From NCBI GenBank assembly GCA_050251055.1, contig JBFWNL010000002.1:384001-448000 (forward strand): a DNA stretch of 64,000 nucleotides. Reading direction: 5' to 3'. The notes beneath the pieces are model-generated. The model ran no database searches, was not told where the DNA came from, and saw only the letters and a list, made by a program, of their open reading frames with translations. Source of the DNA: Bacteriovoracia bacterium. GTDB lineage: Bacteria > Bdellovibrionota > UBA1018 > JBFWNL01. Both the position numbers and the translations under genes were made by a program. Shown here piece by piece: positions 1 to 64,000 of the stretch (its first letter is position 1; every line of letters begins with the position of its first letter).

Positions 1-537
1 TTAGTCGAAAACCATCGCGAATAAAAATCCGTCGAAGATCCTTCCGTCCTTACGGTAATGCTTACGCAGGCGGCCTTCCTGCATGAAACCGGCCTTCTCG
101 AGCACCCGGGTCGACTTCGGATTGTACTCAAACACGTGCGCGGTGATGCGCACGAGCCCAAGCTCGCGGTGCGCGAAGGCGGTGAGCGCCTTCACGACCG
201 TGGTCATGGTGCCACGCCCCCAGTGGGGCTTACCCAACCAGTAACCGATCTCGGCCTGGTGTCCTCCCGGCTCGAAATCAGCAAGACCAATCCCTCCTAT
301 CAGCTCACCCGCTCGATTGCGGATGGCCCAATTCACCGGATGCCCCAGCTTCACCTCGCGCTCACGACAAATCCGCAAGAACGCAAAGGCGTCGTCGGCA
401 TGATAGGGAAACGGGATCCGGAGCGTATTCCGGTAGATCTCGTGCTCCTTCAAATACTCGACATAGGCCCCACAATCACGTTCACGCGGGACATCCAAAT
501 ACAACTCCTCATTTACTTCGATCGTTTCGTACTTCAA
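1..537 (-). CDS. RimJ/RimL-type GNAT N-acetyltransferase
   Basis: AEIGYWLGKPHWGRG acetyl-CoA motif; NPKSTRVLEKAGF C-terminal motif. Confidence 0.9.
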   Translation of the reverse strand: MKYETIEVNEELYLDVPRERDCGAYVEYLKEHEIYRNTLRIPFPYHADDAFAFLRICREREVKLGHPVNWAIRNRAGELIGGIGLADFEPGGHQAEIGYWLGKPHWGRGTMTTVVKALTAFAHRELGLVRITAHVFEYNPKSTRVLEKAGFMQEGRLRKHYRKDGRIFDGFLFAMVFD

Positions 538-556
538 CGGTCCTCCTTTCCATCAA

Positions 557-772
557 CTAGAACAGCTGCTTTTCCCAAGCTTTGAGCTGCTGCTCCACCT
601 TGATCTTTTCTAACTCCGTCCCGGCCCGAAGCGCGGCGTTCAAAAACTCGAACGGACCGGGGGGAGGCGGCCATTCCGGCCACCCGCGTTTGCTTTTCCT
701 CGCGATCTGCTTCCGCCAACTCTGTAGAAAGTTTTCCGCGAAAAAATTTTCATTTTTAATCCCGAACCACAT
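557..772 (-). CDS. Small hypothetical protein (71 aa)
   Basis: AGGAGG RBS just upstream of ATG; co-oriented with the GNAT gene. Confidence 0.55.
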   Translation of the reverse strand: MWFGIKNENFFAENFLQSWRKQIARKSKRGWPEWPPPPGPFEFLNAALRAGTELEKIKVEQQLKAWEKQLF

Positions 773-936
773 ATTGCCTCCTGTTTACGAACACACCGCC
801 GCCTGCACGCACGCGTGCCTCTGCCCGCGCCCGAGGCGGCGGAACTACATATCCGCAGACGAAAACGATCGCGAAATGCGAACGAAACCCGCCGTGCGGT
901 TAAAAAATGCTTTGAATTTTAATGATTAAGCCGGGA

Positions 937-1044
937 TCAGACGCCCGATTGATCGTGAGACGAAGAATCGGAGGTCACGTCCATATCGGTAGTGAGTACC
1001 GGGCATTTTGCCTGCTTCTGGATATTTTTAATTCCGTAAATCAT
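937..1044 (-). CDS. Small ORF (35 aa, MIYGIKNIQKQAKCPV...), not in ORF track
   Basis: AAAGGAGG RBS upstream of ATG at 1044; TGA at 939-937; N-terminus resembles that of 557..772. Confidence 0.4.
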   Translation of the reverse strand: MIYGIKNIQKQAKCPVLTTDMDVTSDSSSHDQSGV

Positions 1045-1139
1045 GGTCGCTTCCTCCTTTCACGAGAAATACTGAAACCAGAATAAGCGAAGTGCGCGCG
1101 TTTGACAATCGCAATTAATAAAAACTGCGAAAAAAAAGC

Positions 1140-2999
1140 CTAAAACAAGGCGGCTTGGTACCGGTAAAGCCGCGCGTACAATCCGTCGGACGCGATAAGC
1201 TCGGGGTGATTGCCTTTTTCCGTAAGCATTCCCTGATGTAACACCAAAATCACATCCGCATTTTTCACCGTCGCCAGCCGGTGCGCGATGATGATTCGAG
1301 TGGGCTTGAAGACGACCTCGCTCGTCTTGGGCATCCGCAAGCTGCGCTCCAGGCGAGCCATCATCTCGTCCTCCGACTGCGAATCGACGTTCGCGGTGGC
1401 TTCATCCAAAACCCAGATGCGGGGATCCACGGCCTCGGCACGCGCGAAGGAAAGCACCTGGCGCTGTCCGGAAGACAGATTTGTTCCGCGCTCGTTCAAG
1501 GATTGATCGGGATTCTCCAAATCCGCGAGGGCGGCGGCGGCGCACGGAACCTCCGCTTCCTCACGAAAAAGCAGAAGGTTCTCACGAACGGTTCCGGAAA
1601 ACAGGAACACGTCTTGTTGAACCAATCCGAAGCTCGCGCGCAAACGGCGCTTATCGTACTCGCGGATGTCCTTTCCGTCGATCAAGATACGCCCTCGTTG
1701 AGGCTCGTAAAACCTCATCAGCAACGAGATCAGCGTCGTCTTGCCCGATCCGGTCGGGCCCACCACGCCCACGGCGGACCCTGCGGGGATTTTTAGTGAA
1801 AAATCACGTAGCACCCAGTGCTCGCCCAGGTAGGCGAACCAAACCCCGTCGAATTCAATTTCTCCCCGCAGGTCAGGCAGCGGCAACGCGCGGGCGGCTG
1901 CCCCATCGGAATCGGGTTCCCGGGTCCACCGGAAAATGGAAAAGGTACGCTCCGCCGAAGCCATGCCCGACAAAAAGACATTCCACTTGTCCACCAGGTC
2001 GTTCACCGGCTCGAAAAGCGCGAGCACGTAAGAAAAGAACGCAACCAAGACCCCGAGCGGGATTTCTTTCTGCAGGGCCATGCCACCGCCGTACCAAACC
2101 ATCAACGCCATGGTTCCGCCCATGCACACGGTAATGGAAGGGCGAAACAACGCCATGATTCGCACCGAACCGAACTGGGCATCGGCGTAACGCTGATTCA
2201 GGCGCCCGAAGGCGGCGAATCGCGCCGCCTGTCGGTTAAAGAGATGAATGACCCGCATGCCCTGAAAAGTCTCAGCTAAAAACGAGTTTAGCGCGGATAA
2301 CTTCGCGCGGGACTCGCGATAAGCGACCTTCAACTTCAAGCTGAAATAAACCGTCATCACCAGCAAGAGCGCGAAGGTGAACCAAGCGATCACCCCCAGT
2401 CGGAAATGCAAAGCCGCCATGCTGCCCAAAATACCGAGCACGACGAAAATGTTGCCGGCGGCGGTAACGAATCCGGAAGTGAACAAATCCGCGATCGACG
2501 AGATGTCGTTCGTCACCCGCGTAACGAGGCGTCCCCCGGGAACCCGGTCATAGGTGGAATTGGGTAGCTTCTGAAGATGCGAAAACAGATCCGTCCGCAG
2601 CGTGTGCATGATCTTCTGCCCCAGGACCGCGAAGAGATACGTGCTCACGATCGTGGCGGTCACCCGGGTCACCTCAAACGCAAGGTACCAACGAATGATC
2701 TGCCGCAGGCGTGCTCCGTTTTTTGGGACCAGGCCTTCGTCGATCGCGTATCCCAACCAACGCGGCAGCGACAGCGCGCAGAAAGTGGACACGAGGACCG
2801 CCGCGATCGCCGCGAAGAAAACCCACTTGAATCGAGCACCATACGAAAGCAAACCCTTAACCGCGCGCCGCCAGCTCGCGTCCAAGCCTCGCGCCGAGCC
2901 GGTCTCCGCCTCGTCGTCATCGCCGTTCAAAAACCGATCCAGGTCAGCGCTCAAGCGGCGCCTCCCCGGGGTTTCCCGACGTTCCCGATTGGGAAGCAA
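1140..2999 (-). CDS. ABC exporter, fused TMD-NBD (MdlB-like half)
   Basis: TM domain; Walker A GPTGSGKT; signature LSSGQRQ; Walker B WVLDEAT. Confidence 0.92.
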   Translation of the reverse strand: MLPNRERRETPGRRRLSADLDRFLNGDDDEAETGSARGLDASWRRAVKGLLSYGARFKWVFFAAIAAVLVSTFCALSLPRWLGYAIDEGLVPKNGARLRQIIRWYLAFEVTRVTATIVSTYLFAVLGQKIMHTLRTDLFSHLQKLPNSTYDRVPGGRLVTRVTNDISSIADLFTSGFVTAAGNIFVVLGILGSMAALHFRLGVIAWFTFALLLVMTVYFSLKLKVAYRESRAKLSALNSFLAETFQGMRVIHLFNRQAARFAAFGRLNQRYADAQFGSVRIMALFRPSITVCMGGTMALMVWYGGGMALQKEIPLGVLVAFFSYVLALFEPVNDLVDKWNVFLSGMASAERTFSIFRWTREPDSDGAAARALPLPDLRGEIEFDGVWFAYLGEHWVLRDFSLKIPAGSAVGVVGPTGSGKTTLISLLMRFYEPQRGRILIDGKDIREYDKRRLRASFGLVQQDVFLFSGTVRENLLLFREEAEVPCAAAALADLENPDQSLNERGTNLSSGQRQVLSFARAEAVDPRIWVLDEATANVDSQSEDEMMARLERSLRMPKTSEVVFKPTRIIIAHRLATVKNADVILVLHQGMLTEKGNHPELIASDGLYARLYRYQAALF

Positions 3000-4833
3000 G
3001 CTGCTCCGTGTAGCTCTCGAGTTCCGCCGCTAAGCGCTGTTGATCGTAAAAGCGGCGATAGAGACCCGCACGTTCCCGCAAGAGCGCGGCGTGCCGGCCC
3101 GCTTGAACCACCTCGCCGCCATCGAGCACGTAGATCTGATCGGCGTCTTGAATGGTAGAGATCCGGTGCGCGGCTACGATCTGCGCCATTGCTCCCGCTC
3201 CATCACCCGCGCGCAGGGAACCCAAGATCTTCGATTCTGTCTCCACGTCGACCGCCGACAATGCGTCGTCGAGTACCAGCACCGGTGGCCGGCGCGCCCA
3301 CGCCCGCGCCAGCGTGATCCGTTGCTTTTGGCCCCCCGAGAGATTCACACCCCGCTCACCGAGCATCGTCTGGTAGCCATTGGGTAAGCGCGCGATGTCG
3401 CCGTCGACCGCCGCCAACCGCGCAAACCGTTCCGCCCATGCCAACCGGCCCGTGGGATCGTCTAATCCGGCTAGGCCTAGCGCGATGTTCTCGGCGACGC
3501 TATCGCTAAAGAGAAAAACATCCTGGGAAACAAATCCGATCTGTGCGCGCAGCTCCGCGAGCGGCCAACGGTTTACGTCTACGCCGTCCAGAAAGACCTG
3601 CCCATCCGCCACCGGGTAAAGACGCGGGAGCGTGGAGAGAAGCGCTGTTTTTCCCGAGCCGATCCGGCCCAGGAGCGCGACGCGCTGACCGGGCTCCACC
3701 GTAATGGATACGTCCTTCAAAACCGGGCGGCCGCCTCCCGATTCGCGCGGGCCCGCCGGAAACGCGAAATTCAAGCGGCGCCACTCTACGCGACCCTTGG
3801 CGCGCCCACCGGATACCCAGCGGGTGGGCAGACTCGGGGTCGCGTCTTCCGGCACATCCGTCCGTTCGGCCATCACCTCGGCCACGCGTTTGCCGCTCGC
3901 CACTGCGCGCTGGTAAATCGTGACTGTGACGCCGATGGCGGCCATGGGCCAGATCATCTTTTGTATGTAACGCTGGAACGCGACGAAGGTTCCGATCGTC
4001 ACCACGTCGCCGATCACCAGTGGGCCGCCGAATGCGAGTAGGCAAACCAACCCCAGGCTCATGATGAAATCAAGACTGGGGTCGAACGCGCTCTGCACGC
4101 GTGCCAGGCGGAGGCTTTTGGCCGCATAGTCACGTCCCGCGCGGGCGAACCGTCCCAGCTGAGCATCCTCGTTCGCAAACGCGCGCACCAAACGGATGCC
4201 CATGATGTTCTCTTGAGCGAGCGCGGCCACCTGCGCGAAGGATTCCTGAACTGCGCCAAAGCGCGCGTGGATCTGGCGCTCGAACCAATAAACGATGAAA
4301 GGAATAAACGGCAACGGCAGGAATGCGATCAGGGTAAGCTTCGGTGAAAGCCAAAGCATCGCCGCCGTGATGGTCACGAGGTAAAAAACCGCATCGGCTA
4401 GTACGATCACGCCCGCCCCGATGGCCATGCGAATCGCTTCGGTATCGTTCGTGGCGAGCGACATGAGATCGCCGATACGACGTCGATCGTAGAAGCTTGG
4501 GGAAAGGTCCACCAAGTGCCGCGCGAAAGAGGCGCGGATATCCCTCCCCGAAAGCATGCTCGTACGCACCAAGGTCATGCGCCAAAAGTACCGACAAACC
4601 GCCTGGACCAAGACTACGCCCAAGTAAATCAGGGAAAAAACCGCGAGCTTGGCGAATAGCCCCGCCGATTCGGGAAGTATCACCAGATCGACGGTTTCCT
4701 TAAGGAGAAGCGGAGGAATGATCTCGAGCGTATCGACCACGATCAGCGCAAATAATCCCGCGGCGACGAATCCCTTATACTTCCAAAGGTAGTGGCGAAT
4801 GAGGCGGCTCTCGTCCAAGAAACGGCGAATCAC
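2944..4833 (-). CDS. ABC exporter, fused TMD-NBD (MdlA-like half, degenerate site)
   Basis: Walker A GRIGSGKT; LSGGQKQR; Walker B LVLDD (Asp instead of Glu), typical of heterodimeric exporters. Confidence 0.92.
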   Translation of the reverse strand: MIRRFLDESRLIRHYLWKYKGFVAAGLFALIVVDTLEIIPPLLLKETVDLVILPESAGLFAKLAVFSLIYLGVVLVQAVCRYFWRMTLVRTSMLSGRDIRASFARHLVDLSPSFYDRRRIGDLMSLATNDTEAIRMAIGAGVIVLADAVFYLVTITAAMLWLSPKLTLIAFLPLPFIPFIVYWFERQIHARFGAVQESFAQVAALAQENIMGIRLVRAFANEDAQLGRFARAGRDYAAKSLRLARVQSAFDPSLDFIMSLGLVCLLAFGGPLVIGDVVTIGTFVAFQRYIQKMIWPMAAIGVTVTIYQRAVASGKRVAEVMAERTDVPEDATPSLPTRWVSGGRAKGRVEWRRLNFAFPAGPRESGGGRPVLKDVSITVEPGQRVALLGRIGSGKTALLSTLPRLYPVADGQVFLDGVDVNRWPLAELRAQIGFVSQDVFLFSDSVAENIALGLAGLDDPTGRLAWAERFARLAAVDGDIARLPNGYQTMLGERGVNLSGGQKQRITLARAWARRPPVLVLDDALSAVDVETESKILGSLRAGDGAGAMAQIVAAHRISTIQDADQIYVLDGGEVVQAGRHAALLRERAGLYRRFYDQQRLAAELESYTEQLASQSGTSGNPGEAPLER

Positions 4834-5801
4834 GGCGAGGCCCCCTCGATGATCTCGGCGAAGTCCTTCGGTACAGGACTTTCGATCGCCATTCTTTCAC
4901 CCTTCAGCGGATGCGCGAACTCCAAACGCGCGGCGTGCAGCAGGATGCGTGGGACCGCAGGCTGGGCGGGCGCCCCATACAGGCGATCCCCTAAAATAGG
5001 GAGCCCGTGCTCGGCGAGATGCACACGAATCTGATGCATGCGGCCCGTTCGCGGCTGCGCTTCGATGAGATAGACCCGAGCATCCCCTAGTTTCAGCGCA
5101 CGGAGGCAATGAAACGAAGTTTCGGCGTAGTCGCCGCCCGACTTCACGCCGGACATCTTAGCTGGCCGCTTAGAGGTGCCCTTGGATTTCTTCAAATGAT
5201 TCTTTAGCACCCAACGGCCGGGATCGCGACCCCGGGCGGACCCCATCCGGGTGTCCACGCAAAGCGCGACGTAAGTCTTCTGCAACGTATGGCTTGCGAA
5301 CTGATCGGCGATCGAGGAGTTCGCCGCCTTGTCTCGGGTGAAAAGAATTACCCCCGAGGTATCTCGATCCAACCGGTGATGAAGCCCCACGTAGGCGCCC
5401 GCTCCCCACGTAGCTTCGCAGTAACGCTGGACTTCCCGATACAGATTCGACCGGGCGTCGTCCAGAGTGGGCTGGGTCGGCACCCCCGCCGGCTTATCTA
5501 CTATAATGATGGCGTCGTCGACGAAGAGCACGCGCTCGGGCGTAAGTTTGAACTCCACCCGCGCGGGCGTCTTGAGCTTCTGCTCATCGAGGTAAACTTG
5601 GAGCTTGGCGCCGGGAAGCAGGGGCTTGGAGGCGATCCGCACTCGCTTGCCGTTGAGATAGACGGCGCCGGCCACGATCAGCTTACGCACGGAAGACTTG
5701 GAAAACTCGCGCCCCAATTCGGCGGGCAGCCAGGTAGCCAGAGCCTGGTCAAGCCGCGAGCCGCGGAGAGATTCGGGGACGGAGAATTCGAGGCGCTTCA
5801 C
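4830..5801 (-). CDS. RluA/RluD-family pseudouridine synthase with S4 domain
   Basis: RLDQAL S4 start; HRLDRDTSG catalytic motif; TGRMHQIRVH; ILGDRLYG. Confidence 0.95.
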   Translation of the reverse strand: MKRLEFSVPESLRGSRLDQALATWLPAELGREFSKSSVRKLIVAGAVYLNGKRVRIASKPLLPGAKLQVYLDEQKLKTPARVEFKLTPERVLFVDDAIIIVDKPAGVPTQPTLDDARSNLYREVQRYCEATWGAGAYVGLHHRLDRDTSGVILFTRDKAANSSIADQFASHTLQKTYVALCVDTRMGSARGRDPGRWVLKNHLKKSKGTSKRPAKMSGVKSGGDYAETSFHCLRALKLGDARVYLIEAQPRTGRMHQIRVHLAEHGLPILGDRLYGAPAQPAVPRILLHAARLEFAHPLKGERMAIESPVPKDFAEIIEGASP

Positions 5802-5937
5802 CAGAGCGGTTTACTCCAAATAGTGGGGGTTTTCCAGCTGGAAGCCCGCGCGGGCTGGGCGGGATTTGCCTACCTCGGGCCCTCCGAGTCCGCGATTTTC
5901 CAATACGGATCGGTATGTTACACTCAAGTCATCAGCC

Positions 5938-7230
5938 ATGGCGTGGGAATCTTACAAAGAGAAAGTCAAACACCTCTCCGTCCGCATCGTAAACGCCCAG
6001 CGCCCCATTCGCATCCTCGATTCGATTAAATGGGATCCGACCGTGGAGGCCGCCTTCAAGGCCTCCAAAGGCAAGGAGCTCCCGGAAATCGACGCCGACT
6101 ATTACTCCCGCATGTCGCCGGGATTCGACCTCCAAAAGAAGAACGACGAATTCAACGAGATACTCACGGACATCCGCACCGTGCTTGGCCCCGAGGACGA
6201 AATCGGCAAGCTCCTCACGAAAATCACCGAGCAATACCTATTAGTGACAAAGCTGATCGAGAGCCGGGGTAAGCGCGCGTTTTGGGAGTACAGCAAGCAG
6301 CTTTACGGATCGCCGAAAGATACCTTTCCGGAAGACACCAACACCATCATCTCGCTGGGCAACCTGCTCTACTCCATCCTGACCAAGGTCAAGGATGAAC
6401 GGCTGGGCCCCACCTATCCCAAGAACCTCAACGCCGAAGACGTCGTGAAGGCGCTTTCCGCCAATCTGGGCGCGTACTTCGCGCAGGATCCGCTCACCGT
6501 AAAAATTTCCGACGGTATCGTGGCCGACGCCTCGGCCGGTGGCGACAGCATCAAGATCCGCAAGGAAGCGAGCTTTTCATCCCGTGACATCTCGATCTTG
6601 GAGGTACACGAGGGCTGGGTCCACATCGGCACGACGCTGAACGGCCGCCACCAACACGTGGCGACCTGGCTGTCGGTGGGTCCGCCGCGTGTCACCTCGG
6701 TGCAGGAAGGCCTTGCCGTACTGATGGAAATCATCACCTTCAATTCGTATCCGAGGCGCGCCCGGCGCATCAACGACCGCCTGCTCGCCGTCGACAAGGC
6801 CGAGGACGGCGCGAACTTTCTCGATATTTACGACTTCTTCCAAACCGAGGGCTACCCCGAGAACGAGTGCTACGTGAACACGATGCGAATTTTCCGTGGC
6901 GGCGTGGTAGGCGGCGGGGCGCCTTTCACGAAGGATATCTCTTATTGCAAAGGTTTCGTGGAGGACTACAATTTCATCCGCGCCGCGATTCGCGCGGGGA
7001 AACCGGAGATTCTGCCCTTCCTGTTCGTCGGAAAACTGCACGTCGACGACATCCCGCTGCTGTACCAAAGATACCAGGAAGGCATCATCGACTTCCCCAC
7101 CTACCTGCCCCCGCAATTTCGTGACCTCAACGGGCTCTTCGTTTGGATGAGCTTCTCGAGCTTCTTCAACCGGGTCGATCTCCAGCGCATTCAGAGCCGC
7201 TTCGATCGGCTCTTCAAGCAATATTTGTAG
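5938..7230 (+). CDS. QEGLA-motif (DUF1704 / MATCAP-like) metallopeptidase-like protein
   Basis: HEGWVH zinc motif, QEGLA, FTKDISY; ATG at 5938 is the likelier start. Confidence 0.85.
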   Translation: MAWESYKEKVKHLSVRIVNAQRPIRILDSIKWDPTVEAAFKASKGKELPEIDADYYSRMSPGFDLQKKNDEFNEILTDIRTVLGPEDEIGKLLTKITEQYLLVTKLIESRGKRAFWEYSKQLYGSPKDTFPEDTNTIISLGNLLYSILTKVKDERLGPTYPKNLNAEDVVKALSANLGAYFAQDPLTVKISDGIVADASAGGDSIKIRKEASFSSRDISILEVHEGWVHIGTTLNGRHQHVATWLSVGPPRVTSVQEGLAVLMEIITFNSYPRRARRINDRLLAVDKAEDGANFLDIYDFFQTEGYPENECYVNTMRIFRGGVVGGGAPFTKDISYCKGFVEDYNFIRAAIRAGKPEILPFLFVGKLHVDDIPLLYQRYQEGIIDFPTYLPPQFRDLNGLFVWMSFSSFFNRVDLQRIQSRFDRLFKQYL

Positions 7231-7234
7231 GCGC

Positions 7235-10200
7235 CTACGGAACGGACACGGAAATCGTCATCCCCGTGCTATTGTTCCAATAGCTCCCGCTGGCTGACAC
7301 CGTCTTCACCAACGCCCGTACCTGATAGCGATAACTGCCGGCGACGACCGCTGACTGCACATATGACGTCGCGATGGTCTGGCCGATACGCTGAAAGGCG
7401 CCGCCGGACGCGGAAGCCCGGTAGACGTGATAGATCACGCCCGCCGCTGCCGATGGCTCCCAGCTCAAGGTGACTGTACGAGCCCCCGTGGAACCGCTGA
7501 CCGCCGCTGCGACCCCGGAAGGGCCCGGGACCATTTGGGTGCGAAGGGTCGGATCACCCATCAATGGAACCGCAAAGGGAGCGGAGTCCAGGCTGGGGCA
7601 AGCCAATGTGCCCTCATAGAGTGGAGGAGTCGCCGAAAAACAGTATCCCGACGAAGGAGAAGCAGCCGCCCAGCTGTTGTTAATCGAGCGAAGCGAAGCA
7701 TAGCCGAGATTGAAACCCATCGGCAGGTGTTGGCCAAAAAAATTCACCAGTCGTCCCTGAGTGGAAGCCAGACCGTAGCCTTCGGCGGCCAGAGGCGCGC
7801 GGAGGAAGTTCTCCTGTACGTCCCAGTCGCCGAAATAGCTACCAATCAAGGTATAAAACACGCCGTACGTAGATTGCGATGCATACTCGTCGGTGCTAGC
7901 ACCGTTGAATCCTTGGAAAGCCCCGGCCCCCGCTCCATGCACCCATAGGTACGGAGATTGGTTCAGCACCGGCACCAATCCACGCTGGGTTGGCGGCAGG
8001 GAGTATATATTCGCGGGGCCTACGGCGGGGCTCGCATTTCGCCAACCGTCGGTCGCCGGCCAGTTTTCGTAGGCTCCCAACCGATCGGAGATCAGCGCCC
8101 GTGAAGGCACCTGGAAGGTCGCTATTCGGTAGGCGTGGTTTTTATCGAGATAGCGTCGCAGCAAGCGGATCTCGAGCTGGGCGTCGGTTTCGCCGGCGCG
8201 CCGGAACGCCAGGCCCTGGCTCTCTGGCCGAGCCATGTTCGACAGATCCACCCGCCCGACCTGAAGCTGGGCGCGAAAGCCGGGAATTTCGTTCTGATCG
8301 AACTTGCCGTCTCCCGGTACGTTCCGCAGCCGATCCGGAACCGGCGGAGGCAGCGTCACCACGGTTGACTGATTCGCTTGGCAATCCGTCCAAGCGCGTT
8401 CGCGCACGTAAGTATAAACACTCATGCCGGCGGGAATTTGCGCACAATTCAAATCGACGGGCTTGAGCATTTCGCCATAAAACCAATCCGAAGGATGGGC
8501 GCCGTAAGTGTCGTGCGTGATTGGCTTGGTACCGGCGTAAGGAACCGGAACCCGGCCCAGCAGGAAAACCGCTTTCGTATTGATCGTGTCTTGCTGATAC
8601 GCCCTCTGGATGGCGGCACGCACTCGCACGACCTGGCGGCCGCAATGACTTTGACCAGCGATCGTTTCGCAGCTGTCGGGATTCCCGTCGACGTGGCGAT
8701 CGACATCGAGGCGCACGACTTGCCAGCCGTCACCCTCTACGTCCGCAGTAAGTCGGGCGATCTCGGGGCCTAGGATCGGCGCCAACGTTCGCTCCACCAC
8801 GAGAACAAGCTTGCCGCGCGAATCCACGCGTGGAAGCTCAATTCCCGTATAGAGGTAACCGCGCCGGACGATGCCGGTCCCCGATGGATTGCGGCCGATC
8901 ACGGCGTATTCGTAGCCTTGTCCCACGGTGATCCCGGTATCCACGAATCCCACCGCGGATTGATATTCTGGAAAGAAAGGATCCGCGTGCATGATCCACT
9001 GGGGTTGGGATATGGGCGTCCATTGTGCGTCGTTCAGGCTTTTGCGGTAAACCTGGTACTGATTACTGCGGCTCATTTGTGGCCACTTCACGGTGATCCG
9101 TGCCGGCGAGGCGCTCACCTCGGCCTCCAGTTGCACGGTCGTGTCGACGGCGTGGGCGTCTTCGTGCGCGTCGATGTAGAAAGCGGGCAAGACCGCTTCC
9201 GTGACCCGGCCCGACGGTTCGCGTAACTGTACGCTCAACCGATGAACGGAGGTAAACCATGCACCGACGACTTGCCGAGACGTGCCGATTTCCGCCCGAA
9301 CATTACTGAAACTGAGCACGCGATCACGTGAACCCCGGACGTGTTCGCCAATGGGAGGAACCGACTCATCCACGAGCAGGCGTCCGTCCAAGTACCATTG
9401 GTAAGTTAACCCGACCGGAACGGGAGCGTCGATCGCGACCTCGAAAAAAGCGTTCTGGTGCCGGTGAAAAGTAATCGCTCCGCCCACCGGGGGTTCAGGG
9501 TATAGCCTTACTGGCAGACCGCTCGAAGCTTCCGGCGTGACCTGCACCTGCGCGGTCTGGGTGTCAACCGACCGGCTGTCGATCCCGACCCGCACGCTGT
9601 ATTCGCCGGCATCCGAGAACTCGACCGATTCGACTGTCAACGTGCTGGAGTCAAATTCACGGGTGATGCCCACGCGCTCGCTCGCCATGAGAGGGGCTCC
9701 GTCCTTCAGCCACTGCACCGGGGTACCGGCGACGGCGTAGAATCTCGCGCTCAAAGTCAGCCGTGCCCCTGCCACCAGGGTCACTCCCGCAGGCGCCTCC
9801 GCTATACGGGGGCTGAGCTCCGCCACGGCCGGCGCCCGCCCCCAGTTACCGAGAAGAATGGGAAGGTCACGCGAGTCCACGCGTCCATCGCCGTTGAGAT
9901 CGGCCGCGCCCCCGGTCGTGCCCCAACTGGCGAGAAAAGTCGCGTTGTCGGTGGCATCCACCTGCCCATCGCGGTTAATATCTCCCGGAACCGGCGACAC
10001 GGTAATCACGGCCGGCGAGCTAGTGGTGGTTCCGTGAGCGTTCGAAACCACCGCCTCGTAGCTACCCGCGAAGTCCGGATGACCGAAGAGAACGAGCTCT
10101 GGTCCAGCTTCACCCACCAGTGGCAGACCGTTGCGACGCCAGGCCACGCTCGCGCTAGACTCAGAATCGAAATCTACGTGTAGGCGCTCGACCCCTCCCA

Positions 10201-10390
10201 AAAAAACCGTGCGGGAAAATGGAGAAGCCGTGATGACCGGAGCCCCGGCGACGGAAGCAATGGAGCCCAGGTTTTGCTCGACCCAAGCGGATTGCGCTTC
10301 ACGCGCCGAAGGCCGGGCTCCCAAATCCAAGCAACCCGTTTGTGCAATTAAAGACAAACTCACTAGTGAACGTACCGCGAATAACCGCAT
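7235..10390 (-). CDS. Large lipoprotein: Ig-like domains, dockerin-like domain, FN3, gingipain/C25-like domain, C-terminal FN3
   Basis: Lipobox AQTG-C; GDINRDGQVD...DLNGDGRVD duplicated Ca loops; Ig motifs (QWLKDG...DAGEYSV); VFLLGRVPVP, QVGRVD and LMGDPTLR resemble the C25 fold. Confidence 0.7.
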   Translation of the reverse strand: MRLFAVRSLVSLSLIAQTGCLDLGARPSAREAQSAWVEQNLGSIASVAGAPVITASPFSRTVFLGGVERLHVDFDSESSASVAWRRNGLPLVGEAGPELVLFGHPDFAGSYEAVVSNAHGTTTSSPAVITVSPVPGDINRDGQVDATDNATFLASWGTTGGAADLNGDGRVDSRDLPILLGNWGRAPAVAELSPRIAEAPAGVTLVAGARLTLSARFYAVAGTPVQWLKDGAPLMASERVGITREFDSSTLTVESVEFSDAGEYSVRVGIDSRSVDTQTAQVQVTPEASSGLPVRLYPEPPVGGAITFHRHQNAFFEVAIDAPVPVGLTYQWYLDGRLLVDESVPPIGEHVRGSRDRVLSFSNVRAEIGTSRQVVGAWFTSVHRLSVQLREPSGRVTEAVLPAFYIDAHEDAHAVDTTVQLEAEVSASPARITVKWPQMSRSNQYQVYRKSLNDAQWTPISQPQWIMHADPFFPEYQSAVGFVDTGITVGQGYEYAVIGRNPSGTGIVRRGYLYTGIELPRVDSRGKLVLVVERTLAPILGPEIARLTADVEGDGWQVVRLDVDRHVDGNPDSCETIAGQSHCGRQVVRVRAAIQRAYQQDTINTKAVFLLGRVPVPYAGTKPITHDTYGAHPSDWFYGEMLKPVDLNCAQIPAGMSVYTYVRERAWTDCQANQSTVVTLPPPVPDRLRNVPGDGKFDQNEIPGFRAQLQVGRVDLSNMARPESQGLAFRRAGETDAQLEIRLLRRYLDKNHAYRIATFQVPSRALISDRLGAYENWPATDGWRNASPAVGPANIYSLPPTQRGLVPVLNQSPYLWVHGAGAGAFQGFNGASTDEYASQSTYGVFYTLIGSYFGDWDVQENFLRAPLAAEGYGLASTQGRLVNFFGQHLPMGFNLGYASLRSINNSWAAASPSSGYCFSATPPLYEGTLACPSLDSAPFAVPLMGDPTLRTQMVPGPSGVAAAVSGSTGARTVTLSWEPSAAAGVIYHVYRASASGGAFQRIGQTIATSYVQSAVVAGSYRYQVRALVKTVSASGSYWNNSTGMTISVSVP

Positions 10391-10486
10391 GTGATTCCCC
10401 CGTTTTGACTTAAAACCACCCGAGACTCCATCATCGGAAATTTTTGGTCGGCGGCGGATGTGTCAAACGGGATGAGGGAGTTATAT

Positions 10487-10502
10487 GTATTCCGGCGTAT
10501 TC
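10487..10502 (-). promoter_or_regulatory. Direct-repeat operator candidate GAATAC-GCCG-GAATAC
   Basis: Intergenic, about 96 nt upstream of ATG 10390; one of four co-oriented copies in the locus. Confidence 0.65.
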
Positions 10503-11610
10503 AAGGCAGCGGCTGGAGCACGTAGTTCCCGCCCAAGGTCGCTACGCTGCCGTTGGTTTCGATCGTACCGGTTTCGGTCAATACCCCATTCCCGGACACC
10601 GAGTAGGAACGGATCTTCTGCAGGGCGGGTTCGCTAATATAGAGAAATTTACCGCTCCTTGATAAAGCTAACACCCGATCCGGCCGCGAAGTAAGGGGCA
10701 CCGTCTGGACGATTGTCGGTGCATAGGTCGTGGAATCGAAGGTGATCGCGTAGAGAGAAGCATCTTCGTCGACCGAGAAAAGAATGCCGTCGGCGCCAAA
10801 CGCTCCACTCTGAAGGCCTAGGTCCGCAGTAGAAGAAACCAATCGGATGGTTTCCGAAGCATAATCGATCGCGTAAACCTGCGTGGCCGGGACGCCCCCG
10901 TTTAAACGCACGACCAAGAAGCTCTCGTCATGCGCCATGAAGAGCGCTGAAATGCCCGCCGTGGCGGTGATCGTGGATGTAATGGATAAAGCCGGCGCGG
11001 AAGCATCGACCCGAACCATATGAAGCGAGGCGGGAGTGCCGACGACGACGAACGCGTAACGGCCCCGCTGGGAATAGGCGGAGAGTGCGCTCGCGCCCTG
11101 GCCACCCAAGTCACCTGTGTACGCCAGTAGCGTATTGCTTGATCCGTCCGCCGCGATCTCCGAGAGATAGAGGTAAGAAGCCAAACCGGCGCCCAGCAAA
11201 GAAATGACTTTAGAGGTATCGGGAATCCAGTAGGCTCCCCGCCAACGGTGGGTGCCGTTCCCAAGGCTTTCACTGAAGACCGATTGCAGGCTCGCGGTCG
11301 CCGGGGTGAGCTGAAAAATAGTGGTAGTCGCGGCCGGACCCACGGCCCAGCCGAACGTGCCGGTGGAATCGAAAACCAGTTGGCTATTTCCGGTTCCGGT
11401 CGACGTTCCGGCGAGCGTCAACGCCCCCGATGACGGATCGATCGTGAAAACTCGATGTAGGTAGGCACCGGAGCTCAACACCGCAGCAATCAAGAACTCC
11501 TTCGCCAGTACTGGACGTTGGAAATTTGCCGAGCACCCGCTGACTAAAACCAGCAGTGCACCGCCGAATCCTTGGATCAGTCGAACCCGTGAAGAAAAGT
11601 AGGTCCCCAT
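10501..11610 (-). CDS. Beta-propeller lipoprotein (lactonase/6-phosphogluconolactonase-like fold)
   Basis: Lipobox LVSG-C; repeats FTIDPSSGALT, LSRSGKFLYI, YSVSGNGVLT; ATG at 11610 is the likelier start. Confidence 0.7.
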   Translation of the reverse strand: MGTYFSSRVRLIQGFGGALLVLVSGCSANFQRPVLAKEFLIAAVLSSGAYLHRVFTIDPSSGALTLAGTSTGTGNSQLVFDSTGTFGWAVGPAATTTIFQLTPATASLQSVFSESLGNGTHRWRGAYWIPDTSKVISLLGAGLASYLYLSEIAADGSSNTLLAYTGDLGGQGASALSAYSQRGRYAFVVVGTPASLHMVRVDASAPALSITSTITATAGISALFMAHDESFLVVRLNGGVPATQVYAIDYASETIRLVSSTADLGLQSGAFGADGILFSVDEDASLYAITFDSTTYAPTIVQTVPLTSRPDRVLALSRSGKFLYISEPALQKIRSYSVSGNGVLTETGTIETNGSVATLGGNYVLQPLP

Positions 11611-11636
11611 AGAGTATCGAAAGCATACGCCAAGTG

Positions 11637-13325
11637 TCATGACCGTGGAACGCAAATCGCCGTTGCTCTGGGTGGAGTGTCACAAGCACCTACCGCGTGT
11701 ACATAAATCTCCCATAGTGCGCCGGCGGAAGTTCCGTTCGGCTTCACGAATCCCCAGGCTCCGGTGTCACATCCTCCCGTATGCATCCCGTTCAAAGTGC
11801 AACTATAGTTCGCCAAAGTCATTCCGGAGAGCGTGCAGGTAGTGCCGCCTGGAGTGGACGTAGTGTCCGTGCAGGTGTGCTCCGCCCAGGTGATGTTCGG
11901 AGTTGGCTGGACCGGTCGGCACTTAGGGCGGGTCAGACCACTCGTACCATCCAGCCCTTCCATCACCTGTCCGGCCGGGCACACGTAATGGAGCGGTACA
12001 AAATAAGAATGGCCGTTATTATCTTTTGTAAGGAATTTTTCAGAAGGCACGGGCGTATTCGATCCCACCGGTGATTTAAAATTAAATCCCGTATTGAAAA
12101 CACAACCTGCTGGGGTCGACAAGTATCCCGGTTGCCCCACCCGACATTGCCCGCCACCGTGAGCCGGGACTTCGACCGAGTCTGCGACTAGTTTCTGACT
12201 AACGGTAACGTTGCCTTGAATGGAAACTCCACGAAAGTTACCGATGCCGAGATTTGTGATCCCCCAGCTATAACCGCCACCAGAGTAGTAGCCGCCTCGT
12301 AGATTGCCGCCAATACTTAAACCTTGATCGTCGACATTGTAAGCCGTACCCGGACCCACGTTGGTTCCTGCGCTCGCGATGGCAAGCCTCGGAAAGACGC
12401 ACCCCACGCCGGTTTGCCAGCTCCCGGTCAAAGCCTGGCAAACCGCTTCCCCGTCGGGAGCACCCGGCGCGCTCGGGGGCACCCCGGCCGGTGAGCGGCC
12501 AGAGAAAAGCTCGCAACCGGTAATCTGGCTACCGTTGGTTTGGACGGAAAGCAGGAACTCGTCTTGATACTCGGAGCCCCCCAGCGCGGCGAGATGACGC
12601 CCGGACGGATCCCCGGCGGCCGCCATTTGAAAGCGCGAAATGAACTCGTTCGTGGCTCCGGGTACTGGCACCGCATCGGCTAATCGCAACGTGGTTAGAA
12701 CCAAGCCCGGCGTAAGCGGCCGTCCCCGACGAACGCTCACAGACCCGACTCGAAGCTCCTCGAAATCCACGGGGGAAAATGTTCCGCCACCTCCTCCCGA
12801 ACTGCCGGATCCGGACGACGTTCCTCCCGGGCTCGTCGGCACGCGATTCCAGTTTCCTAGTAAGACCGCGAGGTCAGGGGATCCGACTCGCCCATCGTGA
12901 TTCAAGTCGGCCGGAAGCGAAGGGCCGGTCGCGTTCCAAGCGCCGAGCATTAGGGCAAGATCTGGAGAGCCGACTAACCCGTCGCCGTTGATGTCGCCTT
13001 CGGCAGCTGTTCCCGGTACGGGAGGAGCCGTCCCGGAAGCGCCTGCGAAAGATGTACCGCCTAAATTGGCCGTACAAGCTTTAGCTAGGATGAGTTTTAC
13101 TGAGTTCGCGGTGTCCTGGAACTCCGCCACCTGGGTGACCTTCTTCGATCCGCGCAGGCTCTGGGTGGTGATCTGGGTTTGGGTGGCAAGCAAGATTCCC
13201 ATCAAGCCCATCGCAACCAGCACCGAGATCAAGGATTGGCCATTGGACGAAAAGAAATTAGACTTCAATTTTTCCCCCGTAGAAACGAAAAAGCAAGGCG
13301 GCACGGAGCGAGGATTCTGGGGCAT
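11637..13325 (-). CDS. Prepilin-type protein with inserted dockerin-like domain and Cys-rich fibre-like C-terminus
   Basis: G|QSLISVLVAMGLMGILL class III signal (no Glu5); GDINGDGLVGSPDL...DLNHDGRVGSPDL; possible TTG start at 13268 after a GGGGGA RBS. Confidence 0.75.
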   Translation of the reverse strand: MPQNPRSVPPCFFVSTGEKLKSNFFSSNGQSLISVLVAMGLMGILLATQTQITTQSLRGSKKVTQVAEFQDTANSVKLILAKACTANLGGTSFAGASGTAPPVPGTAAEGDINGDGLVGSPDLALMLGAWNATGPSLPADLNHDGRVGSPDLAVLLGNWNRVPTSPGGTSSGSGSSGGGGGTFSPVDFEELRVGSVSVRRGRPLTPGLVLTTLRLADAVPVPGATNEFISRFQMAAAGDPSGRHLAALGGSEYQDEFLLSVQTNGSQITGCELFSGRSPAGVPPSAPGAPDGEAVCQALTGSWQTGVGCVFPRLAIASAGTNVGPGTAYNVDDQGLSIGGNLRGGYYSGGGYSWGITNLGIGNFRGVSIQGNVTVSQKLVADSVEVPAHGGGQCRVGQPGYLSTPAGCVFNTGFNFKSPVGSNTPVPSEKFLTKDNNGHSYFVPLHYVCPAGQVMEGLDGTSGLTRPKCRPVQPTPNITWAEHTCTDTTSTPGGTTCTLSGMTLANYSCTLNGMHTGGCDTGAWGFVKPNGTSAGALWEIYVHAVGACDTPPRATAICVPRS

Positions 13326-13443
13326 ATCCCGGGGGCCTCCGGGATCAAAGGAACGTCCGCACCGCCCTGCTCTTTCTTCTCCTACTAACTTGCTACGATT
13401 CGTTTCCCTTTTCGATTATTTCTGATCAAAAAAATCCACTTTT

Positions 13444-13459
13444 GTATTCCTACGTATTC
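13444..13459 (-). promoter_or_regulatory. Direct-repeat operator candidate GAATAC-GTAG-GAATAC
   Basis: Intergenic, upstream of the 11637..13325 pilin gene. Confidence 0.65.
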
Positions 13460-13477
13460 CACGTCCATTTTCCCTAT

Positions 13478-13708
13478 TCAAACCGGGTCGTTCCGTACAA
13501 AATAGCTGAGGCATTGAGCCGTGTCCGTAATTCTCGGAGCTTCCGGAAGCAATGCCTCCAATATCGCCGCGATTTCCTTGACCGGAGTTTCCTCAAACTC
13601 AGATGACCCGTTTTCGGCGCGGCTGGTGGTGGCCACCCATACCACCAGCCAACTGCAGACCGCTATCCGCCTCAATCTATGTCGACTCATGCTAGATCTT
13701 TCTTTCAT
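13478..13708 (-). CDS. Small hypothetical secreted protein, possibly a fragment
   Basis: AAAGGT-like RBS; signal-peptide-like N-terminus ending SRA-E. Confidence 0.35.
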   Translation of the reverse strand: MKERSSMSRHRLRRIAVCSWLVVWVATTSRAENGSSEFEETPVKEIAAILEALLPEAPRITDTAQCLSYFVRNDPV

Positions 13709-13794
13709 TTAACTACCTTTATCTCAGATAACCGCGGCTATACTTACGATCAGCTAGGTCGCGGACTCGTCTCGAAACGTGACTTCTATTCCTT

Positions 13795-14169
13795 TCACCA
13801 CCAGTGACAGTGGTAGGTATGCGCGGGCTGGACCTCGCACCCATATGCGCGCGCCATACAAAACGTGTGTCGAAGTATCAAACGCAGGTTGATACAGGCG
13901 TTGGGATTGACTTGGTACTCCGTCAAGTCGAGGCAATTATTGAACTCGCAAAACCCAGCTTGCGCTTCCAATGCGGCCTCGATGGCCTCACAGTTTGTTG
14001 TCCAATCCGGCGTGAAGTCCCGACATAGTCCATCCTCCTGATCTGCGAAAGGATCCATGAACTGTTCGGGCTCGGGGGGGCCTACAAAACCGGGATCTGG
14101 ATCTCCCGCCGCCGAGTGGGCCACCAAAAAAACGATTAGCGCCAAGAACAATGCACGAACTCGGTTCAT
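13795..14169 (-). CDS. Small secreted Cys-rich protein
   Basis: GGAGGAGG RBS; signal peptide (AHSAA); 8 Cys in the mature part. Confidence 0.7.
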   Translation of the reverse strand: MNRVRALFLALIVFLVAHSAAGDPDPGFVGPPEPEQFMDPFADQEDGLCRDFTPDWTTNCEAIEAALEAQAGFCEFNNCLDLTEYQVNPNACINLRLILRHTFCMARAYGCEVQPAHTYHCHWW

Positions 14170-14257
14170 CTCGCCTCCTCCTTCATGAGTGATTCACAAA
14201 ACGATAAGGCCCGGGGAGAGAAAAATCCTTCAACTTGCCAGGGCTACGGACGTATCC

Positions 14258-14273
14258 GTATTCGGCGGTATTC
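14258..14273 (-). promoter_or_regulatory. Direct-repeat operator candidate GAATAC-CGCC-GAATAC
   Basis: In the divergent spacer 14170-14416, about 88 nt upstream of ATG 14169; extra half-sites form an 11-bp inverted pair at 14289-14299 and 14357-14367. Confidence 0.65.
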
Positions 14274-14416
14274 CAAACGACGACGAGCGCCTGTATTCCG
14301 AAACCCGACGGAAAACCCCCCCTCAATACAACGACTTGGCAGGGGAAATCCCCGCTGGAATACAGGCCAAATTCGACACATTCCGCACACCCCTTTGTTT
14401 CTGGTAACTTAGGCAT

Positions 14417-15301
14417 ATGACCACTCGTAGTACGTTAGAGCGGCCATGCATCTTTGAATACAACGACTACCGCCGCTACTTGAAGGACTTCTACGCCCAT
14501 AAAAAGAGCCAGAAAGGCGCGGGGTTTTCCTTTCGCTCGCTCGCGAAAGCCGCGGGCTATAGCTCGCCGAACTTCTTCAAGCTCGTGATGGACGGACAGC
14601 GTAATATGTCCGACGAGAGCATCACCCGCATCGCGCTGGTGCTCAAACTCAGCAAGCAAGAAGCCGTATTTTTCTTTAGCCTAGTTCACATGAACCAGGC
14701 GCAGACGAGCGAGGAGCGCGAGCGTTTCGCGGCGGAACTGATGAACAGTGCCGGATTCCGCAAGATCCACCCGCTCAAGGAGGCCCAATATAACTTTTAC
14801 GCGAAGTGGTACATCGCCCCGATCCGTGAGCTCATCGCCACGGCTGACTTCCAAGAAGACCCGGAATGGATCGCGAAGCAGATGACCCCGCCGATCACCG
14901 CGCGGGAGGCGAAAGTCGCGCTCGACGAGCTCCAAACCCTGGGTATGGTCCGCCGTGACGAGTCCGGCCGGTTGCTCCAGGTGAACAACCTCGTGAACAC
15001 GTCGGACGAAGTGATGTCGACTTCCTTGAGCCGCTACCACAAACAAATGATCCGCCTAGCCGGCGAATCGATCGACCGTTTTTCCCGCTACGAGCGGGAG
15101 ATTTCCAGCGCGACTCTGTCCGTTTCCGAGGATTGCGCTAAGAAGGTGAAACAGCTCATCCAAGAGTTTCGCGAACAGATCTTGCAGCTCGCCGCCGAGG
15201 ACACCTCGACTTGCGAGCGGGTGTACCAAGTCAACTTCCAGTTGTTTCCCATGTCCGGGAAACCAGGGGGAACCGGGGGGACGAGCAATGGAGCCGTTTG
15301 A
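14417..15301 (+). CDS. TIGR02147/DUF4423-family protein with N-terminal HTH
   Basis: IFEYNDYRRYLKDFY...FSFRSLAKAAGYSSPNFFKLVMDGQRN; WYIAPIREL; C-terminal VYQVNFQLFP. Confidence 0.88.
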   Translation: MTTRSTLERPCIFEYNDYRRYLKDFYAHKKSQKGAGFSFRSLAKAAGYSSPNFFKLVMDGQRNMSDESITRIALVLKLSKQEAVFFFSLVHMNQAQTSEERERFAAELMNSAGFRKIHPLKEAQYNFYAKWYIAPIRELIATADFQEDPEWIAKQMTPPITAREAKVALDELQTLGMVRRDESGRLLQVNNLVNTSDEVMSTSLSRYHKQMIRLAGESIDRFSRYEREISSATLSVSEDCAKKVKQLIQEFREQILQLAAEDTSTCERVYQVNFQLFPMSGKPGGTGGTSNGAV

Positions 15302-15854
15302 TTCACGCTTTTTCCGCGGCAGCGCGGTACTGACCTTGCTGATCACATCCGCTTGCTCCGTGGGAGGTGGCGGCGGCGGAACTTCCGCCAGCAGCGCCGA
15401 CTTCGGCGGTTCCGGCGCCGGAAACCCTATTACATTTTCTGAAAACTTCGCCGTGCGGCTCTGTGAAAGCACCGCCGGGATCCCGATTGATGGCTTGGAC
15501 GCCCGCGACTGTGCTAACTCGGCGATGGACCATGTCGACATCACGCCCGCCTTGGGATTGCCCACGGTCATCGACACCCTTCGCCTCGCTAAACGGCTCG
15601 AGCTAGAAGGACGCTTGCGGCCCGGTCCCGACGCCGGAGCTTGCTTGGCTCAGATGAGCGGAGAGAGTTTCTGCAACATCGACATCGCGGTCGAAAGTTC
15701 CGGTGGCGGCGCGTACTCGTCGAACAGCTTCGAGCTGCCGGTGGAAACTCCCGTCGTGTCCTGCTACATCCCTCCGGTATGCCGGCAGGTCTTCAAACGG
15801 GTTCGCGGAATGGATTCCATCGACGCGCTCACGCCTCCTGCCTTATCGCCTTAG
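15288..15854 (+). CDS. Cys-rich lipoprotein with GxGNP motif
   Basis: Lipobox ITSA-C; Gly/Ser linker; GSGAGNP; overlaps the regulator stop codon. Confidence 0.7.
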   Translation: MEPFDSRFFRGSAVLTLLITSACSVGGGGGGTSASSADFGGSGAGNPITFSENFAVRLCESTAGIPIDGLDARDCANSAMDHVDITPALGLPTVIDTLRLAKRLELEGRLRPGPDAGACLAQMSGESFCNIDIAVESSGGGAYSSNSFELPVETPVVSCYIPPVCRQVFKRVRGMDSIDALTPPALSP

Positions 15855-15866
15855 TAGTTTCGGACA

Positions 15867-15882
15867 GGATACGCCGGAATAC
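15867..15882 (+). promoter_or_regulatory. Direct-repeat operator candidate GGATAC-GCCG-GAATAC
   Basis: Intergenic, 84 nt upstream of ATG 15967; near-identical to the 10487 site in sense orientation. Confidence 0.65.
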
Positions 15883-15966
15883 GTTTCCCATTCGCGCGCG
15901 ATCGGCATCGTTGAGCCAAAGCCAAAAACCGCGCATCCTACCTAAGATAGCATCAAGGGGGGATTC

Positions 15967-18729
15967 ATGCACACGTATGCAGATGGACGGGCGGGCAGCT
16001 CGACCTTGACTCTACTCGTGCTTTTCGCGGCGGCTGGCGCGACGGCCTGGACATATATCGGCTCTGCGCATTGGCAGCTGGCCGCGTTCTCGCACCGGAC
16101 TCTAGAAACCTCGCGCATCGAGAACGACCTACGCAATTTTGCGAACCGAGTCATGCCGCTCGTAAAGAACTCCGCCTGCGGCGCTCCCGGAGACTGGCGC
16201 GAGCTTCGTTTCTTGCCTTCGGCGGGCACGCCCATCCCCCCACCCCTCGAGGGAGATGTCAATGACGACAATCGGGTCGACTCGGCGGACCTTGGAATCG
16301 TATTGGCCACTTGGGGGCAAGTACCAGGATATGTTCCGGGACAGCCTTCCATTCGCTCCGATTTCAACCGGGATGGACTGGTGAACTCCGTCGATCTAAC
16401 GGTGATCCTCTCGCATTGGGGTGATCGGCGCGATCCACCGGCGGACGACGAAAATAGCGTACCCGTGGTCGGCCCGGCCGGCGTCCGCGCCTGGTGCCAA
16501 CTGCCCGCGAACGGGGGGGCCCAGGACAAAGTCGCGAAGTTCTCCCGCTTCCAACCTTCCACTTCTACTCAGAACGCATTAATTACGATTCACGTCGCCT
16601 GGCAGGAAGTTCCCGCCGCCTATCCAGGAGTTGGCGGATGGAACGACTACATTCGCGTCACGGAACCGACCCGACCCATTTATCAACAAACCAGCGCGAC
16701 CTCCGACTGCACGGTCAATGGTAATCAAAGTGCGAGCATCTGCGTCCATGCCGGGGAGCTACGCCGATTTGTTTTTCGCCACCACCGCACCTGTGGGGAT
16801 ATCCGTATCGAAGACGCATTAAACGCATTCCGATGGGAATGCCAGGATCAGGACGGATTCGTAACCGCGTACTCACTAGGACTGCGGCCCGGACGCGGAC
16901 TTAAGGACTTAGTCGACCTCGGGGGCTGGAAGCAAAATTCCGTCCGCCTCGTTAGTCGTCTTCACGCGACCCTGGTGGCGGAAACCGCCCGTTCCGCTTG
17001 GTGGAGAAATCCCGTGCGGAATATTCCCGCTTCCGAACCCGATGCCGTTTCTCCCGTCCAACTCGGAGGGGAAGTGGGAACGATCTGGATCGCCGAGCGT
17101 CATTCCACCGCACCGGGATACCGCGTTACCGCCGATCGAGCGGCGGTGGTCACCCTGCCCGGCGCATCCTTGGGTTACCGATCGCGGGATCCGAATGCAA
17201 CTCCTTGCCATGATTCAACCGTCGGGACCAATTTCCGTTGCGTAATCTTCACCGACGAAGGGATGGGCGAACGGCGTCATCTTTGGATCGAAGCCGACAT
17301 CGTATCCTCCAACAACGATGGTCACGCCTGGTTCGCCCTGGTACCGACGGCCCACGCCAGCTCCGGCTCCTCAGCTTCGATCGGCGTGTTTCTGCAGAAT
17401 ACCCATCTCTCGCGGATTCACCAACTAAGGGTAGTCGGCGTCTCCGGGCAAGACGGAGATTCTTGCCGTGGAGGGGACGGACTGCGGCTGTCGGGGTCCC
17501 ACGGCAACCGGGTGACGGAAGTCGAGCTAGCGACGAATTCTTGCTACGGCATGAATCTCTCGGCCTCGAACGGGAACTATATTCATCGGCTGCGCGTCGC
17601 AAACAACGGCGCGGGAGTCCGGCTGTGGAACTCGCGGCAAAACAGGTTCACTCACCTGATAGTCTCGAATCACGGCAATATACTCGATCCTCAGGCCGGC
17701 GTGGGACTGCGCATCGGCGGAGCCACTCCGGCCGAAGGCGGGGAGAACGTCGTCCAGCAAGCGACAATTTTCTCCAACTCGGGCGACGGCATTCGATTGG
17801 AGTCCGCGCGCAATTACTTGGTGGCCGTGACCACGGCGCAAAATCGCAATGGCGTTATGGTCACGGGGGCCGAAAACGTAATTCACAATCTAACGGCCCA
17901 TCGCAACCTCGACGCCGGAGTTCGTTTCTTTGGCGGTGGAGGCCGGACGATCAGTCACGTAGTGAGTAGTCGAAACCGCAATATGGGAGTTTCCGTCGCG
18001 GCCACCGACGCAGCCTACGGGGTGGACATTTTTCGCGGGCTCCTAGTATTGGGCCAAAACGGCCAGAATTGCCTGGGCTTTCCGGAGGACCCACGCGCGC
18101 CCATACAAACCGGCGAAAGCTGCCTGCTTCGGGACGCCACGGGTATAGTACAACTGGGTGCGGACACGGAAGCAAGTTTTCTAGGCCCATTGATGGAAGA
18201 CGATTCCGTAAACTCGTCGGATCTGGCGGGCGGTGCCGTCGTCGGTATCGCGCCGCCCGACTTTGACTGGTTCGGCTTCGCTTCCGCCAGACGGGCGTGG
18301 GGCCAAGCGGACCCTCACCGCGCCGAACTCTGTGGCAGCTGTCGCATTTGGGACTGGGACCTCAGCCCCCTACCGGCTTCTCCCCTTTACCGGCACACTG
18401 CCCGGGGAATCGCCGGGATCCAAAGCGAATTTCCCTCGCTTCCGGACCAGGCCTGCCCGCCGGAGTTAAGTTCTCCGGAAAATGTCACACACCACGGAAG
18501 TGTCGGTTATCTTACCGTCGCGATCGAAGTGTCTGGGGACGTCGGCATATCCATGGGAAACGACAACGGTATATGCGAAACTTCGGAGCGCTGCATCTAC
18601 ACGCCCAACTTCGGATCCGACCAGAACGACGGTCGACCGAACTCGATCGAGCAAACTTGCCAGCTCGAAGATCTGCCCGAGTTCAGAAATATGCGAGTTC
18701 ACGGCTTCACGTGGGGAAATCAGCTATGA
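15967..18729 (+). CDS. PilX-like prepilin protein with dockerin-like domain and right-handed parallel beta-helix
   Basis: G|SSTLTLLVLF hydrophobic helix (no Glu5); GDVNDDNRVD...DFNRDGLVN; PbH repeats (GLRLSGSHGNRV, GMNLSASNGNYI, GVRLWNSRQN); Cys-rich C-terminus. Confidence 0.75.
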   Translation: MHTYADGRAGSSTLTLLVLFAAAGATAWTYIGSAHWQLAAFSHRTLETSRIENDLRNFANRVMPLVKNSACGAPGDWRELRFLPSAGTPIPPPLEGDVNDDNRVDSADLGIVLATWGQVPGYVPGQPSIRSDFNRDGLVNSVDLTVILSHWGDRRDPPADDENSVPVVGPAGVRAWCQLPANGGAQDKVAKFSRFQPSTSTQNALITIHVAWQEVPAAYPGVGGWNDYIRVTEPTRPIYQQTSATSDCTVNGNQSASICVHAGELRRFVFRHHRTCGDIRIEDALNAFRWECQDQDGFVTAYSLGLRPGRGLKDLVDLGGWKQNSVRLVSRLHATLVAETARSAWWRNPVRNIPASEPDAVSPVQLGGEVGTIWIAERHSTAPGYRVTADRAAVVTLPGASLGYRSRDPNATPCHDSTVGTNFRCVIFTDEGMGERRHLWIEADIVSSNNDGHAWFALVPTAHASSGSSASIGVFLQNTHLSRIHQLRVVGVSGQDGDSCRGGDGLRLSGSHGNRVTEVELATNSCYGMNLSASNGNYIHRLRVANNGAGVRLWNSRQNRFTHLIVSNHGNILDPQAGVGLRIGGATPAEGGENVVQQATIFSNSGDGIRLESARNYLVAVTTAQNRNGVMVTGAENVIHNLTAHRNLDAGVRFFGGGGRTISHVVSSRNRNMGVSVAATDAAYGVDIFRGLLVLGQNGQNCLGFPEDPRAPIQTGESCLLRDATGIVQLGADTEASFLGPLMEDDSVNSSDLAGGAVVGIAPPDFDWFGFASARRAWGQADPHRAELCGSCRIWDWDLSPLPASPLYRHTARGIAGIQSEFPSLPDQACPPELSSPENVTHHGSVGYLTVAIEVSGDVGISMGNDNGICETSERCIYTPNFGSDQNDGRPNSIEQTCQLEDLPEFRNMRVHGFTWGNQL

Positions 18730-19226
18730 AGACGCACGGCCAGCACCCACAGATAGGGGGGTTCACGTTGATCGAAACCACCATCACGCTGGCGATCCTG
18801 ATGTCGGCCATCTGGGCTCATGCAAGCATGGAATCCCAATCGCGACGCTGGCGTGAAAACGTGGCTCGCCGCTGGCAGGCGCAAAACACGGCGGAGAATA
18901 TCGCCGACATGATCGGGACACTGGATGCGGAAGGATTTAAAGCACTGATCCTGACTCGTGCTACGGGTTTGAGCTACCTCGAACCGATGCGGTCACCGGA
19001 TCACCCTTGGTTGTCGGCTTGGCTCCACCGTCCGGACCAGGAAGCCATAGAGGTTTCCGTCGCCCTCTACTATCCGACCCACCCGTCGGTGCGCCTAGAC
19101 ACCCTTCCCGTCTCGCTTGCCGATTTCAATCCGTTCTCCTTTGAACGCGAAATCACGGTGACCGTGTCTTATCTTAACCCTTCGTCAAGGACATATGTAT
19201 GGACCACGCGCCTTTCCCACGATTGA
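18726..19226 (+). CDS. Type IV minor pilin/pseudopilin (PilV-like)
   Basis: G|FTLIETTITLAIL; ATGA overlap with the upstream stop gives start 18726. Confidence 0.75.
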   Translation: MKTHGQHPQIGGFTLIETTITLAILMSAIWAHASMESQSRRWRENVARRWQAQNTAENIADMIGTLDAEGFKALILTRATGLSYLEPMRSPDHPWLSAWLHRPDQEAIEVSVALYYPTHPSVRLDTLPVSLADFNPFSFEREITVTVSYLNPSSRTYVWTTRLSHD

Positions 19227-19834
19227 ACGATGGCCAGGGTTTCGGACTCCTTGAATTGATGGCGTTTCTCGCGGTGAGCACGACTCTGGGTCTGGCTGTG
19301 CTCAACTTTTCCACCTCGGGTTTCCAGATGCGACTTGGCGTCACTCGTGGGTCGGAAATACACCGCGATGCCCTACTCGCGGCGGAGACTCTTCGCAAGG
19401 ACGTCCGGCGCGCCGACACTATCCGCTTGGTTGGTGCCCGGCTCGAACTAGGGGTTCGTGAGTTCGAATCCGACTCGGGTCAGACTCTGACCGGTGAAAT
19501 CATTTACGAAATACAACCCGCCCCGTGCATGAATCCGGGCAGGCGCGCTTGCGTGAGCTTGCGCCGAACCCGGGTGCTTCCCAATTCCGAATTCACCCAA
19601 ACCCTAGCGAACTTGCAAAACCTGGAGTGGTGCGTGCCGTCGGCTAGCTCCGCCTGCATAATTACTAGCCTGGAACACGCCCTGCCCACCCGCTTAACTT
19701 CTCGAAAGCTGGAAGCCGCGTTTCACTTTTCCACGATTTCACCACCCATCACGCTCATCGTAGACCTTCAGAATCGTATAAATTCGAATAGCCAAGGACT
19801 TAAGAGTACAACCGTCGTGATCGGCGCCAACTAA
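19199..19834 (+). CDS. Type IV minor pilin/pseudopilin (PilW-like)
   Basis: G|FGLLELMAFLAV; LRKDVRRA helix; Cys pairs; alternative TTG start at 19223 overlaps the upstream stop. Confidence 0.75.
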   Translation: MDHAPFPRLNDGQGFGLLELMAFLAVSTTLGLAVLNFSTSGFQMRLGVTRGSEIHRDALLAAETLRKDVRRADTIRLVGARLELGVREFESDSGQTLTGEIIYEIQPAPCMNPGRRACVSLRRTRVLPNSEFTQTLANLQNLEWCVPSASSACIITSLEHALPTRLTSRKLEAAFHFSTISPPITLIVDLQNRINSNSQGLKSTTVVIGAN

Positions 19835-19928
19835 CGCACCACCGCATCCGGAAATACCGCTGGAGAAGCATACAGATTATCCACACCCTTCGATTGCCGG
19901 GTCGAACTATTCCAGATAGAACCACGGA

Positions 19929-20201
19929 ATGAAAAGCTACTTCCGCATCACCGGCTTCGCCACGCTGTTTTGCACGGTCTTGGTGGGCTGGTTCTCGCCC
20001 CATGTAATCGGTTGGTACTTCACGCCCCCCGTGGACCTCTCCGTGAGCTGCGGGCCGGCGGTCGCCTGGGGAATCGACACCTACCGAAAAGTGATGGCTT
20101 GGGGGGCGCTAGGTGGGTTCGTCCTCGCGACGGCGCTCTTTATCTTGGTGAAGATGCGCAAGGGCGGCGGCGCCCAGTCCGGCAAACTGAACACGCCCTA
20201 A
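19929..20201 (+). CDS. Small two-TM membrane protein
   Basis: Two hydrophobic segments; basic C-terminal tail. Confidence 0.6.
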   Translation: MKSYFRITGFATLFCTVLVGWFSPHVIGWYFTPPVDLSVSCGPAVAWGIDTYRKVMAWGALGGFVLATALFILVKMRKGGGAQSGKLNTP

Positions 20202-20222
20202 CCCGTGCATCCTCCATTTTGA

Positions 20223-20834
20223 TTACTTCGCGAACACTTGGCTCAAAAGCTTGACGTACGAGCCGTCGGTAAAAAAGTCGAGCGCCATGCGGTTATGCGG
20301 CATCCCGCTGCCTTGGCTCGGCACACGCTTGCCAACGGTAATTCCGCGGTGGCTGCCATCCGCACGATGCACGTCCGTCAAGCCGACGAGCCAAGAATCT
20401 ACGTTCTGGTAGTAAGTGTAATTCAACTCGACGTTCTCCGGGATGACTTCGGGCAAACGTTCGCGGAAAAACTTCGGCACAATATCCAACGTGATCATTA
20501 ATGGAATGCGAATCGTCGCCGTGGCGGGATCCGCTTCCAAGCACTCGGCGATCTCCAGCGCGGCGACCGCTCCCCAACTGTGGCCCGTCAGCACGAGCGT
20601 GCCCAGCGTTCCTTCGAGATACTCCTCCTTGATCTCCAAGCAAGCTTCTTCCCACTCGCTGTTATGCATAATGGTGAACCGAGGCGCCGCTCCGAACGCG
20701 CGCACCTGCTTCGCCACCTCGTCGGCGGCATTGCGAAAGCGTTCGCTTTGATAATCCACGGGTCCGCCCGTGAAGTAGAATACTCGGTCACCCGCCAGTG
20801 CCTGGCTGAGAAACAACAATAAAAATGTAAACAT
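20223..20834 (-). CDS. Secreted alpha/beta-hydrolase-fold protein
   Basis: Signal peptide (ALA-G); nucleophile elbow GHSWG; distal His in MPHNRM. Confidence 0.7.
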   Translation of the reverse strand: MFTFLLLFLSQALAGDRVFYFTGGPVDYQSERFRNAADEVAKQVRAFGAAPRFTIMHNSEWEEACLEIKEEYLEGTLGTLVLTGHSWGAVAALEIAECLEADPATATIRIPLMITLDIVPKFFRERLPEVIPENVELNYTYYQNVDSWLVGLTDVHRADGSHRGITVGKRVPSQGSGMPHNRMALDFFTDGSYVKLLSQVFAK

Positions 20835-20951
20835 GCCCGGTCCCCCCGAAATCTCATCTCACCCGTGGTGGCCCAGACGTACCAAACCCATGCGCGACTT
20901 GCCTAGGTTTTTCCTGGGCATTTGGGTTTTTCCTAAGTAAAAGTAATTTCT

Positions 20952-21653
20952 ATGAAAAAAGACTCAAAACGGATCGCATTAGTCACCGGCGGAAACCGGG
21001 GGATCGGGCTGGAGATCTGCCGCTCTTTGTCGGCCAAGGGCTACCACGTGCTGCTCGCCGCCCGTTCAGCGGAAAAAGGCAAACCCGCCGCCGACGAGAT
21101 CGGCGCCCATTTTCTACGACTCGATGTCGCCGATGAAGACAGCGTCAGAGAAGCTTACGCTCATGTCGCCAAGGAATTCGGCCGCCTGGACGTACTGGTA
21201 AACAACGCGGGCGTGATGCTGGATTCCCGCCAGGATCCCACCGCTTTTGAAGCCGATCCCGAAACCATCACGGAAACTTTCCAAACCAACACCTTGGGCC
21301 CTTTCCTAATGTGCCAAGCCTTCATTCCCCTCATGAAGAAAAACGGTTACGGCCGCGTGGTGAATATTTCCAGCGGCATGGGCCAGCTCTCCCAGATGAA
21401 CGGCGGCTATCCCGCCTACCGCATTTCCAAGACCGCGCTCAACACCGTCACCCGCATTTTCGCCGACGAGCTGCGCGACACGAACGTGCTCGTAAATTCC
21501 GTTTGCCCGGGCTGGGTGAAAACCGAGATGGGTGGCGAGGGCGCGAACCGTTCGCTCGCGGAAGGCGCCGACACGCCGGTTTGGCTGGCAACGCTCCCGG
21601 ACGGGAGCCCCAGCGGCCGCTTCTTCCGCGACCGCAAGGAAATCGACTGGTAG
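20952..21653 (+). CDS. SDR oxidoreductase (carbonyl reductase-like)
   Basis: TGGNRGIG, NNAG, YRISK, CPGWVKT. Confidence 0.93.
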   Translation: MKKDSKRIALVTGGNRGIGLEICRSLSAKGYHVLLAARSAEKGKPAADEIGAHFLRLDVADEDSVREAYAHVAKEFGRLDVLVNNAGVMLDSRQDPTAFEADPETITETFQTNTLGPFLMCQAFIPLMKKNGYGRVVNISSGMGQLSQMNGGYPAYRISKTALNTVTRIFADELRDTNVLVNSVCPGWVKTEMGGEGANRSLAEGADTPVWLATLPDGSPSGRFFRDRKEIDW

Positions 21654-21660
21654 TTCCCAA

Positions 21661-22398
21661 ATGGGAATTGCCGTTCACATCCTGGCGGCGCTCGGCGATC
21701 ACGCCAATTACATCTATATCCTGCGAGACGAAGCTGAGGATTATACGGTTGCCGTGGATCCCGGCGAAGCAAGACCCGTGCTGGAGTTCCTTCAACCGCG
21801 CGGATGGAAGCTTTCGGCGATCTGGAATACACACCACCACTGGGATCACAAAGATGGCAACTTGCCGCTGAAGAGCGCGACCGGTTGCCGAATTTACGGC
21901 CCCGCGAAGGAGCGCGACCGAATTCCCGGGCTGGACGAAGCACTCCAGGAAGGTGACGAGGTCCCCCTGGGAACCGCGCGCGCACGTGCGCTGGAAATAC
22001 CCGGACACACCCTAGGGCACATGGCCTATTGGTTGGAATCAGAAAGCGCGCTTTTTCCGGGCGATACGCTCTTTGCGTTGGGTTGCGGCCGCCTCTTCGA
22101 GGGCACGCCGGAAATGATGCGCCAGTCGCTCGCACGCTTGGCTCAACTTCCGCCCCATACGCGAATTTATTGCGGGCACGAATACACCGAAACCAACTTG
22201 CGATTCGCGCTCGCGCAGGCGCCCGGGCGGCCCGACCTGCTGGAGTATAAAAAAGAAATCTCCGCCCTACGCGCTCAAGGCGAGCCCACGCTTCCCACGC
22301 TCCTTTCACGCGAACTCGCGCTCAACCCGTTTTTACAAGCACGGGAAGCTCCCGCCGAGTTCGCGCGTCTGCGCGGGCTGCGCGATCGTTTTCGCTGA
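21661..22398 (+). CDS. gloB: Hydroxyacylglutathione hydrolase (glyoxalase II)
   Basis: THHHWDH, PGHTLGH, GDTLF..GCGRLFEG, YCGHEYT, NPFL. Confidence 0.92.
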   Translation: MGIAVHILAALGDHANYIYILRDEAEDYTVAVDPGEARPVLEFLQPRGWKLSAIWNTHHHWDHKDGNLPLKSATGCRIYGPAKERDRIPGLDEALQEGDEVPLGTARARALEIPGHTLGHMAYWLESESALFPGDTLFALGCGRLFEGTPEMMRQSLARLAQLPPHTRIYCGHEYTETNLRFALAQAPGRPDLLEYKKEISALRAQGEPTLPTLLSRELALNPFLQAREAPAEFARLRGLRDRFR

Positions 22399-22525
22399 AA
22401 ACCACGCAAAATCGGGCTTTTTTGTCAGTATTTTCGCCGAACTATCTGGTTGATTCGTAATTTCCAATGTGGAATAGTGTTGATCCGTAACGTTCAATAA
22501 ATCCTAAAAACGAAAGGAACCTCGC

Positions 22526-23788
22526 GTGGGACGCCTTGATTTCGGCAGGCACGCATCCATCTGGATCGGCGCGGTCCTCGTTGGCCTCGCCGCGGTCCTC
22601 TACGCGAGCTTGGTTAACGTCGCCCAGGAAACCTTCTTCCGTTGGTTTGGAGCTCACTCCATTCTTACCTCGGCGGCGGCGCCCTTCGCCTTCCTTATCG
22701 CCACCTGGATCGTGCGCCACTTTGCGCCGCACGCCAAAGGCAGTGGGATCCCGCAGGTGCTCGAAGCGGTTGAGGCCGGACGCCGACCGGGAGAGGAACA
22801 TCTCGCGTGGGCTTCTCCCCTGGTTTCCCTGAAAACCGCGGTTTTCAAGGTTTTGTCCTCCGCGGTGGGCATCCTTGGCGGAGCCTCCATCGGGCGCGAG
22901 GGCCCAACCGTCCAAATCGCGGCATCGGTTTTCGCATGGGTAGGGAGGCGCACGCGCCGGTTTGTTCCCCACGTCGAGTTACCTTCTTACTTGATGGCGG
23001 GAGCGGCGGCCGGCGTCGCGGCGGCGTTCAACACCCCGCTGGCCGGGATCACCTTCGCGATCGAAGAGGTCGCCGACGGAGTGATCGGACCGTTCCGCCA
23101 ACCCATGATCCTCGCCGTGATCATCTCCGGCATCACCGCCCAAGCGCTCATCGGAAACTACCTCTACTTCGGCCGTCCGGCCGTATCTTCGCCGGACTTG
23201 CACGTCGCCTACCAAGCCATCATCATCGGTCTGGCGGGAGGCCTCGGAGGCGGCGTGTTTTCACGTTTGCTTGCCTTCCCCAAGGTCGTTCGGCTACCCA
23301 CCCATTGGGCCATTCGCGCCTTCGTCTGCGGGGCCATCTGTGCGCTCATCGCGTATCTCAGCGATGGGGCCACGGCCGGGTCGGGCTACGAAGCGACCCA
23401 GCGCGCGCTGAACTCGTCGTCGGTCGAAGACGCGAGCGTCCTGGCTCCGGTTTGGAAAATGACCACCACGGTGTTGTCCTATTTAGCCGGCATGGCGGGC
23501 GGGATTTTCTCCCCTAGCCTTTCCATCGGCGCAGGAATTGGGATTTCCATCGCGAAGCTCCTGCACTTCGTGAATTTTCGCACGTGCGCGCTGATGGGCA
23601 TGGTCGCTTTTTTTTCCGGCGTGGTCCAGGCCCCCCTCTCCTCGGTGGTCATCGTAATGGAGATGACGGATCGCCACAGCCTGATCCTCCCCTTTCTCGT
23701 GGCGGCGTTTATCGGCCAGGCCGTCGGCAGGCTGCTCATGCCGGTTCCGCTTTACCACTTTTTAGCGAAACGAAACGACGAAGCTTGA
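22526..23788 (+). CDS. ClC-family chloride channel/antiporter
   Basis: GSGIPQ, GREGP, GIFSP motifs. Confidence 0.92.
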   Translation: MGRLDFGRHASIWIGAVLVGLAAVLYASLVNVAQETFFRWFGAHSILTSAAAPFAFLIATWIVRHFAPHAKGSGIPQVLEAVEAGRRPGEEHLAWASPLVSLKTAVFKVLSSAVGILGGASIGREGPTVQIAASVFAWVGRRTRRFVPHVELPSYLMAGAAAGVAAAFNTPLAGITFAIEEVADGVIGPFRQPMILAVIISGITAQALIGNYLYFGRPAVSSPDLHVAYQAIIIGLAGGLGGGVFSRLLAFPKVVRLPTHWAIRAFVCGAICALIAYLSDGATAGSGYEATQRALNSSSVEDASVLAPVWKMTTTVLSYLAGMAGGIFSPSLSIGAGIGISIAKLLHFVNFRTCALMGMVAFFSGVVQAPLSSVVIVMEMTDRHSLILPFLVAAFIGQAVGRLLMPVPLYHFLAKRNDEA

Positions 23789-23836
23789 TGAAACCCCTTA
23801 GCAAAAGCGCGGTTTCTGCGCTAAGGTCCGGGCTCC

Positions 23837-24916
23837 ATGGATAATCCAATGATGAAATGGCTGGGCGCAAGCGCGGATAAAGCCCCCCTTGCTTGGCTCA
23901 TCATTTTTGCGACTTCCCTGCTCGTAACCCTGATTCTGAAGCTCGTCCTCCGGATCGTCTCCGGCCGACTCAGAAAACTCGCCGGAAGGGCGCCTACCAT
24001 CTGGGCATCGGTCGGGTTGGACCTCGTGGACGGGCTGCGCGGATGGGTTCTTCATATCGGGACCTTCTACGTCTTGTCGCGGCCGCTGCCAGGAGAGGCC
24101 ATTATTCACCGCGCGCTTTGGACGCTCACCGTTTTCGCGTCGTCTTTCCAGCTAGCGCTTTGGGGACTTCATCTGATTCGAAACTGGCGAAAAGCTTTCC
24201 TGGAAAGACGCGTGGAAAGCGACCCTTCTTCCTCCGCCGCCATCGGATTGATCTACAAAGCCATGCAGGCGGCTTTTCTCCTGCTGATTCTCATGATCGC
24301 CATGAGCAATCTGGGGATCGACATCAGCGCGCTGATCGCGAGCTTAGGCGTCGGCGGCATCGCCGTCGCGCTCGCGGCCCAAAACGTACTGGGAGATTTA
24401 TTGGCTTCCTTGTCCATCGTCTTCGACAAGCCCTTCGTAGTAGGCGACTTCATCGTTGCGGGTGACGCGCGCGGAACCGTCCTGCAGATCGGGATCAAGA
24501 CCACGCGCCTGCGCAGCCTTTCCGGCGAAGAACTCGTGCTATCAAACAAGGATCTTCTCGAGAGCCGCATCCAGAACTTCAAACGAATGCAGGAACGGCG
24601 AGTGGTCCAGAAATTCGGGATCCTCTACTCCACGCCGGCCGAGAAAATCGAACAGGTCTCCGGGTGGGTACGCCAAATCATCGAGGCCCGGCCGAAGCTC
24701 CGTTTCGACCGCTGCCACTTCGCCGCCTACGGCGACTCATCGCTCGACTTTGAGTTCGTTTTTTACGTGCTCAATCCGGATTACAACGCTTTCATGGATC
24801 TCCAGCAGGAAGTACTGCTCGCCATGTTCCGGAAGTTTCGCGAAGAAGGCGTGGATTTCGCCTTCCCGACCCGCACGCTCTTTATCGAAAAGTCGGCAAC
24901 GCCCACCGCGACGTGA
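23837..24916 (+). CDS. MscS-family mechanosensitive channel
   Basis: SLGVGGIAVALAAQ; DKPFVVGDFI; FAFPTRTL. Confidence 0.92.
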   Translation: MDNPMMKWLGASADKAPLAWLIIFATSLLVTLILKLVLRIVSGRLRKLAGRAPTIWASVGLDLVDGLRGWVLHIGTFYVLSRPLPGEAIIHRALWTLTVFASSFQLALWGLHLIRNWRKAFLERRVESDPSSSAAIGLIYKAMQAAFLLLILMIAMSNLGIDISALIASLGVGGIAVALAAQNVLGDLLASLSIVFDKPFVVGDFIVAGDARGTVLQIGIKTTRLRSLSGEELVLSNKDLLESRIQNFKRMQERRVVQKFGILYSTPAEKIEQVSGWVRQIIEARPKLRFDRCHFAAYGDSSLDFEFVFYVLNPDYNAFMDLQQEVLLAMFRKFREEGVDFAFPTRTLFIEKSATPTAT

Positions 24917-24938
24917 TCCCGCGACCTAAAGGTTCGCC

Positions 24939-25400
24939 TTAGCGCGCGCGCTCTAGCGCCTGCCGAGCGAATGCCTCATCCTCGGCGGCCGTGGCGCCAC
25001 CGACGCCGATGCCGCCGATTTTCGGGCCCTTGCCCTCCACGGGCAGGCCACCGGCCACCGCCATCACGCCCGCGGCGGTGACGATCCCCAGATTTCCCCC
25101 ACTCACCGCCTCGGCAAAGGCAGAAGTGGGCCGACGAAACGCGTTCGCGGACCGCGCTTTCTGGATCGCCGTCTCGATGCTGCCCAGATGGGCGCAAGCG
25201 TCGCGCTCAAAATAAAAAAGGTGTCCCCCTTCGTCCACGATCGCCACCGAAACGCACTTCCCCGCTTTGCGGGCGGCGCCGATCGCCTCACGGGCGAGGG
25301 TCGACGCGCTCTGGGCGGGATCGGGATTACCGGCAGACCAGGCCGGCGCGGTGGACAAAACCAACCCCATCACTAAAACCAACGCGTAGATCATTTTCAT
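24939..25400 (-). CDS. GlcG/HbpS-family heme-binding protein with signal peptide
   Basis: VAIVDEGGHL, KARSANAFRRPT, GGIGVGG...DE; divergent from the LysR gene. Confidence 0.85.
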   Translation of the reverse strand: MKMIYALVLVMGLVLSTAPAWSAGNPDPAQSASTLAREAIGAARKAGKCVSVAIVDEGGHLFYFERDACAHLGSIETAIQKARSANAFRRPTSAFAEAVSGGNLGIVTAAGVMAVAGGLPVEGKGPKIGGIGVGGATAAEDEAFARQALERAR

Positions 25401-25491
25401 GCTTCGTTACCTCGGGGGACAAAGTACGCTTTGTGGTTAAATTAGTAAAATTTACTATTTTTATTTTAATAAGTAGTTATACTAATTATAA

Positions 25492-26340
25492 GTGAACCTG
25501 CACCGGCTCCGCTACTTTTACGATTCGGCTCGCCTGGGCTCGACCACCGAGGCCGCGCGCGCGAACTTCATCACCCAGTCGGCGGTCAGCCAGGCCATCC
25601 GGGCTTTGGAAGACGACCTAAACGGCCAGCTCATTTACCACCGAAAGAACTCCTTCGAACTCACGCCTACCGGTCAGGTCGCCTATCGCGAATGTCAATC
25701 CATCTTCGGCGCCATCGACAACTTCCGCGCTACGCTTTCCAAAACCGCCGAAAAAGTTTCAGGACAGCTGGCCATCGCCGCCACCAACAGCATCGCCCTT
25801 ACGGCGCTGGCCACGCCGCTCGCGAAGCTAACCCAGAGACACCCGGAGCTATCCTTGCAGCTAAAGCTAGGGAACTCGGATCAAGTGAAAGATCATCTTC
25901 GCCGACGCGAAGCCGAACTAGGCTTCCTGCTCGAAGACGACGACCTATCGGAGTTCGACGCCACGGCGATTCGCGAGGGCCGCTTCCAGATCGTGGCGTC
26001 GCCAAAGTTCAAGGCGAGGCGCCCCCTTGAAGGCGTGATCATCACGCGGCCCCATAAGGTCGAAGTGCGCCACTTGCAGAAGCAGTTCGAAAAGGCGTTT
26101 GGCAAGCCACTCGTTTTTCCGATGGAAGTGTTCAGCTGGGAACTCATCCGCCAACTTTGTTTGGATGGTGCGGGGCCCGGCTATTTGCCCGATTACCTGA
26201 TTCGCCAGGAGCTGGCGTCCGGGAAGCTCAAAGTCCTCCACCCTGAGCTAAAACCCTGGAAGTACAAGCTCCTGGCGATTCGGTTGAAAGGGCGCGTGCC
26301 GAGTCGCAACGCCGGGGCACTGCTAGACGCCGTCAGGTAA
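25492..26340 (+). CDS. LysR-family transcriptional regulator
   Basis: HTH AARANFITQSAVSQAIRALE; substrate-binding domain. Confidence 0.93.
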   Translation: MNLHRLRYFYDSARLGSTTEAARANFITQSAVSQAIRALEDDLNGQLIYHRKNSFELTPTGQVAYRECQSIFGAIDNFRATLSKTAEKVSGQLAIAATNSIALTALATPLAKLTQRHPELSLQLKLGNSDQVKDHLRRREAELGFLLEDDDLSEFDATAIREGRFQIVASPKFKARRPLEGVIITRPHKVEVRHLQKQFEKAFGKPLVFPMEVFSWELIRQLCLDGAGPGYLPDYLIRQELASGKLKVLHPELKPWKYKLLAIRLKGRVPSRNAGALLDAVR

Positions 26341-26405
26341 ATTGGGGATTCGTCCACCGCCTCGACAGTCATGGCACTTTTCGAAACTACAAAGAATCTA
26401 TCGTC

Positions 26406-26726
26406 ATGGCGGGGCCCCGCTACAACCCCACCCACCGTGGTCTGCTCGGTCCCTTCATCGCGCTGAAGGCGGGCTATGGCTACGCATCCGGTAACCGCGG
26501 CAGCTTCTTCGGGGAAGGAGAGCTCTACACCTGCCAAGAGCTAGTGCTCCAGCCCGAGGGGGGATACACCTTCCTCCTCGGAAGAAACATCAGTGCAACC
26601 GCGGGCGCCGGCTTCATGGCCGTCGTTCCGCTAGCTACCGAAAACCCCGTGGAGTGGAGCACGTTGGGCATTCTCGTTCACCGCTTCGTCCCCGTGGTAA
26701 ACTTCTCGCTCAGTCTAGCGCTCTAA
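26406..26726 (+). pseudogene. Probable 5'-truncated outer-membrane beta-barrel protein fragment
   Basis: Alternating beta-strand pattern (GPRYNP, LKAGYGY, EGGYTF, VNFSLSLAL); no signal peptide or RBS. Confidence 0.35.
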
Positions 26727-26854
26727 CTCCGAAACACGCTTCGGCACTTCATGCGCCTACGCCGTCCCGCAGATAAGGCGCGCACCCTGCCTACTCCACC
26801 GTAAATTCCCCGGCGGCGAACGCGTGGTCGAACTCGAGGCTCTCTTCGCGCCAG

Positions 26855-27071
26855 CGGAGGAGCCACCACTTCTCAACCCGCCCGCAGAGAACTTCCTGCC
26901 CCACCGCCCATCCTGAAAAGTATCTTCGTACGAGGGGGCGTCCCCGGGCCAGGATGGCGCTGAGGGGTCGAGCGCATGGATGCGCGTCCCCCTCGTACGA
27001 AGATACTTTTCAGGATGGGTGGTGGGATGAAAGATTGTTTGTGCGCGGGTTGAGAAGTGGTGGCTCCTCCG
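26855..27071. repeat. Long imperfect palindrome; arms include an inverted copy of the tRNA-Leu 3' end; central core shared with 45283..45408
   Basis: 26855-26881 is the exact reverse complement of 27045-27071; inner arms (about 26899-26938 and 26988-27026) nearly perfect. Confidence 0.9.
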
Positions 27072-27144
27072 AGACTCGAACTCGGACACCCGTGAGGATA
27101 CTGGATTTTGAGTCCAGCGCGTCTACCAATTCCACCAAGGAGCC
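27058..27144 (-). tRNA. tRNA-Leu (anticodon CAA)
   Basis: GGCTCCT/AGGAGCC acceptor stem; CTGGA-CTCAAAA-TCCAG anticodon arm; long variable arm; GTTCGAGTC T-loop; encoded CCA. Confidence 0.97.
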
Positions 27145-27183
27145 ACGACGGATTGCGTCGAAAATATACTGACTGGATCTTTT

Positions 27184-28212
27184 CTAGCTTAGCCAGCTCC
27201 AGCTGAGAAGCTCAAATTTACCGGAAGCGCTCAATTTATAGTCCGCCTGGAGCGGGAGCGGCGTGTAATTGGGACCATGACCGGCGGGCAATCCTACCGC
27301 GACCGGGATACCGAGCCGATCCCCCAAAGCCCCGAAGATTTCCTGAAAAGCCTTGGCCTGAGCAAACTTCGCCCGGAGGGGCTTGAGCTCGGCCGGCTTG
27401 GGATTCTTCAAAGCTCCTTCCACACGCGCCGGTTTCGGTGCCTTAGCGAGGAACATCGGGCTGCTGTCCCCACAGTCGAGAAAGTCCCCCAGCACGATTG
27501 CCCGCACATTGCGGAATCCACGCGCCTGCTCGAGCTGCTGGATCATGCGGTCGATTCGGCTCACGCTCTCGGCGATGTCTTCCAGAAACAAGATCTTGCC
27601 CCGACCGCCTTCGGGCTCATAAACCGGAGCGTACGGCGTACCTAACAGCGAATTCCAAACCGCGAGATTGCCACCCACCAGCAGTCCGTCCACGTCCGTC
27701 TTGGGTTTTGCGCCGATAAACTTCAGACGCTTGCCTTGCCACGTCGCGGTCTGCGCGCGTCTTTGTACCCACTCGAGCGCGCACTTCCAGTCGGGCTTTT
27801 TCATTAACAGGAAAGATTTCGACGCCGGCATCGGGGCGTGCAAGCAATCCCACCCCCACCGATCGGCCACGAACGCGTGCAACACCGTTACGTCGGAATA
27901 ACCCACCAGCAGCTTCCGCCGCGGCTTCCCTTCTTCGGCCGTCCAGCGGTCGAGATACGGTAGCAGGTGGTTCGCGCCATACCCGCCGCGCGCCGACCAG
28001 ATCACGTCGAAACGCGAGTCGTGGGCGTAATCAAAAAACGCGCGCGCGCGCTCCTCCGTCGAGCCGGCGAAAACAAAGTCCCGCTTCTTCACCGCAGGGT
28101 GTACGACGGGTTCCACTCCGGAAGCGCGCAGGCGTTCGAGCGCGATCTGGAACTCGACTTGGGGTACGATCGAAGACGGCGCCACGACGCCGATGGGAAA
28201 CGGGCGTTTCAA
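27184..28212 (-). CDS. ldcA: LD-carboxypeptidase (peptidase S66)
   Basis: VVAPSS, RGGYGA, GYSDVT, GGNL, LFLED, GHG; TTG start overlapping the engB stop is likely. Confidence 0.88.
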   Translation of the reverse strand: MKRPFPIGVVAPSSIVPQVEFQIALERLRASGVEPVVHPAVKKRDFVFAGSTEERARAFFDYAHDSRFDVIWSARGGYGANHLLPYLDRWTAEEGKPRRKLLVGYSDVTVLHAFVADRWGWDCLHAPMPASKSFLLMKKPDWKCALEWVQRRAQTATWQGKRLKFIGAKPKTDVDGLLVGGNLAVWNSLLGTPYAPVYEPEGGRGKILFLEDIAESVSRIDRMIQQLEQARGFRNVRAIVLGDFLDCGDSSPMFLAKAPKPARVEGALKNPKPAELKPLRAKFAQAKAFQEIFGALGDRLGIPVAVGLPAGHGPNYTPLPLQADYKLSASGKFELLSWSWLS

Positions 28213-28847
28213 ACGGGTTGCTCCAATTCCTTGGATAACAAAAACTGCACGAGATCCCGAACTCCCTGCTTCTTTTCGACCGAAATCCAAAAAGTGCGGT
28301 GATCCGGGAACCCCAACTTTGCCAACTCGGCGGGCGCCTCCCGAAAGCGCCGCGCGCGTTCGGATTGCGTTTTCACTTCGTCAAGCTTGGTGAATACAAA
28401 AGTAACCTGCGAGGGGCTAAAGTTCAAGGAGCCCAGGAACTCGAGCGCTTCTGCGTCGAGCTTCGTGGGGCCGTGGCGCGCATCGAGCAGCACCAAAAGC
28501 TGCGCCAGCCGGGTATCGGCGCGCAAATACGCTTCGATCAGCTTCGCCCATTCTTCGCGATCGGAGGCTTTGCCCTTGGCGAAACCGTAGCCGGGCATGT
28601 CCGAAAGAATGCGATTGGCTCCCGTCGCGGTGTCCTTCCACTCGAAGAAATGAATCGCCCGCGTGCGCCCCGGCGTCTTACTCACCCGCGCGTCGCGACG
28701 TCCAAGGAGCGCATTCAACAGCGAACTCTTACCCACGTTCGAGCGGCCCACAAAAGCGATGCGCGGAAAACCCAATCCTTGCAGGTACTCGCCCTTGAAA
28801 AGCTTGGGCAGCTGCTTGGGATCCGCCAGGGTAATGATGAAAGACAT
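28209..28847 (-). CDS. engB: Ribosome biogenesis GTPase YihA/YsxC
   Basis: GRSNVGKSS, SKTPGRT, DMPGYG, TKLD. Confidence 0.93.
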   Translation of the reverse strand: MSFIITLADPKQLPKLFKGEYLQGLGFPRIAFVGRSNVGKSSLLNALLGRRDARVSKTPGRTRAIHFFEWKDTATGANRILSDMPGYGFAKGKASDREEWAKLIEAYLRADTRLAQLLVLLDARHGPTKLDAEALEFLGSLNFSPSQVTFVFTKLDEVKTQSERARRFREAPAELAKLGFPDHRTFWISVEKKQGVRDLVQFLLSKELEQPV

Positions 28848-28986
28848 TCTTCGTTTGTACCCTCCCCCGCCCAACGGCGCAACGATTGGATCGGTATTGA
28901 ACCCGTCGCCCCCGTGAAACCCGTCCTATTTCCCGCCAACCCTGGCGCGTGCCTTGCTCTAGCGGCCGTCCAGGAGGAATCAAAAC

Positions 28987-30297
28987 ATGTGGAATCTATC
29001 GATCTTGGACCCGTCTGGTGAAACCCGTACCGTAAAACTGCCGACCGAAGGCGAAACCGAAGTCAGCGGTGTACGCCCGAATGGCGAGCGCCCGGCCGGG
29101 CACGTGGAGCTGCGCGATCCCACCGCTCGGGCCGTATTGAACCTGCGCATGGAAGAAAACGCGGTTTTTTTCCGGGTGGATCCGACATTCCCTCCTGTGA
29201 GGGTAGGAGGCCTCGAAGTGTTTCATGGCCGCTGGCCCGAGGAAATTACGCTTCAGCTCGGGGAAACCAAACTCGTGCTTCAACGCCCCCGTGCGGACCA
29301 TACCCTCCCCAAACAACCATCGCACCTCGTTCCCTGGCTCACCGACGGCGAGGCCGGCCGTCAGGTGCTATGGACTTTGAAGAAGACCGCACCCACTTCC
29401 CTTTCTATCTACTTCGAGGGCGAGACGGGCACCGGTAAGGAGATCCTCGCCCAGCTCGCGCATGCCTGGAGCGAGCGCGCCACCGGGCCATTCGTTCCTC
29501 TGAACTGCGGGGCGCTCTCCGTTTCGCTCGCCGAAAGCGAGCTTTTCGGCCACGTAAAAGGAGCCTTCACCGGTGCCGATCGGCAACGCCCGGGCGCGCT
29601 GATGCAAGCGCACGGGGGCACGCTCTTTCTAGACGAAGTCGGGGATCTTTCGCCGGAAATTCAAGTGAAGCTGCTCCGCTTTTTGGAAAACGGCGAAATT
29701 CGGCCCGTCGGCTCCGACAGCTCGCACCGGGCGGATGTGCGGGTCGTATGCGCGACCCACAAGCCGCTCGAAAGCTTAGTCGCCGAAGGGAAGTTTCGCC
29801 GCGACCTGTACTTTCGCCTAGCCTCTATCACCATAGCGATCCCGGCGCTGCGAGACCGCCCGGAGGACGTGGAGCTGCTCGCGCGTCGCTTCGCCGATTC
29901 GCTCCAACGTGGCATCGCGACGGCGGCGATCTCGCGCCTCCAGGCGCATGCTTGGCCCGGAAACGTACGCGAACTTCGTCACGCCGTGGAGCGCGCCTGC
30001 GGAATGGCCGGCCCTTTCCAGAGCATCTTGCAGGATGCGGATTTTCAGTTCCTGCTCACGCCACGTAACGTGGCCGCCCGCCCGGAGGTGGAGCTCGGCG
30101 CCGCCGTGCTCACCTTGAAGGAGATGGAGAGGGTGATGCTGCTCAAAGCCCTCCGCATCAGTCGCGGCAACCGAGCCAAAGCGGCGCGGACCCTCGGGAT
30201 CGCGCGCAGCACGCTCTTCGAAATGCTCAAGCGGCACCGGATCATGGGACCGAAATACGAAGAGCTGCAAGCCGCGGGAATGCGGGGAGTGGCCTAA
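28987..30297 (+). CDS. Sigma54-dependent enhancer-binding protein (FHA-like N-terminus, AAA+, Fis HTH)
   Basis: GETGTGKE, GAFTGA, LFLDEVG, WPGNVREL, AARTLGIARSTL. Confidence 0.93.
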   Translation: MWNLSILDPSGETRTVKLPTEGETEVSGVRPNGERPAGHVELRDPTARAVLNLRMEENAVFFRVDPTFPPVRVGGLEVFHGRWPEEITLQLGETKLVLQRPRADHTLPKQPSHLVPWLTDGEAGRQVLWTLKKTAPTSLSIYFEGETGTGKEILAQLAHAWSERATGPFVPLNCGALSVSLAESELFGHVKGAFTGADRQRPGALMQAHGGTLFLDEVGDLSPEIQVKLLRFLENGEIRPVGSDSSHRADVRVVCATHKPLESLVAEGKFRRDLYFRLASITIAIPALRDRPEDVELLARRFADSLQRGIATAAISRLQAHAWPGNVRELRHAVERACGMAGPFQSILQDADFQFLLTPRNVAARPEVELGAAVLTLKEMERVMLLKALRISRGNRAKAARTLGIARSTLFEMLKRHRIMGPKYEELQAAGMRGVA

Positions 30298-30307
30298 CGG
30301 GGGGCCC

Positions 30308-30916
30308 TTACCCAATGATGACGTTGGAGAAATACACGCGACGGATCTTCCCACCGGGCAGCCAGGAGTTCAGCTTCTGCAGAATCTTCGCTTTGAGCTT
30401 CTGCTTGCCTAAGATGGTCATCAGGTCCGCCTGCTCAAGCGCGGTGAATGCGGTAGCGACCTGGTCGCGGGCCTGGGTCAAGTGATTCTCGACGTAAGTG
30501 CAAGCGGACTTTTCTTCGCACTCGATCACGATCACGATCTCCGCCATGTTGACGATGCCGGGAGCGGGCCTACCCGCCCCTTCCGGCGGCGTCACTTCCA
30601 CCAGAAACTTCCCCATCTCGAAAGTGTGGATGCGATGCTCGGCAGCTTCTTTTTGCTTGTTGAGGAATTTTCCGAGCTGCTCGCCGTGCTTTTCGCCCTT
30701 GGAACGACTCAGAATTAAGTGCGTCGCCACCGCCGTCGTCGCCAGAGCACCCACGAGGCTTAACACAAAAAAAACCGACATTTTTCGGGTAGCGCGATCC
30801 TTCGAGCCTAATCCCTTAAAGAGATCAGTGACGGTTTCCCGAATGCTTCCGAGCCTTTTCTTCAAATTTCCGCCGCCGGACGGTGCGGCGGGAGGGGTGT
30901 CTTTTTTCTCGGACAT
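30308..30916 (-). CDS. fliL: FliL-like flagellar basal body-associated protein
   Basis: Single TM; C-terminal RDQV...GKQKLKAKI...IRRVYFSN. Confidence 0.7.
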   Translation of the reverse strand: MSEKKDTPPAAPSGGGNLKKRLGSIRETVTDLFKGLGSKDRATRKMSVFFVLSLVGALATTAVATHLILSRSKGEKHGEQLGKFLNKQKEAAEHRIHTFEMGKFLVEVTPPEGAGRPAPGIVNMAEIVIVIECEEKSACTYVENHLTQARDQVATAFTALEQADLMTILGKQKLKAKILQKLNSWLPGGKIRRVYFSNVIIG

Positions 30917-30967
30917 AGGCCTACATATAGACTAACCAAAAAGCCGCCGCGCTGCTACAGTAGAAAA

Positions 30968-32005
30968 ATGCTTCGCTCCCCTATATCGACCGTTTGGCTC
31001 CTGAGCCTGGCCTGCGCCTCCGTGGCGATGACGACGGGCGCTTGGGCCGATTCGGTCACCCGTTGCGCATTGGATATCGGTTCGGGCGAAACGAAGGCCG
31101 CCGCCGCGACCGTCCGCACGGAAGGCGACAAAGTCGTCGTGGAAAAAGCGATCTTCTCCAAAGTGGCCATCGTCCCCATTCGGGATGAGATCGACAAGCA
31201 GGGCACGCTCTCGGATAAGGCCATCCGCCAGCTGATGAAGCAGGTACAGGCGTATAAGCAGGAGTGCATTGCCGCCGGAGCGACCCAATTCGCCGGCGTC
31301 GCCACGGCGGGGTTTCGGGCGGCGACGAAGAACGGAGCCAAGGCCCTCGCCCAAATTGCCAAAAAAACCGGATTCCAATTGCGCATTTTGGACGGCGCCG
31401 AAGAGGCCCAACTGGGCCTGCTTACCGCCACCACGGCCTTAGGCCAAACGGATAGCCCCATGGTCGTTTGGGATCTGGGCGGCGGCAGCATGCAATTCGC
31501 AACTAAGGCCGCCGTGATCTCCATTCCGGTCGGCGGCGGAGCTTTCCGTGACGAGATGCTCGAACGCTTTCGCCGGAAACCGGGCAAATCGCTCAATCCG
31601 CTTTCGAGCGGGGAAATGAAGCAAGCGGTGGACACCGCCCGACACCACGCGGCCGGCGTGCCCGAGAGCATTCGCAATACCATCAAGCTTCCCAATGCGA
31701 TGGTCGTCGGAATCGGCGGAATCCATATCGAGTCGATCGGCAAACAGGCCAAAGCCGTCGACGACGGTAAACACACGAGCTACACGCTGGCGGCCGCCCA
31801 GGCCGCGCGGGCCAGTGTCGTGGGTAAGGACGACGCCTGGTTTAAGAGCACTTACCCCGGCAATAAGTACCCACAGAATCAAGCAAGCAACCTGGCGATG
31901 GTTACCGGTGTGATGGAAGCCTTGGGCATCCAACGAGTGACGCTGGTTCGCATGAACCTGGCCGACGGACTCCTGCGAGACCCGAAAGCCTGGGTTAATA
32001 ACTGA
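30968..32005 (+). CDS. Ppx/GppA-family (ASKHA) phosphatase with signal peptide
   Basis: ALDIGSG, VATAGFR, ILDGAEEA, WDLGGGSMQ; signal peptide AWA-D. Confidence 0.8.
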   Translation: MLRSPISTVWLLSLACASVAMTTGAWADSVTRCALDIGSGETKAAAATVRTEGDKVVVEKAIFSKVAIVPIRDEIDKQGTLSDKAIRQLMKQVQAYKQECIAAGATQFAGVATAGFRAATKNGAKALAQIAKKTGFQLRILDGAEEAQLGLLTATTALGQTDSPMVVWDLGGGSMQFATKAAVISIPVGGGAFRDEMLERFRRKPGKSLNPLSSGEMKQAVDTARHHAAGVPESIRNTIKLPNAMVVGIGGIHIESIGKQAKAVDDGKHTSYTLAAAQAARASVVGKDDAWFKSTYPGNKYPQNQASNLAMVTGVMEALGIQRVTLVRMNLADGLLRDPKAWVNN

Positions 32006-32090
32006 TTTTTTAAGTCAGAAATAGAAGCCGGCGTTTTCAAGAAATCGAAAAAAATCACCGATGAGATTCATAGACGGCAAGGAGGCCTCT

Positions 32091-32426
32091 ATGAAGCAGC
32101 ATCATCAACTATTTCTGATTGTTTCACTTTTATCCTGCGCCACCGCTTGTGCGACCATTGAGGAAGCATTCAAGCCCTCGCGGACTCCCGCTTCGCGCGT
32201 GTCCCCAAACGAAATCTACCTCGGTATGTCGATGCGAGCCGTGGAAAATGCCTGGGGCATTCCCGGCGAGGTGGAAACGGCGGGCCAGCAGACTTCGGGA
32301 AATCAGCGTTGGATCTATCGCGACCGCGGCATTAGTCACTACGGGCTGGGCTCAGCTCGCGTGATTTACTTTGAAAACGGCCAGGTCGCGGGGTGGCGGA
32401 CCACTCCCGATACCTTGGCGCAATAG
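32091..32426 (+). CDS. Small lipoprotein, SmpA/BamE-like fold
   Basis: Lipobox; LGMSMRAVENAWGIP...WIY...IYFENGQV. Confidence 0.65.
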   Translation: MKQHHQLFLIVSLLSCATACATIEEAFKPSRTPASRVSPNEIYLGMSMRAVENAWGIPGEVETAGQQTSGNQRWIYRDRGISHYGLGSARVIYFENGQVAGWRTTPDTLAQ

Positions 32427-32493
32427 CCCATTCGCCTGGCTCAATAAAAACAGGCGTGTTAGGGTCGAAAATCCCGCAAGGGGGTCCCATACA

Positions 32494-33669
32494 ATGGAAA
32501 TCTTTCTGGAATTTGAAAAACCGATCGCCACTCTGGAGAAGAAGCTCGAGGACCTGCGTGAGCTCTCCAAGCAAGAAGGCATGAACCTCGGACACGAGAT
32601 TTCAATCCTCGAAAAAAAGGTCGTTTCCCTGACCGAGGAGATCTACTCGAAGTTAAGCCCGTGGGAACGCGTCCAGGTCTCGCGCCACGCGAACCGTCCC
32701 TACACCCTCGATTACATCGAAGCTCTCTTCCCCTCTTTCATGGACTTGGCCGGAGATCGTTGCTTTGGCGAGGATCGCGCGATTATCTCGGGCACCGCGA
32801 TGTGGCCCCCCCAGGGCGCGACGAACGGCAACGGCTTGAGCACGCCGCCCGGCAAAGGTACGCCGGTATTGGTTTTAGGCCACCAAAAGGGCCGCACGAC
32901 GAAACAAAAGATGGAGCGTAACTTCGGCATGGCCAAGCCCGAAGGATACCGCAAAGCGATTCGCCTAATGCAACTGGCCGACCGCATGCGCATGCCCATC
33001 ATCACCTTCATCGATACGCCCGGCGCATATCCCGGCATCGAGACCGAAGAGCGGGGCCAAGCCCAGGCGATCGCCGAGAGCATCCTGACGATGGCGGGCT
33101 TGAGCGTTCCCGTGCTTTGCGTGGTCATTGGCGAGGGCGGCTCAGGTGGCGCGCTCGCGCTCGGCATCGGCAACAAGGTCTTGATGATGGAATACAGCAC
33201 CTACTCCGTGATTTCCCCGGAAGGCTGCGCTTCCATTCTCTGGAGCGATTCCAAATACGCGGAAAAGGCAAGCGACTGCCTGAAAATGTCGCCCACCGAT
33301 CTGCTCAAGCACGGGGTGATTGACGGCATTGTGAACGAGCCGAGCGGCGGCGCGCACCGCAACTGGCCGCTCGCCTTCGAAATGATGCGCAAGGCGCTCC
33401 ATCAGCACTTTGATCCGATGCTTAAAGGATTCTTGGCTGGAATCGAGTTACCCGCGCCAGTCACCGGCGCGACCGCCAAGGCGAACGGTACGGGCAAGAA
33501 ATTACGTGCAAAAGCGAAAGGCTTACTCAAGGGTAAGAAACCCAAGAAAAAAGCGGAGGCCACCGCGACGAACAACGTGGCCAAGACCCTACGCCTGGAG
33601 AGAATCCAGAAGTTCCGCGACATGGGCGGCGGTGCGCTCGGACAAACCCGGGAGTCGACGGGCTCATGA
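32494..33669 (+). CDS. accA: Acetyl-CoA carboxylase carboxyltransferase alpha subunit
   Basis: LEFEKPI start; GHQKGR; PEGYRKA; IDTPGAYPG; GEGGSGGALA. Confidence 0.95.
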   Translation: MEIFLEFEKPIATLEKKLEDLRELSKQEGMNLGHEISILEKKVVSLTEEIYSKLSPWERVQVSRHANRPYTLDYIEALFPSFMDLAGDRCFGEDRAIISGTAMWPPQGATNGNGLSTPPGKGTPVLVLGHQKGRTTKQKMERNFGMAKPEGYRKAIRLMQLADRMRMPIITFIDTPGAYPGIETEERGQAQAIAESILTMAGLSVPVLCVVIGEGGSGGALALGIGNKVLMMEYSTYSVISPEGCASILWSDSKYAEKASDCLKMSPTDLLKHGVIDGIVNEPSGGAHRNWPLAFEMMRKALHQHFDPMLKGFLAGIELPAPVTGATAKANGTGKKLRAKAKGLLKGKKPKKKAEATATNNVAKTLRLERIQKFRDMGGGALGQTRESTGS

Positions 33670-34652
33670 GCGCGAAAGCGACACCCGCAAAAACCGGGGC
33701 CTCCTCCGGATCCTCCCCAACTCCTTCCCCGGTTTCTTCCATGACCGGTTACGCCACCGCCGAAGGCAAGCTCGGCCAGGCCAGGCTACGGGTCGAGGCC
33801 AAGTCGCTCAATCATCGTTACCTCGAGATCAAGGCGCGCGTACCCCGCGAGCACGCACGAGTCGAAATGCTACTGCGCAATCACATCCAAAACCGCTTCG
33901 CCCGCGGCGCCATCGAAATCAAAGTGGAGCTTTTGGAAGACGCGCAGGCCCAGGCCGACTTCACGCCTAATCACGCGCTGGCTGCGCATTATTACGAAGG
34001 CCTCACCTCCCTGCAGAAGACCCTAGGGCTCACCGATCAGATCCGTACCGTGGATATCCTGGCGTTCCCGGAAGTCATCAGCAAGCGCGGCATGCGCGCG
34101 GAAGACACGCTTGATTCCGAGCAATTCTGGGAAGCCCTGCAACCTTCGCTCACGGAAGCCTTGAACAAGCTTGGCGATATGCGGGCGGTGGAAGGCGAAG
34201 CCCTGCAGGCAGCGCTGAACCGCACGGTGGCGGAGCTGCGCGAGGGTCTGCGGTTCGTGAAGGAGCGACGGCAGAAGTGCCAGCCCGAGCTCACCCGCAA
34301 GCTTGAGGAAAAAATCCAGACTGTGTTGCAGGCGCACCCCTTTCCGGCCGGAACGACGGCGGACGGAAAGACTTGGCTCGAGTCGCGCGTGGCCCAGGAG
34401 CTGGCCCTGATTTTGGACAAGACGGATATCGAGGAAGAGCTGACGCGTTTCGCCGGGCACCTCGACCACTTCTCACAAACGCTCGCGGGCGGCAGCCCCG
34501 TGGGCCGTAAACTCGACTTCATCCTTCAAGAACTTAACCGCGAAGTGAACACGCTCGGCAACAAGGCGCAGGATTACTCGATCAGCGAAGAAGTCATCGC
34601 GCTGAAGGTCAAGATCGAACAGTTGCGCGAGCAGGTGATGAATATCGAGTAG
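33666..34652 (+). CDS. yicC: YicC/YloC-family endoribonuclease
   Basis: SMTGY, KSLNHRYLE, DIEEELTR, GRKLDFILQELNREVNTLG, EQLREQVMNIE. Confidence 0.93.
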   Translation: MSAKATPAKTGASSGSSPTPSPVSSMTGYATAEGKLGQARLRVEAKSLNHRYLEIKARVPREHARVEMLLRNHIQNRFARGAIEIKVELLEDAQAQADFTPNHALAAHYYEGLTSLQKTLGLTDQIRTVDILAFPEVISKRGMRAEDTLDSEQFWEALQPSLTEALNKLGDMRAVEGEALQAALNRTVAELREGLRFVKERRQKCQPELTRKLEEKIQTVLQAHPFPAGTTADGKTWLESRVAQELALILDKTDIEEELTRFAGHLDHFSQTLAGGSPVGRKLDFILQELNREVNTLGNKAQDYSISEEVIALKVKIEQLREQVMNIE

Positions 34653-34666
34653 AGGACCGGGGAACC

Positions 34667-35266
34667 ATGGCTATCTCCACAGCGTCCGCACCCCTTCCCA
34701 AACTCATTATCCTTTCCGCGCCCTCGGCCGCCGGCAAGACCACCCTCTGCCAACGCCTGCTCGAAGATTTCGGTGGGCGCATCGTCTCCTCCATTTCCTG
34801 CACCACGCGCGCGCCACGGCCCGGAGAAAAATCCGGTCGCGAGTACTTCTTCCTGAACGAGGACGAATTCAATGCGCGTGAACGCGCGGGGGAGTTCGTC
34901 GAAACCGCGCTCGTGCACGGAAAAATGTACGGCACCTCACGACGCACGGTTGAAGACCTGCTGGACCAGGGAAAATCCGTCCTACTCGCCATCGACATCC
35001 AAGGCGCGGACAGCCTCAAGCTTGCTTTCCCGGGTCGATGCATCACCGTTTTCATCAATCCCCCCAGCATGGAGATCCTGGAGAAAAGACTACGCGCGCG
35101 CGGAACCGAGTCGGACCAGTCGATCGAAACTCGCATCCAGAACGCGCGGGACGAGATGAAGCATGCGCACCGGTTTGACCACGTCATCGTGAACGACGAA
35201 CTCGACCGCGCGTACACCGAGCTTTTGGGCATCGTCGAGAAGGGCCTGGGCATTCGACGTGGCTAA
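34667..35266 (+). CDS. gmk: Guanylate kinase
   Basis: SAPSAAGKTT, SCTTRAPRPGE, YGTS, RLRARGTES. Confidence 0.95.
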   Translation: MAISTASAPLPKLIILSAPSAAGKTTLCQRLLEDFGGRIVSSISCTTRAPRPGEKSGREYFFLNEDEFNARERAGEFVETALVHGKMYGTSRRTVEDLLDQGKSVLLAIDIQGADSLKLAFPGRCITVFINPPSMEILEKRLRARGTESDQSIETRIQNARDEMKHAHRFDHVIVNDELDRAYTELLGIVEKGLGIRRG

Positions 35267-37445
35267 ACCGGAGACCGCCGACCTCGACACGCTCTGCGAC
35301 ACCATCAAGCGCTATTATCCGGACAGCGACCTGGAAAAGGTGAAGGTGGCTTACGCCTACGCGACCCAGGCCCACGAAGGCCAGAAACGCTCGAGCGGCG
35401 ATCCCTACATCATCCATCCCACCGAAGTCGCGCAGATCCTGGCGGATATGAAGCTCGACATTCCGAGCATCATCACCGGCCTCCTGCACGACACGGTCGA
35501 GGACACCCAGGCCACGCTCGAAGACATCGAGAAAAAGTTCAGCCCCGAGATCGCGCAACTCGTGGACGGAGTCACCAAGCTCAACAAGATCACATTTAAG
35601 ACCACGGAAGAAAAACAGGCCGAGAACTTTCGCAAGATGATCATCGCCATGGCGAAGGATATCCGCGTAATTCTCGTGAAGCTTGCCGATCGCCTCAATA
35701 ATATGCGGACCTTGCAGCACCTGCCGCCGCATAAGCAAACGGCCATTTCGGAAGAGACCCTGGAAATTTACGCGCCCATCGCCAACCGCCTGGGGATCAG
35801 CTGGATCAAGCTCGAACTCGAAGACCTTTGCCTGCGTTACCTGCACCCCGACTCGTACTACAAGCTCGCCCAGAAGGTTACGAAAACCAAAAAAGAGCGC
35901 GAGAAGTACATCGAAGAAGTTTGTGAGCTATTGACGGAAAAGCTGAAAGACTACGACATGAACGCGCAGGTCGTCGGGCGGGCCAAGCACTTCTACTCCA
36001 TCTACAAGAAGATGGAACGACGGCAGGCGGACTACGACCAAATCCATGACGTCATCGCTTTTCGCATCATCGTGGACAATATCACCGAATGCTACAAGGC
36101 TTTGGGCGTGATCCACGCACTGTACAAGCCGATCCCGGGCCGCATCAAGGATTACATCGCGATGCCGAAATCCAACTCCTACCAGTCGCTCCATACGACG
36201 GTGATTGGCCCCTATGGCGACCGCATCGAGATCCAGATCCGTACTCATGACATGCAGCAAGTGGCCGAAGGCGGGATCGCCGCGCACTGGAAGTACAAGG
36301 AAGGAAAGTTCGACTCCAAATCGCGCGAGAACGTGGAGTGGGTCAACCGCCTGCTGGAGTGGCAGAAGGACCTGTCGGATCCGAGCGAGTTTCTGGAGAC
36401 GGTCAAGATCGACCTATTCGCCGAGGACGTTTTCATTTTTACACCTAAGGGCGAGGTGAAACAGCTCCCTCACGGCGCCACGCCGCTCGATTTCGCGTAC
36501 GCCGTGCATACCGACGTCGGCAACAAATGCATCGGCGCGAAGGTCAACGGCAAGATCGTGCCCCTAAAGCACAAGATGCACTCGGGCGATATCGTGGAGA
36601 TCCTGACGTCGCCGACGCAATCACCTTCGAAAGACTGGCTCACGATCGTCAAAAGCTCGCGCGCCAAGGCGAAGATTCGTGCCTTTATCAAGTTACAGGA
36701 GCGCGAGCGCGCTCGCGACCTAGGCAAGGAGCTCCTGGAAAAAGCGTTGCGGGTCTATTCGCAGAACATGAACCGACTGGAGAAAGCCGGCACGTTGCTG
36801 AAAGCCGCGCAGCACCTGCACTTCCGGTCGGTGGAAGAACTCCACGTCGCCATCGGATACGGCCGCACCTACCCCGAGCGCATCATTGAACAGGTCGTGC
36901 CCAAGGAAGAGATCGAGAAGGTCAAAACCTCTCAGCCGCCCGAGGAGGAGAGTTTCCTCAAGAAGGTGTTCAAAGCGGCTACCCGCAAGAGCGAGGCGCG
37001 CAACGCGATCTCGGTGGCGAATCTGGATGACGTGCTCATTCGCCTGGGCAAATGCTGCAATCCGCTGCCAGGCGAAAGCATTGTCGGATTTATCACCCGC
37101 GGCCGCGGCGTGACCATCCACAGCGCCAACTGTTCGAAGGCCATCGATAGCGACACCGATCGACGCGTGGACGTGCAGTGGAATATCCAAAATCGCGAGC
37201 GTTTCAAGCACCACGTGAAAATCCGCATCCTCGCCCTCGACGAGCCCGGCCTGCTCGCGACCATGAGCCAGACCATCGCCACTCACGGCATCAACATCGC
37301 ATCCGCCAACATCCGCACCACCAAGGACAAGAAGGCGATCCTACTCTTCTCGGTGGAAGTCAGCGACACCGCCCAACTCTCCAAGATCAGCAGCGCGCTC
37401 GAGTCCAAGCGCGGAGTAATCTCGGTCGAGAGAACCCGCTCTTAA
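35259..37445 (+). CDS. spoT: Bifunctional (p)ppGpp synthetase/hydrolase (RelA/SpoT)
   Basis: HD domain (LHDTVED), synthetase (YQSLHT, EIQIRT), TGS, CC and ACT domains. Confidence 0.95.
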   Translation: MAKPETADLDTLCDTIKRYYPDSDLEKVKVAYAYATQAHEGQKRSSGDPYIIHPTEVAQILADMKLDIPSIITGLLHDTVEDTQATLEDIEKKFSPEIAQLVDGVTKLNKITFKTTEEKQAENFRKMIIAMAKDIRVILVKLADRLNNMRTLQHLPPHKQTAISEETLEIYAPIANRLGISWIKLELEDLCLRYLHPDSYYKLAQKVTKTKKEREKYIEEVCELLTEKLKDYDMNAQVVGRAKHFYSIYKKMERRQADYDQIHDVIAFRIIVDNITECYKALGVIHALYKPIPGRIKDYIAMPKSNSYQSLHTTVIGPYGDRIEIQIRTHDMQQVAEGGIAAHWKYKEGKFDSKSRENVEWVNRLLEWQKDLSDPSEFLETVKIDLFAEDVFIFTPKGEVKQLPHGATPLDFAYAVHTDVGNKCIGAKVNGKIVPLKHKMHSGDIVEILTSPTQSPSKDWLTIVKSSRAKAKIRAFIKLQERERARDLGKELLEKALRVYSQNMNRLEKAGTLLKAAQHLHFRSVEELHVAIGYGRTYPERIIEQVVPKEEIEKVKTSQPPEEESFLKKVFKAATRKSEARNAISVANLDDVLIRLGKCCNPLPGESIVGFITRGRGVTIHSANCSKAIDSDTDRRVDVQWNIQNRERFKHHVKIRILALDEPGLLATMSQTIATHGINIASANIRTTKDKKAILLFSVEVSDTAQLSKISSALESKRGVISVERTRS

Positions 37446-37496
37446 TCGAATCCCCCTTCTAGTTACCCAGAAGTAACGCATTGTGCATCACAAGGG

Positions 37497-38126
37497 TTGC
37501 TTGGAAATCCTTTGGTTGGTATAGACCCCTACGAAGTGGACCACCCTAAAACGCCCGACCTGAGCGTCATTCAGGACAAAATCAAAGGAATTATTGGCGA
37601 AATTGGCGAAGACATGGGCCGCGAAGGGCTGCGCGATACCCCTCGCCGCTATGCCAAGGCGATGGAGTTTCTGACCTCGGGCTACCGCGCGAATCTGGAC
37701 AAAATCGTAGGTCAGGCGCTCTTTAAGTCCGAATCCAGCGAAATCGTGCTCATTCGCGACATCGAGCTCTTTTCGATGTGCGAGCATCACCTGCTTCCGT
37801 TTTGGGGCCGTGCGCACGTCGCGTATATCCCGAACGAAAAAATCATCGGGCTATCCAAAGTCCCACGCATCGTGGACGCTTTCGCCCGCCGCCTACAGGT
37901 GCAAGAACGCCTCACCACCCAGGTTTCCGAAGCTTTGATGAAGATCCTGCAGCCCCACGGCGTGGCCGTCACGATCGAAGCCTACCATCTGTGCATGATG
38001 ATGAGAGGCGTGGAGAAGCAAAACAGTAAGACCGTCACCAGCTCCATGCAGGGCGCGTTCCGCGACAACCCCTCGACCCGCCAGGAGCTGTTGCACTTGC
38101 TCAACGGGTTGAGCTTGTCGAAATGA
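37497..38126 (+). CDS. folE: GTP cyclohydrolase I
   Basis: [39 protein letters not shown]. Confidence 0.96.
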
Positions 38127-38380
38127 CGGGGGCGGGCACCGAAAAAGAGTGGGTTTTCCTGGAAGAGCTCGCGGTTGGACCCGAGCTGGACCTCTTAAAA
38201 ATCGTATTCGCCGACGAAGCCCTCACCTACCAAGCGCTTCCGGTGGCGCCTTACAAGAGTAGCGCCACCCATGCGAGCCTAACCGGCTACGATAGCTACA
38301 AGATCTACGTGCCGGCGGACGAGTCGGAACGAGCGGCAGACTTGCTGAAAAAGGTCCGGGAAAGCCGACCGGCCCAGTAG
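38123..38380 (+). CDS. Small DUF2007-like protein
   Basis: Overlaps the folE stop; [16 protein letters not shown] resembles the DUF2007 C-terminus. Confidence 0.55.
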
Positions 38381-38384
38381 AGGG

Positions 38385-38846
38385 CTACTTCGGCGATTCG
38401 AAGTGAATAAGCTCATACGGCTTTTGCGCCTTCCAAGCCGCGAAGCAGTCCGCGGAGTAGGAAAGTTTTGATCCGTCGGGATTTTTCCGTGATCGAAAGA
38501 TTCCCGCCGATTCTCCGCTGCCAATCGCGCTCACCACCTCAACGTCCGTATCTCGGCTGAGCGACAACCATCCCATTTTCAGGCCTCCCTCGTCTTGATG
38601 ACGAATATAGGTACCGAGAGAAAACGGTTCTCCAAAAAAATCGATCGGCACGTTGACCGCTTGATTGGCCGTTACCGCGAACGCGACCCGCCGAACGGAG
38701 GCCACGCCGTTTTCACGACGCGAAAGGTGGCAATTCACGTAGACGGGGGATTCCGCGTCAAACGAAGTGGGAGAGGCCTCTGATGGACCACAAGCCCAAG
38801 CCAATGCTCCTGCCGCCCATAGGATGAATCCCGGAAGCCACATCAT
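38385..38846 (-). CDS. Secreted/lipoprotein, paralog 3 of a tandem triplet
   Basis: Signal with AWA-C; PVYVNC and YSADC motifs; AGGAG RBS. Confidence 0.65.
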   Translation of the reverse strand: MMWLPGFILWAAGALAWACGPSEASPTSFDAESPVYVNCHLSRRENGVASVRRVAFAVTANQAVNVPIDFFGEPFSLGTYIRHQDEGGLKMGWLSLSRDTDVEVVSAIGSGESAGIFRSRKNPDGSKLSYSADCFAAWKAQKPYELIHFESPK

Positions 38847-38855
38847 ACGTACTCC

Positions 38856-39317
38856 TCAGTTAGCAGGCGTAAGCTCATAATCGGCGGCCACGTCCGCCCG
38901 ACAAGCGGCCGAATAAGCATAGCGCAATTGCCCCGCCCCATTCTTTTCAAAACGGGAAATTTTCAAGCCGGGCACCTTCGCTGAATCCACCGGCTCCACG
39001 CTCCCGATCTCGCGACTGCCTAACTTGTTGAATCCGAGCGCCCTCAAATGGAGGACGGGAGAGGTACCTTCGCTCAATCCGACTATCGACGAAATCCGAA
39101 AGCCTTGGGTTCCGAGGGTAAAGTCGGAGAAAAAAATCTGACCCTCGTCCAACGCGAAAGACTTATTCGCTTCCACCACTCGAATTGGCCCCGGTGATTC
39201 TTGATAATATTCGAGTTTAAATTGGCAGTTCAGAAAGACGGTTTCCGCCGTCGCCAGCCCCGGCACCACTAGCGTAAGCAAAGGATACACAAACCCCTTA
39301 AGAAATTTTCTTTTCAT
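38856..39317 (-). CDS. Secreted protein, paralog 2 of a tandem triplet
   Basis: GGAGG RBS; signal ATA-E; TVFLNC, FNKL, YSAAC. Confidence 0.7.
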   Translation of the reverse strand: MKRKFLKGFVYPLLTLVVPGLATAETVFLNCQFKLEYYQESPGPIRVVEANKSFALDEGQIFFSDFTLGTQGFRISSIVGLSEGTSPVLHLRALGFNKLGSREIGSVEPVDSAKVPGLKISRFEKNGAGQLRYAYSAACRADVAADYELTPAN

Positions 39318-39335
39318 CGCGACCTCCAAATATAT

Positions 39336-39773
39336 TTATTCAACCGGATACGCCGAGACGGACGACACCTTACAATCAGCGTAGTAAGCCTCTAAAAGCA
39401 TGCCCATTTCGTTTTTATTCACCCGTCCGACCCGCAGGCCGTAAGCGCGCTGACCATCGCTGGGCGCGACGTACGTGTATTGATCATTAAGTTTATTGAA
39501 GGCCAATAAACGCATACTCGCATCGGCCGCGAGGGTGGCCGGATTGATTTCCGCATTCAAGTGATAGACCTGCTCCCCGACATAGAAATCTTTCCGAACC
39601 GTGCCATTGGCCTCAACCACGAATGACTTTCCGAACCGCGAAGAATTGCCATTGGGAAAGTGGGGGTTGGACTCATTGACGGTCGCTCCGATGTTACAGT
39701 TCAAAAAAACGGGATTCGCAAATGCCGAAACCGGTAAGAGCGCAAGACCAGCCAATACAATTGATCGCAACAT
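39336..39773 (-). CDS. Secreted protein, paralog 1 of a tandem triplet
   Basis: GGAG RBS; signal AFA-N; PVFLNC, FNKL, YYADC. Confidence 0.7.
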   Translation of the reverse strand: MLRSIVLAGLALLPVSAFANPVFLNCNIGATVNESNPHFPNGNSSRFGKSFVVEANGTVRKDFYVGEQVYHLNAEINPATLAADASMRLLAFNKLNDQYTYVAPSDGQRAYGLRVGRVNKNEMGMLLEAYYADCKVSSVSAYPVE

Positions 39774-39910
39774 TTTAGACTTCCTCCAAGTTAAAGTTGC
39801 GATCCAAATAACGCATCGAGTCATACGTGGCAATTCTGATCACGGCTAAGCCCAATGTTTCTGCTTACTGAGTCGGAAAATATTCGAAAGTAAGCGGGGC
39901 CCGCGTGATT

Positions 39911-40738
39911 TTATGCCGTGGCGAAAGCCGATTGTGTGAACTCGCGTCGAAGCTCGCTCTCGAGCCACGCACGCCACTGGGGCTGCCAACCCGGGGGTAA
40001 GGATGCCGACGACTCCAGCTCCGCCAGATTCACCATCACCTCCGGCGAGAACCCGCACGGAGAAATCAGGCGAAATCCATCGAAGTCGTTCACTACGTTA
40101 ACGGCCATGCCGTGGTAGGTGACCCACTTGCGGATGGCGATGCCGATGGAGGCGAGCTTGCGCTCGCCCACCCAAACGCCAGTGGCGTCGCGGCGGTGCT
40201 CACCCGCGAGACCGTAGCGTGCGAGCACGTTGATCAAGACGCCCTCGAACTTGCGCAGAAACGCGTCGATGTCCCGGCGCGGACCGAAGCCTTCTCCATC
40301 CAAAAGGCAAATCGGATAGATCACGAGCTGGCCAGGGCCGTGATACGTCAGGTCCCCGCCCCGCTCGGTTTCGCTAAACGAAATCCCGGGTGGAAGCATC
40401 GGCGCCGGCATGTGACGGACCCCGCCTTCCCGGGAGCCCGCGCCCTGCAAACCGCGGCCACGCGTAATGACCGGTTCGTGCTCGAGGAAAATCACCGTAT
40501 CGGGGATTTCGCCGCGCGCGCGCTGATCGACCATCTTCTGCTGAAGCTCGCGTGCCTCCGTGTAAGGCGTCAGGCCCGGAAGGGAAAGAAACTGCAACTC
40601 GCGGGAAGCCGTCGTGGCCGGTAAAACTTTAGAAGCGCCAGGAGTGCCCGACCCAAGCGAATCATCACCGACCATCGGACTAGTCGCCGAGGCTACCGAT
40701 GGGCTCGCTAAAGTATCGAGATTCCCGCTCACTTCCAC
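39911..40738 (-). CDS. lipB: Lipoyl(octanoyl) transferase
   Basis: LEHEPVIT, RGGDLTYHGPGQLVIYP, KLASIG, HGMAVN, PCG. Confidence 0.93.
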   Translation of the reverse strand: MEVSGNLDTLASPSVASATSPMVGDDSLGSGTPGASKVLPATTASRELQFLSLPGLTPYTEARELQQKMVDQRARGEIPDTVIFLEHEPVITRGRGLQGAGSREGGVRHMPAPMLPPGISFSETERGGDLTYHGPGQLVIYPICLLDGEGFGPRRDIDAFLRKFEGVLINVLARYGLAGEHRRDATGVWVGERKLASIGIAIRKWVTYHGMAVNVVNDFDGFRLISPCGFSPEVMVNLAELESSASLPPGWQPQWRAWLESELRREFTQSAFATA

Positions 40739-40757
40739 TCCTCACTTCCCGACCGGG

Positions 40758-42197
40758 CTAAGCGTGGGCCGACGGCTGGGCGCTGGCACCGCGCTTGGGC
40801 TGGAAGATGTGGATGGCATGACCGAGCGTCGCCTCGGCGGCTTCCATCAATGTCTCCGGCAACGTCGGGTGCGCGTGCACCGTCAAAGCCAGGTCTTCCA
40901 CTTGCGCGCCCATCTCGAGCGCCAAGGCGGCTTCGGCAATGAGGTTCGAGGCCTCGGCGCCGACGATGTGCACACCGAGTAGCCGACCCGTTTTCTTGTC
41001 GCCGATCATCTTCACCATGCCGTCCGGCTCCGACACGGAAAGCGCGCGGCCGTTCGCCGCGAAGGGGAACAACCCCACCATCACGTCGATGCCCTTGGCT
41101 TTCGCTTCGGCTTCGGTCAGGCCCACGGTCGCCACTTCCGGATCCGTAAAAATTACGGCCGGCATGGCGATGACGTCGTACTTGGTCTTCTGGCCCGCGA
41201 TCGCTTCCGCGGCCACGATGCCTTCCTTCGATCCCTTGTGCGCGAGCATCGGCTGGCCGGCGATGTCGCCAATCGCATAGATATGCGGCACGCTCGTGCG
41301 GCGCTGGGCATCGACGGTGAGGAAACCCTTCGCATCGGGCTTCAGTCCCGCCTTCTCGAGCCCCAAACCATCGGAGTTCGGCGTACGTCCCACGGTCACG
41401 AGGATTTTTTCCACCGAGATCGTGGACTTCTTGCCCTCGCTTTCGAGCTCGACGTCATATCCCTTCTTAGTTTTCTTCTGGCCTTTGACCATCGTCTTGA
41501 CCATCACGTCGACTTCGCGCTTCTTGAGACCTTTGGCGACGACCGAGGTCAACTGCGGATCGACCATGCCCAGCAACGCCGGGCCGGCCTCCACCACGGT
41601 GACCTTCGTGCCGACCTTCGCATAGAAAGTGCCGAGCTCAAGCCCGATGTACCCGCCGCCAATGCAGAGCATGGACTTCGGGATTTCGGTGAGGTTCAAA
41701 GCACCAGTGCTGTCCAAGATGCCGTCCTGATCCACCTCAAAACCCGGAATCGCGGTAGGGCGCGAGCCCGTGGCGATCACGCATTGGTTGAACGAAAGCT
41801 CGATCGTTTCACCCTTGGCCTTGATCTCCATCGTCTTGGGGCCGGTGAACTTCGCGTCGCCCGCCACCCACGTGCAGCCGTTGGCCTTCAAGAGCCCGCC
41901 CACGCCGCCCGTGAGTTTCTTCACGACGGTTTCTTTCCAGGCGACCATCTTCTTGAGGTTCACCTCGGCGCCCTTGACGGTGATGCCCATTTCTTCCGCG
42001 TGGTGCATCTTTTCGAATAGCGTACCGGCGTAAATCAACGCTTTAGAGGGAATGCAACCGCGGTTGAGGCAAACGCCCCCGACTTCAGCGCGGTCCACCA
42101 CCGTGACTTTTTTGCCCAATTGCGCGAGCCGGATCGCGCAGACGTAACCGGCGGGGCCGGCACCAAGGACCACGACATCAGCGGTTTGCTTCGCCAT
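40758..42197 (-). CDS. lpdA: Dihydrolipoamide dehydrogenase (E3)
   Basis: GAGPAGY, GGVCLNRGCIPSK, HAHPTLPE. Confidence 0.96.
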   Translation of the reverse strand: MAKQTADVVVLGAGPAGYVCAIRLAQLGKKVTVVDRAEVGGVCLNRGCIPSKALIYAGTLFEKMHHAEEMGITVKGAEVNLKKMVAWKETVVKKLTGGVGGLLKANGCTWVAGDAKFTGPKTMEIKAKGETIELSFNQCVIATGSRPTAIPGFEVDQDGILDSTGALNLTEIPKSMLCIGGGYIGLELGTFYAKVGTKVTVVEAGPALLGMVDPQLTSVVAKGLKKREVDVMVKTMVKGQKKTKKGYDVELESEGKKSTISVEKILVTVGRTPNSDGLGLEKAGLKPDAKGFLTVDAQRRTSVPHIYAIGDIAGQPMLAHKGSKEGIVAAEAIAGQKTKYDVIAMPAVIFTDPEVATVGLTEAEAKAKGIDVMVGLFPFAANGRALSVSEPDGMVKMIGDKKTGRLLGVHIVGAEASNLIAEAALALEMGAQVEDLALTVHAHPTLPETLMEAAEATLGHAIHIFQPKRGASAQPSAHA

Positions 42198-42200
42198 GAT

Positions 42201-43568
42201 TTAGAAAGCCTCCATCAACAATAAACTCGGCGTTTCGATATAACGGATGAACGTCTTCATGAACTCGGCGCCGATCGCGCCGTCCACCACGCGGTGATCG
42301 AGCGAGATCGAGAAGTAAGTCCAATCGCGTACGACGACTTCCTCGCGGCCATTCACGAGCTTGGCGACGGGCTTGCGGAAGATCTTGTTGAAACCCAAGA
42401 TCGCCACTTCCGGATAGTTGATCACGGGCGTAGCAAACAAGCCGCCAATGGAACCCGCGTTCGTGAGCGTAATCGTCCCGCCGTGGAAATCTTCCACGGT
42501 GAGCTTCTTCGCGCGCGCGCGATCGACCAGATTTTGGATGTCGGCCGCGAGTTCGAGAATCGTCTTGTGCTCGACGTTCTTCACCACCGGGGCGGTGAGA
42601 CCGTCTTCGGTTTGGATCGAGAGGCCGATGTTGAAGTAGTGCTTGTAGACCAACTCTCCGGCTTCTTCATCCAAGCTGGAGTTGAGGATCGGGTATTGGC
42701 GAAGTGCCGCGACCATGGCCTTCATGATGAACGGCAGGTAGGTCACCTTCACGCCGCTCTTGGCGCCGATTTCCTTGGCCTGGTTGCGCAGGTTCACGAG
42801 CTCGGTCGCATCGGCTTCTTCCACGTAGGTGAAGTGCGCGGCCTTGTCCTTCGAGATGCGCATTTTTTCCGAGATCTTCTTGCGCAAGCCCTTGAACGCC
42901 ACCCGCTGTTCGCCGCCAGCGGGGAAATTGCGCTGACCCATGGGCACGGTGCCAGGCATGCTCATGCCGCCGGACATTCCAGCGCCCGAGCCACCACGCC
43001 CCGAATTCATAATGTCTTCTTTCATCACGCGACCGTGCGGGCCGGAGCCCGAAACACGCGAGATATCGACGCCCATCTCCCGCGCGAGCTTACGCGCCGA
43101 GGGAGCTGCGGCGACGTGTCCACCCCCGGTGGCGCCCGACGTCGCGCCCGCACCCGTAGAAGACGCCGCCATCGGGGCCGAAGCCGACGGGGAATGCCCG
43201 GACTTCGTGTGGCCATTGCCGCCGGCAGGAGCCGACGGGGCAGGAGCCTTGTTCGCCGACGCCGCGGGCGTGGACGGACTGGCCGTCGCGCCCGTAGCCT
43301 TGGCCGAGCTCTCGGCCGATTGAGTGGCCGTGCCGCCCGCCCCTTCATAAGTGATCAGGACTTGGCCGACATGCACCGTCGTGCCTTCCTTCGCGTTGAT
43401 CGCCGTGACCTTGCCGCTGAACGGGGCGGGGATTTCCACCGTGGCCTTATCGGTCATCACTTCGCAAATCGGCTGGTCGTCCTTCACCATGTCGCCGACC
43501 TTCACCTTCCAGCTGACCAATTCTCCTTCGTGAACGCCTTCACCCAGTTCTGGTAGTTTAAATTCCAT
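42201..43568 (-). CDS. 2-oxoacid dehydrogenase E2 (dihydrolipoamide acyltransferase), single lipoyl domain
   Basis: MEFKLPELGEG start; lipoyl motif MTDKAT; E3-binding GSGPHGRV; catalytic DHRVVDG. Confidence 0.94.
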   Translation of the reverse strand: MEFKLPELGEGVHEGELVSWKVKVGDMVKDDQPICEVMTDKATVEIPAPFSGKVTAINAKEGTTVHVGQVLITYEGAGGTATQSAESSAKATGATASPSTPAASANKAPAPSAPAGGNGHTKSGHSPSASAPMAASSTGAGATSGATGGGHVAAAPSARKLAREMGVDISRVSGSGPHGRVMKEDIMNSGRGGSGAGMSGGMSMPGTVPMGQRNFPAGGEQRVAFKGLRKKISEKMRISKDKAAHFTYVEEADATELVNLRNQAKEIGAKSGVKVTYLPFIMKAMVAALRQYPILNSSLDEEAGELVYKHYFNIGLSIQTEDGLTAPVVKNVEHKTILELAADIQNLVDRARAKKLTVEDFHGGTITLTNAGSIGGLFATPVINYPEVAILGFNKIFRKPVAKLVNGREEVVVRDWTYFSISLDHRVVDGAIGAEFMKTFIRYIETPSLLLMEAF

Positions 43569-44622
43569 TTCGCGCTTCTCCTCCGGCCTTTGGTTCGGCC
43601 ATTTGACTGCGATGCTTACGGATAACTCCCTCAATAAAAAATTCGGCGGCTTTGTAGCTCGAGCGGACCATCGGCCCCCCGGCAATGTATAGAAAGCCCA
43701 AGTCCGCGGCGGCCGTCTTTAGCGACTCAAACTCTTCCGGCGACCAGTAACGTTCCACCGGCAGATGCGTCAGCGATGGCCGGAGGTACTGCCCGAGCGT
43801 TAACACGTCGACCTCGTGTTTGCGCAAATCACCCGCGGTTTGCAGGATTTCTTGCTCCGTCTCGCCAAAACCCATCATGATCGAGCTCTTGGTGTAGAGC
43901 GTGCGGCCAGTCGCGCGCGCGTAGTCCTTCGCGAGCTTCAGCGTAGCCATGGACTGCAAGTAGCCCGCCCGCGGATCGCGCACGCGGTAGTGCAGACGAC
44001 GTACGGTTTCGATATTATGCGCGTAAACGTCCAGGCCTGAGTCAACGATCGTGCGAATCGACGTCGCGTTGCCCCGGAAATCAGGCACGAGCGCTTCGAT
44101 GATCACGCCGGGTTGGCGGCGCTTGATTTCGCGGATCGTCTCGGCGAAGTGAGCGGCCCCGCCGTCGGCCAGGTCGTCGCGATCGACCGAAGTCAAAACC
44201 ACGTACTTCAAGTTCAAGGCGGCAACGCTCTCGGCGGTCTTGGCGGGCTCGAGCGGATCGAGCGGCGGGGGAATGCGCGCGGTCTTAATCGCGCAGAAAC
44301 GGCAAGCGCGCGTACAGGTGTCCCCACCCAACATGAAGGTTGCCGTGCCCCCGGCCCAGCATTCAGCCACGTTCGGACAGTGGGCCTCTTCGCAAACGGT
44401 GTGCAGGTTGCGCTCACGCAAAAGCTTCTTGATGCCGAGGTAGTTTTCGCCGCCAGGGGGCCGAATTTTCAGCCAACCCGGTTTGCGCACGGGCGCAACT
44501 TGGGCGGCCACCGAAGGGGCAAGGGGGCGCTCCATGTGCGTACGATCTTCCGCCGACGCCAAGACGTTTTCCGGCAGCTCTCGCCAGCCGTCTAAAACCG
44601 GTAATTCCCTGAAAATGGCCAT
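43558..44622 (-). CDS. lipA: Lipoyl synthase
   Basis: CEEAHCPNVAEC, CTRACRFC, VRSSY. Confidence 0.96.
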   Translation of the reverse strand: MAIFRELPVLDGWRELPENVLASAEDRTHMERPLAPSVAAQVAPVRKPGWLKIRPPGGENYLGIKKLLRERNLHTVCEEAHCPNVAECWAGGTATFMLGGDTCTRACRFCAIKTARIPPPLDPLEPAKTAESVAALNLKYVVLTSVDRDDLADGGAAHFAETIREIKRRQPGVIIEALVPDFRGNATSIRTIVDSGLDVYAHNIETVRRLHYRVRDPRAGYLQSMATLKLAKDYARATGRTLYTKSSIMMGFGETEQEILQTAGDLRKHEVDVLTLGQYLRPSLTHLPVERYWSPEEFESLKTAAADLGFLYIAGGPMVRSSYKAAEFFIEGVIRKHRSQMAEPKAGGEARNGI

Positions 44623-44699
44623 GAAATCTGAGTTTGGTTATTTCAGATGACGCGGCGAAATGCAACGCTCGCTTACCGCCCTGGGGAGCGGAAGGGCAC

Positions 44700-44924
44700 C
44701 TACCAAGGCCCTTGGCCGGGATACATCGTGTTGCCTGTCCGGGGTGCGCAGTAGCAATGACGACACCCATCCTTCATTTCGCAGACCTGCTCGACGTTCG
44801 GGCCAATACAGGTAGCCGGGCTGTGATCTATACAAGCCCCGCGGCTCGACGAAGCCGTGCCAGAAGAATGCGCACATGCCCCAAGTAGAAGGAGAACGAG
44901 CGATAGCGCGCGCAAAGGGTTCAT
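44700..44924 (-). CDS. Small Cys-rich lipoprotein
   Basis: MNPLRALSLVLLLLGA-C lipobox; 6 further Cys. Confidence 0.6.
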   Translation of the reverse strand: MNPLRALSLVLLLLGACAHSSGTASSSRGACIDHSPATCIGPNVEQVCEMKDGCRHCYCAPRTGNTMYPGQGPW

Positions 44925-44958
44925 GGGTTCAAATTTACGTAAAAGGACGCGGGACGCC

Positions 44959-44997
44959 AGAAAGAAATTGGCCCTAGGTTTCCCTAGGGCCAATTTC
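44959..44997 (-). terminator. Intrinsic terminator
   Basis: 15-bp perfect stem GAAATTGGCCCTAGG/CCTAGGGCCAATTTC; GAAA loop; followed by TTTCT on the minus strand. Confidence 0.7.
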
Positions 44998-45052
44998 ATT
45001 GAGAGAGAGAGGAGAGTAGTTATGAGAGTGGTCAGTTTCCTTACCGACGCGA
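44959..45052 (-). ncRNA. Candidate sigma54-dependent small RNA (about 94 nt)
   Basis: -24/-12 promoter upstream; 5' hairpin GUCGGU-AAGGAA-ACUGAC; CU-rich single-stranded region; terminator. Confidence 0.5.
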
Positions 45053-45062
45053 TCCGCCTTAT

Positions 45063-45078
45063 TGCGATTTCAATGCCA
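45063..45078 (-). promoter_or_regulatory. Sigma54 (-24/-12) promoter candidate
   Basis: TGGCATTGAAATCGCA (GG-N10-GC); AT-rich, IHF-like tract immediately upstream (45088-45150). Confidence 0.55.
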
Positions 45079-45282
45079 ATCCGACTGAATAAATCAAATA
45101 CTAAAAATTTTATTCCTTTGTATTTTTAGATAGTTAAAAAACAAAAAGCAGAGTCATAACGCACCACATTAAAAGTCCGACAAAACGAGTCAGTTTGCCT
45201 CCGAAAGCGACAATTTGGGGCGCCCTTCTCACGTCACTCGTCGACGACTTGGCCAGGATCACTTTGTCCCTCACCCTGGGCT

Positions 45283-45408
45283 ACTGCCCCCTCATTGAAA
45301 AAAAAACTCTGTCGGAGGGGGCATCCGCGGGCCACGAGGGCGCTGAGCGGTTGAGGCCAGGACGGCCGTCCCCCTCCGACAGAGTTTTTTTTTCAATGAG
45401 GGGGCAGT
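45283..45408. repeat. Palindromic element (about 39-bp perfect arms); core homologous to the tRNA-adjacent palindrome
   Basis: ACTGCCCCCTCATTGAAAAAAAAACTCTGTCGGAGGGGG and its exact reverse complement. Confidence 0.9.
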
Positions 45409-45570
45409 CGAAAACTTGTTGGGTGCTGACTCAAGAGCAGGGAGTGTTTTTCCCCCTGCCTACCGTCTTGGTAAGCAGGGGGTGAGAGTTGAGAGAGAGA
45501 GGAGAGAGTGCCTCCTACGTGCGAGGCGGGAGAGAGAAACTTTCGATCGGCCGGGCGCCGGCTGGGCGCC

Positions 45571-46221
45571 CTAGTAAGCTGAAGACGCTCGCGGTGCACC
45601 CGACGTTTCCGCCGGCAGACCTTCGCTATCGTTCATGTAATAAAAATTACCGACCAAATCTTGGGTGTCGCTGTAGTAGTGGCCCTGGTTGAGCGCGGTC
45701 AGCATCTGACCTATGTACGAGTTCGAAGGCCAGCCTTTCCACATCGAGAAGGTCGGCGTCACTTCGAACGTGCCACTTTGCATGAGCGGAGTATTGCCGC
45801 TGAGCCACGCGAACGGGCCTTCGGCTTTCACCTGTAACGTGTTTGGAACGAGATCGTGCTGTTCGCCCAGCTCACGATCGAGCATTTCCTTAGGCGGCGG
45901 CGTGGTGGCCGCCAGGGACGAAGGCCGATAGCTTGTTTGCGCCACTTTTTGGGCGGGAGCGGAGACTCGCTCGGCGGCGGAAAGCGAAGCCAAGGCAAAC
46001 CCGGATTTATGGGCCACTGGTTTAGCGCCGGTTTGCACGGATTCGATCAGTTCAAGCGAGGAACGATAAGTAGGCTTGAGTGACGGGACGGAGGCGGGAG
46101 TCGGGGCGCCGATCACGCCTCCGCTGTGCAGCAGGCCCGCGATCACCACTCCGAGAGTGCCGATTTGCGGCGGGCTTTTACGCAAGATTTTTTTCCGGTC
46201 TGCTTTCACTGCGTACTCCAC
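45571..46221 (-). CDS. Hypothetical exported/membrane-anchored protein
   Basis: 216-aa ORF; hydrophobic segment near the N-terminus; low-complexity linker. Confidence 0.5.
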   Translation of the reverse strand: MEYAVKADRKKILRKSPPQIGTLGVVIAGLLHSGGVIGAPTPASVPSLKPTYRSSLELIESVQTGAKPVAHKSGFALASLSAAERVSAPAQKVAQTSYRPSSLAATTPPPKEMLDRELGEQHDLVPNTLQVKAEGPFAWLSGNTPLMQSGTFEVTPTFSMWKGWPSNSYIGQMLTALNQGHYYSDTQDLVGNFYYMNDSEGLPAETSGAPRASSAY

Positions 46222-46516
46222 TTCGAACCACTTCCGGTTGCTTTCGCAACCGATCGGTACCCACGCTCGCTACATCGTTTGGTTATCGGTACCGTCGACA
46301 ACCGCTGCCGCCCTTAGAGCAACCGACGTGCCAGGAGCCAGGAAAAGCCCACAAACCCCAACCCCCACACAACCTCCTGTAACGCATAGAGCCAAATCGC
46401 CCCTCCCACGCCTAACCCCCCGTACCTACTGCCTATTTTTTTGACAGGTGGACAGGCCCATTATGCTTTGCAACAATCAATAGACGGGGAAAAGTCAAAG
46501 GGGATTACTACCGCTC

Positions 46517-48691
46517 ATGCGCCCAAGACGACGTCGTTCGGTAAAAACCAAAGGCCAAGTCTCCATCATGGTCGCCATGATGCTGACCACCTTTTTCCTC
46601 TTCTTTCTCTTCGTCGTGCACACGGGGCTTCTGATCAACGCCAAGATCAATCTGCAAAACGCGGCGGACATGGCGGCGTACTCGGGCGCGGCGAGCCAGG
46701 CGCGCATCCTCAATCAGATTGGTATTTTAAATTACGAGATGCGCCGACAGTTCAAGAAGTTCCTCTTCCGCTACTACGTCGTCGGGAACATGTCGCAAAC
46801 TTCGCACACGGTCGAAAGCCAAAGCGGTCAGGGAAATCGCAGTTGGGCGCCGAACGCGGACGAACCCGGGAAAACCTACCGGGTGCCCGCGGTGTGCATG
46901 ATCTACAATCTACGGGACAACTTCTGCAAACAGGTGGCACTGGAAAAACTGGCGGTGGTGCCCGTTAATCCACTGGACGGGTTGAGCGCGACCTTGAACG
47001 CGGCCGGCAAGGCGATCGAATCCGCGCGCCAGAACAACTGCTTCAAAATCGCGTGGGCGAATTTCCAAACCCTGAATCTGTGGCTCTACAATACGGACCC
47101 CACCCTCCAAGGCGTGATCGCCTCGATGCGGGCCATGGCGGCCCAGAGCAACAACCAGGGCGCTCAGATCATCGCGAACTCGGTCCAGGGCATCCAGGCC
47201 GTGGCGCAAGGGATCGGGCTCGTGCCTCGCCAGGTGATTCTGATCGAACGCATCCGCACCTTGCAAAAGTACGCGAACTTCGCGGCTCAGCTCGGCCTGG
47301 ACTCCGAAGGCGTCGAGGCGCTGCAGAACTCGGGTGAGGCGCCCATGCGCGAGCGCCCAATCCAAGCCTACCTCTCGGCGTACAACACTTTGGGCGAGCA
47401 CACCTTTCCGGGTGGCGACATCAAGCTCGACGAACTCATGCCTTCGGGGGGACTCGACGGCAGCGCCGACGTGTTGAAGCTCAAAACGCTCACTTCCGAC
47501 TTCGAAACCTATTTCGTGGGTTACCCGAACATCCAGGGCGGAAACTATCCCAGCGCCACCGCCGCGATTGACCCGGAAAATAATCCGCGCGGATGCGAGG
47601 CCAGCCCGATCCCCATGCAGATTCGAGGCTTGCCCGTGGGCGTGGAAAAGGATCCCTCGAGCCTCACGTACTACGCGGTGAGGCTGCGCGCGAAGGCCAA
47701 GCTCCTGGGCGCTTTCGGAACCGCGCTCGGCACCGTCGATCTCGAAGCCTATTCCGCCGCCCAACCCTTCGGCAGCCGCATCGGCCCCCAGGCAGACAGC
47801 CCGCTCGTTTCGGCCGGCTCCACCGCCTTCGTCAACCCCAACGGGATTCCGCAAAATCCGAACAATCCGGGGCAGATCCTATGCGCCGCGGGCGCCTGTA
47901 GCGGGACGCCCAATCTTCCGGTCTCGAAGGGCGACAACTTCGTCAACGGTTGGAACCAAAACCTCGTGATCAAGAACATGTTCGGCGAGTTCAGCGAATC
48001 GGGGGGGAGCCCCGGCGCCGACGGCGCGCCGATTCGCGCCAGCATGATGGGCCGCGCCCTGCATTCGGCCATGGCCCCTAACCCCGTCGAAGCCGGCAAA
48101 TACAACATCTTATATGAGGAAGACGTACCGCCAAACGACGCCGACCGGCACGAAACGGCGGGCGACCCTTTCGAGCGATACTTCGACGACCAGCTCGTCC
48201 ACGAATTCTGGGCGCCGGTCGTACCGGCCGACAATGTCAGCGGCGCCGATCCTTCCCGCAGCATCCAAGAGATGATCGCGAACTCGTCGGGCGGGGCCCC
48301 CGAGTTCAAGGAAGAGTTGGCGCGCCAGATCGTGACTTACATCGGTAAGCTTCGACAGTGCCAGGGCGAGGACATCGTTCCCGGGGTCAAGGAATGCTTC
48401 AATATCGCCCAGATCAGTGACCCACTGCGACGAAAAGAGGGCACGGTCACCCCGGTCACCATGGGCGACGGCGTACTCATGCGGGGAGAAGCCAACTTCA
48501 AGACCGGATGGGCGGATGTTCGCGACGGGAACATCATGAACCGTCGGCGCGGGGGATACAGCGTCAAGTTCGTCAACTTCGGAACGCTCTTGAACCCCCG
48601 GGGCCTGACGAGCAACGGCGAAGAAGGCTGGGCGAACGTCCCCCAAGCACCGTCGGACGCGACCGACGCCTTCAATAGCATCAAGCACTAG
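46517..48691 (+). CDS. TadG-like (Tad domain) pilus-associated protein
   Basis: KG|QVSIMVAMML TM helix; INLQNAADMAAYSGA Tad motif. Confidence 0.8.
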   Translation: MRPRRRRSVKTKGQVSIMVAMMLTTFFLFFLFVVHTGLLINAKINLQNAADMAAYSGAASQARILNQIGILNYEMRRQFKKFLFRYYVVGNMSQTSHTVESQSGQGNRSWAPNADEPGKTYRVPAVCMIYNLRDNFCKQVALEKLAVVPVNPLDGLSATLNAAGKAIESARQNNCFKIAWANFQTLNLWLYNTDPTLQGVIASMRAMAAQSNNQGAQIIANSVQGIQAVAQGIGLVPRQVILIERIRTLQKYANFAAQLGLDSEGVEALQNSGEAPMRERPIQAYLSAYNTLGEHTFPGGDIKLDELMPSGGLDGSADVLKLKTLTSDFETYFVGYPNIQGGNYPSATAAIDPENNPRGCEASPIPMQIRGLPVGVEKDPSSLTYYAVRLRAKAKLLGAFGTALGTVDLEAYSAAQPFGSRIGPQADSPLVSAGSTAFVNPNGIPQNPNNPGQILCAAGACSGTPNLPVSKGDNFVNGWNQNLVIKNMFGEFSESGGSPGADGAPIRASMMGRALHSAMAPNPVEAGKYNILYEEDVPPNDADRHETAGDPFERYFDDQLVHEFWAPVVPADNVSGADPSRSIQEMIANSSGGAPEFKEELARQIVTYIGKLRQCQGEDIVPGVKECFNIAQISDPLRRKEGTVTPVTMGDGVLMRGEANFKTGWADVRDGNIMNRRRGGYSVKFVNFGTLLNPRGLTSNGEEGWANVPQAPSDATDAFNSIKH

Positions 48692-48779
48692 TTCAGTCCG
48701 TTATCTCACTATTGCCAAGCGTGATCGATTGGGCATAATTCTATCCCTCAACCCAATCATTCATTTCCAAGGAGCGCGC

Positions 48780-49307
48780 ATGGCGAAGAAAAAGAAGAAA
48801 CCCGCGAAGAAGAAGAGCAAACCGGCGAAGAAAGCGACCGGGAAAAAAGGAGCGAAGAAGAAGGCCCCGGCCAAAAAGAGCGCGAAAAAAAGCGCTAAGA
48901 AAGCCGCCAAAAAGAGCGCCGCGAAAAAATCCAAGAAACCCGCTAAGAAGGCCGCAAAAAAAACCGCGAAGAAAACCACGGCCACCCACGTCGCTCGCGC
49001 CGCATCCGCCGCGCGACCAGCCATGGGATCAATGACGGAAAACACGACTCACGCTGGAGCCTCGATCTCGCATCCGGCCGATATGTCGACCGGCCGCATT
49101 TACCAGGATCACGGTGACGAGCACGAAAACGATCCTGAACAGGAAATGTACGGCCAGGGCCATGACGACGAGGACGAAGACGGCGAACCTTCGCACATCA
49201 TGAAGCCCGTTTCGAGCGAAGAGGACGAGGAAGACGAGAACGAAGAGCTCTCGGAGAAGACCTTCCAGAAGTTCCGCCACGAAGAGGAAGAAGAAGAAAA
49301 CGAGTAG
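48780..49307 (+). CDS. Histone H1-like Lys/Ala-rich protein with acidic C-terminal half
   Basis: AGGAG RBS; AKK/PAKK repeats followed by an Asp/Glu-rich tail. Confidence 0.75.
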   Translation: MAKKKKKPAKKKSKPAKKATGKKGAKKKAPAKKSAKKSAKKAAKKSAAKKSKKPAKKAAKKTAKKTTATHVARAASAARPAMGSMTENTTHAGASISHPADMSTGRIYQDHGDEHENDPEQEMYGQGHDDEDEDGEPSHIMKPVSSEEDEEDENEELSEKTFQKFRHEEEEEENE

Positions 49308-49330
49308 TTTTTTCGGCGGAGACGCTGGCC

Positions 49331-50638
49331 TTGGAAATTCGAGACATCATCCACGGGGCTGTAGTGGTCGAGCCCCATGAGCTTGGCACCTTAGATTCGA
49401 AATACTTCCAGCGTCTCCGCCACATCAAACAGATGGGGTTTTCGGAGTTCTCCTACCCCAGCGCCACCCACAGCCGCTACGTCCACTCCCTGGGGGCCAT
49501 GTTCACGGCCTCCAAGGTATTCGATTCCATCTTTCATCCCTACCCTACTCCCGGATTCACGCGCTTCCGCGCGATCGCGCGCCTGGCCGCGCTCCTACAT
49601 GACGTCGGGCACGGCCCGCTTTCGCACACGACCGAGATGGCCATGCCCCCGGTTTCCGCGCTGCAAGTGCCCGGACGCAAAAGCGGCAAGGCCGATCGCC
49701 AGGCGACCCACGAAGACTACACGCTGAAGATCATCTTGGACTCGGGGCTGACGCCGATTCTCAACGCAGCCGGAAAGTCCTTCGGATTCGACGCCCGCCA
49801 CATCGCCGCCCTCATCGATCCAACACTGGAAATCAAAGACGCCTTCTTCCTGGAAAAGAAGGTCGACTACCGGCCCGTACTCCAGCAGATCATCTCCAGC
49901 GAGCTCGACGCCGACCGCATGGACTACCTCCGGCGCGACAGTTTGCATGCCGGCGTAAGCTACGGCGAGTTCGATTTCGATTGGATCGTGGCGAATCTCA
50001 CTCATTACACGTCCAATGGACGTTGCTACCTGGCGCTCCAGCATCGGGCGCTCTACGCCTTCGAGGACTTCTTGATCTCGCGGTACCACATGTTCCTGAT
50101 GGTGTATTACCACCACAAAAGCGTGATCTTCGATGAGATGCTGCGCCAGTATTTCGAAAGCCGAGATTGCGATTACCGGCTCCCTTCCGACATCGAAACT
50201 TACTGCGACTATAATGACGCCCATCTGACCGCCCACCTGGGGGGAAGCCGAAACCCATGGGCGCGGCGAATCAGCGACAACCAGCCCTACCGGTTACTAC
50301 TGGAGCTGCATAGCGGAATTCCCGCGACGGAAGTGGCCACGCGCGAACAGCAGAAGCTACTTGAGAAAACGCGGCGCGAGCTCAAGGAAAAAGAGATCCA
50401 TTTCATTTCGCCGACGTCCACGGGCGAGCTTTCGAAGTATTTCCGCAAGCCGGGCGATCCCATCTACGTGCGGTACGACAACCTCTACAGCGCGCCGAGC
50501 TTCATCCCGCTCGCCAAGTGCACGGATCTGTTCCAGCGCTATCAAGAAAAACGATCCATCACTCGCGTTTACGTGTCGCCGGAGGACCTCAAGCGTTGCC
50601 GTCGCGACGGGCGCACGCCGCCGCTCTTTGTGGATTAA
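49331..50638 (+). CDS. HD-domain phosphohydrolase (SAMHD1/YwfO-like dNTPase)
   Basis: RDIIHG, FQRLRHIKQMG, HSRYVHSLG, LLHDVGHGPLSH, LDADRMDYLRRD, VYYH. Confidence 0.9.
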   Translation: MEIRDIIHGAVVVEPHELGTLDSKYFQRLRHIKQMGFSEFSYPSATHSRYVHSLGAMFTASKVFDSIFHPYPTPGFTRFRAIARLAALLHDVGHGPLSHTTEMAMPPVSALQVPGRKSGKADRQATHEDYTLKIILDSGLTPILNAAGKSFGFDARHIAALIDPTLEIKDAFFLEKKVDYRPVLQQIISSELDADRMDYLRRDSLHAGVSYGEFDFDWIVANLTHYTSNGRCYLALQHRALYAFEDFLISRYHMFLMVYYHHKSVIFDEMLRQYFESRDCDYRLPSDIETYCDYNDAHLTAHLGGSRNPWARRISDNQPYRLLLELHSGIPATEVATREQQKLLEKTRRELKEKEIHFISPTSTGELSKYFRKPGDPIYVRYDNLYSAPSFIPLAKCTDLFQRYQEKRSITRVYVSPEDLKRCRRDGRTPPLFVD

Positions 50639-51348
50639 GGTGGGCGACGAGCGGGGAGCTCAAAAACCTCGTCCGTCAACGCCGAGGCGGGAATCACCTG
50701 CATCTCCAGGTCCCGGTTCCCCACCCGGTAGTGGAAATAAAACGGCTGATTGACCCGATCGGGGTGGAGATTCAGATCGACGCCTTGCGCGCGTAACATC
50801 CCCCGAATGATCCCTTGATCGGCCGTGACGAATCGAGGCACTGCGCCGGGCTGGCGCTCCGCAAACAAGATATCGCAGATAATCTCCCGATCGGCGTCGC
50901 CGCTGGCCCCGCCGACGGCATGCCGCTCGAGCATCGTACGCACCTCTAGGTACGCGGGCTGGGACCGTACCGCGGGATTGAGCTTCAGGCCACGCACTCG
51001 CACGGGAATATCTTGGCCCACCCCAATTTCCGAAAGCTCCTCGGCCGCCGTACGATCCGTGACGCGTAGATCGCTTCGGTGAATATCCGACAACCCATTT
51101 AACGCTTTGGCCGTAGTCTGCTGCCCCTCGTGAATGGGGCGCCCATATTGATCACGGAGTACGGCGGTGATCACGTTCGAATCGACGATAAGATTGCGTT
51201 GGCCGAGGGGAGGATGGTCCAAGTGGTAGAGCTGGGATGGGGGCTGCATGCTCAGCTGAAGCATCCTTTCACGTACGCACTCGGGAATGCCGCCCGCGTG
51301 CGCCGCCAAACTCACAAACCCAGGTAATAAAAAAATCCAAGTCAGCAT
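50635..51348 (-). CDS. Secreted PIN-like domain protein
   Basis: Signal peptide AHA-G; LIVDSNV, AAEEL, DADREI and VTADQ acidic quartet. Confidence 0.6.
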   Translation of the reverse strand: MLTWIFLLPGFVSLAAHAGGIPECVRERMLQLSMQPPSQLYHLDHPPLGQRNLIVDSNVITAVLRDQYGRPIHEGQQTTAKALNGLSDIHRSDLRVTDRTAAEELSEIGVGQDIPVRVRGLKLNPAVRSQPAYLEVRTMLERHAVGGASGDADREIICDILFAERQPGAVPRFVTADQGIIRGMLRAQGVDLNLHPDRVNQPFYFHYRVGNRDLEMQVIPASALTDEVFELPARRPP

Positions 51349-51406
51349 AGTTTCCTACGCTTAACTCTTCGGAAGAAAAAAGGACTTCTCAATAAACGTC
51401 AATATC

Positions 51407-52348
51407 CTAACGCGGAAGCACGCGGGGATGAAACCGAAGCCACCCCTGCCTTCCCCATAGAAGCGGAACTAAGGTGCTGAGGGTCGTCAACGGATTTTCG
51501 AGATGAAGGTTATGCCCGACGCCCTGCAATTGAAACACGCGAGATTTCTTGGGTCCCAAGCCCTTGGCCCAGTATTCGGCCCAATGAAATGGATTGAGCG
51601 TATCCCGATCACCCCAAACAATGGTCGCGCGGGGGCGGAATCCTTTCAGCTTCTTCTCGACGAAGTGATCTTCCCGGATGGACGCGACGAAGCGGCGGAT
51701 TTCCTTGCGCGCGAAAAAATCCTGCAGGGCGTTCGGGAACAGGCGAAACACCAGCGGCTCACGCACAAAAACGTGTTTCTTGAACTGCTCGGCATCCCCC
51801 TTGAGGGCTCGATCGAACTTCGCCTTCCACAAAAGCTTCTCTTGGCGACTCCCCCCCACGCCCGACGGCGCCAACAACACGACCTCGCTAGGGAGGTGCT
51901 TGGCCCGCGGCCGGACAGAGTAGGCCGAAGCAATCCAGCCTCCGAGCGAATGGCCACAGATCACGCGTGGCCGCAGACGCTCGAGGCAATCGAACGCGGT
52001 GGCAAGTAGATCATCCATCGAATCGAACGGCTTTTCGTCGAAGAGCGCGCCCTCGAAACCGGGCATTTCGAGAAAAACCACCTCGTCGTAAGTCCCATGC
52101 AAGGAGGGCAGCGCGGGCGCCAGCGTGAGCATCCAGGTCAACGCCGAGTCCCCTAAGCCGGGAATCAGCACCAAACGCCGGGGTGAGCGAGGCAGCGCCG
52201 AACCCCTCCGGCGCCACCGCCACATCCCGATTTGATGAACGTTCCGCCGATGAATTTCGAAACGAAATCCGATGGCGGAAAGCACGGATTTGGCGCCGCC
52301 GTAGGCAGCACGACGAGCGGCAATACTGAGCTTTCCGGAAGCCGGCAT
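51407..52348 (-). CDS. Alpha/beta hydrolase
   Basis: IPGLGD oxyanion loop, GHSLGG, WGDRD, GVGHNLH. Confidence 0.88.
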   Translation of the reverse strand: MPASGKLSIAARRAAYGGAKSVLSAIGFRFEIHRRNVHQIGMWRWRRRGSALPRSPRRLVLIPGLGDSALTWMLTLAPALPSLHGTYDEVVFLEMPGFEGALFDEKPFDSMDDLLATAFDCLERLRPRVICGHSLGGWIASAYSVRPRAKHLPSEVVLLAPSGVGGSRQEKLLWKAKFDRALKGDAEQFKKHVFVREPLVFRLFPNALQDFFARKEIRRFVASIREDHFVEKKLKGFRPRATIVWGDRDTLNPFHWAEYWAKGLGPKKSRVFQLQGVGHNLHLENPLTTLSTLVPLLWGRQGWLRFHPRVLPR

Positions 52349-52427
52349 GGGGCGAGCCTATGCAAGCAGCCGTACAAAGTCAAAAGACCAGAGCTTGTCA
52401 GGTTGTGTCATGCTCGACACCGGGGGA

Positions 52428-52456
52428 TTGACTCGCCGCATCTATAGAGCTAAAAT
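52428..52456 (+). promoter_or_regulatory. Sigma70-type promoter candidate
   Basis: TTGACT-N17-TAAAAT upstream of 52512. Confidence 0.55.
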
Positions 52457-52511
52457 AAGTTAAGCAGATCCATTGCGCCTTGGCGCTAGCGGTACGTAAG
52501 CAGGAGAAGAG

Positions 52512-54209
52512 ATGCTGATTGAACGTAGATTAACCCAATTCACCCGTTTTATTTTCTTGGCCGCGGCCCTGCCGTCGCTGTTTGCCTGCCAGTTCTCGCT
52601 ATTCAACGGACAAAAGCAAGACGAGGGCGATAGCGACGCCGTCGAACTCGCGATCACCTCCCCGGCCGCCAATAGCTATATCAACTCTGCTAACAACTCC
52701 TCCACCTTCGCGGTCTCGGGAACGTGCACCATGAAGGGCGTGGAAGTCAAAGTTCAAGTCGATGGCGCGGACGCGGCTTCCCAGGTCGGTGGCACCTGCG
52801 ACGGCGAAGAATTTTCCGCCACTATCAGCACCACGGGCCTCAGCGCCGGCGCGCATACGCTTTCGGCCGTGCTCAGCCAGAACGGCAGCGATAACACTTC
52901 GGACGACGTGGCCGTGACCAAGGACATCGTCGCACCCACCGTTGCCATCACCACTCCGGCCGCGGCCGCCTACATCAATGCCGCCGCCAATACCACCACT
53001 TACACCGTTTCCGGCACTTGCAGTGAAAATGGAAAGACCGTCGCGATCCTCGTCGACGGGGTTTCGGCCACCGGCCAAGTCGGTGGTGCGTGCAACGGCA
53101 CCAACTTCAGCTCCACCATCAACGTCACCGGCTTGGCCCAAAATGGCCACACGTTGTCAGCGACCCTGGCGGACAACGCCGGTAACGCGGGCACCGCCGC
53201 GAACGTCGCCGTGACCAAGGACAGCGTCGCGCCAACGGTGGCGGTCACGAGTCCCGCCGGCGGCGCCAGCATCGACTTCGCTCAAAACTCGACGACTTAT
53301 GCGGTTTCCGGTACTTGTAATGAAAACGGCCGCACCGTCACGGTTAAGATCGACGGGGCCGCCGTCACCACTACGGGCGGCGTCTGCAACGGTACGAATT
53401 TCTCCGCCACCGTCGACACTACCGCCCTTTCGCAAGCAAGCCATACTTTCAGCGCCAGCCTTAGTGACTTGGCGGGAAATTCGACCAGTGCCGCCAACAT
53501 TTCGGTGACCAAGGCGCTTACGAACGCCGGTGCTCCGGCGTTCGCGTCCTGGATGGGCATACTGCGCTCTGATAATAACTACGTATGCATGGCCGTACTC
53601 ATCGCCGAATCGTACGCGATCACGACTGGTCAGTGCGCGGATGACGCCACTAACAGCGGCGGCAGCCTGGATATTCTATTCGGGAGCGAAGACGAGTTCT
53701 CCCCGAACGCGGTCGCGACTGGTGTCCAATCGATCACCTACCACCCGAACTATAACTCTGTCACCCTGGACCACGACCTCGCGATCCTTGTGTTGAAAAT
53801 CGCGGTTACGCCAACAGGGTTTGTCGAAAAAATTGTCATTCCCACCAACGAATGGTCATTCCCGGCTCTCACCATGGCCTACCAATTCGGTTACATGTCG
53901 CCGGGCTACGTACCAAACACCGCCTGGCTAGCGGTAGAAGGCCTCGTGATGGGCGCGGAAGAAACGGTAGCCGCCCACCAAGGATATGCCACGATTACCT
54001 CGAACATGCTGGGAGCCCAGTCGCAAGGCGGAGCCGGTAAGTGCGTGATCGATCGCGGCAGCTCGCTCGTCGCCTTGGATAGCGGTGGTGGTCCCGTCCT
54101 GGCGGGCATCATGAGCTTCGCCGGCCCGGACTGTGAGACTTACCCGAACATTTACACCCGCGTGAGCCTCTATCGCGACTGGATCGAGAACGAAATCGGC
54201 GGTTTCTAA
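52512..54209 (+). CDS. Lipoprotein with three Ig-like repeats and a degenerate trypsin-like domain
   Basis: Lipobox LFA-C; three repeats of ITSPA...VSGTC...GG.C.G..FS.T; HPNYN...DHDLAIL; IYTRVSLYRDWI. Confidence 0.85.
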   Translation: MLIERRLTQFTRFIFLAAALPSLFACQFSLFNGQKQDEGDSDAVELAITSPAANSYINSANNSSTFAVSGTCTMKGVEVKVQVDGADAASQVGGTCDGEEFSATISTTGLSAGAHTLSAVLSQNGSDNTSDDVAVTKDIVAPTVAITTPAAAAYINAAANTTTYTVSGTCSENGKTVAILVDGVSATGQVGGACNGTNFSSTINVTGLAQNGHTLSATLADNAGNAGTAANVAVTKDSVAPTVAVTSPAGGASIDFAQNSTTYAVSGTCNENGRTVTVKIDGAAVTTTGGVCNGTNFSATVDTTALSQASHTFSASLSDLAGNSTSAANISVTKALTNAGAPAFASWMGILRSDNNYVCMAVLIAESYAITTGQCADDATNSGGSLDILFGSEDEFSPNAVATGVQSITYHPNYNSVTLDHDLAILVLKIAVTPTGFVEKIVIPTNEWSFPALTMAYQFGYMSPGYVPNTAWLAVEGLVMGAEETVAAHQGYATITSNMLGAQSQGGAGKCVIDRGSSLVALDSGGGPVLAGIMSFAGPDCETYPNIYTRVSLYRDWIENEIGGF

Positions 54210-54916
54210 ATCGAAAAGACTTCGCCGATCGCGAGATCACGTGGGAGTTGCCCACGCCGGAACAACCTAGCGCCTCCCATCCCTTTCAGCCCAAGACCCC
54301 TATCACCGACTTCGAGGATGGTCCCCTCCCACAGGCCCAAAACCGGAGTTTCATTCATCTCGTGGAACTCACGGAGGCGGTCGTCACGCGTCTCGCCCGC
54401 GTAGGCCGTGAAACCCTCGCCTTCCCGAAAGTGAATCACCCCGGGAAAGTAGTGGGGATTGATTTGAAACGAAACCAATCCAAGCGCGTCGAAGCTAGGC
54501 GGCATCACGATCGGCATGTCATTGGTGGTCTTGATCGTGGGGGTGGAAACGTTCGTGCCGGCGCTGACCCCGATGTAAGGTAAGCCCGCCGCCACCCGGC
54601 GGCGAATCGGCTCTAGCAGGTCGTGCCGATACAAATCGTGGAGTAGCCGGAACGTGTTCCCGCCTCCGATATAAATGGCCTGGGCATTCTCGATGGCCGC
54701 GCGAGGATCGGGCTTCGTGTGGATGCCGACCAGGCGGCGCCCGCCGTGAAATCCGCGCTCGATGAGCTTCGCGACGTATCCGTCGTGGTCCGCCAACGCG
54801 TAGGGTACGAACAAGACCTCTTCCACCGGCCCCAGAAACGCGTCCAAAGCGCGCCGCCAATGCTCCATGCGTTCGGGAGTACTGAAACCGCCGCTGCCTA
54901 AAAGAAGTCGTTTCAT
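54206..54916 (-). CDS. pepE: Dipeptidase E (peptidase S51)
   Basis: GGGNTFRLL, GVSAGTN, TTNDMPIV, INPHY, GETR. Confidence 0.94.
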   Translation of the reverse strand: MKRLLLGSGGFSTPERMEHWRRALDAFLGPVEEVLFVPYALADHDGYVAKLIERGFHGGRRLVGIHTKPDPRAAIENAQAIYIGGGNTFRLLHDLYRHDLLEPIRRRVAAGLPYIGVSAGTNVSTPTIKTTNDMPIVMPPSFDALGLVSFQINPHYFPGVIHFREGEGFTAYAGETRDDRLREFHEMNETPVLGLWEGTILEVGDRGLGLKGMGGARLFRRGQLPRDLAIGEVFSI

Positions 54917-54927
54917 CGAAATCACCC

Positions 54928-57006
54928 TTATCGAATCTGGCGCAAAAGCTCCGCGCCGTATTTTTTGACGAGCTTCGGGCCCATTCCGGGAATCTGTAAA
55001 AGCGCATCTTCGTCGGTCGGCATGCCTTCGCAGATCGCGTAGATCACCCGATCGGTGAGGATGCGAAACGCGGGCACACCCTGGGCCCGGGCTTTTTCCA
55101 ATCTCCAGGCGCGTAGAGCCTCGAACTGCTTCGGCAGCACGGAAGGCCGCTCGGACGCGGAATCCATGGCGGCCGTATCCGACCGGGGGACGGCTGCGTG
55201 GCGGGACTTACGCGAGCGCCCGGCCTTGGCGAACTTGGCCTTGGCCAGTTTCGCCGCGGGCGCCGCCATCATGGAAGGGCCATCGATCGTGATCTCCCCC
55301 AGCCGGTCACCGGAAATTCGTCGACCCTCGCCCGTCAGAAAAACTTTGCGGAAGGGTATGGTCTTTCCATTCTTTTCAAACTCCGCCGACTCGATAGACA
55401 CTAGGCGTGACTGCGCCAGCGCGGCCACCACGCGCTCGAAACCCGAACGATTCAAACGCCGATCCACCTTCGATGCTTCGTCGAACAAGCGCCCCATCGC
55501 CTGGCCGTCATAGCCGCCCAGGGAACCGAGCACGAGCGCCGCGATCGAGCGCTCCAGCTCATCGAACGGACGCGCATTCGAAACGGGCGCGCACCGATCG
55601 CAAATTCCACACACGCGTTCACCGTCGGCCTCGTCGCCAAAATACCGGATGAGCTTGAGCATCCGGCAGTCCGGCGCTTCGGTATACGCCTGCATGTCGT
55701 CGAGCTGCTTGAGCTTGTGATCGCGCTGGGCTTCGTAGGGGAGGCGCCACAAATCGGGCTCCGTCGGTTTCCCCAAACCTACGTTTTCCTCGGGATCGAT
55801 GGCAAGCCCGCCATGGATCCAAAGCTTCTCGATCGCCTTTTCGAAAACCTCGGCCTCCACGCGGTGGCAGCGTTCGGCAAGCTCCGCCTTCGGGAGGGTT
55901 CCCTCGCGCGGGACGTAACGGACGATATCGGCCAATATCGCGGGCTCCGGATGATCGCGATCGAGAAAAAACTCGTGGGTCTTGCGATCGGAAAACGCAT
56001 GCAAAAGCACCGCGCGCGAAGGATCGCCGTCACGACCGGCGCGACCGATCTCTTGGTAATAACTCTCGACGCTGCCGGGAAGCGCGGCATGCACGACCGT
56101 GCGCACATTCGCCTTATCGATGCCCATGCCAAACGCCACCGTCGCCACGATCACCTCGGTACGTCCCGCGAGGAACGCGGACTGCGCCTTTTCGCGCGCT
56201 TCGGGCTTCATGCCGGCATGGTACGGTGAGCACCTCCAGCGGCCTTTCAAATCCTTGGCAAGCTCCTCGGCCTTCTTCCGCGTCGGCGCGTAGACAATCG
56301 CCGGCAGGCTGTTCGGCTCCGAAAGCAACTCCGTGATCGTATCCGCGCGGCGCGAAGGCAACGACTCAATTAGGCGGATCGCGAGATTCTCGCGACGAAA
56401 GCCGTGAATGAAGCGCTTCGGTTCGCGCAGCCTCAACTGGGCGCAAATATCTTCCTGCACGCGCGCGGTGGCCGTCGCCGTCAGCGCGACCGTCGGGACG
56501 CCGGGCAGTCCTTGCAGCCGCTCCCCGACCAGGCGGTAATCGGGCCGAAAATCATGGCCCCATTGGCTGATGCAGTGGGCTTCATCGACCGCGATCAACG
56601 ACGGCGGATGCTGGCGCAGCATCTCTGCGAAACCGGGCACGGCCAGCCGCTCCGGAGCGATGAACAGAAATTCGAGTTCATTTCGGAGATAGGCCCGAAA
56701 TGTTTCGCGTGACTCTTCGCGTTGGCGCGCCGAGTGAATCCGACCGGCCTTTATGCCCATCGACTGTAAGCGCAAGACCTGATCTTCAATTAAGGCGACG
56801 AGCGGACTGATCACCAGAGTGGTGCCGCCCCGAGCCAAACCCGGCACCTGATAGCAAAGGCTCTTTCCCGCACCCGTGGGCATGACCACCAATGCATCGC
56901 ATCCCTCCGCGACGGCCTGGCAAATCGCCTCTTGCCGAGGGCGAAACTGCTCAAAACCAAAGCGCGATCGCAGGATGTCCCAAATCATTGACCTCAGAAC
57001 TACCAT
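54928..57006 (-). CDS. recQ: ATP-dependent DNA helicase RecQ with HRDC domain
   Basis: MPTGAGKS, DEAHCISQWGHDFRPDY, QEIGRAGRDG, Zn site CGICDRC, HRDC. Confidence 0.93.
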   Translation of the reverse strand: MVVLRSMIWDILRSRFGFEQFRPRQEAICQAVAEGCDALVVMPTGAGKSLCYQVPGLARGGTTLVISPLVALIEDQVLRLQSMGIKAGRIHSARQREESRETFRAYLRNELEFLFIAPERLAVPGFAEMLRQHPPSLIAVDEAHCISQWGHDFRPDYRLVGERLQGLPGVPTVALTATATARVQEDICAQLRLREPKRFIHGFRRENLAIRLIESLPSRRADTITELLSEPNSLPAIVYAPTRKKAEELAKDLKGRWRCSPYHAGMKPEAREKAQSAFLAGRTEVIVATVAFGMGIDKANVRTVVHAALPGSVESYYQEIGRAGRDGDPSRAVLLHAFSDRKTHEFFLDRDHPEPAILADIVRYVPREGTLPKAELAERCHRVEAEVFEKAIEKLWIHGGLAIDPEENVGLGKPTEPDLWRLPYEAQRDHKLKQLDDMQAYTEAPDCRMLKLIRYFGDEADGERVCGICDRCAPVSNARPFDELERSIAALVLGSLGGYDGQAMGRLFDEASKVDRRLNRSGFERVVAALAQSRLVSIESAEFEKNGKTIPFRKVFLTGEGRRISGDRLGEITIDGPSMMAAPAAKLAKAKFAKAGRSRKSRHAAVPRSDTAAMDSASERPSVLPKQFEALRAWRLEKARAQGVPAFRILTDRVIYAICEGMPTDEDALLQIPGMGPKLVKKYGAELLRQIR

Positions 57007-57055
57007 TTCCTAAATGCATTCGCCATACCCGTCGTAGCTCGGCTAAAATACGGAT

Positions 57056-58243
57056 ATGCGCGCTTTCGTAGCTGCCATCTGCCTCGGCACCGCGGCGTTT
57101 GTAGGGAGTGGCTCCACGTATGCCGAAGTTCCACCGGCGGTCATGAAGGACTGCTTGGAAGGTAAGTTGCCGAGCTGCCTTGGCATCCTGAAAAAACGCT
57201 GGGTCGAGCTCCAGCAATGGCAATTCGAGCAGGTGGCCAGTAAAGCTTGCGACCTAGGGCACACGAGCTCATGCGGCGAGCTGTTAAAAAACATGGAAGT
57301 TCGTTACCGACGCTTCTGGAAAGCGAAGCAGGGAAACCCCGTCGAACGACCAGCGATCGACTTGGTAAAGTACCTGCGCGTGCTCAATCAATTCCAAGGC
57401 TACTCCGAAATTCCTTCCGAAGCCCATCCGCCGGAATCGGTGCGTGACCTGGTGGACCGCGCCTACGCCCAACTCGACCCGGCCGTCCATCTCTTGCTCG
57501 GCGACGCGCTCGTGGGAATTTACTTGATGGAGAACCTGGGCAGCTCGGCCATCGCGGTGGACGTGTGGGATGACCGCCAGAAAGTAGTGGGCGGCGTGAT
57601 CGCGTTGGACATCGGCTGGCTAAACCGCGCGGCGAACGAGTGGGCGACCACGAAAGAAAACACAGCTTTCCAAAAGGAAAAAAGCTACCAACTGAAAGTG
57701 AAGCTGGCCGAAGCCGGAAAGAACACGCGCGAGGCGGCCCTTCAGTATATCTTGTTGCATGAGATCGGCCATATCATCGAACAAACGCGGCGCTTAAATC
57801 CGCCCGGCGACCGTGCGCCCCGCTGGGTGAAAACGCATCGGTATCCTTACTTCAAGCTCAGTTGGATGGGCGGGCACGAAAAATACGTGAGCCGTTTCGA
57901 CCGAAACTTTCCGGAACGCGCGCGTCTGAGCTTCTACTCGCCCAAAGCGAACCCACCCGCGGCCAAACCCACGCTCGCCGAGGCAACGGCAATCTACCGC
58001 AAGCTCGAGCAGACGAGCTTCCCCACGCTCTACGCCGCTACCCATCCCCAGGATGATTTCGCGGAGGCGTTTGCCAACTACGTGCACGTCGTGTTGATGA
58101 AGCGACCTTACCAAGTCACGCTGACCAAGGACGGTAAAATCACGCGCGAGCTCAAGGACTGCTGGAATGCACGCCGATGCCGGGAGAAGCGGAAGTTCCT
58201 CGAAAAACTGTTCCAGGTCTTACAAGCACCCACCAAAAAATAA
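57056..58243 (+). CDS. Secreted zinc metallopeptidase-like protein
   Basis: Signal peptide; HEIGH; TLYAA...DDFAE third-ligand motif. Confidence 0.7.
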   Translation: MRAFVAAICLGTAAFVGSGSTYAEVPPAVMKDCLEGKLPSCLGILKKRWVELQQWQFEQVASKACDLGHTSSCGELLKNMEVRYRRFWKAKQGNPVERPAIDLVKYLRVLNQFQGYSEIPSEAHPPESVRDLVDRAYAQLDPAVHLLLGDALVGIYLMENLGSSAIAVDVWDDRQKVVGGVIALDIGWLNRAANEWATTKENTAFQKEKSYQLKVKLAEAGKNTREAALQYILLHEIGHIIEQTRRLNPPGDRAPRWVKTHRYPYFKLSWMGGHEKYVSRFDRNFPERARLSFYSPKANPPAAKPTLAEATAIYRKLEQTSFPTLYAATHPQDDFAEAFANYVHVVLMKRPYQVTLTKDGKITRELKDCWNARRCREKRKFLEKLFQVLQAPTKK

Positions 58244-58247
58244 TGGG

Positions 58248-58264
58248 GAAAACGGCGGGAAAAC
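58248..58264 (+). promoter_or_regulatory. Direct-repeat operator candidate GAAAAC-GGCGG-GAAAAC
   Basis: Intergenic, upstream of the propeller gene; one of four 11-bp-period copies in the locus. Confidence 0.5.
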
Positions 58265-58470
58265 GCTTCTATTTACGCATTGCTTCCAGTTCTGGAGTTT
58301 TTCTCGCACCTAGATGAGTATGGACTCATTGAGAGTGCAGCGCTCCCACGAATGGGGCGGAGCGCTCCGAGTGGTCACGGGCATCCCCGTCAGCTCCTTA
58401 GACTCAGTACCCAAATACGGACCCGTGGCCACTCGCCATTTCTTTCCCGAGAAATGGCGCAAAAGATGGG

Positions 58471-59631
58471 GTGAATAGTTACAAGAAAGCTGGAAGAATA
58501 GGCCAAGTGAATCCGCGTTCCCCATCTCGCACTCGTTGGGTTAGCCTGACTCTGATCGTGACCGTAGGCGTTCTGGTCACCGCCCTGGGATGTGGTGCGC
58601 AGTTCTTGCGTTCGGTTCGGGCGCATTCGTTGGGATTCGTCACCTTGATCAATGCAGTGGGATCGTTTCGAATCGACGGAACGACGGGTTTGATTTCGGA
58701 ATATTCAGAAACCGCCACCACCGGCAGCTTCCACGACCTAGCCATCCGCTCGGACGGATCCAAGTTCTTTGGCAGCGGACCCTCCTCCTCCGCCCGTGCC
58801 TACCAGATCACCCCGCGCCCCGTGTCCCTGAGCGCACTGACTTCACCGGCCGTGGCCTTCATGCTAAGCGCCCTACGCTGGACCCGCTCCGACCGGTTTC
58901 TGATCGCCGGTACCTCCGACGGAAAAGTTGAAACTTACGGAACTTCGGCCACCAGCGAGCTTGCCCTCATTCAAACGCAAAGCGCTGGAGGATCCGGTAG
59001 CCTCGTACTAAAGATCGCGACTCACCCGGAAGGAAGAGTAGTCGCCGTGGTTAGCTCGAGCTCTCCCCGCCTGACGACCTACCTGCTGAGCGACGAAGGG
59101 CTGCTCACGCCCGCATTCCAATATGCCAACGTCGGCGGATCCCAAGCTATTGAGCTGCATCCCTCGGGAAGTTTTCTCTACACCGGCCTCGTCTTATCGA
59201 GCTACCGCGTGGACGGGCAAAGCGGAGAGGTGGTGAAAATCCAGACCGTCTCCCCGGCGTTCGTCACGAGCTACTCCGCGCTTACACCCGAAGGAAGCTG
59301 GCTGTTCGTGGCGAACTATTCGGGCTCCACCCACTTCAGCACGATCAAAAGTTTCTCCGTGGACGCCAACAGCGGGCTCCTCACGGAATCCGCCAGCTTC
59401 TCCTTGGAGGAATACGAGCAAATTCTATCCTTGGCTCCGCATCCGGACGGTGGATTCTTGTACGGGCTCACCGATCAGAAGAAAATCCATGTATTCGCGA
59501 TCAACGCCACGGACGGGAGTCTCCGACAGGTCGGCGTACAGGCGACCACGGGGAACGTATCAAACTTCGACGCGCGCTCGCGCCTTTTCACGATCCGCTT
59601 CCAGGAAAGCATCACCTCGCTCCAATACTGA
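58471..59631 (+). CDS. Beta-propeller lipoprotein (lactonase-like), paralog of 10501..11610
   Basis: Lipobox TALG-C; HPEGRVV, HPSGSFLY, TPEGSWLF and HPDGGFLY blades. Confidence 0.78.
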   Translation: MNSYKKAGRIGQVNPRSPSRTRWVSLTLIVTVGVLVTALGCGAQFLRSVRAHSLGFVTLINAVGSFRIDGTTGLISEYSETATTGSFHDLAIRSDGSKFFGSGPSSSARAYQITPRPVSLSALTSPAVAFMLSALRWTRSDRFLIAGTSDGKVETYGTSATSELALIQTQSAGGSGSLVLKIATHPEGRVVAVVSSSSPRLTTYLLSDEGLLTPAFQYANVGGSQAIELHPSGSFLYTGLVLSSYRVDGQSGEVVKIQTVSPAFVTSYSALTPEGSWLFVANYSGSTHFSTIKSFSVDANSGLLTESASFSLEEYEQILSLAPHPDGGFLYGLTDQKKIHVFAINATDGSLRQVGVQATTGNVSNFDARSRLFTIRFQESITSLQY

Positions 59632-59674
59632 AAGTCCGGAATGCGTCTTTTTTGACCCCCCACTAGGCAATTCA

Positions 59675-59691
59675 GTAAACACACAGAAAAC
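59675..59691 (+). promoter_or_regulatory. Direct-repeat operator candidate GTAAAC-ACACA-GAAAAC
   Basis: 91 nt upstream of ATG 59783. Confidence 0.55.
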
Positions 59692-59782
59692 ACTACTTCG
59701 CAAAAAATCCACCAAAACATCGGCATTTTCTGCGGTTTTACTCATGATTGAAACAGGGGAACAAATCGTAAGGGGGCTCAGG

Positions 59783-62116
59783 ATGAAACGTGACCAAGGC
59801 GGTTTCAGCTTACTGGAAGTGATGGTGGGCATGGGGGTAGCCACGGCGCTCTCCCTCGGGGTAGCCGGAGTCATCTCCTCTACGGCCAAACAAACCAAGA
59901 TCGTCGACAACCGCTCACGCGCCGCCCTCGCTTCGAACTCAATCCAGCAGATGCTCGGCAACGCTTCGGTCTGCGCCCATGCCTTCCGCCGGGTCGACCA
60001 TGCCTCCTCCGAGCCCGCCCGCGTGAACCTCACCGACCAGCCCCTGCCCTACACGGAGAGCGCGGAAGGCGCGCACGCCAAGGTCGAGGGCGCCGTTGGC
60101 GTACCGCAAGGGAACTTGGCGTTTCAAGCCATTTACCTAGGCCCCTCGCGCGTGGCATCGTTTGGGGCGCTCCTACCGGATACCTCCACTTTAAAAGTCG
60201 AAGAACTCCAATTCGTGCGTCTCGATTCTCCCAGCCCAACCCCTGGGGGAGGAGCGTTCATCACGCCGTTTGAACTGCGGCTGACCGTCTCCTCCCCCAG
60301 CCCCCAAGGGGCCACCAAATATAAATATTTTTTGAACGTCGAAACCCTTAGAGCCGATGGCCTGGAGCCGATCCGAGGATGTTCGATCCAAAACGGAATC
60401 GCGGGTAGCGGTAGCGGCACGCCCGGACGCTTGGCCAAGTGGGCCAACGCCACGACTCTCACCGATAGCGTCGTCCACGAACGTAACGGTAACATCGGGA
60501 TCGGAACCACCAATCCCGACACGGCGCTCACGATTGGCAGCTACCGAAGCACCGATCGTCTGCGCGTCAACACCAGCGACCTAGGTTTGTTGGTCGAAGT
60601 GAAGAATCCCAGTTCTCCCACCGAAGCGGATGTTGCGCAGCTCTTCGCCGGTATCCTGGAAAAAAACACTCTGGTCACCGGCGACCGCGCGCAGCTGCGG
60701 TTGGGCTTCAAGGCCAATAACGATGGAACGCCGGGAGATCTCCGAACCTTCGCGGCCGTGGAAGGCGTGGCGGAAAACGCCCAAGGCGCCACCCGCCGAA
60801 CGGGCCTGCGGTTACTCACCTCCGACACCGGTCACTCGCAGGCGCAGGAGCGCCTTCGCATCAGCGGCGCGGGGAAGGTGGGTATCGGCACGGCGGCGCC
60901 GCAGGAAGCCTTACAGATCGGACCCGAATGGACGTTTCGCGACGGCTACGGCGCGGGCAAATGGATCGTCTTCAACGGATTCTGGGAAGGCAGCAAATGG
61001 CAGTATCTAACTACGAATCCGATGTCGTTCCTGCACTTCGGTTACGACGGAAAAATCTCGTTCGGAGCGAACCCGACCGCGCCGGCGGGTAGCCAGACGA
61101 CCACTCCCCCAAAACACCTCACGATCGCCAACGACGGCAATATCGGCATCGGCACGGACAACCCCGCGGACCGCCTGGTGGTGCGAGGGCCGGCGCCTTC
61201 GCTGCGCGTGATCGATTCGGGCGCGGCGGCGGATTATGCGCAAGTGGGCGCAATTAGCGGCGCGGTAAGCGTACTTTACGGCGCCAACGCCGCGGCCTCC
61301 GGCGGGTACGGATACGTAGGCACCCAGACGAATCACCCGCTACGTTTTTACACCAATGCCGGGGCGGCCGGAGCGCCCGCCCTGACTATCACCAACAACG
61401 GCCTGATCGGCGTCGGCTCGTCGACACCGACCGAGAAGCTCGAAATCCTCGCGGGCGACCTCGCCATGAGCAACAACACCTCCATTCGTATGCGCGATAA
61501 CACGGGAACCAAGCGGGCCGCCTTGAGCTACACCTACGCCAACAACCTGCAGCTATTCAATCGGGCGGCGACCGGCGACGTGCAAATCGGCAACACGAAC
61601 AACCCCTCCGGCGAAGTGCACTTTTACACTGCGTCGACGAATGGCTCCGGGATCGAGGTACGTCGGGCCACCATCGGTGCCCAGGGCCTCACTCTCGTCA
61701 ACAACGGCAAAATTTACGTGGACAACATCCAGATTTGCTCCATCGCCGGTTGCACATCGAGTTCGGACCGCCGCCTGAAGGAAAACATCACCTCGTTAGA
61801 CGCCGACGAGTCGCTGGCGAAAATCCTCGGCCTGCAAGGGGTGACATACGACTGGAAAGATCGGGCTCGCTTCGGGGCCTCCCGTCAAATCGGCCTCATC
61901 GCCCAGGAAGTAGAGCGCATCTATCCCGAGGCCGTGGTGACGAATGAAAAAACGGGGTTGAAATCCATCGCCTACGATCACCTCGTGGCGCCCTTGATCG
62001 AGGCGGTCAAGGCCCTTTACGAGAAACTGGGCGGACGCTTGGAAAAGCTGGAGCGCGAGAACGCCGAGCTCAAAGCGCGGCTGGCACGAGTCGAAGCCGC
62101 GCTGGCGAAACGATAA
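59783..62116 (+). CDS. Prepilin-headed fibre protein with C-terminal S74 intramolecular chaperone
   Basis: G|FSLLEVMVGMGV; GNIGIGTTNP-type shaft repeats (4); S|DRRLKENI...IGLIAQEVE S74 domain; terminal coiled coil. Confidence 0.88.
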   Translation: MKRDQGGFSLLEVMVGMGVATALSLGVAGVISSTAKQTKIVDNRSRAALASNSIQQMLGNASVCAHAFRRVDHASSEPARVNLTDQPLPYTESAEGAHAKVEGAVGVPQGNLAFQAIYLGPSRVASFGALLPDTSTLKVEELQFVRLDSPSPTPGGGAFITPFELRLTVSSPSPQGATKYKYFLNVETLRADGLEPIRGCSIQNGIAGSGSGTPGRLAKWANATTLTDSVVHERNGNIGIGTTNPDTALTIGSYRSTDRLRVNTSDLGLLVEVKNPSSPTEADVAQLFAGILEKNTLVTGDRAQLRLGFKANNDGTPGDLRTFAAVEGVAENAQGATRRTGLRLLTSDTGHSQAQERLRISGAGKVGIGTAAPQEALQIGPEWTFRDGYGAGKWIVFNGFWEGSKWQYLTTNPMSFLHFGYDGKISFGANPTAPAGSQTTTPPKHLTIANDGNIGIGTDNPADRLVVRGPAPSLRVIDSGAAADYAQVGAISGAVSVLYGANAAASGGYGYVGTQTNHPLRFYTNAGAAGAPALTITNNGLIGVGSSTPTEKLEILAGDLAMSNNTSIRMRDNTGTKRAALSYTYANNLQLFNRAATGDVQIGNTNNPSGEVHFYTASTNGSGIEVRRATIGAQGLTLVNNGKIYVDNIQICSIAGCTSSSDRRLKENITSLDADESLAKILGLQGVTYDWKDRARFGASRQIGLIAQEVERIYPEAVVTNEKTGLKSIAYDHLVAPLIEAVKALYEKLGGRLEKLERENAELKARLARVEAALAKR

Positions 62117-62152
62117 GCCGCGCGGGGCCCAGCTCCCAGCTGGCCTAAAGCC

Positions 62153-62169
62153 GTTTACTAGGTGTTTTC
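62153..62169 (-). promoter_or_regulatory. Direct-repeat operator candidate GAAAAC-ACCTA-GTAAAC, reversed relative to the regulator gene
   Basis: Intergenic, 59 nt upstream of 62229. Confidence 0.55.
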
Positions 62170-62228
62170 TGCATCCATAAAACCGTGTCCTGGATGACGC
62201 ATTTTAGCCGGAAAAGAGGGCAGATATA

Positions 62229-63128
62229 ATGTCTCTAAGGGGCCAATTCTTGAAAAAAAATTCCGTCCAGGAAAAATCCGCCCGCGGGCCGGTGATCTAC
62301 CAGTATCAAGACTACCGGGCTTTTCTCCGCGATTACTACCGGCACATGAAGCTGCTGCGGCCGGAGTTCTCCTTCCGCTTCCTCGCCAAACGAGGCGGCT
62401 TCAAGTCCTCCGCGATGTACAAGCTCGTAATGGAAGGGAAACGCAACCTCTCGCCGCGGGGGGCGACGAAGATCGCGCGGGCACTGAACCTCGGGCGACG
62501 CGAGTCGGATTTTTTCAAAAACCTCGTGAACTTCAACCAGTCCAAAACACCGCTACAACGGGAGCACTTCGCGGGCGAGCTCCTCGAAAGCGAAAAATAC
62601 AAGCAAACGCATCCGCTGAACGAAGCGCATTTCAACTATTTCTCGCGCTGGTTCTCGATCCCAATCCGGGAGATGGTCGGCGCCCAGGGTTTCCGCGACG
62701 ATCCGAACTTCATCGCCAAGCAGCTGATTCCCGCCATCGCCACCCATGACGCCAAGAAAGCCTTGAGCGAGCTGCAGGCGCTGGGGATCTTGGCGCGCAA
62801 TCCCGACACCGGCCGGCTCAAGCACAACACGTATTCGATCCTGACCCAAGACGAGGTGACTTCTTCCTACGCCGCGCAATTTCACCGCGAAATGATCCGG
62901 CTTGCGGGCGAAGCGATCGATCGCATCCCCAAGCCAGATCGTGACATTTCCGCCGCCACCTTCCTGCTGTCGGAAGAGGCCGCCCGCCAGTTCAAAGAAA
63001 CGATCCGCGCCATGCGCGACAAGCTCATGGACATCGTCGCCCACGACGACCGCAAGTCGCCGCGGGTCTATCAGGTGAATTTTCAGTTTTTTCCGCTCAG
63101 CCATGTCTTTCCGGAGGGCGAAGAATGA
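62229..63128 (+). CDS. TIGR02147/DUF4423-family protein with N-terminal HTH
   Basis: IYQYQDYRAFLRDYY...FSFRFLAKRGGFKSS; WFSIPIREM; VYQVNFQFFP; clear paralog of 14417..15301. Confidence 0.88.
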   Translation: MSLRGQFLKKNSVQEKSARGPVIYQYQDYRAFLRDYYRHMKLLRPEFSFRFLAKRGGFKSSAMYKLVMEGKRNLSPRGATKIARALNLGRRESDFFKNLVNFNQSKTPLQREHFAGELLESEKYKQTHPLNEAHFNYFSRWFSIPIREMVGAQGFRDDPNFIAKQLIPAIATHDAKKALSELQALGILARNPDTGRLKHNTYSILTQDEVTSSYAAQFHREMIRLAGEAIDRIPKPDRDISAATFLLSEEAARQFKETIRAMRDKLMDIVAHDDRKSPRVYQVNFQFFPLSHVFPEGEE

Positions 63129-63673
63129 TGGTTGCTTTCGGGGTTTTTTCGAAGTGGCGCGGGGTCGGGCCGGCGATGCTCGTCCTCATCGGGCTCCTGT
63201 CCGGTTGCGCGGGCACCGACACCGTTCATACCGGAACGATCATCGGCAACCCCGTTGATCCGGACACCATTCCGCCATTGATTCACTCCGAAGTCTTGCG
63301 GCAAACCATCTGTGACCGCGTCATCGAATGCGGCGTTCCTAATATAGAAATGGAAGGATGCCTGCGGGGAGTGAATGGAACCCGCAAAACCGTGCCGCGC
63401 CTTGGCCTGTCTTCCGTCTTGTACTATGATTTCGGAGCCGTGGTGAAAAGCGAACGCCAGGGGTTTTTACGCGCCAACGAGGCCGCCGCCATTCACTGCC
63501 GAAAGGCGGTGGAACACACGAGCTGCGCGGAGATCCACAACCTAAAGATCCAGCATTTCGGGTATGAACCCCTCAATACGCTGCTCGAGGAAACCGACGG
63601 ATACTGCTTGAACTTCTTCAACTACCTGGGAGCGACGAATCCGTTCGGTGGCGCGACAGGGAACGGCCACTGA
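63125..63673 (+). CDS. Cys-rich lipoprotein with GTIIGNP motif
   Basis: Lipobox LLSG-C; ATGA overlap with the regulator stop; Cys spacing resembles 15288..15854. Confidence 0.75.
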   Translation: MMVAFGVFSKWRGVGPAMLVLIGLLSGCAGTDTVHTGTIIGNPVDPDTIPPLIHSEVLRQTICDRVIECGVPNIEMEGCLRGVNGTRKTVPRLGLSSVLYYDFGAVVKSERQGFLRANEAAAIHCRKAVEHTSCAEIHNLKIQHFGYEPLNTLLEETDGYCLNFFNYLGATNPFGGATGNGH

Positions 63674-63691
63674 GATGGCCACAGAAGATCA

Positions 63692-63708
63692 GTAAACAGT
63701 TTGCAAAC
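63692..63708 (+). promoter_or_regulatory. Direct-repeat operator candidate GTAAAC-AGTTT-GCAAAC
   Basis: 83 nt upstream of ATG 63792. Confidence 0.55.
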
Positions 63709-63791
63709 AAAAACCACGAATCCAAGCTCTCCCCGCTCGATCTTCGTCCGCCGTATACGCTATTTTTAGGAACACCTAGAAGGAGTTCCCA

Positions 63792-64000
63792 ATGAAGAAA
63801 ACAATCGCTGGCATCCTCATGTTTTTAGCCTTAACCGGATCGACCATTTCCCTGAATGCTCCGTCGGCCCGTGCCGATGGCGGCGGGCTAGGTTGCGTCT
63901 ACTATCCAGCGGAAATTTTACCGCTTATCGAACAACTGGAAGAAGCTCACTTCATTTGTCTAATTGACTGCCGCAACGTTGCCGGGAACAACTACACGCT
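63792..64000 (+). CDS. Secreted Cys-containing protein (partial, runs off the window)
   Basis: AGGAG RBS at 63781; MKKTIAGILMFLAL...ARA-D signal peptide; open to the window end. Confidence 0.7.
   Translation, partial: MKKTIAGILMFLALTGSTISLNAPSARADGGGLGCVYYPAEILPLIEQLEEAHFICLIDCRNVAGNNYT

Follow-up and report, generated by a model that had tools for sequence, protein, structure and literature searches.

Putative TIGR02147-regulated cassettes of envelope proteins in an uncultured predatory-type bacterium

Two gene clusters of an uncultured predatory-type bacterium each combine a TIGR02147/DUF4423 gene, which overlaps a lipoprotein gene, with a propeller lipoprotein, a protein carrying a type IV prepilin-like head and a small Cys-rich secreted protein. 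Both lie in the window, the whole 64,000-nucleotide stretch analysed here, with locus A at 7235-19834, locus B at 58246-64000 and housekeeping genes between them. We consider it probable, though by no means certain, that each locus forms a cassette of envelope proteins, complete in itself and under local regulation, whose cargo includes proteins with prepilin-like heads. The core of the cassette, a gene for a cytoplasmic TIGR02147 protein overlapping that of a tagged lipoprotein, is evident from the gene organisation itself.

Gene content of the two loci

All open reading frames named in a preliminary description of the window are present at the positions it gave, and both loci behave as the self-contained cassettes that it envisaged. 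Its claim that the same five components recur at both is mostly borne out as gene content; similarity is clear for the regulators alone (44% identity between A and B), and the other four of the five components display no detectable likeness by BLASTP. The genes are as follows.

Locus A
7235-10390, minus strand: 1051-aa exported protein (from the translation), last gene of the locus, with candidate operator A1 directly upstream
10501-11655, minus strand: propeller lipoprotein A, lipobox LVSGC/S; Lactonase 7-bladed propeller, 24.9 bits (cut-off 21.7)
11637-13325, minus strand: 562-aa protein with prepilin-like head G/QSLISVLVAMG (translation; listed among heads without Glu5)
13795-14169, minus strand: 124-aa secreted protein with 8 Cys and a signal peptide (translated open reading frame)
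14417-15301, plus strand: regulator A; TIGR02147 262.8 bits (cut-off 50), DUF4423 141.2 bits; recognition helix starting SPNFF
15288-15854, plus strand: coupled lipoprotein A; 14-nt overlap with the regulator gene, lipobox followed by a ...GAGNP tag, 6-Cys helical domain
15967-18729, plus strand: 920-aa protein with a prepilin-like head without Glu5 (translation, head list)
18726-19226, plus strand: 166-aa canonical prepilin, G/FTLIE, head profile E 4.4e-10; overlaps the preceding gene
19199-19834, plus strand: 211-aa canonical prepilin, G/FGLLE, head profile E 5.1e-8 (translation)

Locus B
58471-59631, plus strand: propeller lipoprotein B, lipobox TALGC/G; Lactonase propeller, 41.6 bits (cut-off 21.7)
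59783-62116, plus strand: 777-aa prepilin-headed fibre, canonical G/FSLLE head, head profile E 1.3e-10 (translation)
62229-63128, plus strand: regulator B; TIGR02147 237.6 bits (cut-off 50), DUF4423 114.8 bits; recognition helix starting SSAMY
63125-63673, plus strand: coupled lipoprotein B; 4-nt ATGA overlap with the regulator gene, lipobox followed by a ...GTIIGNP tag, 6-Cys domain
63792-64000, plus strand: small secreted Cys-rich protein of 100 aa with 6 Cys and a signal peptide; the open reading frame extends 94 nt past the window

Both regulators exceed the curated cut-offs of TIGR02147 ('Fsuc_second') and Pfam DUF4423 (PF14394) by a wide margin. In an AF2 model of regulator A (pLDDT 89.9), residues 15-102 resemble the HTH domains of XRE, HigA and controller proteins (3pxp: Z 8.3, rmsd 3.1 over 82 residues), and residues 120-195 resemble ArsR/MarR-type winged helices (2jsc: Z 8.1, rmsd 2.7 over 70 residues). 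The predicted structure, with its DNA-binding fold of XRE-type HTH plus winged helix, supports the regulator-like role assigned earlier. Compared by fold, the HTH is shared with C proteins of restriction-modification systems (C.AhdI 1y7y, C.BclI 2b5a and C.Esp1396I 3ufd; Foldseek probability 0.95-1.0 over 72-83 columns), and C.AhdI and C.BclI match that of the regulator A model at probability 1.0. Like C proteins and autoregulating XRE/Cro/cI-type regulators, the TIGR02147 genes are preceded by repeated candidate operators and overlap the gene downstream. Unlike C proteins, their products comprise ~290 aa with an extra winged helix and a helical tail, their sites are direct repeats at 10-11 bp as well as palindromes, and the cargo of their loci consists of exported envelope proteins. 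A full-text literature search on both family names returned no described function; Bd3700, a DUF4423 protein, appears in a proteome table as raised during growth in prey, and the passage around that table mentions no operators, tagged partner or pilin link (PMC12546842).

The coupled lipoproteins A and B are barely alike pairwise (E 0.035). A 6-Cys family of 531 representatives at E<=1e-3 aligns with the two, B being a member by profile although a single-sequence search found it no relative. The tag, G-[ST]-[ED]-x-G-N-P, lies shortly after the lipid-anchored cysteine, and in 34 loci the third positions of its codons vary freely, so that selection acts on the peptide. Across the genome, eight lipoproteins have GNP at most 32 aa from the cysteine and six of them adjoin a TIGR02147 gene. 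The proposal that the lipoprotein is a partner in switching found no support. It is exported, whereas the regulator has neither signal peptide nor membrane segment, and it is therefore more simply taken as the first cargo of the operon.

Both propellers belong to one family of 28 paralogs (E 1e-54 for A, 9.4e-89 for B), and the start of propeller gene A lies within ~30 nt of the 11637-13325 stop. At locus B the neighbouring pilin-headed protein has a canonical head; 59783-62116 scores 21.0 bits for N_methyl, 0.2 below the Pfam cut-off of 21.2, and continues with tail-fibre-like G-I-G-T repeats, a Peptidase_S74 chaperone (71.9 bits) with an SDRRLK motif and a coiled-coil end. At locus A the head of 11637-13325 is atypical (G/QSLIS, with Ser replacing Glu at +5) and was missed by Pfam and by the prepilin head profile. 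This protein also contains a dockerin repeat pair (Dockerin_1 23.9 bits) and a Cys-rich C-terminal part (15 Cys), while 15967-18729 combines a dockerin repeat pair (Dockerin_1 27.7 bits) with a right-handed β-helix (Beta_helix 42, NosD 36.8 bits). GspK-type tip pseudopilins of type II secretion likewise have no Glu at +5; the two locus A heads resemble them in this absent Glu5, and unlike GspK both proteins are far larger and carry dockerin repeats. The 7235-10390 protein has a lipobox-like N-terminus, Ig domains and a dockerin repeat pair (Pfam: Ig_3 52.6, I-set 46.6 and Dockerin_1 38.2 bits). Above cut-off, the genome encodes two prepilin peptidases, four secretins and eight T2SSE ATPases, and it has a type II secretion-like cluster (four small pseudopilins) and a type IVa pilus set. 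Display of the cargo on pili is plausible; a 'pilus-tip adhesin' reading would draw on the N-terminal heads only.

Membership of the small Cys-rich protein in the module is not demonstrable. The two proteins are unrelated (E 1.4), 13795-14169 gave no family match in Pfam and TIGR profile scans, and the class is not clearly enriched, with 10 of 40 genes within 5 kb of a TIGR02147 gene versus 3.75 expected, four of these ten being coupled lipoproteins themselves.

Candidate operators and recognition helices

Tandem repeats precede most transcription units of each locus, the regulator gene included.

10487-10503, plus strand: candidate operator A1, GTATTCC-N3-GTATTCA, upstream of 7235-10390
13444-13460, plus strand: candidate operator A2, GTATTCC-N3-GTATTCC, ~120-135 nt upstream of 11637-13325
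14258-14363, no strand assigned: candidate operator cluster A3 in the divergent promoter region, comprising GTATTCG-N3-GTATTCC (14258-14274), GTATTCC (14293-14299) and an inverted GTATTCC (14357-14363)
15864-15882, minus strand: candidate operator A4, GTATTCC-N3-GTATCC, ~85-100 nt upstream of 15967
58246-58265, plus strand: operator-like tandem B1, GGGAAAACG twice with 11-bp period, at the start of locus B
58434-58459, no strand assigned: perfect inverted repeat CGCCATTTCT-N6-AGAAATGGCG, just before propeller gene 58471
59673-59692, plus strand: candidate operator B2, CAGTAAACA and CAGAAAACA with 11-bp period, 90-110 nt upstream of 59783
62151-62170, minus strand: candidate operator B3, AGAAAACAC then AGTAAACGG, 57-78 nt upstream of the regulator B gene
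63690-63709, plus strand: candidate operator B4, CAGTAAACA and TTGCAAACA with 11-bp period, 82-102 nt upstream of 63792

The locus A repeat, GTATTCC-N3-GTATTC(C), forms 10-bp tandems before four transcription units; that of locus B is (C)AG(T/A)AAACA, present twice 11 bp apart. GTATTCC occurs 11 times in the window (4.81 expected), and seven of these copies, all intergenic, fall within 10487-15882. Genome-wide there are 15 intergenic tandem or palindromic GTATTC-type sites, four of them in locus A; five palindromic ones are grouped together at a single other TIGR02147 locus. The paired G[TAG]AAAC pattern for locus B, which was written after the sites were seen, has 11 intergenic matches genome-wide, three of them in ~0.7 kb of locus B spacers, where a fourth, variant copy is also present. 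Near the sites, sigma-70-type promoters are hardly more frequent than in shuffles (3 versus 2.1).

The repeats had been described as private to each locus. They are confirmed at both, but the GTATTC half-site is common to other paralog loci, and 'private' is true only of the spacing and orientation of the GTATTC sites; cross-talk among paralogous regulators is therefore possible. In a control with random gene-centred windows, the most enriched 7-mer attained p<=1e-8 in 3 of 400, versus 2 of 33 TIGR02147 loci, so by this crude test most paralog loci have no clear private 7-mer. At a locus on contig C8 the repeat before the regulator gene also stands before a pilin operon 9 kb away, and an orphan GTATTC tandem far from any TIGR02147 gene precedes a secretin-ATPase operon.

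In genomes from several phyla, half-site and recognition helix vary together. At least two GTATTC hexamers occur in the 370 nt upstream at 16 of 29 loci with SPN[FY]-helix regulators versus 2 of 76 with other helices (Fisher 2.5e-9, a value that overstates the association since related genomes are not independent). Counting other genomes only, the figures are 13 of 23 and 1 of 52. Tandem 10-11-bp repeats are found in five loci of other genomes (L050, L077, L085, L086 and L087).

Neighbourhoods in this and other genomes

The 3.77-Mb genome contains 33 full-length TIGR02147 genes. Within 5 kb of one of them lie 14 of the 28 propeller paralogs (shuffled mean 2.98, maximum 10 in 2000) and 14 of 41 prepilin-headed genes (shuffled mean 4.2, maximum 12 in 1000), both above every shuffle and as had been anticipated for this genome; the same applies to four of eight extra head candidates without Glu5. 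The full component set is present at 7 to 9 of the 33 loci. Identity among regulators is not correlated with identity among propellers (Mantel r 0.03, p 0.40), and hence there is no sign of whole-cassette duplication.

The anticipated propeller and prepilin neighbours are largely absent around the TIGR02147 genes sampled elsewhere: a search of ~6-7 kb around 79 such genes in other genomes turned up no prepilin, and its one propeller match was marginal (E 3.7e-4). Association with this cargo may be peculiar to this lineage. At these 79 sampled loci the coupled exported protein is retained in most and the short tag in many. An open reading frame downstream starts by +10 nt of the regulator stop at 17 of the 30 loci evaluated in this genome (out of 33), at 28 of 40 among order-level relatives and at 31 of 39 among other lineages, with a GNP or GNGG-type tag in 14, 19 and 26, respectively. 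The partner is highly variable and is found in different phyla as a tagged lipoprotein, and only the pair of regulator and exported protein is general across lineages.

Proposed model, alternatives and known systems

We propose that the regulator binds the tandem heptamer repeats, which are spaced by one helical turn and precede its own gene and most other transcription units of the locus by ~60-135 nt. It would thereby set its own level and govern the local gene set as a whole, by either activation or repression. The cargo in this lineage would then be the propeller lipoprotein and the large Cys-rich proteins with type IV prepilin-like N-termini, whose outer parts differ by locus (S74-chaperone tail-fibre in B, dockerin and β-helix in A). 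Prepilin peptidase would cut the heads, and the proteins would be displayed on a type IV pilus or type II secretion-like filament, or anchored by way of it.

It is possible, though we think it doubtful, that the regulon holds while the heads serve as class III signal peptides or as anchors in the inner membrane for a pseudopilus or bindosome-like envelope assembly, its parts joined by the propeller lipoprotein and dockerin repeats. Archaeal sugar-binding proteins carry prepilin-type signals, and two locus A heads without Glu5, three locus A proteins with dockerin repeat pairs near the head or signal peptide, and the type II secretion-like cluster beside the type IVa pilus set are consistent with such an assembly; heads without Glu5 also fit a tip subunit by the GspK-type comparison, and the two small canonical prepilins of locus A are reminiscent of minor-pilin sets. 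Rather unlikely, in our view, is a functional module of regulator and tagged lipoprotein only, with the propeller, pilin-headed and Cys-rich families gathering in variable islands without shared control. The near absence of propeller and prepilin genes around the 79 TIGR02147 genes sampled elsewhere would fit it, as would the propellers (14 of 28) and prepilin heads (27 of 41) that have no TIGR02147 gene within 5 kb, the missing co-diversification of regulators and propellers, the unclear enrichment of small Cys-rich proteins and the weak codon-usage scores of locus A genes, which are common among island genes. However, in each window locus its own repeat precedes the regulator gene, propeller and pilin-headed units alike, the contig C8 repeat recurs before the distant pilin operon, and the enrichment surpasses every shuffle.

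The repeats might also be bound by another factor or be elements of promoter architecture, the TIGR02147 protein having a different role. Their operator role is predicted from sequence, Clade II TIGR02147 genes lie behind AT-rich islands that may be a general promoter type for secreted proteins, and the orphan tandem is remote from any family member; yet the co-variation of half-site and recognition helix in several phyla, the locus-specific site arrangement and the two DNA-binding-type folds of the regulator make this improbable. We disfavour as very improbable a toxin-antitoxin-like or prophage lysogeny-type pair (HigA or cI-like repressor plus exclusion lipoprotein). The N-terminal domain does resemble HigA antitoxins and controller proteins, and temperate phages have repressor and lipoprotein pairs, but here the partner is exported, highly variable and conserved between phyla as a tagged lipoprotein; there are 33 copies in the genome, housekeeping genes separate the two loci, and a scan of 57 window proteins detected no phage gene families.

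Among known surface systems, the type IVa pili of Myxococcus xanthus are described with multiple minor-pilin/PilY1 sets at the pilus tip (PMC7541494; 10.1101/2021.07.28.454143). The cassettes resemble these sets, as there described, in being alternative gene sets of small pilin-like proteins and a large adhesin including a propeller. Unlike them, the large proteins here carry the prepilin head themselves, the propeller is a separate lipoprotein of lactonase type, and each set has its own TIGR02147 regulator; Pfam detected no PilY1/PilC family among the window proteins at E<=0.01. For Bdellovibrio bacteriovorus, 13 S74-type mosaic adhesive trimeric (MAT) fibres are reported, whose layout of repeat stalk followed by a Peptidase_S74 chaperone with an SDxxxK motif is shared by 59783-62116; the latter differs in bearing a prepilin-type head, and in the main text of that report the word 'pilin' is absent and type IV pili come up solely as a possible interplay (PMC10769870).

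On the favoured reading of locally regulated cassettes, the 33 regulators, 7 to 9 of them with full cargo, could provide a repertoire of separately addressable surface-protein sets. If true, this would suggest, in testable form, how such bacteria switch their surface proteins.

Two loci sharing kinds of protein

Every ORF listed in the preliminary description is present at its window coordinates, and what had been observed there is largely real. The gene content of locus A exceeds that list by four genes (7235-10390, 15967-18729, 18726-19226 and 19199-19834). The ~20-58 kb between the loci encode acetyl-CoA carboxylase, RelA/SpoT, lipoate and 2-oxoacid dehydrogenase genes and RecQ, and because these ordinary housekeeping genes lie between them, loci A and B are separate islands in an assembly of 3.77 Mb (21 contigs, 93.5% complete). 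The nearest named relative of the window regulator is a Bdellovibrionia metagenome bin.

Genes of locus A (7235-19834) and locus B (58248-64000), in window coordinates
7235-10390: Ig-plus-dockerin protein (Dockerin type I pair, 38.2 bits; Pfam cut-off 22.9)
10501-11655: propeller A, lactonase-type seven-bladed lipoprotein (Pfam and lipobox)
11637-13325: pilin-like head with Ser at +5, dockerin pair, Cys-rich body (Dockerin 23.9 bits; cut-off 22.9)
13795-14169: small Cys-rich protein of locus A
14417-15301: regulator A, TIGR02147/DUF4423
15288-15854: coupled lipoprotein A
15967-18729: pilin-like head with Thr at +5, dockerin pair, beta-helix (Dockerin 27.7 bits; cut-off 22.9)
18726-19226: small canonical prepilin, head G/FTLIE (translation and head profile)
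19199-19834: small canonical prepilin, head G/FGLLE (translation and head profile)
58471-59631: propeller B, lactonase-type seven-bladed lipoprotein (Pfam and lipobox)
59783-62116: prepilin head G/FSLLEVMVGMG, tail-fibre-like repeats, Peptidase_S74 chaperone (Pfam and translation)
62229-63128: regulator B, TIGR02147/DUF4423
63125-63673: coupled lipoprotein B
63792-64000+: small Cys-rich protein of locus B

The preliminary description had counted the same five components at both loci. The kinds of protein do recur, but they are not five conserved genes, because pairwise BLASTP of locus A against locus B clearly pairs the regulators only (44% identical): the propellers align over 103 residues (E 1e-5), the coupled lipoproteins reach E 0.035, the pilin-headed proteins align by the head alone (E 0.13) and the small Cys-rich proteins give no match.

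The proteins 59783-62116, 18726-19226 and 19199-19834 all show a short basic leader with Gly at -1, as well as Glu at +5 and a hydrophobic helix ~20 residues long, the N_methyl match of the first being 21.0 bits, under the cut-off of 21.2. Glu at +5 is absent from 11637-13325 and 15967-18729, whose heads were caught by a loose pattern only; judged by their translations, these two are pilin-like and not canonical prepilins. The Peptidase_S74 domain (PF13884) of 59783-62116 scores 71.9 bits against a cut-off of 22, with the SDxxxK motif present as SDRRLK. In a Pfam scan of the propeller sequences at E<=0.01, lactonase and WD40-type families alone were listed, and no PilY1-type family. The predicted complex of propeller A with the 11637-13325 protein scored 0.00, which speaks neither for nor against association. 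Lipoboxes (ITSAC/S, LLSGC/A, LVSGC/S and TALGC/G) were read by eye from the translations of the predicted lipoproteins in the window.

Genes of locus A score low on a codon-usage model of the genome (54 for the 920-aa gene versus 250 for the 728-aa RelA/SpoT), which fits fast-evolving or acquired genes; two of them escaped a crude gene caller. The plus-strand ORF at 5938-7230 encodes a 430-aa protein matching the MATCAP family (microtubule-associated tyrosine carboxypeptidase, PF08014; 415 bits), a family name unexpected in a bacterium. Amid the housekeeping genes, 46568-48691 (plus strand) encodes a 707-aa protein with a TadE/G-like Flp-pilus N-terminus (25.2 bits).

TIGR02147 regulators and their exported partners

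A large family of Bdellovibrionota, Myxococcota and Fibrobacterota, TIGR02147/DUF4423 has, to our knowledge, no assigned function. Regulators A and B match TIGR02147 with 262.8 and 237.6 bits (cut-off 50) over model positions 4-270 and 4-271 of 272, and DUF4423 with 141.2 and 114.8 bits (cut-off 30). Of the 36 TIGR02147 matches in the genome, 33 span the full length and exceed the cut-off; in an order-level survey the family was found in 30 of 41 genomes, this one included, with 0-21 matches each versus 36 here. An HTH-like N-terminus had been suggested for the family, and in the AF2 model of the regulator (pLDDT 89.9) residues 15-102 fold as an XRE-type HTH and residues 120-195 as a winged helix. 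No Pfam HTH family matched regulators A or B at E<=0.01. The predicted HTH shows the five helices of XRE/Cro-cI type regulators, and its structural matches include 3pxp (Z 8.3, rmsd 3.1, 82 aligned), HigA (2ict, Z 7.5) and DdrO (Z 7.1); C.AhdI and C.BclI reach a Foldseek probability of 1.0 to the regulator model. Such Z values of 7-8 are middling, yet the modelled fold matches are consistent over dozens of rows.

In both loci the regulator gene overlaps that of the coupled lipoprotein (by 14 nt in A and 4 nt in B), and both lipoproteins carry a lipobox followed by a Gly-rich stretch ending in G-N-P. Comparable partners were found in other genomes.

Partners downstream of TIGR02147 genes
Own genome (30 of the 33 regulators): 30 loci; downstream ORF 27; start by +10 nt of the stop 17; signal peptide 23; GNP/GNGG-type tag 14
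Same-order relatives: 40 loci; downstream ORF 33; start by +10 nt of the stop 28; signal peptide 28; GNP/GNGG-type tag 19
Other lineages (drawn with a single protein query and so biased towards relatives of clade I, a clade of TIGR02147 regulators): 39 loci; downstream ORF 36; start by +10 nt of the stop 31; signal peptide 33; GNP/GNGG-type tag 26 (at least two unmistakable GNP cases, plus five variants, escape the tag rule)

The pairing of regulator and exported partner is general across the sampled genomes. Among clade I relatives the tag, a GNP-type peptide that follows the lipid cysteine by a few residues, has the consensus G-[ST]-[ED]-x-G-N-P. Its third codon positions vary freely across 34 loci, and conservation therefore acts on the tag peptide. 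Lipoproteins defined by pattern that have GNP within 32 residues of the cysteine number 8 of 185 in the genome, and six of the eight adjoin a TIGR02147 gene. The TIGR02147-adjacent tag is widely conserved and found almost exclusively beside this family.

Coupled lipoproteins A and B are members of a helical 6-Cys family, for which a profile search of 1.84 billion proteins gave 531 representatives at E<=1e-3 (181 at E<=1e-10); a single-sequence search with lipoprotein B had returned itself alone, and the profile search did recover relatives. No Pfam family was found over its cut-off in 43 partner proteins (two marginal matches lay below) and no NCBIfam family in 41 (one marginal match), and the 6-Cys family has no model in either collection. 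DUF6184, a lead from the protein atlas (0.89), was discarded, since Pfam gave no match to it at E<=1 in 14 family members. The AF2 model of lipoprotein A is poor (pLDDT 62.6), and against it no solved chain reached Z 5 (best 3.0). Some TIGR02147 genes with clade III-type regulators (numbered loci L027, L044 and others) have secreted partners with a GNGG-type tag in place of GNP; in some of these, HExxH motifs (HEAGH, HETMH) suggest a metalloprotease-like cargo.

The translated regulators contain no signal peptide or membrane segment, and a direct sensor pair of regulator and lipoprotein is therefore not supported. Readings of the two genes as a toxin-antitoxin system or as part of a prophage were considered and rejected. 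The reading retained is that of a local regulon, which is well supported, if indirectly.

Neighbour enrichment and candidate operators

The preliminary description had expected propeller and prepilin genes to be enriched around other TIGR02147 genes, and within this genome they are. Since BLASTP clustering of neighbours at 1e-6 split divergent families, profiles replaced it. With a profile built from four propeller lipoproteins, 28 propeller paralogs were found, 14 of them no more than 5 kb from a TIGR02147 gene (random placement: mean 2.98, maximum 10 in 2000 trials); 13 of the 33 regulators have such a neighbour. The prepilin-head profile identified 41 ORFs, of which 14 have a regulator within 5 kb (mean 4.2 and maximum 12 over 1000 random trials), an enrichment somewhat inflated by the clustering of pilin genes; 12 of the 33 regulators are concerned. 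A loose pattern added eight heads lacking Glu5, two of them probably false and four within 5 kb of a regulator. Taken together, a propeller as well as a canonical prepilin is found at this distance for seven regulators, or for nine once heads without Glu5 are counted. Locus maps display a recurrent core in which a large Cys-rich pilin-headed gene, often divergent, adjoins the regulator, with the propeller beside it. Small Cys-rich proteins, also proposed as a component, lie within 5 kb of a regulator in 10 of 40 cases versus 3.75 expected, but four of the ten are the coupled lipoproteins themselves, and the evidence for this component is weak. A Mantel test gave no sign that regulator and propeller had duplicated together.

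Each locus had been credited with a private direct repeat. Tandems do precede genes in both, but the half-site of locus A is shared elsewhere.

Repeats of the two loci (window coordinates)
10487, 13444, 14258 and 15864-15882: GTATTCC tandems, 10-bp period, locus A
14293 and 14357: single GTATTCC copies, a distant inverted pair
58246: GGGAAAACG pair, locus B
59673, 62151 (minus strand) and 63690: (C)AG(T/A)AAACA twice, 11-bp period, locus B
58434-58459: perfect inverted repeat CGCCATTTCT-N6-AGAAATGGCG just ahead of the propeller B gene, with a half-site copy ~950 nt past the window end, ahead of the next large Cys-rich gene

The window contains 11 copies of GTATTCC, versus 4.81 expected; seven copies fall within 10487-15882, all intergenic. 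The candidate sites of locus A precede the start codons of 7235-10390, 11637-13325, 13795-14169, regulator A and 15967-18729 by ~85-160 nt. Genome-wide, paired GTATTC-type hexamers form 21 sites, 15 of them intergenic: four are those of locus A, three precede two other clade I regulators with 11-bp spacing, five are palindromic (CGTATTC-N5-GAATACG) and all within 11095-21315 of contig C8 around one TIGR02147 regulator, and three are orphans, one ahead of a secretin-ATPase operon. One palindromic site precedes a pilin operon 9 kb from that regulator, which includes a Kelch-propeller pilin-headed protein. Given this distribution, the GTATTC half-site is common to several loci and its spacing and orientation are locus-specific. 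The locus B pattern, written after its sites had been seen, places three of its 11 intergenic genome matches in ~0.7 kb of locus B spacers. Best 7-mer enrichment at p<=1e-8 occurred in 3 of 400 random windows versus 2 of 33 regulator loci, the locus A value (1.7e-10) being at the edge of that control; most other TIGR02147 loci gave nothing clear in this crude test. A sigma-70 promoter scan of 10300-16100 found three versus 2.1 in shuffles, no excess.

The strongest, though indirect, argument for the repeats as the regulators' operators is their co-variation with the recognition helix. From an hmmalign alignment of 109 TIGR02147 proteins (own genome and 79 from other genomes), we read the first five recognition-helix residues, keeping 105 rows after removal of identical duplicates and unusable rows. 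Two or more GTATTC/GAATAC hexamers occur in the 370 nt upstream for 16 of 29 SPN[FY] helices versus 2 of 76 other helices (Fisher 2.5e-9), and for 13 of 23 versus 1 of 52 in other genomes alone, p-values that overstate the case owing to kinship among genomes. Retention of the intergenic DNA by descent is unlikely at 35-48% protein identity. Regulator A has the helix SPNFF; regulator B has SSAMY, and its half-site differs. The same 10-11-bp direct tandem recurs in several of the other genomes, labelled Myxococcota, Bradymonadales, Chitinivibrionales or Deltaproteobacteria. The repeats before genes and this co-variation lend indirect support to sequence-specific binding of the regulators to candidate operators near their own promoters.

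The orphan GTATTCT-N4-GTATTC tandem at C3:155049 lies between a dockerin-repeat secreted protein and the secretin-ATPase operon, with the nearest TIGR02147 gene 33 kb away, a hint that a secretion or pilus machine may be regulated in trans. At a genome GC of ~59%, just 40 islands have GC <=25% over >=150 nt (for example C7:170054-170478, C4:164621-165039 and C1:211056-211461 on other contigs); 16 have a TIGR02147 gene within 1 kb and mostly form the promoter region of clade II paralogs, and many of the remainder precede genes for secreted proteins.

Pilin-headed cargo and its lineage

The enrichment expected around the TIGR02147 genes of relatives did not materialize: near 79 such genes of other genomes (21 + 19 + 39) we found no prepilin head and one marginal propeller match, so the pilin and propeller cargo is, as far as sampled, specific to this lineage. 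The C-terminal parts of 19 other pilin-headed proteins are diverse and gave Kelch repeats once, Gly_rich_2 once and nothing beyond N_methyl in 17 (Pfam). The genome encodes two Peptidase_A24 (prepilin peptidase) genes, secretins and pilus or secretion ATPases; display of the cargo on a type IV pilus is plausible, as is a pseudopilus-like anchor. As described in PMC10769870, mosaic adhesive trimeric (MAT) fibres have a signal peptide and then a conserved beta-rich N-terminal domain of ~130 aa whose anchor is unknown. With its C-terminal Peptidase_S74 and SDxxxK, 59783-62116 resembles the S74-type MAT prey-binding fibres of Bdellovibrio, but it has a prepilin head where these carry the signal peptide and beta-rich domain (PMC10769870).

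In the fullest reading, which we consider unlikely, the 33 paralogs would be near-orthogonal switches, one regulator per operator arrangement, each locking one pilin-anchored surface-protein set on or off by feedback at its own promoter. This could let a predatory cell display one adhesin set, or a few, out of many, and the invariant tag of the lipoproteins, which at least three phyla conserve, would serve as a handle for a shared envelope machine placing or reading out the first product of each cassette.

New here are the tie of TIGR02147 to pilin-headed and propeller proteins, the multi-unit local regulons marked by direct tandem repeats as candidate operators, the helix/half-site rule and the size of the TIGR02147 expansion. 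From this genome TIGR02147/DUF4423 gains a concrete role that can be tested, with candidate operators that allow base-level predictions and a defined local gene set, and the residue pattern of the recognition helix predicts the half-site. The cassettes link the family to pilin-headed proteins with interchangeable outer domains, one built like the prey-binding fibres of Bdellovibrio, and a pilin-type anchor with one regulator per cassette may be one answer to how predatory bacteria anchor their fibres and choose among them.

Follow-up and report, generated by a model that had tools for sequence, protein, structure and literature searches.

Proteins of the TIGR02147 family (alias 'Fsuc_second'; Pfam counterpart DUF4423), a large one, occur in Bdellovibrio-like predators, in myxobacteria and in Fibrobacter. 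Our literature search found no published function or DNA binding for the family, and one paper, in its accessible part, merely lists a DUF4423 protein as upregulated. Other families with short repeated operator words offer comparisons. According to the accessible text of the study, SinR from Bacillus subtilis, an XRE-type helix-turn-helix (HTH) protein that forms a tetramer and is antagonized by SinI, recognizes GTTCTYT, a word of 7 bp, as an inverted pair, a tandem pair or a single copy (PMC3163267). The same text reports that the affinity of purified SinR for tandem pairs was about 10-fold below that for inverted ones and no better than for a single site, and explains the tandem binding by flexibility between the domains (PMC3163267).

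The model of the regulator studied here (that of locus 2) resembles SinR, as far as the accessible text describes it, in combining an N-terminal lambda-repressor-like HTH with a separate oligomerization part. A further likeness is that one short half-site is used in inverted and in tandem form at different promoters, as is GTATTC across the TIGR02147 family. There is no sequence relationship between the two proteins, however, and SinR prefers inverted pairs in the text available to us whereas the TIGR02147 target genes considered here mostly carry tandem pairs.

In the boxes of OmpR/PhoB-type response regulators, two identical half-sites follow each other head to tail at a distance of one helical turn, with a set orientation and upstream of the promoter. 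The sites of locus 2 share this head-to-tail, one-turn and oriented layout, but the regulator has neither a receiver domain nor Trans_reg_C, neither of which was found in the 22 proteins scanned in the window and just beyond it, and the part of it taken to read DNA is an XRE-like HTH. A third group comprises the lambda, 434 and P22 repressors, HigA, DdrO and the C proteins of restriction-modification systems, whose fold the modelled residues 19-103 of the regulator resemble at middling VIA scores (Z 8.4-6.7). Common to both would be the start of helix 3 as specificity determinant and autoregulatory sites near the own promoter, for which many TIGR02147 members have candidates. The difference is that the lambda/434/P22-type proteins are symmetric dimers on inverted repeats and that the locus 2 regulator is predicted to possess an extra winged-helix-like domain and a large C-terminal dimerization part.

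Within its own family, locus 2 is regular in several respects: the regulator scores well above the profile cut-offs, it belongs to a large set of paralogs (33), a lipoprotein gene is coupled downstream, and short repeated words precede genes of exported proteins at a set distance. Its own are the new half-site GTTT[A/T/G]C, present as head-to-tail direct repeats, and the unique helix SSAMYK.

Doubled hexamers in the intergenic regions of locus 2

In the window, i.e. the whole stretch of 64,000 nucleotides analyzed, the motif GHAAAC-N5-GHAAAC occurs exactly four times against 0.07 expected, a number reached in none of 100 shuffles. All four copies belong to locus 2, one in each of its four intergenic regions (Table 1), precisely where the preliminary description had located them. 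Sites 2 and 4 also have the distances given there: 91 nt separate the former from ATG 59783 and 83 nt the latter from ATG 63792, and both sites point towards these starts. Site 1 begins 5 nt past the stop of the gene at 57056-58243 and precedes the beta-propeller gene by 206-293 nt, depending on its ambiguous start codon (GTG 58471 or GTG 58558). Site 3 is found upstream of the regulator, 59 nt from ATG 62229 and 80 nt from TTG 62250; the latter start is preceded by the ribosome binding site AAGGGG and agrees with the 292-aa database copy. This site is oriented towards no gene. It had been described as a reversed copy, which is right with respect to the target-gene sites, yet its direction is also that of the sites before four other regulators of the family, C5a, C5b, C2c and C2d.

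Table 1. Positions of sites, genes and elements of locus 2 and of locus 1, used for comparison
Feature	Position	Strand	Remarks
Locus 1 sites GAATAC-N4-GAATAC	10487-10502, 13444-13459, 14258-14273, 15867-15882 (span 10487..15882)		each towards a gene start 84-156 nt off
Locus 1 TIGR02147 regulator	14417..15301	+	helix YSSPNFFK
Site 1	58248-58264	+	GAAAACGGCGGGAAAAC = GAAAAC-GGCGG-GAAAAC
Strongly folding stretch	58300..58470	+	3' of site 1; separate from the operator itself
Exported beta-propeller protein (Lactonase/WD40-like)	58471..59631	+	candidate target of site 1
Site 2	59675-59691	+	GTAAACACACAGAAAAC = GTAAAC-ACACA-GAAAAC
777-aa target gene	59783..62116	+	prepilin-type N-terminal methylation motif, C-terminal Peptidase_S74 chaperone domain
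Site 3	62153-62169	-	GAAAACACCTAGTAAAC; + strand reading GTTTAC-TAGGT-GTTTTC
TIGR02147/DUF4423 regulator	62250..63128	+	longest ORF from ATG 62229
182-aa lipoprotein	63125..63673	+	translationally coupled, 4-nt overlap with regulator; lipobox LLSGC read by eye
Site 4	63692-63708	+	GTAAACAGTTTGCAAAC = GTAAAC-AGTTT-GCAAAC
100-aa Cys-rich secreted protein P0114	63792..64000	+	target; continues past the window to 64094

Since the pattern is degenerate and was fitted post hoc to these very sites, it could have arisen in A-rich intergenic DNA by chance or through base composition. The single hexamer GHAAAC is indeed abundant (131 in the window versus 107 expected), and 46 versions of the motif with one mismatch lie in non-coding DNA genome-wide. 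We nevertheless regard chance as hardly conceivable. In a test that corrects for the post-hoc choice of the word by allowing any hexamer with one free position, a period of 9-12 and either strand, none of 5000 composition-preserving shuffles yielded a tandem hexamer common to at least three of the four intergenic regions, while the real regions share one in all four. Loci 1 and 2 are the cleanest among the 15 word clusters, at about nine places, returned by an unbiased genome scan. Genome-wide, 13 matches occur in 3.77 Mb, seven of them non-coding, and four of these seven sit at locus 2. Blastn among the four intergenic regions found no similarity besides the site.

A further argument against chance is the conservation of the motif before paralogous genes at unlinked places. 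Two more exact intergenic copies with the geometry of the target sites are located 77 nt before the gene of pilin-like P0112 and 75 nt before that of P0113, the latter being the only match in the proteome of the locus 2 target P0114 (pairwise E 5e-7, 24% identity). Alignments of the regions upstream of the paralogous target genes have the motif and the ribosome binding site in common and nothing else. The small secreted protein of locus 1 (13795-14169) was considered as a homolog of P0113 and P0114 and rejected, the comparison giving no match.

At the target genes the sites are oriented towards the gene, 75-91 nt from the start codon, site 1 being more distant. Such a fixed orientation and distance before functionally related genes could also be expected if the doubled hexamer were a promoter part, e.g. 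an element of the −35 or UP-like type used by an alternative sigma factor for a surface-protein regulon. We consider this very improbable. Inspection of the aligned sequences by eye showed no second element shared at constant distance 3' of the sites, site 3 is oppositely oriented, and a scan for sigma-70-type promoters and terminators returned nothing at the sites (two promoter-like matches versus 1.6 expected, neither relevant). Moreover, the word changes between paralog loci together with the helix of the regulator, a change for which a sigma factor common to all of them would give no reason.

The stretch between site 1 and the beta-propeller gene folds strongly (MFE −72.9 kcal/mol, z −4.73), and none of 200 shuffles folded equally well; Rfam over 57900-64000 gave nothing at E ≤ 1. 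The stretch could be a small RNA or form a structured leader. Weak paralogs of the 182-aa lipoprotein are encoded 3' of other TIGR02147 regulators in the genome, and 24 of the 33 paralogs have a gene on the same strand at most 150 nt downstream. The domain scan of 22 proteins in the window and just beyond recovered no other DNA-binding or response-regulator gene within about 12 kb, leaving the TIGR02147 gene as the sole DNA-binding candidate near locus 2.

Domains and predicted dimer of the regulator

The product of the regulator gene passes TIGR02147 with 237.6 bits (cut-off 50) and Pfam PF14394 with 114.8 bits (cut-off 30). Pfam HTH_3 (PF01381) and HTH_31 do not match it, DUF4423 alone being reported at E ≤ 0.01; a distant family member, P0106, carries PF01381 (HTH_3) and PF13560. 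A sequence search of solved structures returned no relative (best E 1.9). Foldseek with the whole AF2 model (pLDDT 88.5) gave weak hits (E ≥ 0.07), and the fold statements therefore rest on VIA-align. By this comparison residues 19-103 resemble the HTH domains of HigA, DdrO and P22 c2 (3pxp, 2eby, 3trb, 6jq1, 2r1j) at Z scores that are middling by the scale of the tool: 8.4 for 3pxp as the best match (rmsd 3.4, 82 residues aligned), 7.5 for DdrO 6jq1 (rmsd 2.6, 73 aligned) and 6.7 for P22 c2 2r1j (rmsd 2.7, 66 aligned). Residues 122-199 resemble the winged helices of ArsR and MarR, again with middling values (Z 8.1-6.3), and judging from the model this second domain could contribute to DNA binding.

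Helix 3 of the predicted HTH begins with the string KSSAMYK, which spans residues 52-58 if counted in the 292-aa form. Among the 12 group-A paralogs, helix positions 54-58 are variable, S41, R43, S53, G63 and R65 are invariant, and G50 and N66 are conserved in 11.

The protein is predicted to form a homodimer with an ipSAE of 0.84, compared to 0.00 for the best control; among proteins of solved structure, 20 of 30 same-chain pairs and one of 23 single chains score as high. The runs share at least 97% of the contacts, with a partner pLDDT of at least 82. The predicted interface is made up of residues 135-160 and 209-290 and contains no HTH residues. A symmetric dimer is expected to favor inverted repeats, as opposed to the tandem pairs present here.

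Covariation of helix 3 and half-site

The four GAATAC-N4-GAATAC sites of locus 1 are a real motif (four matches versus 0.12 expected), three of them being exact and the one at 15867 having one mismatch. Period 11 at locus 2 and period 10 at locus 1 are a real difference, and the helix strings YSSPNFFK (locus 1) and FKSSAMYK (locus 2) had been read correctly, both from the start of helix 3 in the predicted HTH.

The 3.77 Mb genome encodes 33 full-length TIGR02147 paralogs. Four of them with the helix SPN[FY][FL]K (locus 1, C5a, C5b and C8) have GTATTC pairs as their paired sites, and other helices go with other words: SSNFFK with GTGTGC, SPSTIQ with GTCCAC, STSHLY with GCTT[TC]C, SASFIK with GTGTAC and SSAMYK with GTTT[AT]C. 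Upstream of two SPN-type paralogs (C2e, C2f) exact GTATTC is absent. Of the 83 distinct non-coding sites with GTNNNC tandem pairs, 17 lie no more than 5 kb from one of the 12 group-A paralogs, in DNA that makes up 3.5% of the genome; if loci 1 and 2 are excluded, nine of 75 sites remain compared to about two expected. The notion that every paralog has at least three tandem sites within 8 kb was not supported, since among the paralog loci the unbiased scan gave such clusters at loci 1 and 2 only. The remaining group-A paralogs have one to three sites each, and the group-B paralogs are preceded by AT-rich islands instead.

The preliminary description regarded the locus 2 motif as a re-tuned version of that of locus 1, which the phylogeny contradicts. 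The locus 2 regulator is the sister of C5a (65% identity, support 99/99), whose helix is SPNFFK and whose site is GTATTC-N5-GTATAC; its identity to the locus 1 regulator, a member of the N4 clade, is 44%. The specificity of locus 2 was thus re-tuned from a GTATTC/period-11 lineage rather than from locus 1. The regulators with N5 (locus 2, C5a, C5b) cluster at 99/99 and 94/94, locus 1 and the N4 paralogs at 81/87, and the spacing (N4 or N5) follows the clade.

The idea of paralog-specific operators has to be modified as well: the hexamer does track the helix, but strictly one word per paralog does not hold, GTATTC being common to at least four paralogs which differ in the spacing or arrangement of their sites. 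A locus-2-type site with one mismatch at 14300-14316, 100 nt upstream of the locus 1 regulator, suggests that some cross-wiring between the two loci is possible.

A covariation of HTH residues with local motifs across genomes, proposed earlier as a check, was upheld in 80 loci from other genomes (51 SPN-type, 29 with other helices), gathered with an alignment of 21 closer family rows. In 42 SPN-type loci the top upstream hexamer found de novo is GAATAC/GTATTC, with 63 occurrences versus 4.8 expected and present in 30 loci. At least two exact copies occur upstream in 24 of the 51 SPN-like loci and in none of the 29 others, at least one in 35 and 5, respectively; exact GTATTC upstream is missing in 16 of the 51. 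SPN-like loci account for 40 of the 43 rows with paired sites, and inverted pairs (GT>GA, 24 rows) are commoner abroad than tandem ones (16 rows). Foreign loci with other helices carry other GTnnnC pairs, e.g. GTTTAC-N5-GTAAAC at one STNYLK locus, and many family members show candidate autoregulatory sites near the promoter of the regulator itself. At the level of the family, the sequence of the site covaries with the DNA-reading residues, within the genome as well as across genomes.

The helix SSAMYK was found in no other relative among the 111 retrieved. The best outside match in 40 genomes of the same order (44% identity) provides no orthologous locus for phylogenetic footprinting, and no homolog above 53% identity was found outside the genome, a search of 5.8 billion proteins giving 49% as the best non-self value. 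The pairing of SSAMYK with GTTTWC consequently has no independent replicate outside this genome. The SHAHLK class of Fibrobacter was considered as a replicate of the half-site and rejected because its eight loci are near-orthologous and its site (GTTAC...GTAAAC-like) is not directly comparable.

The sites might be real cis-regulatory elements and still be bound by another protein, either one of the 32 TIGR02147 proteins encoded elsewhere in the genome or a response regulator of the OmpR/PhoB type. The classical sites of winged-helix response regulators are tandem direct repeats of 10-11 bp, i.e. the form seen here, the predicted symmetric dimer would better suit inverted repeats, and the unlinked copies mean that linkage to the regulator is not absolute. 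Still, we consider another binder unlikely: no response-regulator or other DNA-binding gene was recovered within about 12 kb, a site is present in all four intergenic regions around a single regulator, the hexamer keeps the GTnnnC frame of the family with a half-site that tracks helix 3 here and abroad, and no other paralog has a similar helix.

Proposed regulon and a possible family code

We consider it likely that the neighboring TIGR02147/DUF4423 protein has its cognate operators in the four GHAAAC-N5-GHAAAC elements. This reading, already put forward in the preliminary description, is supported by the observed placement, non-randomness and helix/hexamer covariation and by the modelled fold and predicted dimer; we infer the binding itself, the sign of the regulation and the signal. 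The regulator would act as a homodimer joined by its C-terminal DUF4423 part, each subunit with a free N-terminal XRE-like HTH whose helix 3 (KSSAMYK) would read a single GTTT[A/T/G]C hexamer (complementary strand, G[A/T/C]AAAC). The orientation of the target-gene sites and their distance of 75-91 nt are read as activation, which may take place from upstream of the promoter, and site 3 with its opposite orientation could serve autoregulation. The specificity is a derived one, the regulator having split from a GTATTC/period-11 paralog with a change of helix residues 54-57 from PNFF to SAMY.

The candidate regulon would consist of exported or surface proteins, namely the pilin-like 777-aa protein and the small Cys-rich secreted protein. 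It would also take in the operon of the regulator and the lipoprotein, and two unlinked genes of the pilin-like and small-secreted types (C1:773870, C1:162214) would be added. The beta-propeller gene, or the structured RNA preceding it, probably belongs to the regulon, judging by site 1.

For the TIGR02147/DUF4423 family this provides a testable DNA-binding hypothesis with defined half-sites and defined helix residues, a natural specificity switch between two paralogs of 65% identity (locus 2 and C5a), and candidate targets among pilin-like surface proteins, small Cys-rich secreted proteins and lipoproteins.

More tentatively, and with somewhat more doubt than confidence, the family might be regarded as a large collection of locally wired regulators, near-orthogonal to one another and obeying a simple, readable code. 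All half-sites would have the form GTnnnC, the inner three bases being set by residues 54-57 and the spacing N4 or N5 by the clade, and the arrangement (tandem towards the gene, inverted or reversed at the own promoter) would decide between activation and autorepression. If this is true, locus 2 represents a naturally caught re-tuning event, in which a bacterium of a predatory lineage gained a new private regulon, made up of pilin-like and secreted proteins, through the change of four adjacent helix-3 residues (PNFF to SAMY). Should the code hold, the regulons of hundreds of uncultured predators would become predictable from sequence, and the family might be a source of orthogonal regulator-operator pairs.

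Sites and genes of locus 2

The sites of locus 2 are non-random; they lie close to promoters, have a defined orientation and are conserved upstream of paralogous target genes. A pattern search of the window for G[A/T/C]AAAC-N5-G[A/T/C]AAAC (GHAAAC-N5-GHAAAC) recovered all four sites of the preliminary description exactly, compared to 0.07 expected, and none of 100 shuffles gave four. Among the 3,765,037 bases of the genome it occurs 13 times, seven times in non-coding DNA, and four of these seven matches lie in locus 2, where each of the four intergenic regions holds one (genes called with our own simple caller: 3429 genes, 90.6% coding). Since the pattern had been fitted to the sites, a shuffle test corrected for this post hoc choice was run, which admitted any hexamer with one free position, periods of 9-12 and either strand. 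The four regions had such a pattern in all four, or in three, in 0 of 5000 composition-preserving shuffles. Beyond this, blastn (word 9, E <= 1) shows no similarity among the regions or to other parts of the genome, and the sites are therefore not fragments of a larger repeat. When the genome was scanned without bias for stretches of 8 kb with at least three tandem-hexamer sites, 15 word clusters emerged, spread over about nine places, the cleanest being loci 1 and 2. The motif of locus 1, the comparison cluster, is likewise real (four sites in the window compared to 0.12 expected).

Features of loci 1 and 2 (window positions)
Feature	Position	Strand	Remark
Locus 1 site	10487		GAATAC-N4-GAATAC, exact
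Locus 1 site	13444		exact
Locus 1 site	14258		exact
Locus 1 site	15867		1 mismatch
Locus-2-type site	14300-14316	+	GAAACCCGACGGAAAAC, 1 mismatch
Zn-peptidase-like protein	57056-58243		weak match
Site 1	58248-58264	+	
Folding stretch	58300-58470	+	between site 1 and beta-propeller gene
Exported beta-propeller protein	58471/58558-59631		two possible starts
Site 2	59675-59691	+	
777-aa protein	59783-62116		prepilin N-terminal methylation motif, Peptidase_S74 chaperone domain
Site 3	62153-62169	-	
TATAAT	62225-62230		located by eye, as were all promoter elements
TIGR02147/DUF4423 regulator	62229/62250-63128		237.6 bits, cut-off 50
Coupled lipoprotein	63125-63673		
Site 4	63692-63708	+	
100-aa Cys-rich secreted protein (P0114)	63792-64094		

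Read as G[A/T/C]AAAC, sites 2 and 4 aim at start codons 91 and 83 nt away, and site 3 stands in the opposite orientation 59-80 nt upstream of the regulator; both distances and the reversal agree with the preliminary description. Site 1 aims at a strongly folding 170-nt stretch followed by the propeller gene. This stretch (MFE -72.9 kcal/mol, z -4.73, equalled by 0 of 200 shuffles) has no Rfam match and no further copy in the genome, and could be either a structured leader or, driven from site 1, a small RNA. The regulator, classed by sequence as a TIGR02147/DUF4423 member, probably starts at TTG 62250 after AAGGGG, which fits the database copy of 292 aa better than ATG 62229, the start of the longest ORF, which overlaps the TATAAT. 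Near locus 2 there are no genes for response regulators or any further DNA-binding protein.

The nine genome matches outside locus 2 mostly lie inside coding regions. Two exact intergenic copies with target geometry (C1:773776-773792 and C1:162640-162656; L123 and L124) are located 77 nt upstream of a 372-aa pilin-like gene (P0112) and 75 nt upstream of the gene for a 116-aa Cys-rich secreted protein (P0113), a paralog of P0114. P0113 and P0114 are each other's sole match in the proteome (pairwise E 5e-7, 24% identity), and their aligned upstream regions have nothing in common but the motif and the ribosome-binding site. At such divergence neutral DNA is expected to be randomised, so that the retained motif represents a footprint through paralogs. 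A near copy, GAAAACGCCTAGAACAC at C1:607933, lies 60 nt upstream of a weakly VWA-like gene, in reversed orientation as before the regulator.

The site at 14300-14316 aims at the ATG of the locus 1 regulator, 100 nt off. It may reflect cross-regulation linking both regulons or simply chance, given that the non-coding DNA of the genome contains 39 sites with one mismatch.

Hexamers and helix 3 in the TIGR02147 family

The genome contains 36 TIGR02147 matches, 33 of them full-length and above the cut-off. Upstream of the 12 best-scoring paralogs (group A) we find hexamer pairs, mostly in tandem with a period of 10-11, and all words are GTnnnC save GCTT[TC]C at the paralog C14. No clear site was found upstream of the SPN-type paralogs C2e and C2f, nor of C12. 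If GTNNNC tandem pairs are counted with at most one mismatch between the halves, 83 distinct non-coding sites result genome-wide. The surroundings of the 12 group-A genes out to 5 kb, which make up 3.5% of the genome, hold 17 of them; with loci 1 and 2 set aside there are nine of 75 compared to about two expected by our count.

Helix 3 and hexamer pairs of paralogs and of foreign loci
Source	Helix	Pair
Locus 1	SPNFFK	GTATTC-N4-GTATTC
C5a	SPNFFK	GTATTC-N5-GTATAC
C5b	SPNYFK	GTATTC-N5-GTATTC
C8	SPNFLK	GTATTC-N5-GAATAC
C2c	SSNFFK	GTGTGC-N4-GTGTGC (identical 16-mer also at C4:261316)
C2d	SPSTIQ	GTCCAC-N4-GTCCAC
C14	STSHLY	GCTTTC-N4-GCTT[TC]C, two copies
C1	SASFIK	GTGTAC-N4-GTGTAC
Locus 2	SSAMYK	GTTTAC-N5-GTTTTC
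Foreign	SSNFLK	GTGTTC-N5-GAACAC; GTGTTC-N5-GTACAC
Foreign	STN[YF]LK	GTATAC; GTGTAC/GTACAC; GTTTAC-N5-GTAAAC once
Foreign	SPSFIK	GTATCC-N5-GGATAC
Foreign	NPSYLK	four GTATCC/GGATAC words

As the preliminary description led one to expect, the half-site class covaries with helix 3 across genomes. We compared 80 related loci from Bdellovibrionota, Myxococcota, Fibrobacterota and Nitrospirota records; the counts include kin loci, and as relatives are not independent no formal P value is given. Among de novo 6-mers (380 nt), GAATAC/GTATTC ranks first upstream of 42 SPN[FY][FLI]K loci (63 compared to 4.8 expected, in 30 of the 42). Of 51 [SA]PN[FY][FLI]K loci, 24 have at least two exact copies and 35 at least one; of the 29 loci with a different helix, 0 and 5 do. 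Paired sites (N4 or N5, at most one mismatch) gave 43 rows in 434,820 nt, 40 of them in SPN-like loci: 24 inverted GTATTC..GAATAC, 16 tandem and 3 in reverse inversion, some rows being counted twice because GTATAC is self-complementary. The pairing of SPN with GTATTC recurs in several phyla, and other helices carry different GTnnnC pairs.

It seems that several paralogs have regulons extending outside their own locus, as their words occur in dispersed copies. GTATTC-N5-GTATTC with a similar spacer T..CC stands at four unlinked places (C2:9457, C3:155049, C6:112962, C3:85032), and GTGTGCTGGCGTGTGC is identical in the promoter of a regulator itself (C2:178815) and at C4:261316; C5:191277 is a further place with a dispersed word. 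Four tandem TTATCC/GGATAA sites with a period of 10-11 at C4:313145-316221, 13-14 kb from the nearest TIGR02147 gene, probably serve a different regulator as its operators. AT-rich islands, defined by a GC content below 25% across at least 150 nt, number only 40 in this 58% GC genome; 14 of them immediately precede 14 lower-scoring paralogs (group B), and one more overlaps with the start of a further paralog. Each island (e.g. C6:210751-211082, C1:211056-211461, C4:164621-165039, outside the window) has its own repeated words such as GAATGC (four times) or GTAAGC (twice). A same-strand gene follows within 150 nt in 24 of the 33 paralogs, in locus 2 the lipoprotein gene. By eye, many of these genes begin with a signal peptide or lipobox and then a G-N-P motif; a relationship between them is detectable in some cases only (16 BLASTP hits, E <= 1e-3, both directions counted).

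Regulator model, origin and potential mode of action

The AF2 model of the locus 2 regulator (68-row alignment, pLDDT 88.5) points to an HTH fold, and dimerisation is predicted through the C-terminal part. Residues 19-103 resemble XRE-fold HTH domains (VIA-align; 3pxp Z 8.4, DdrO Z 7.5, HigA Z 7.9-7.4, P22 c2 Z 6.7) and residues 122-199 the winged helices of ArsR, MarR and HxlR (Z 8.1-6.3), values that are middling by the tool's own note. Whole-model Foldseek matches are weak, Pfam HTH_3 gives no score, and no solved structure of a relative was found by sequence search. Helix 3 starts with residues 52-58, of which 54-58 differ among paralogs; no comparable variable block exists in the winged-helix "recognition" helix. 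Group A shows no variation at S41, R43, S53, G63 and R65, while G50 and N66 are kept in 11 of its 12 members. The homodimer prediction reaches an ipSAE of 0.84 (best control 0.00), a mark attained among solved proteins by 20 of 30 one-chain pairs and 1 of 23 single chains; at least 97% of contacts are the same between runs, with a partner pLDDT of at least 82. The predicted interface comprises residues 135-160 and 209-290 and no HTH residues.

The view of locus 2 as a re-tuned locus 1 has to be abandoned. In a maximum-likelihood tree of 17 of the 33 paralogs (all 12 of group A, with five group-B members as outgroup) the locus 2 regulator has C5a as its sister (99/99), followed by C5b (94/94), and all three use N5. 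Locus 1 falls together with C2c and C2d, which use N4 (81/87). The specificity of locus 2 therefore derives from a GTATTC/N5 ancestor. Its branch is 0.42 long compared to 0.15 for C5a, SSAMYK is the sole instance among 111 relatives retrieved, and no ortholog was found in same-order genomes or by protein database search.

Both HTH domains of one dimer would dock head to tail, one per hexamer. The weak point for a symmetric dimer is the tandem arrangement of the sites. For SinR, an XRE-type protein with one word in both arrangements, tandem binding is about 10-fold weaker than inverted binding (PMC3163267). The target-gene site, 75-91 nt upstream of the ATG and aimed at it, may exert its effect upstream of the promoter, activation being most likely, and the reversed site before the regulator could be autoregulatory, as had been suggested. 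The pair at C5a overlaps a TATACT just 8 nt upstream of the start codon and therefore looks like autorepression. An obvious candidate for a partner in signal input is the coupled lipoprotein.

A full-text search with both family names found no publication on the function of TIGR02147/DUF4423; the paper it turned up mentions a DUF4423 protein only as upregulated. The locus 2 system would work like SinR or like the OmpR/PhoB boxes, without being a member of either family. Novel features are the direct-repeat form of the putative operator, the apparent pairing of the half-site GTTT[A/T/G]C with the helix SSAMYK and a division in which spacing tracks the clade and the hexamer tracks the helix.
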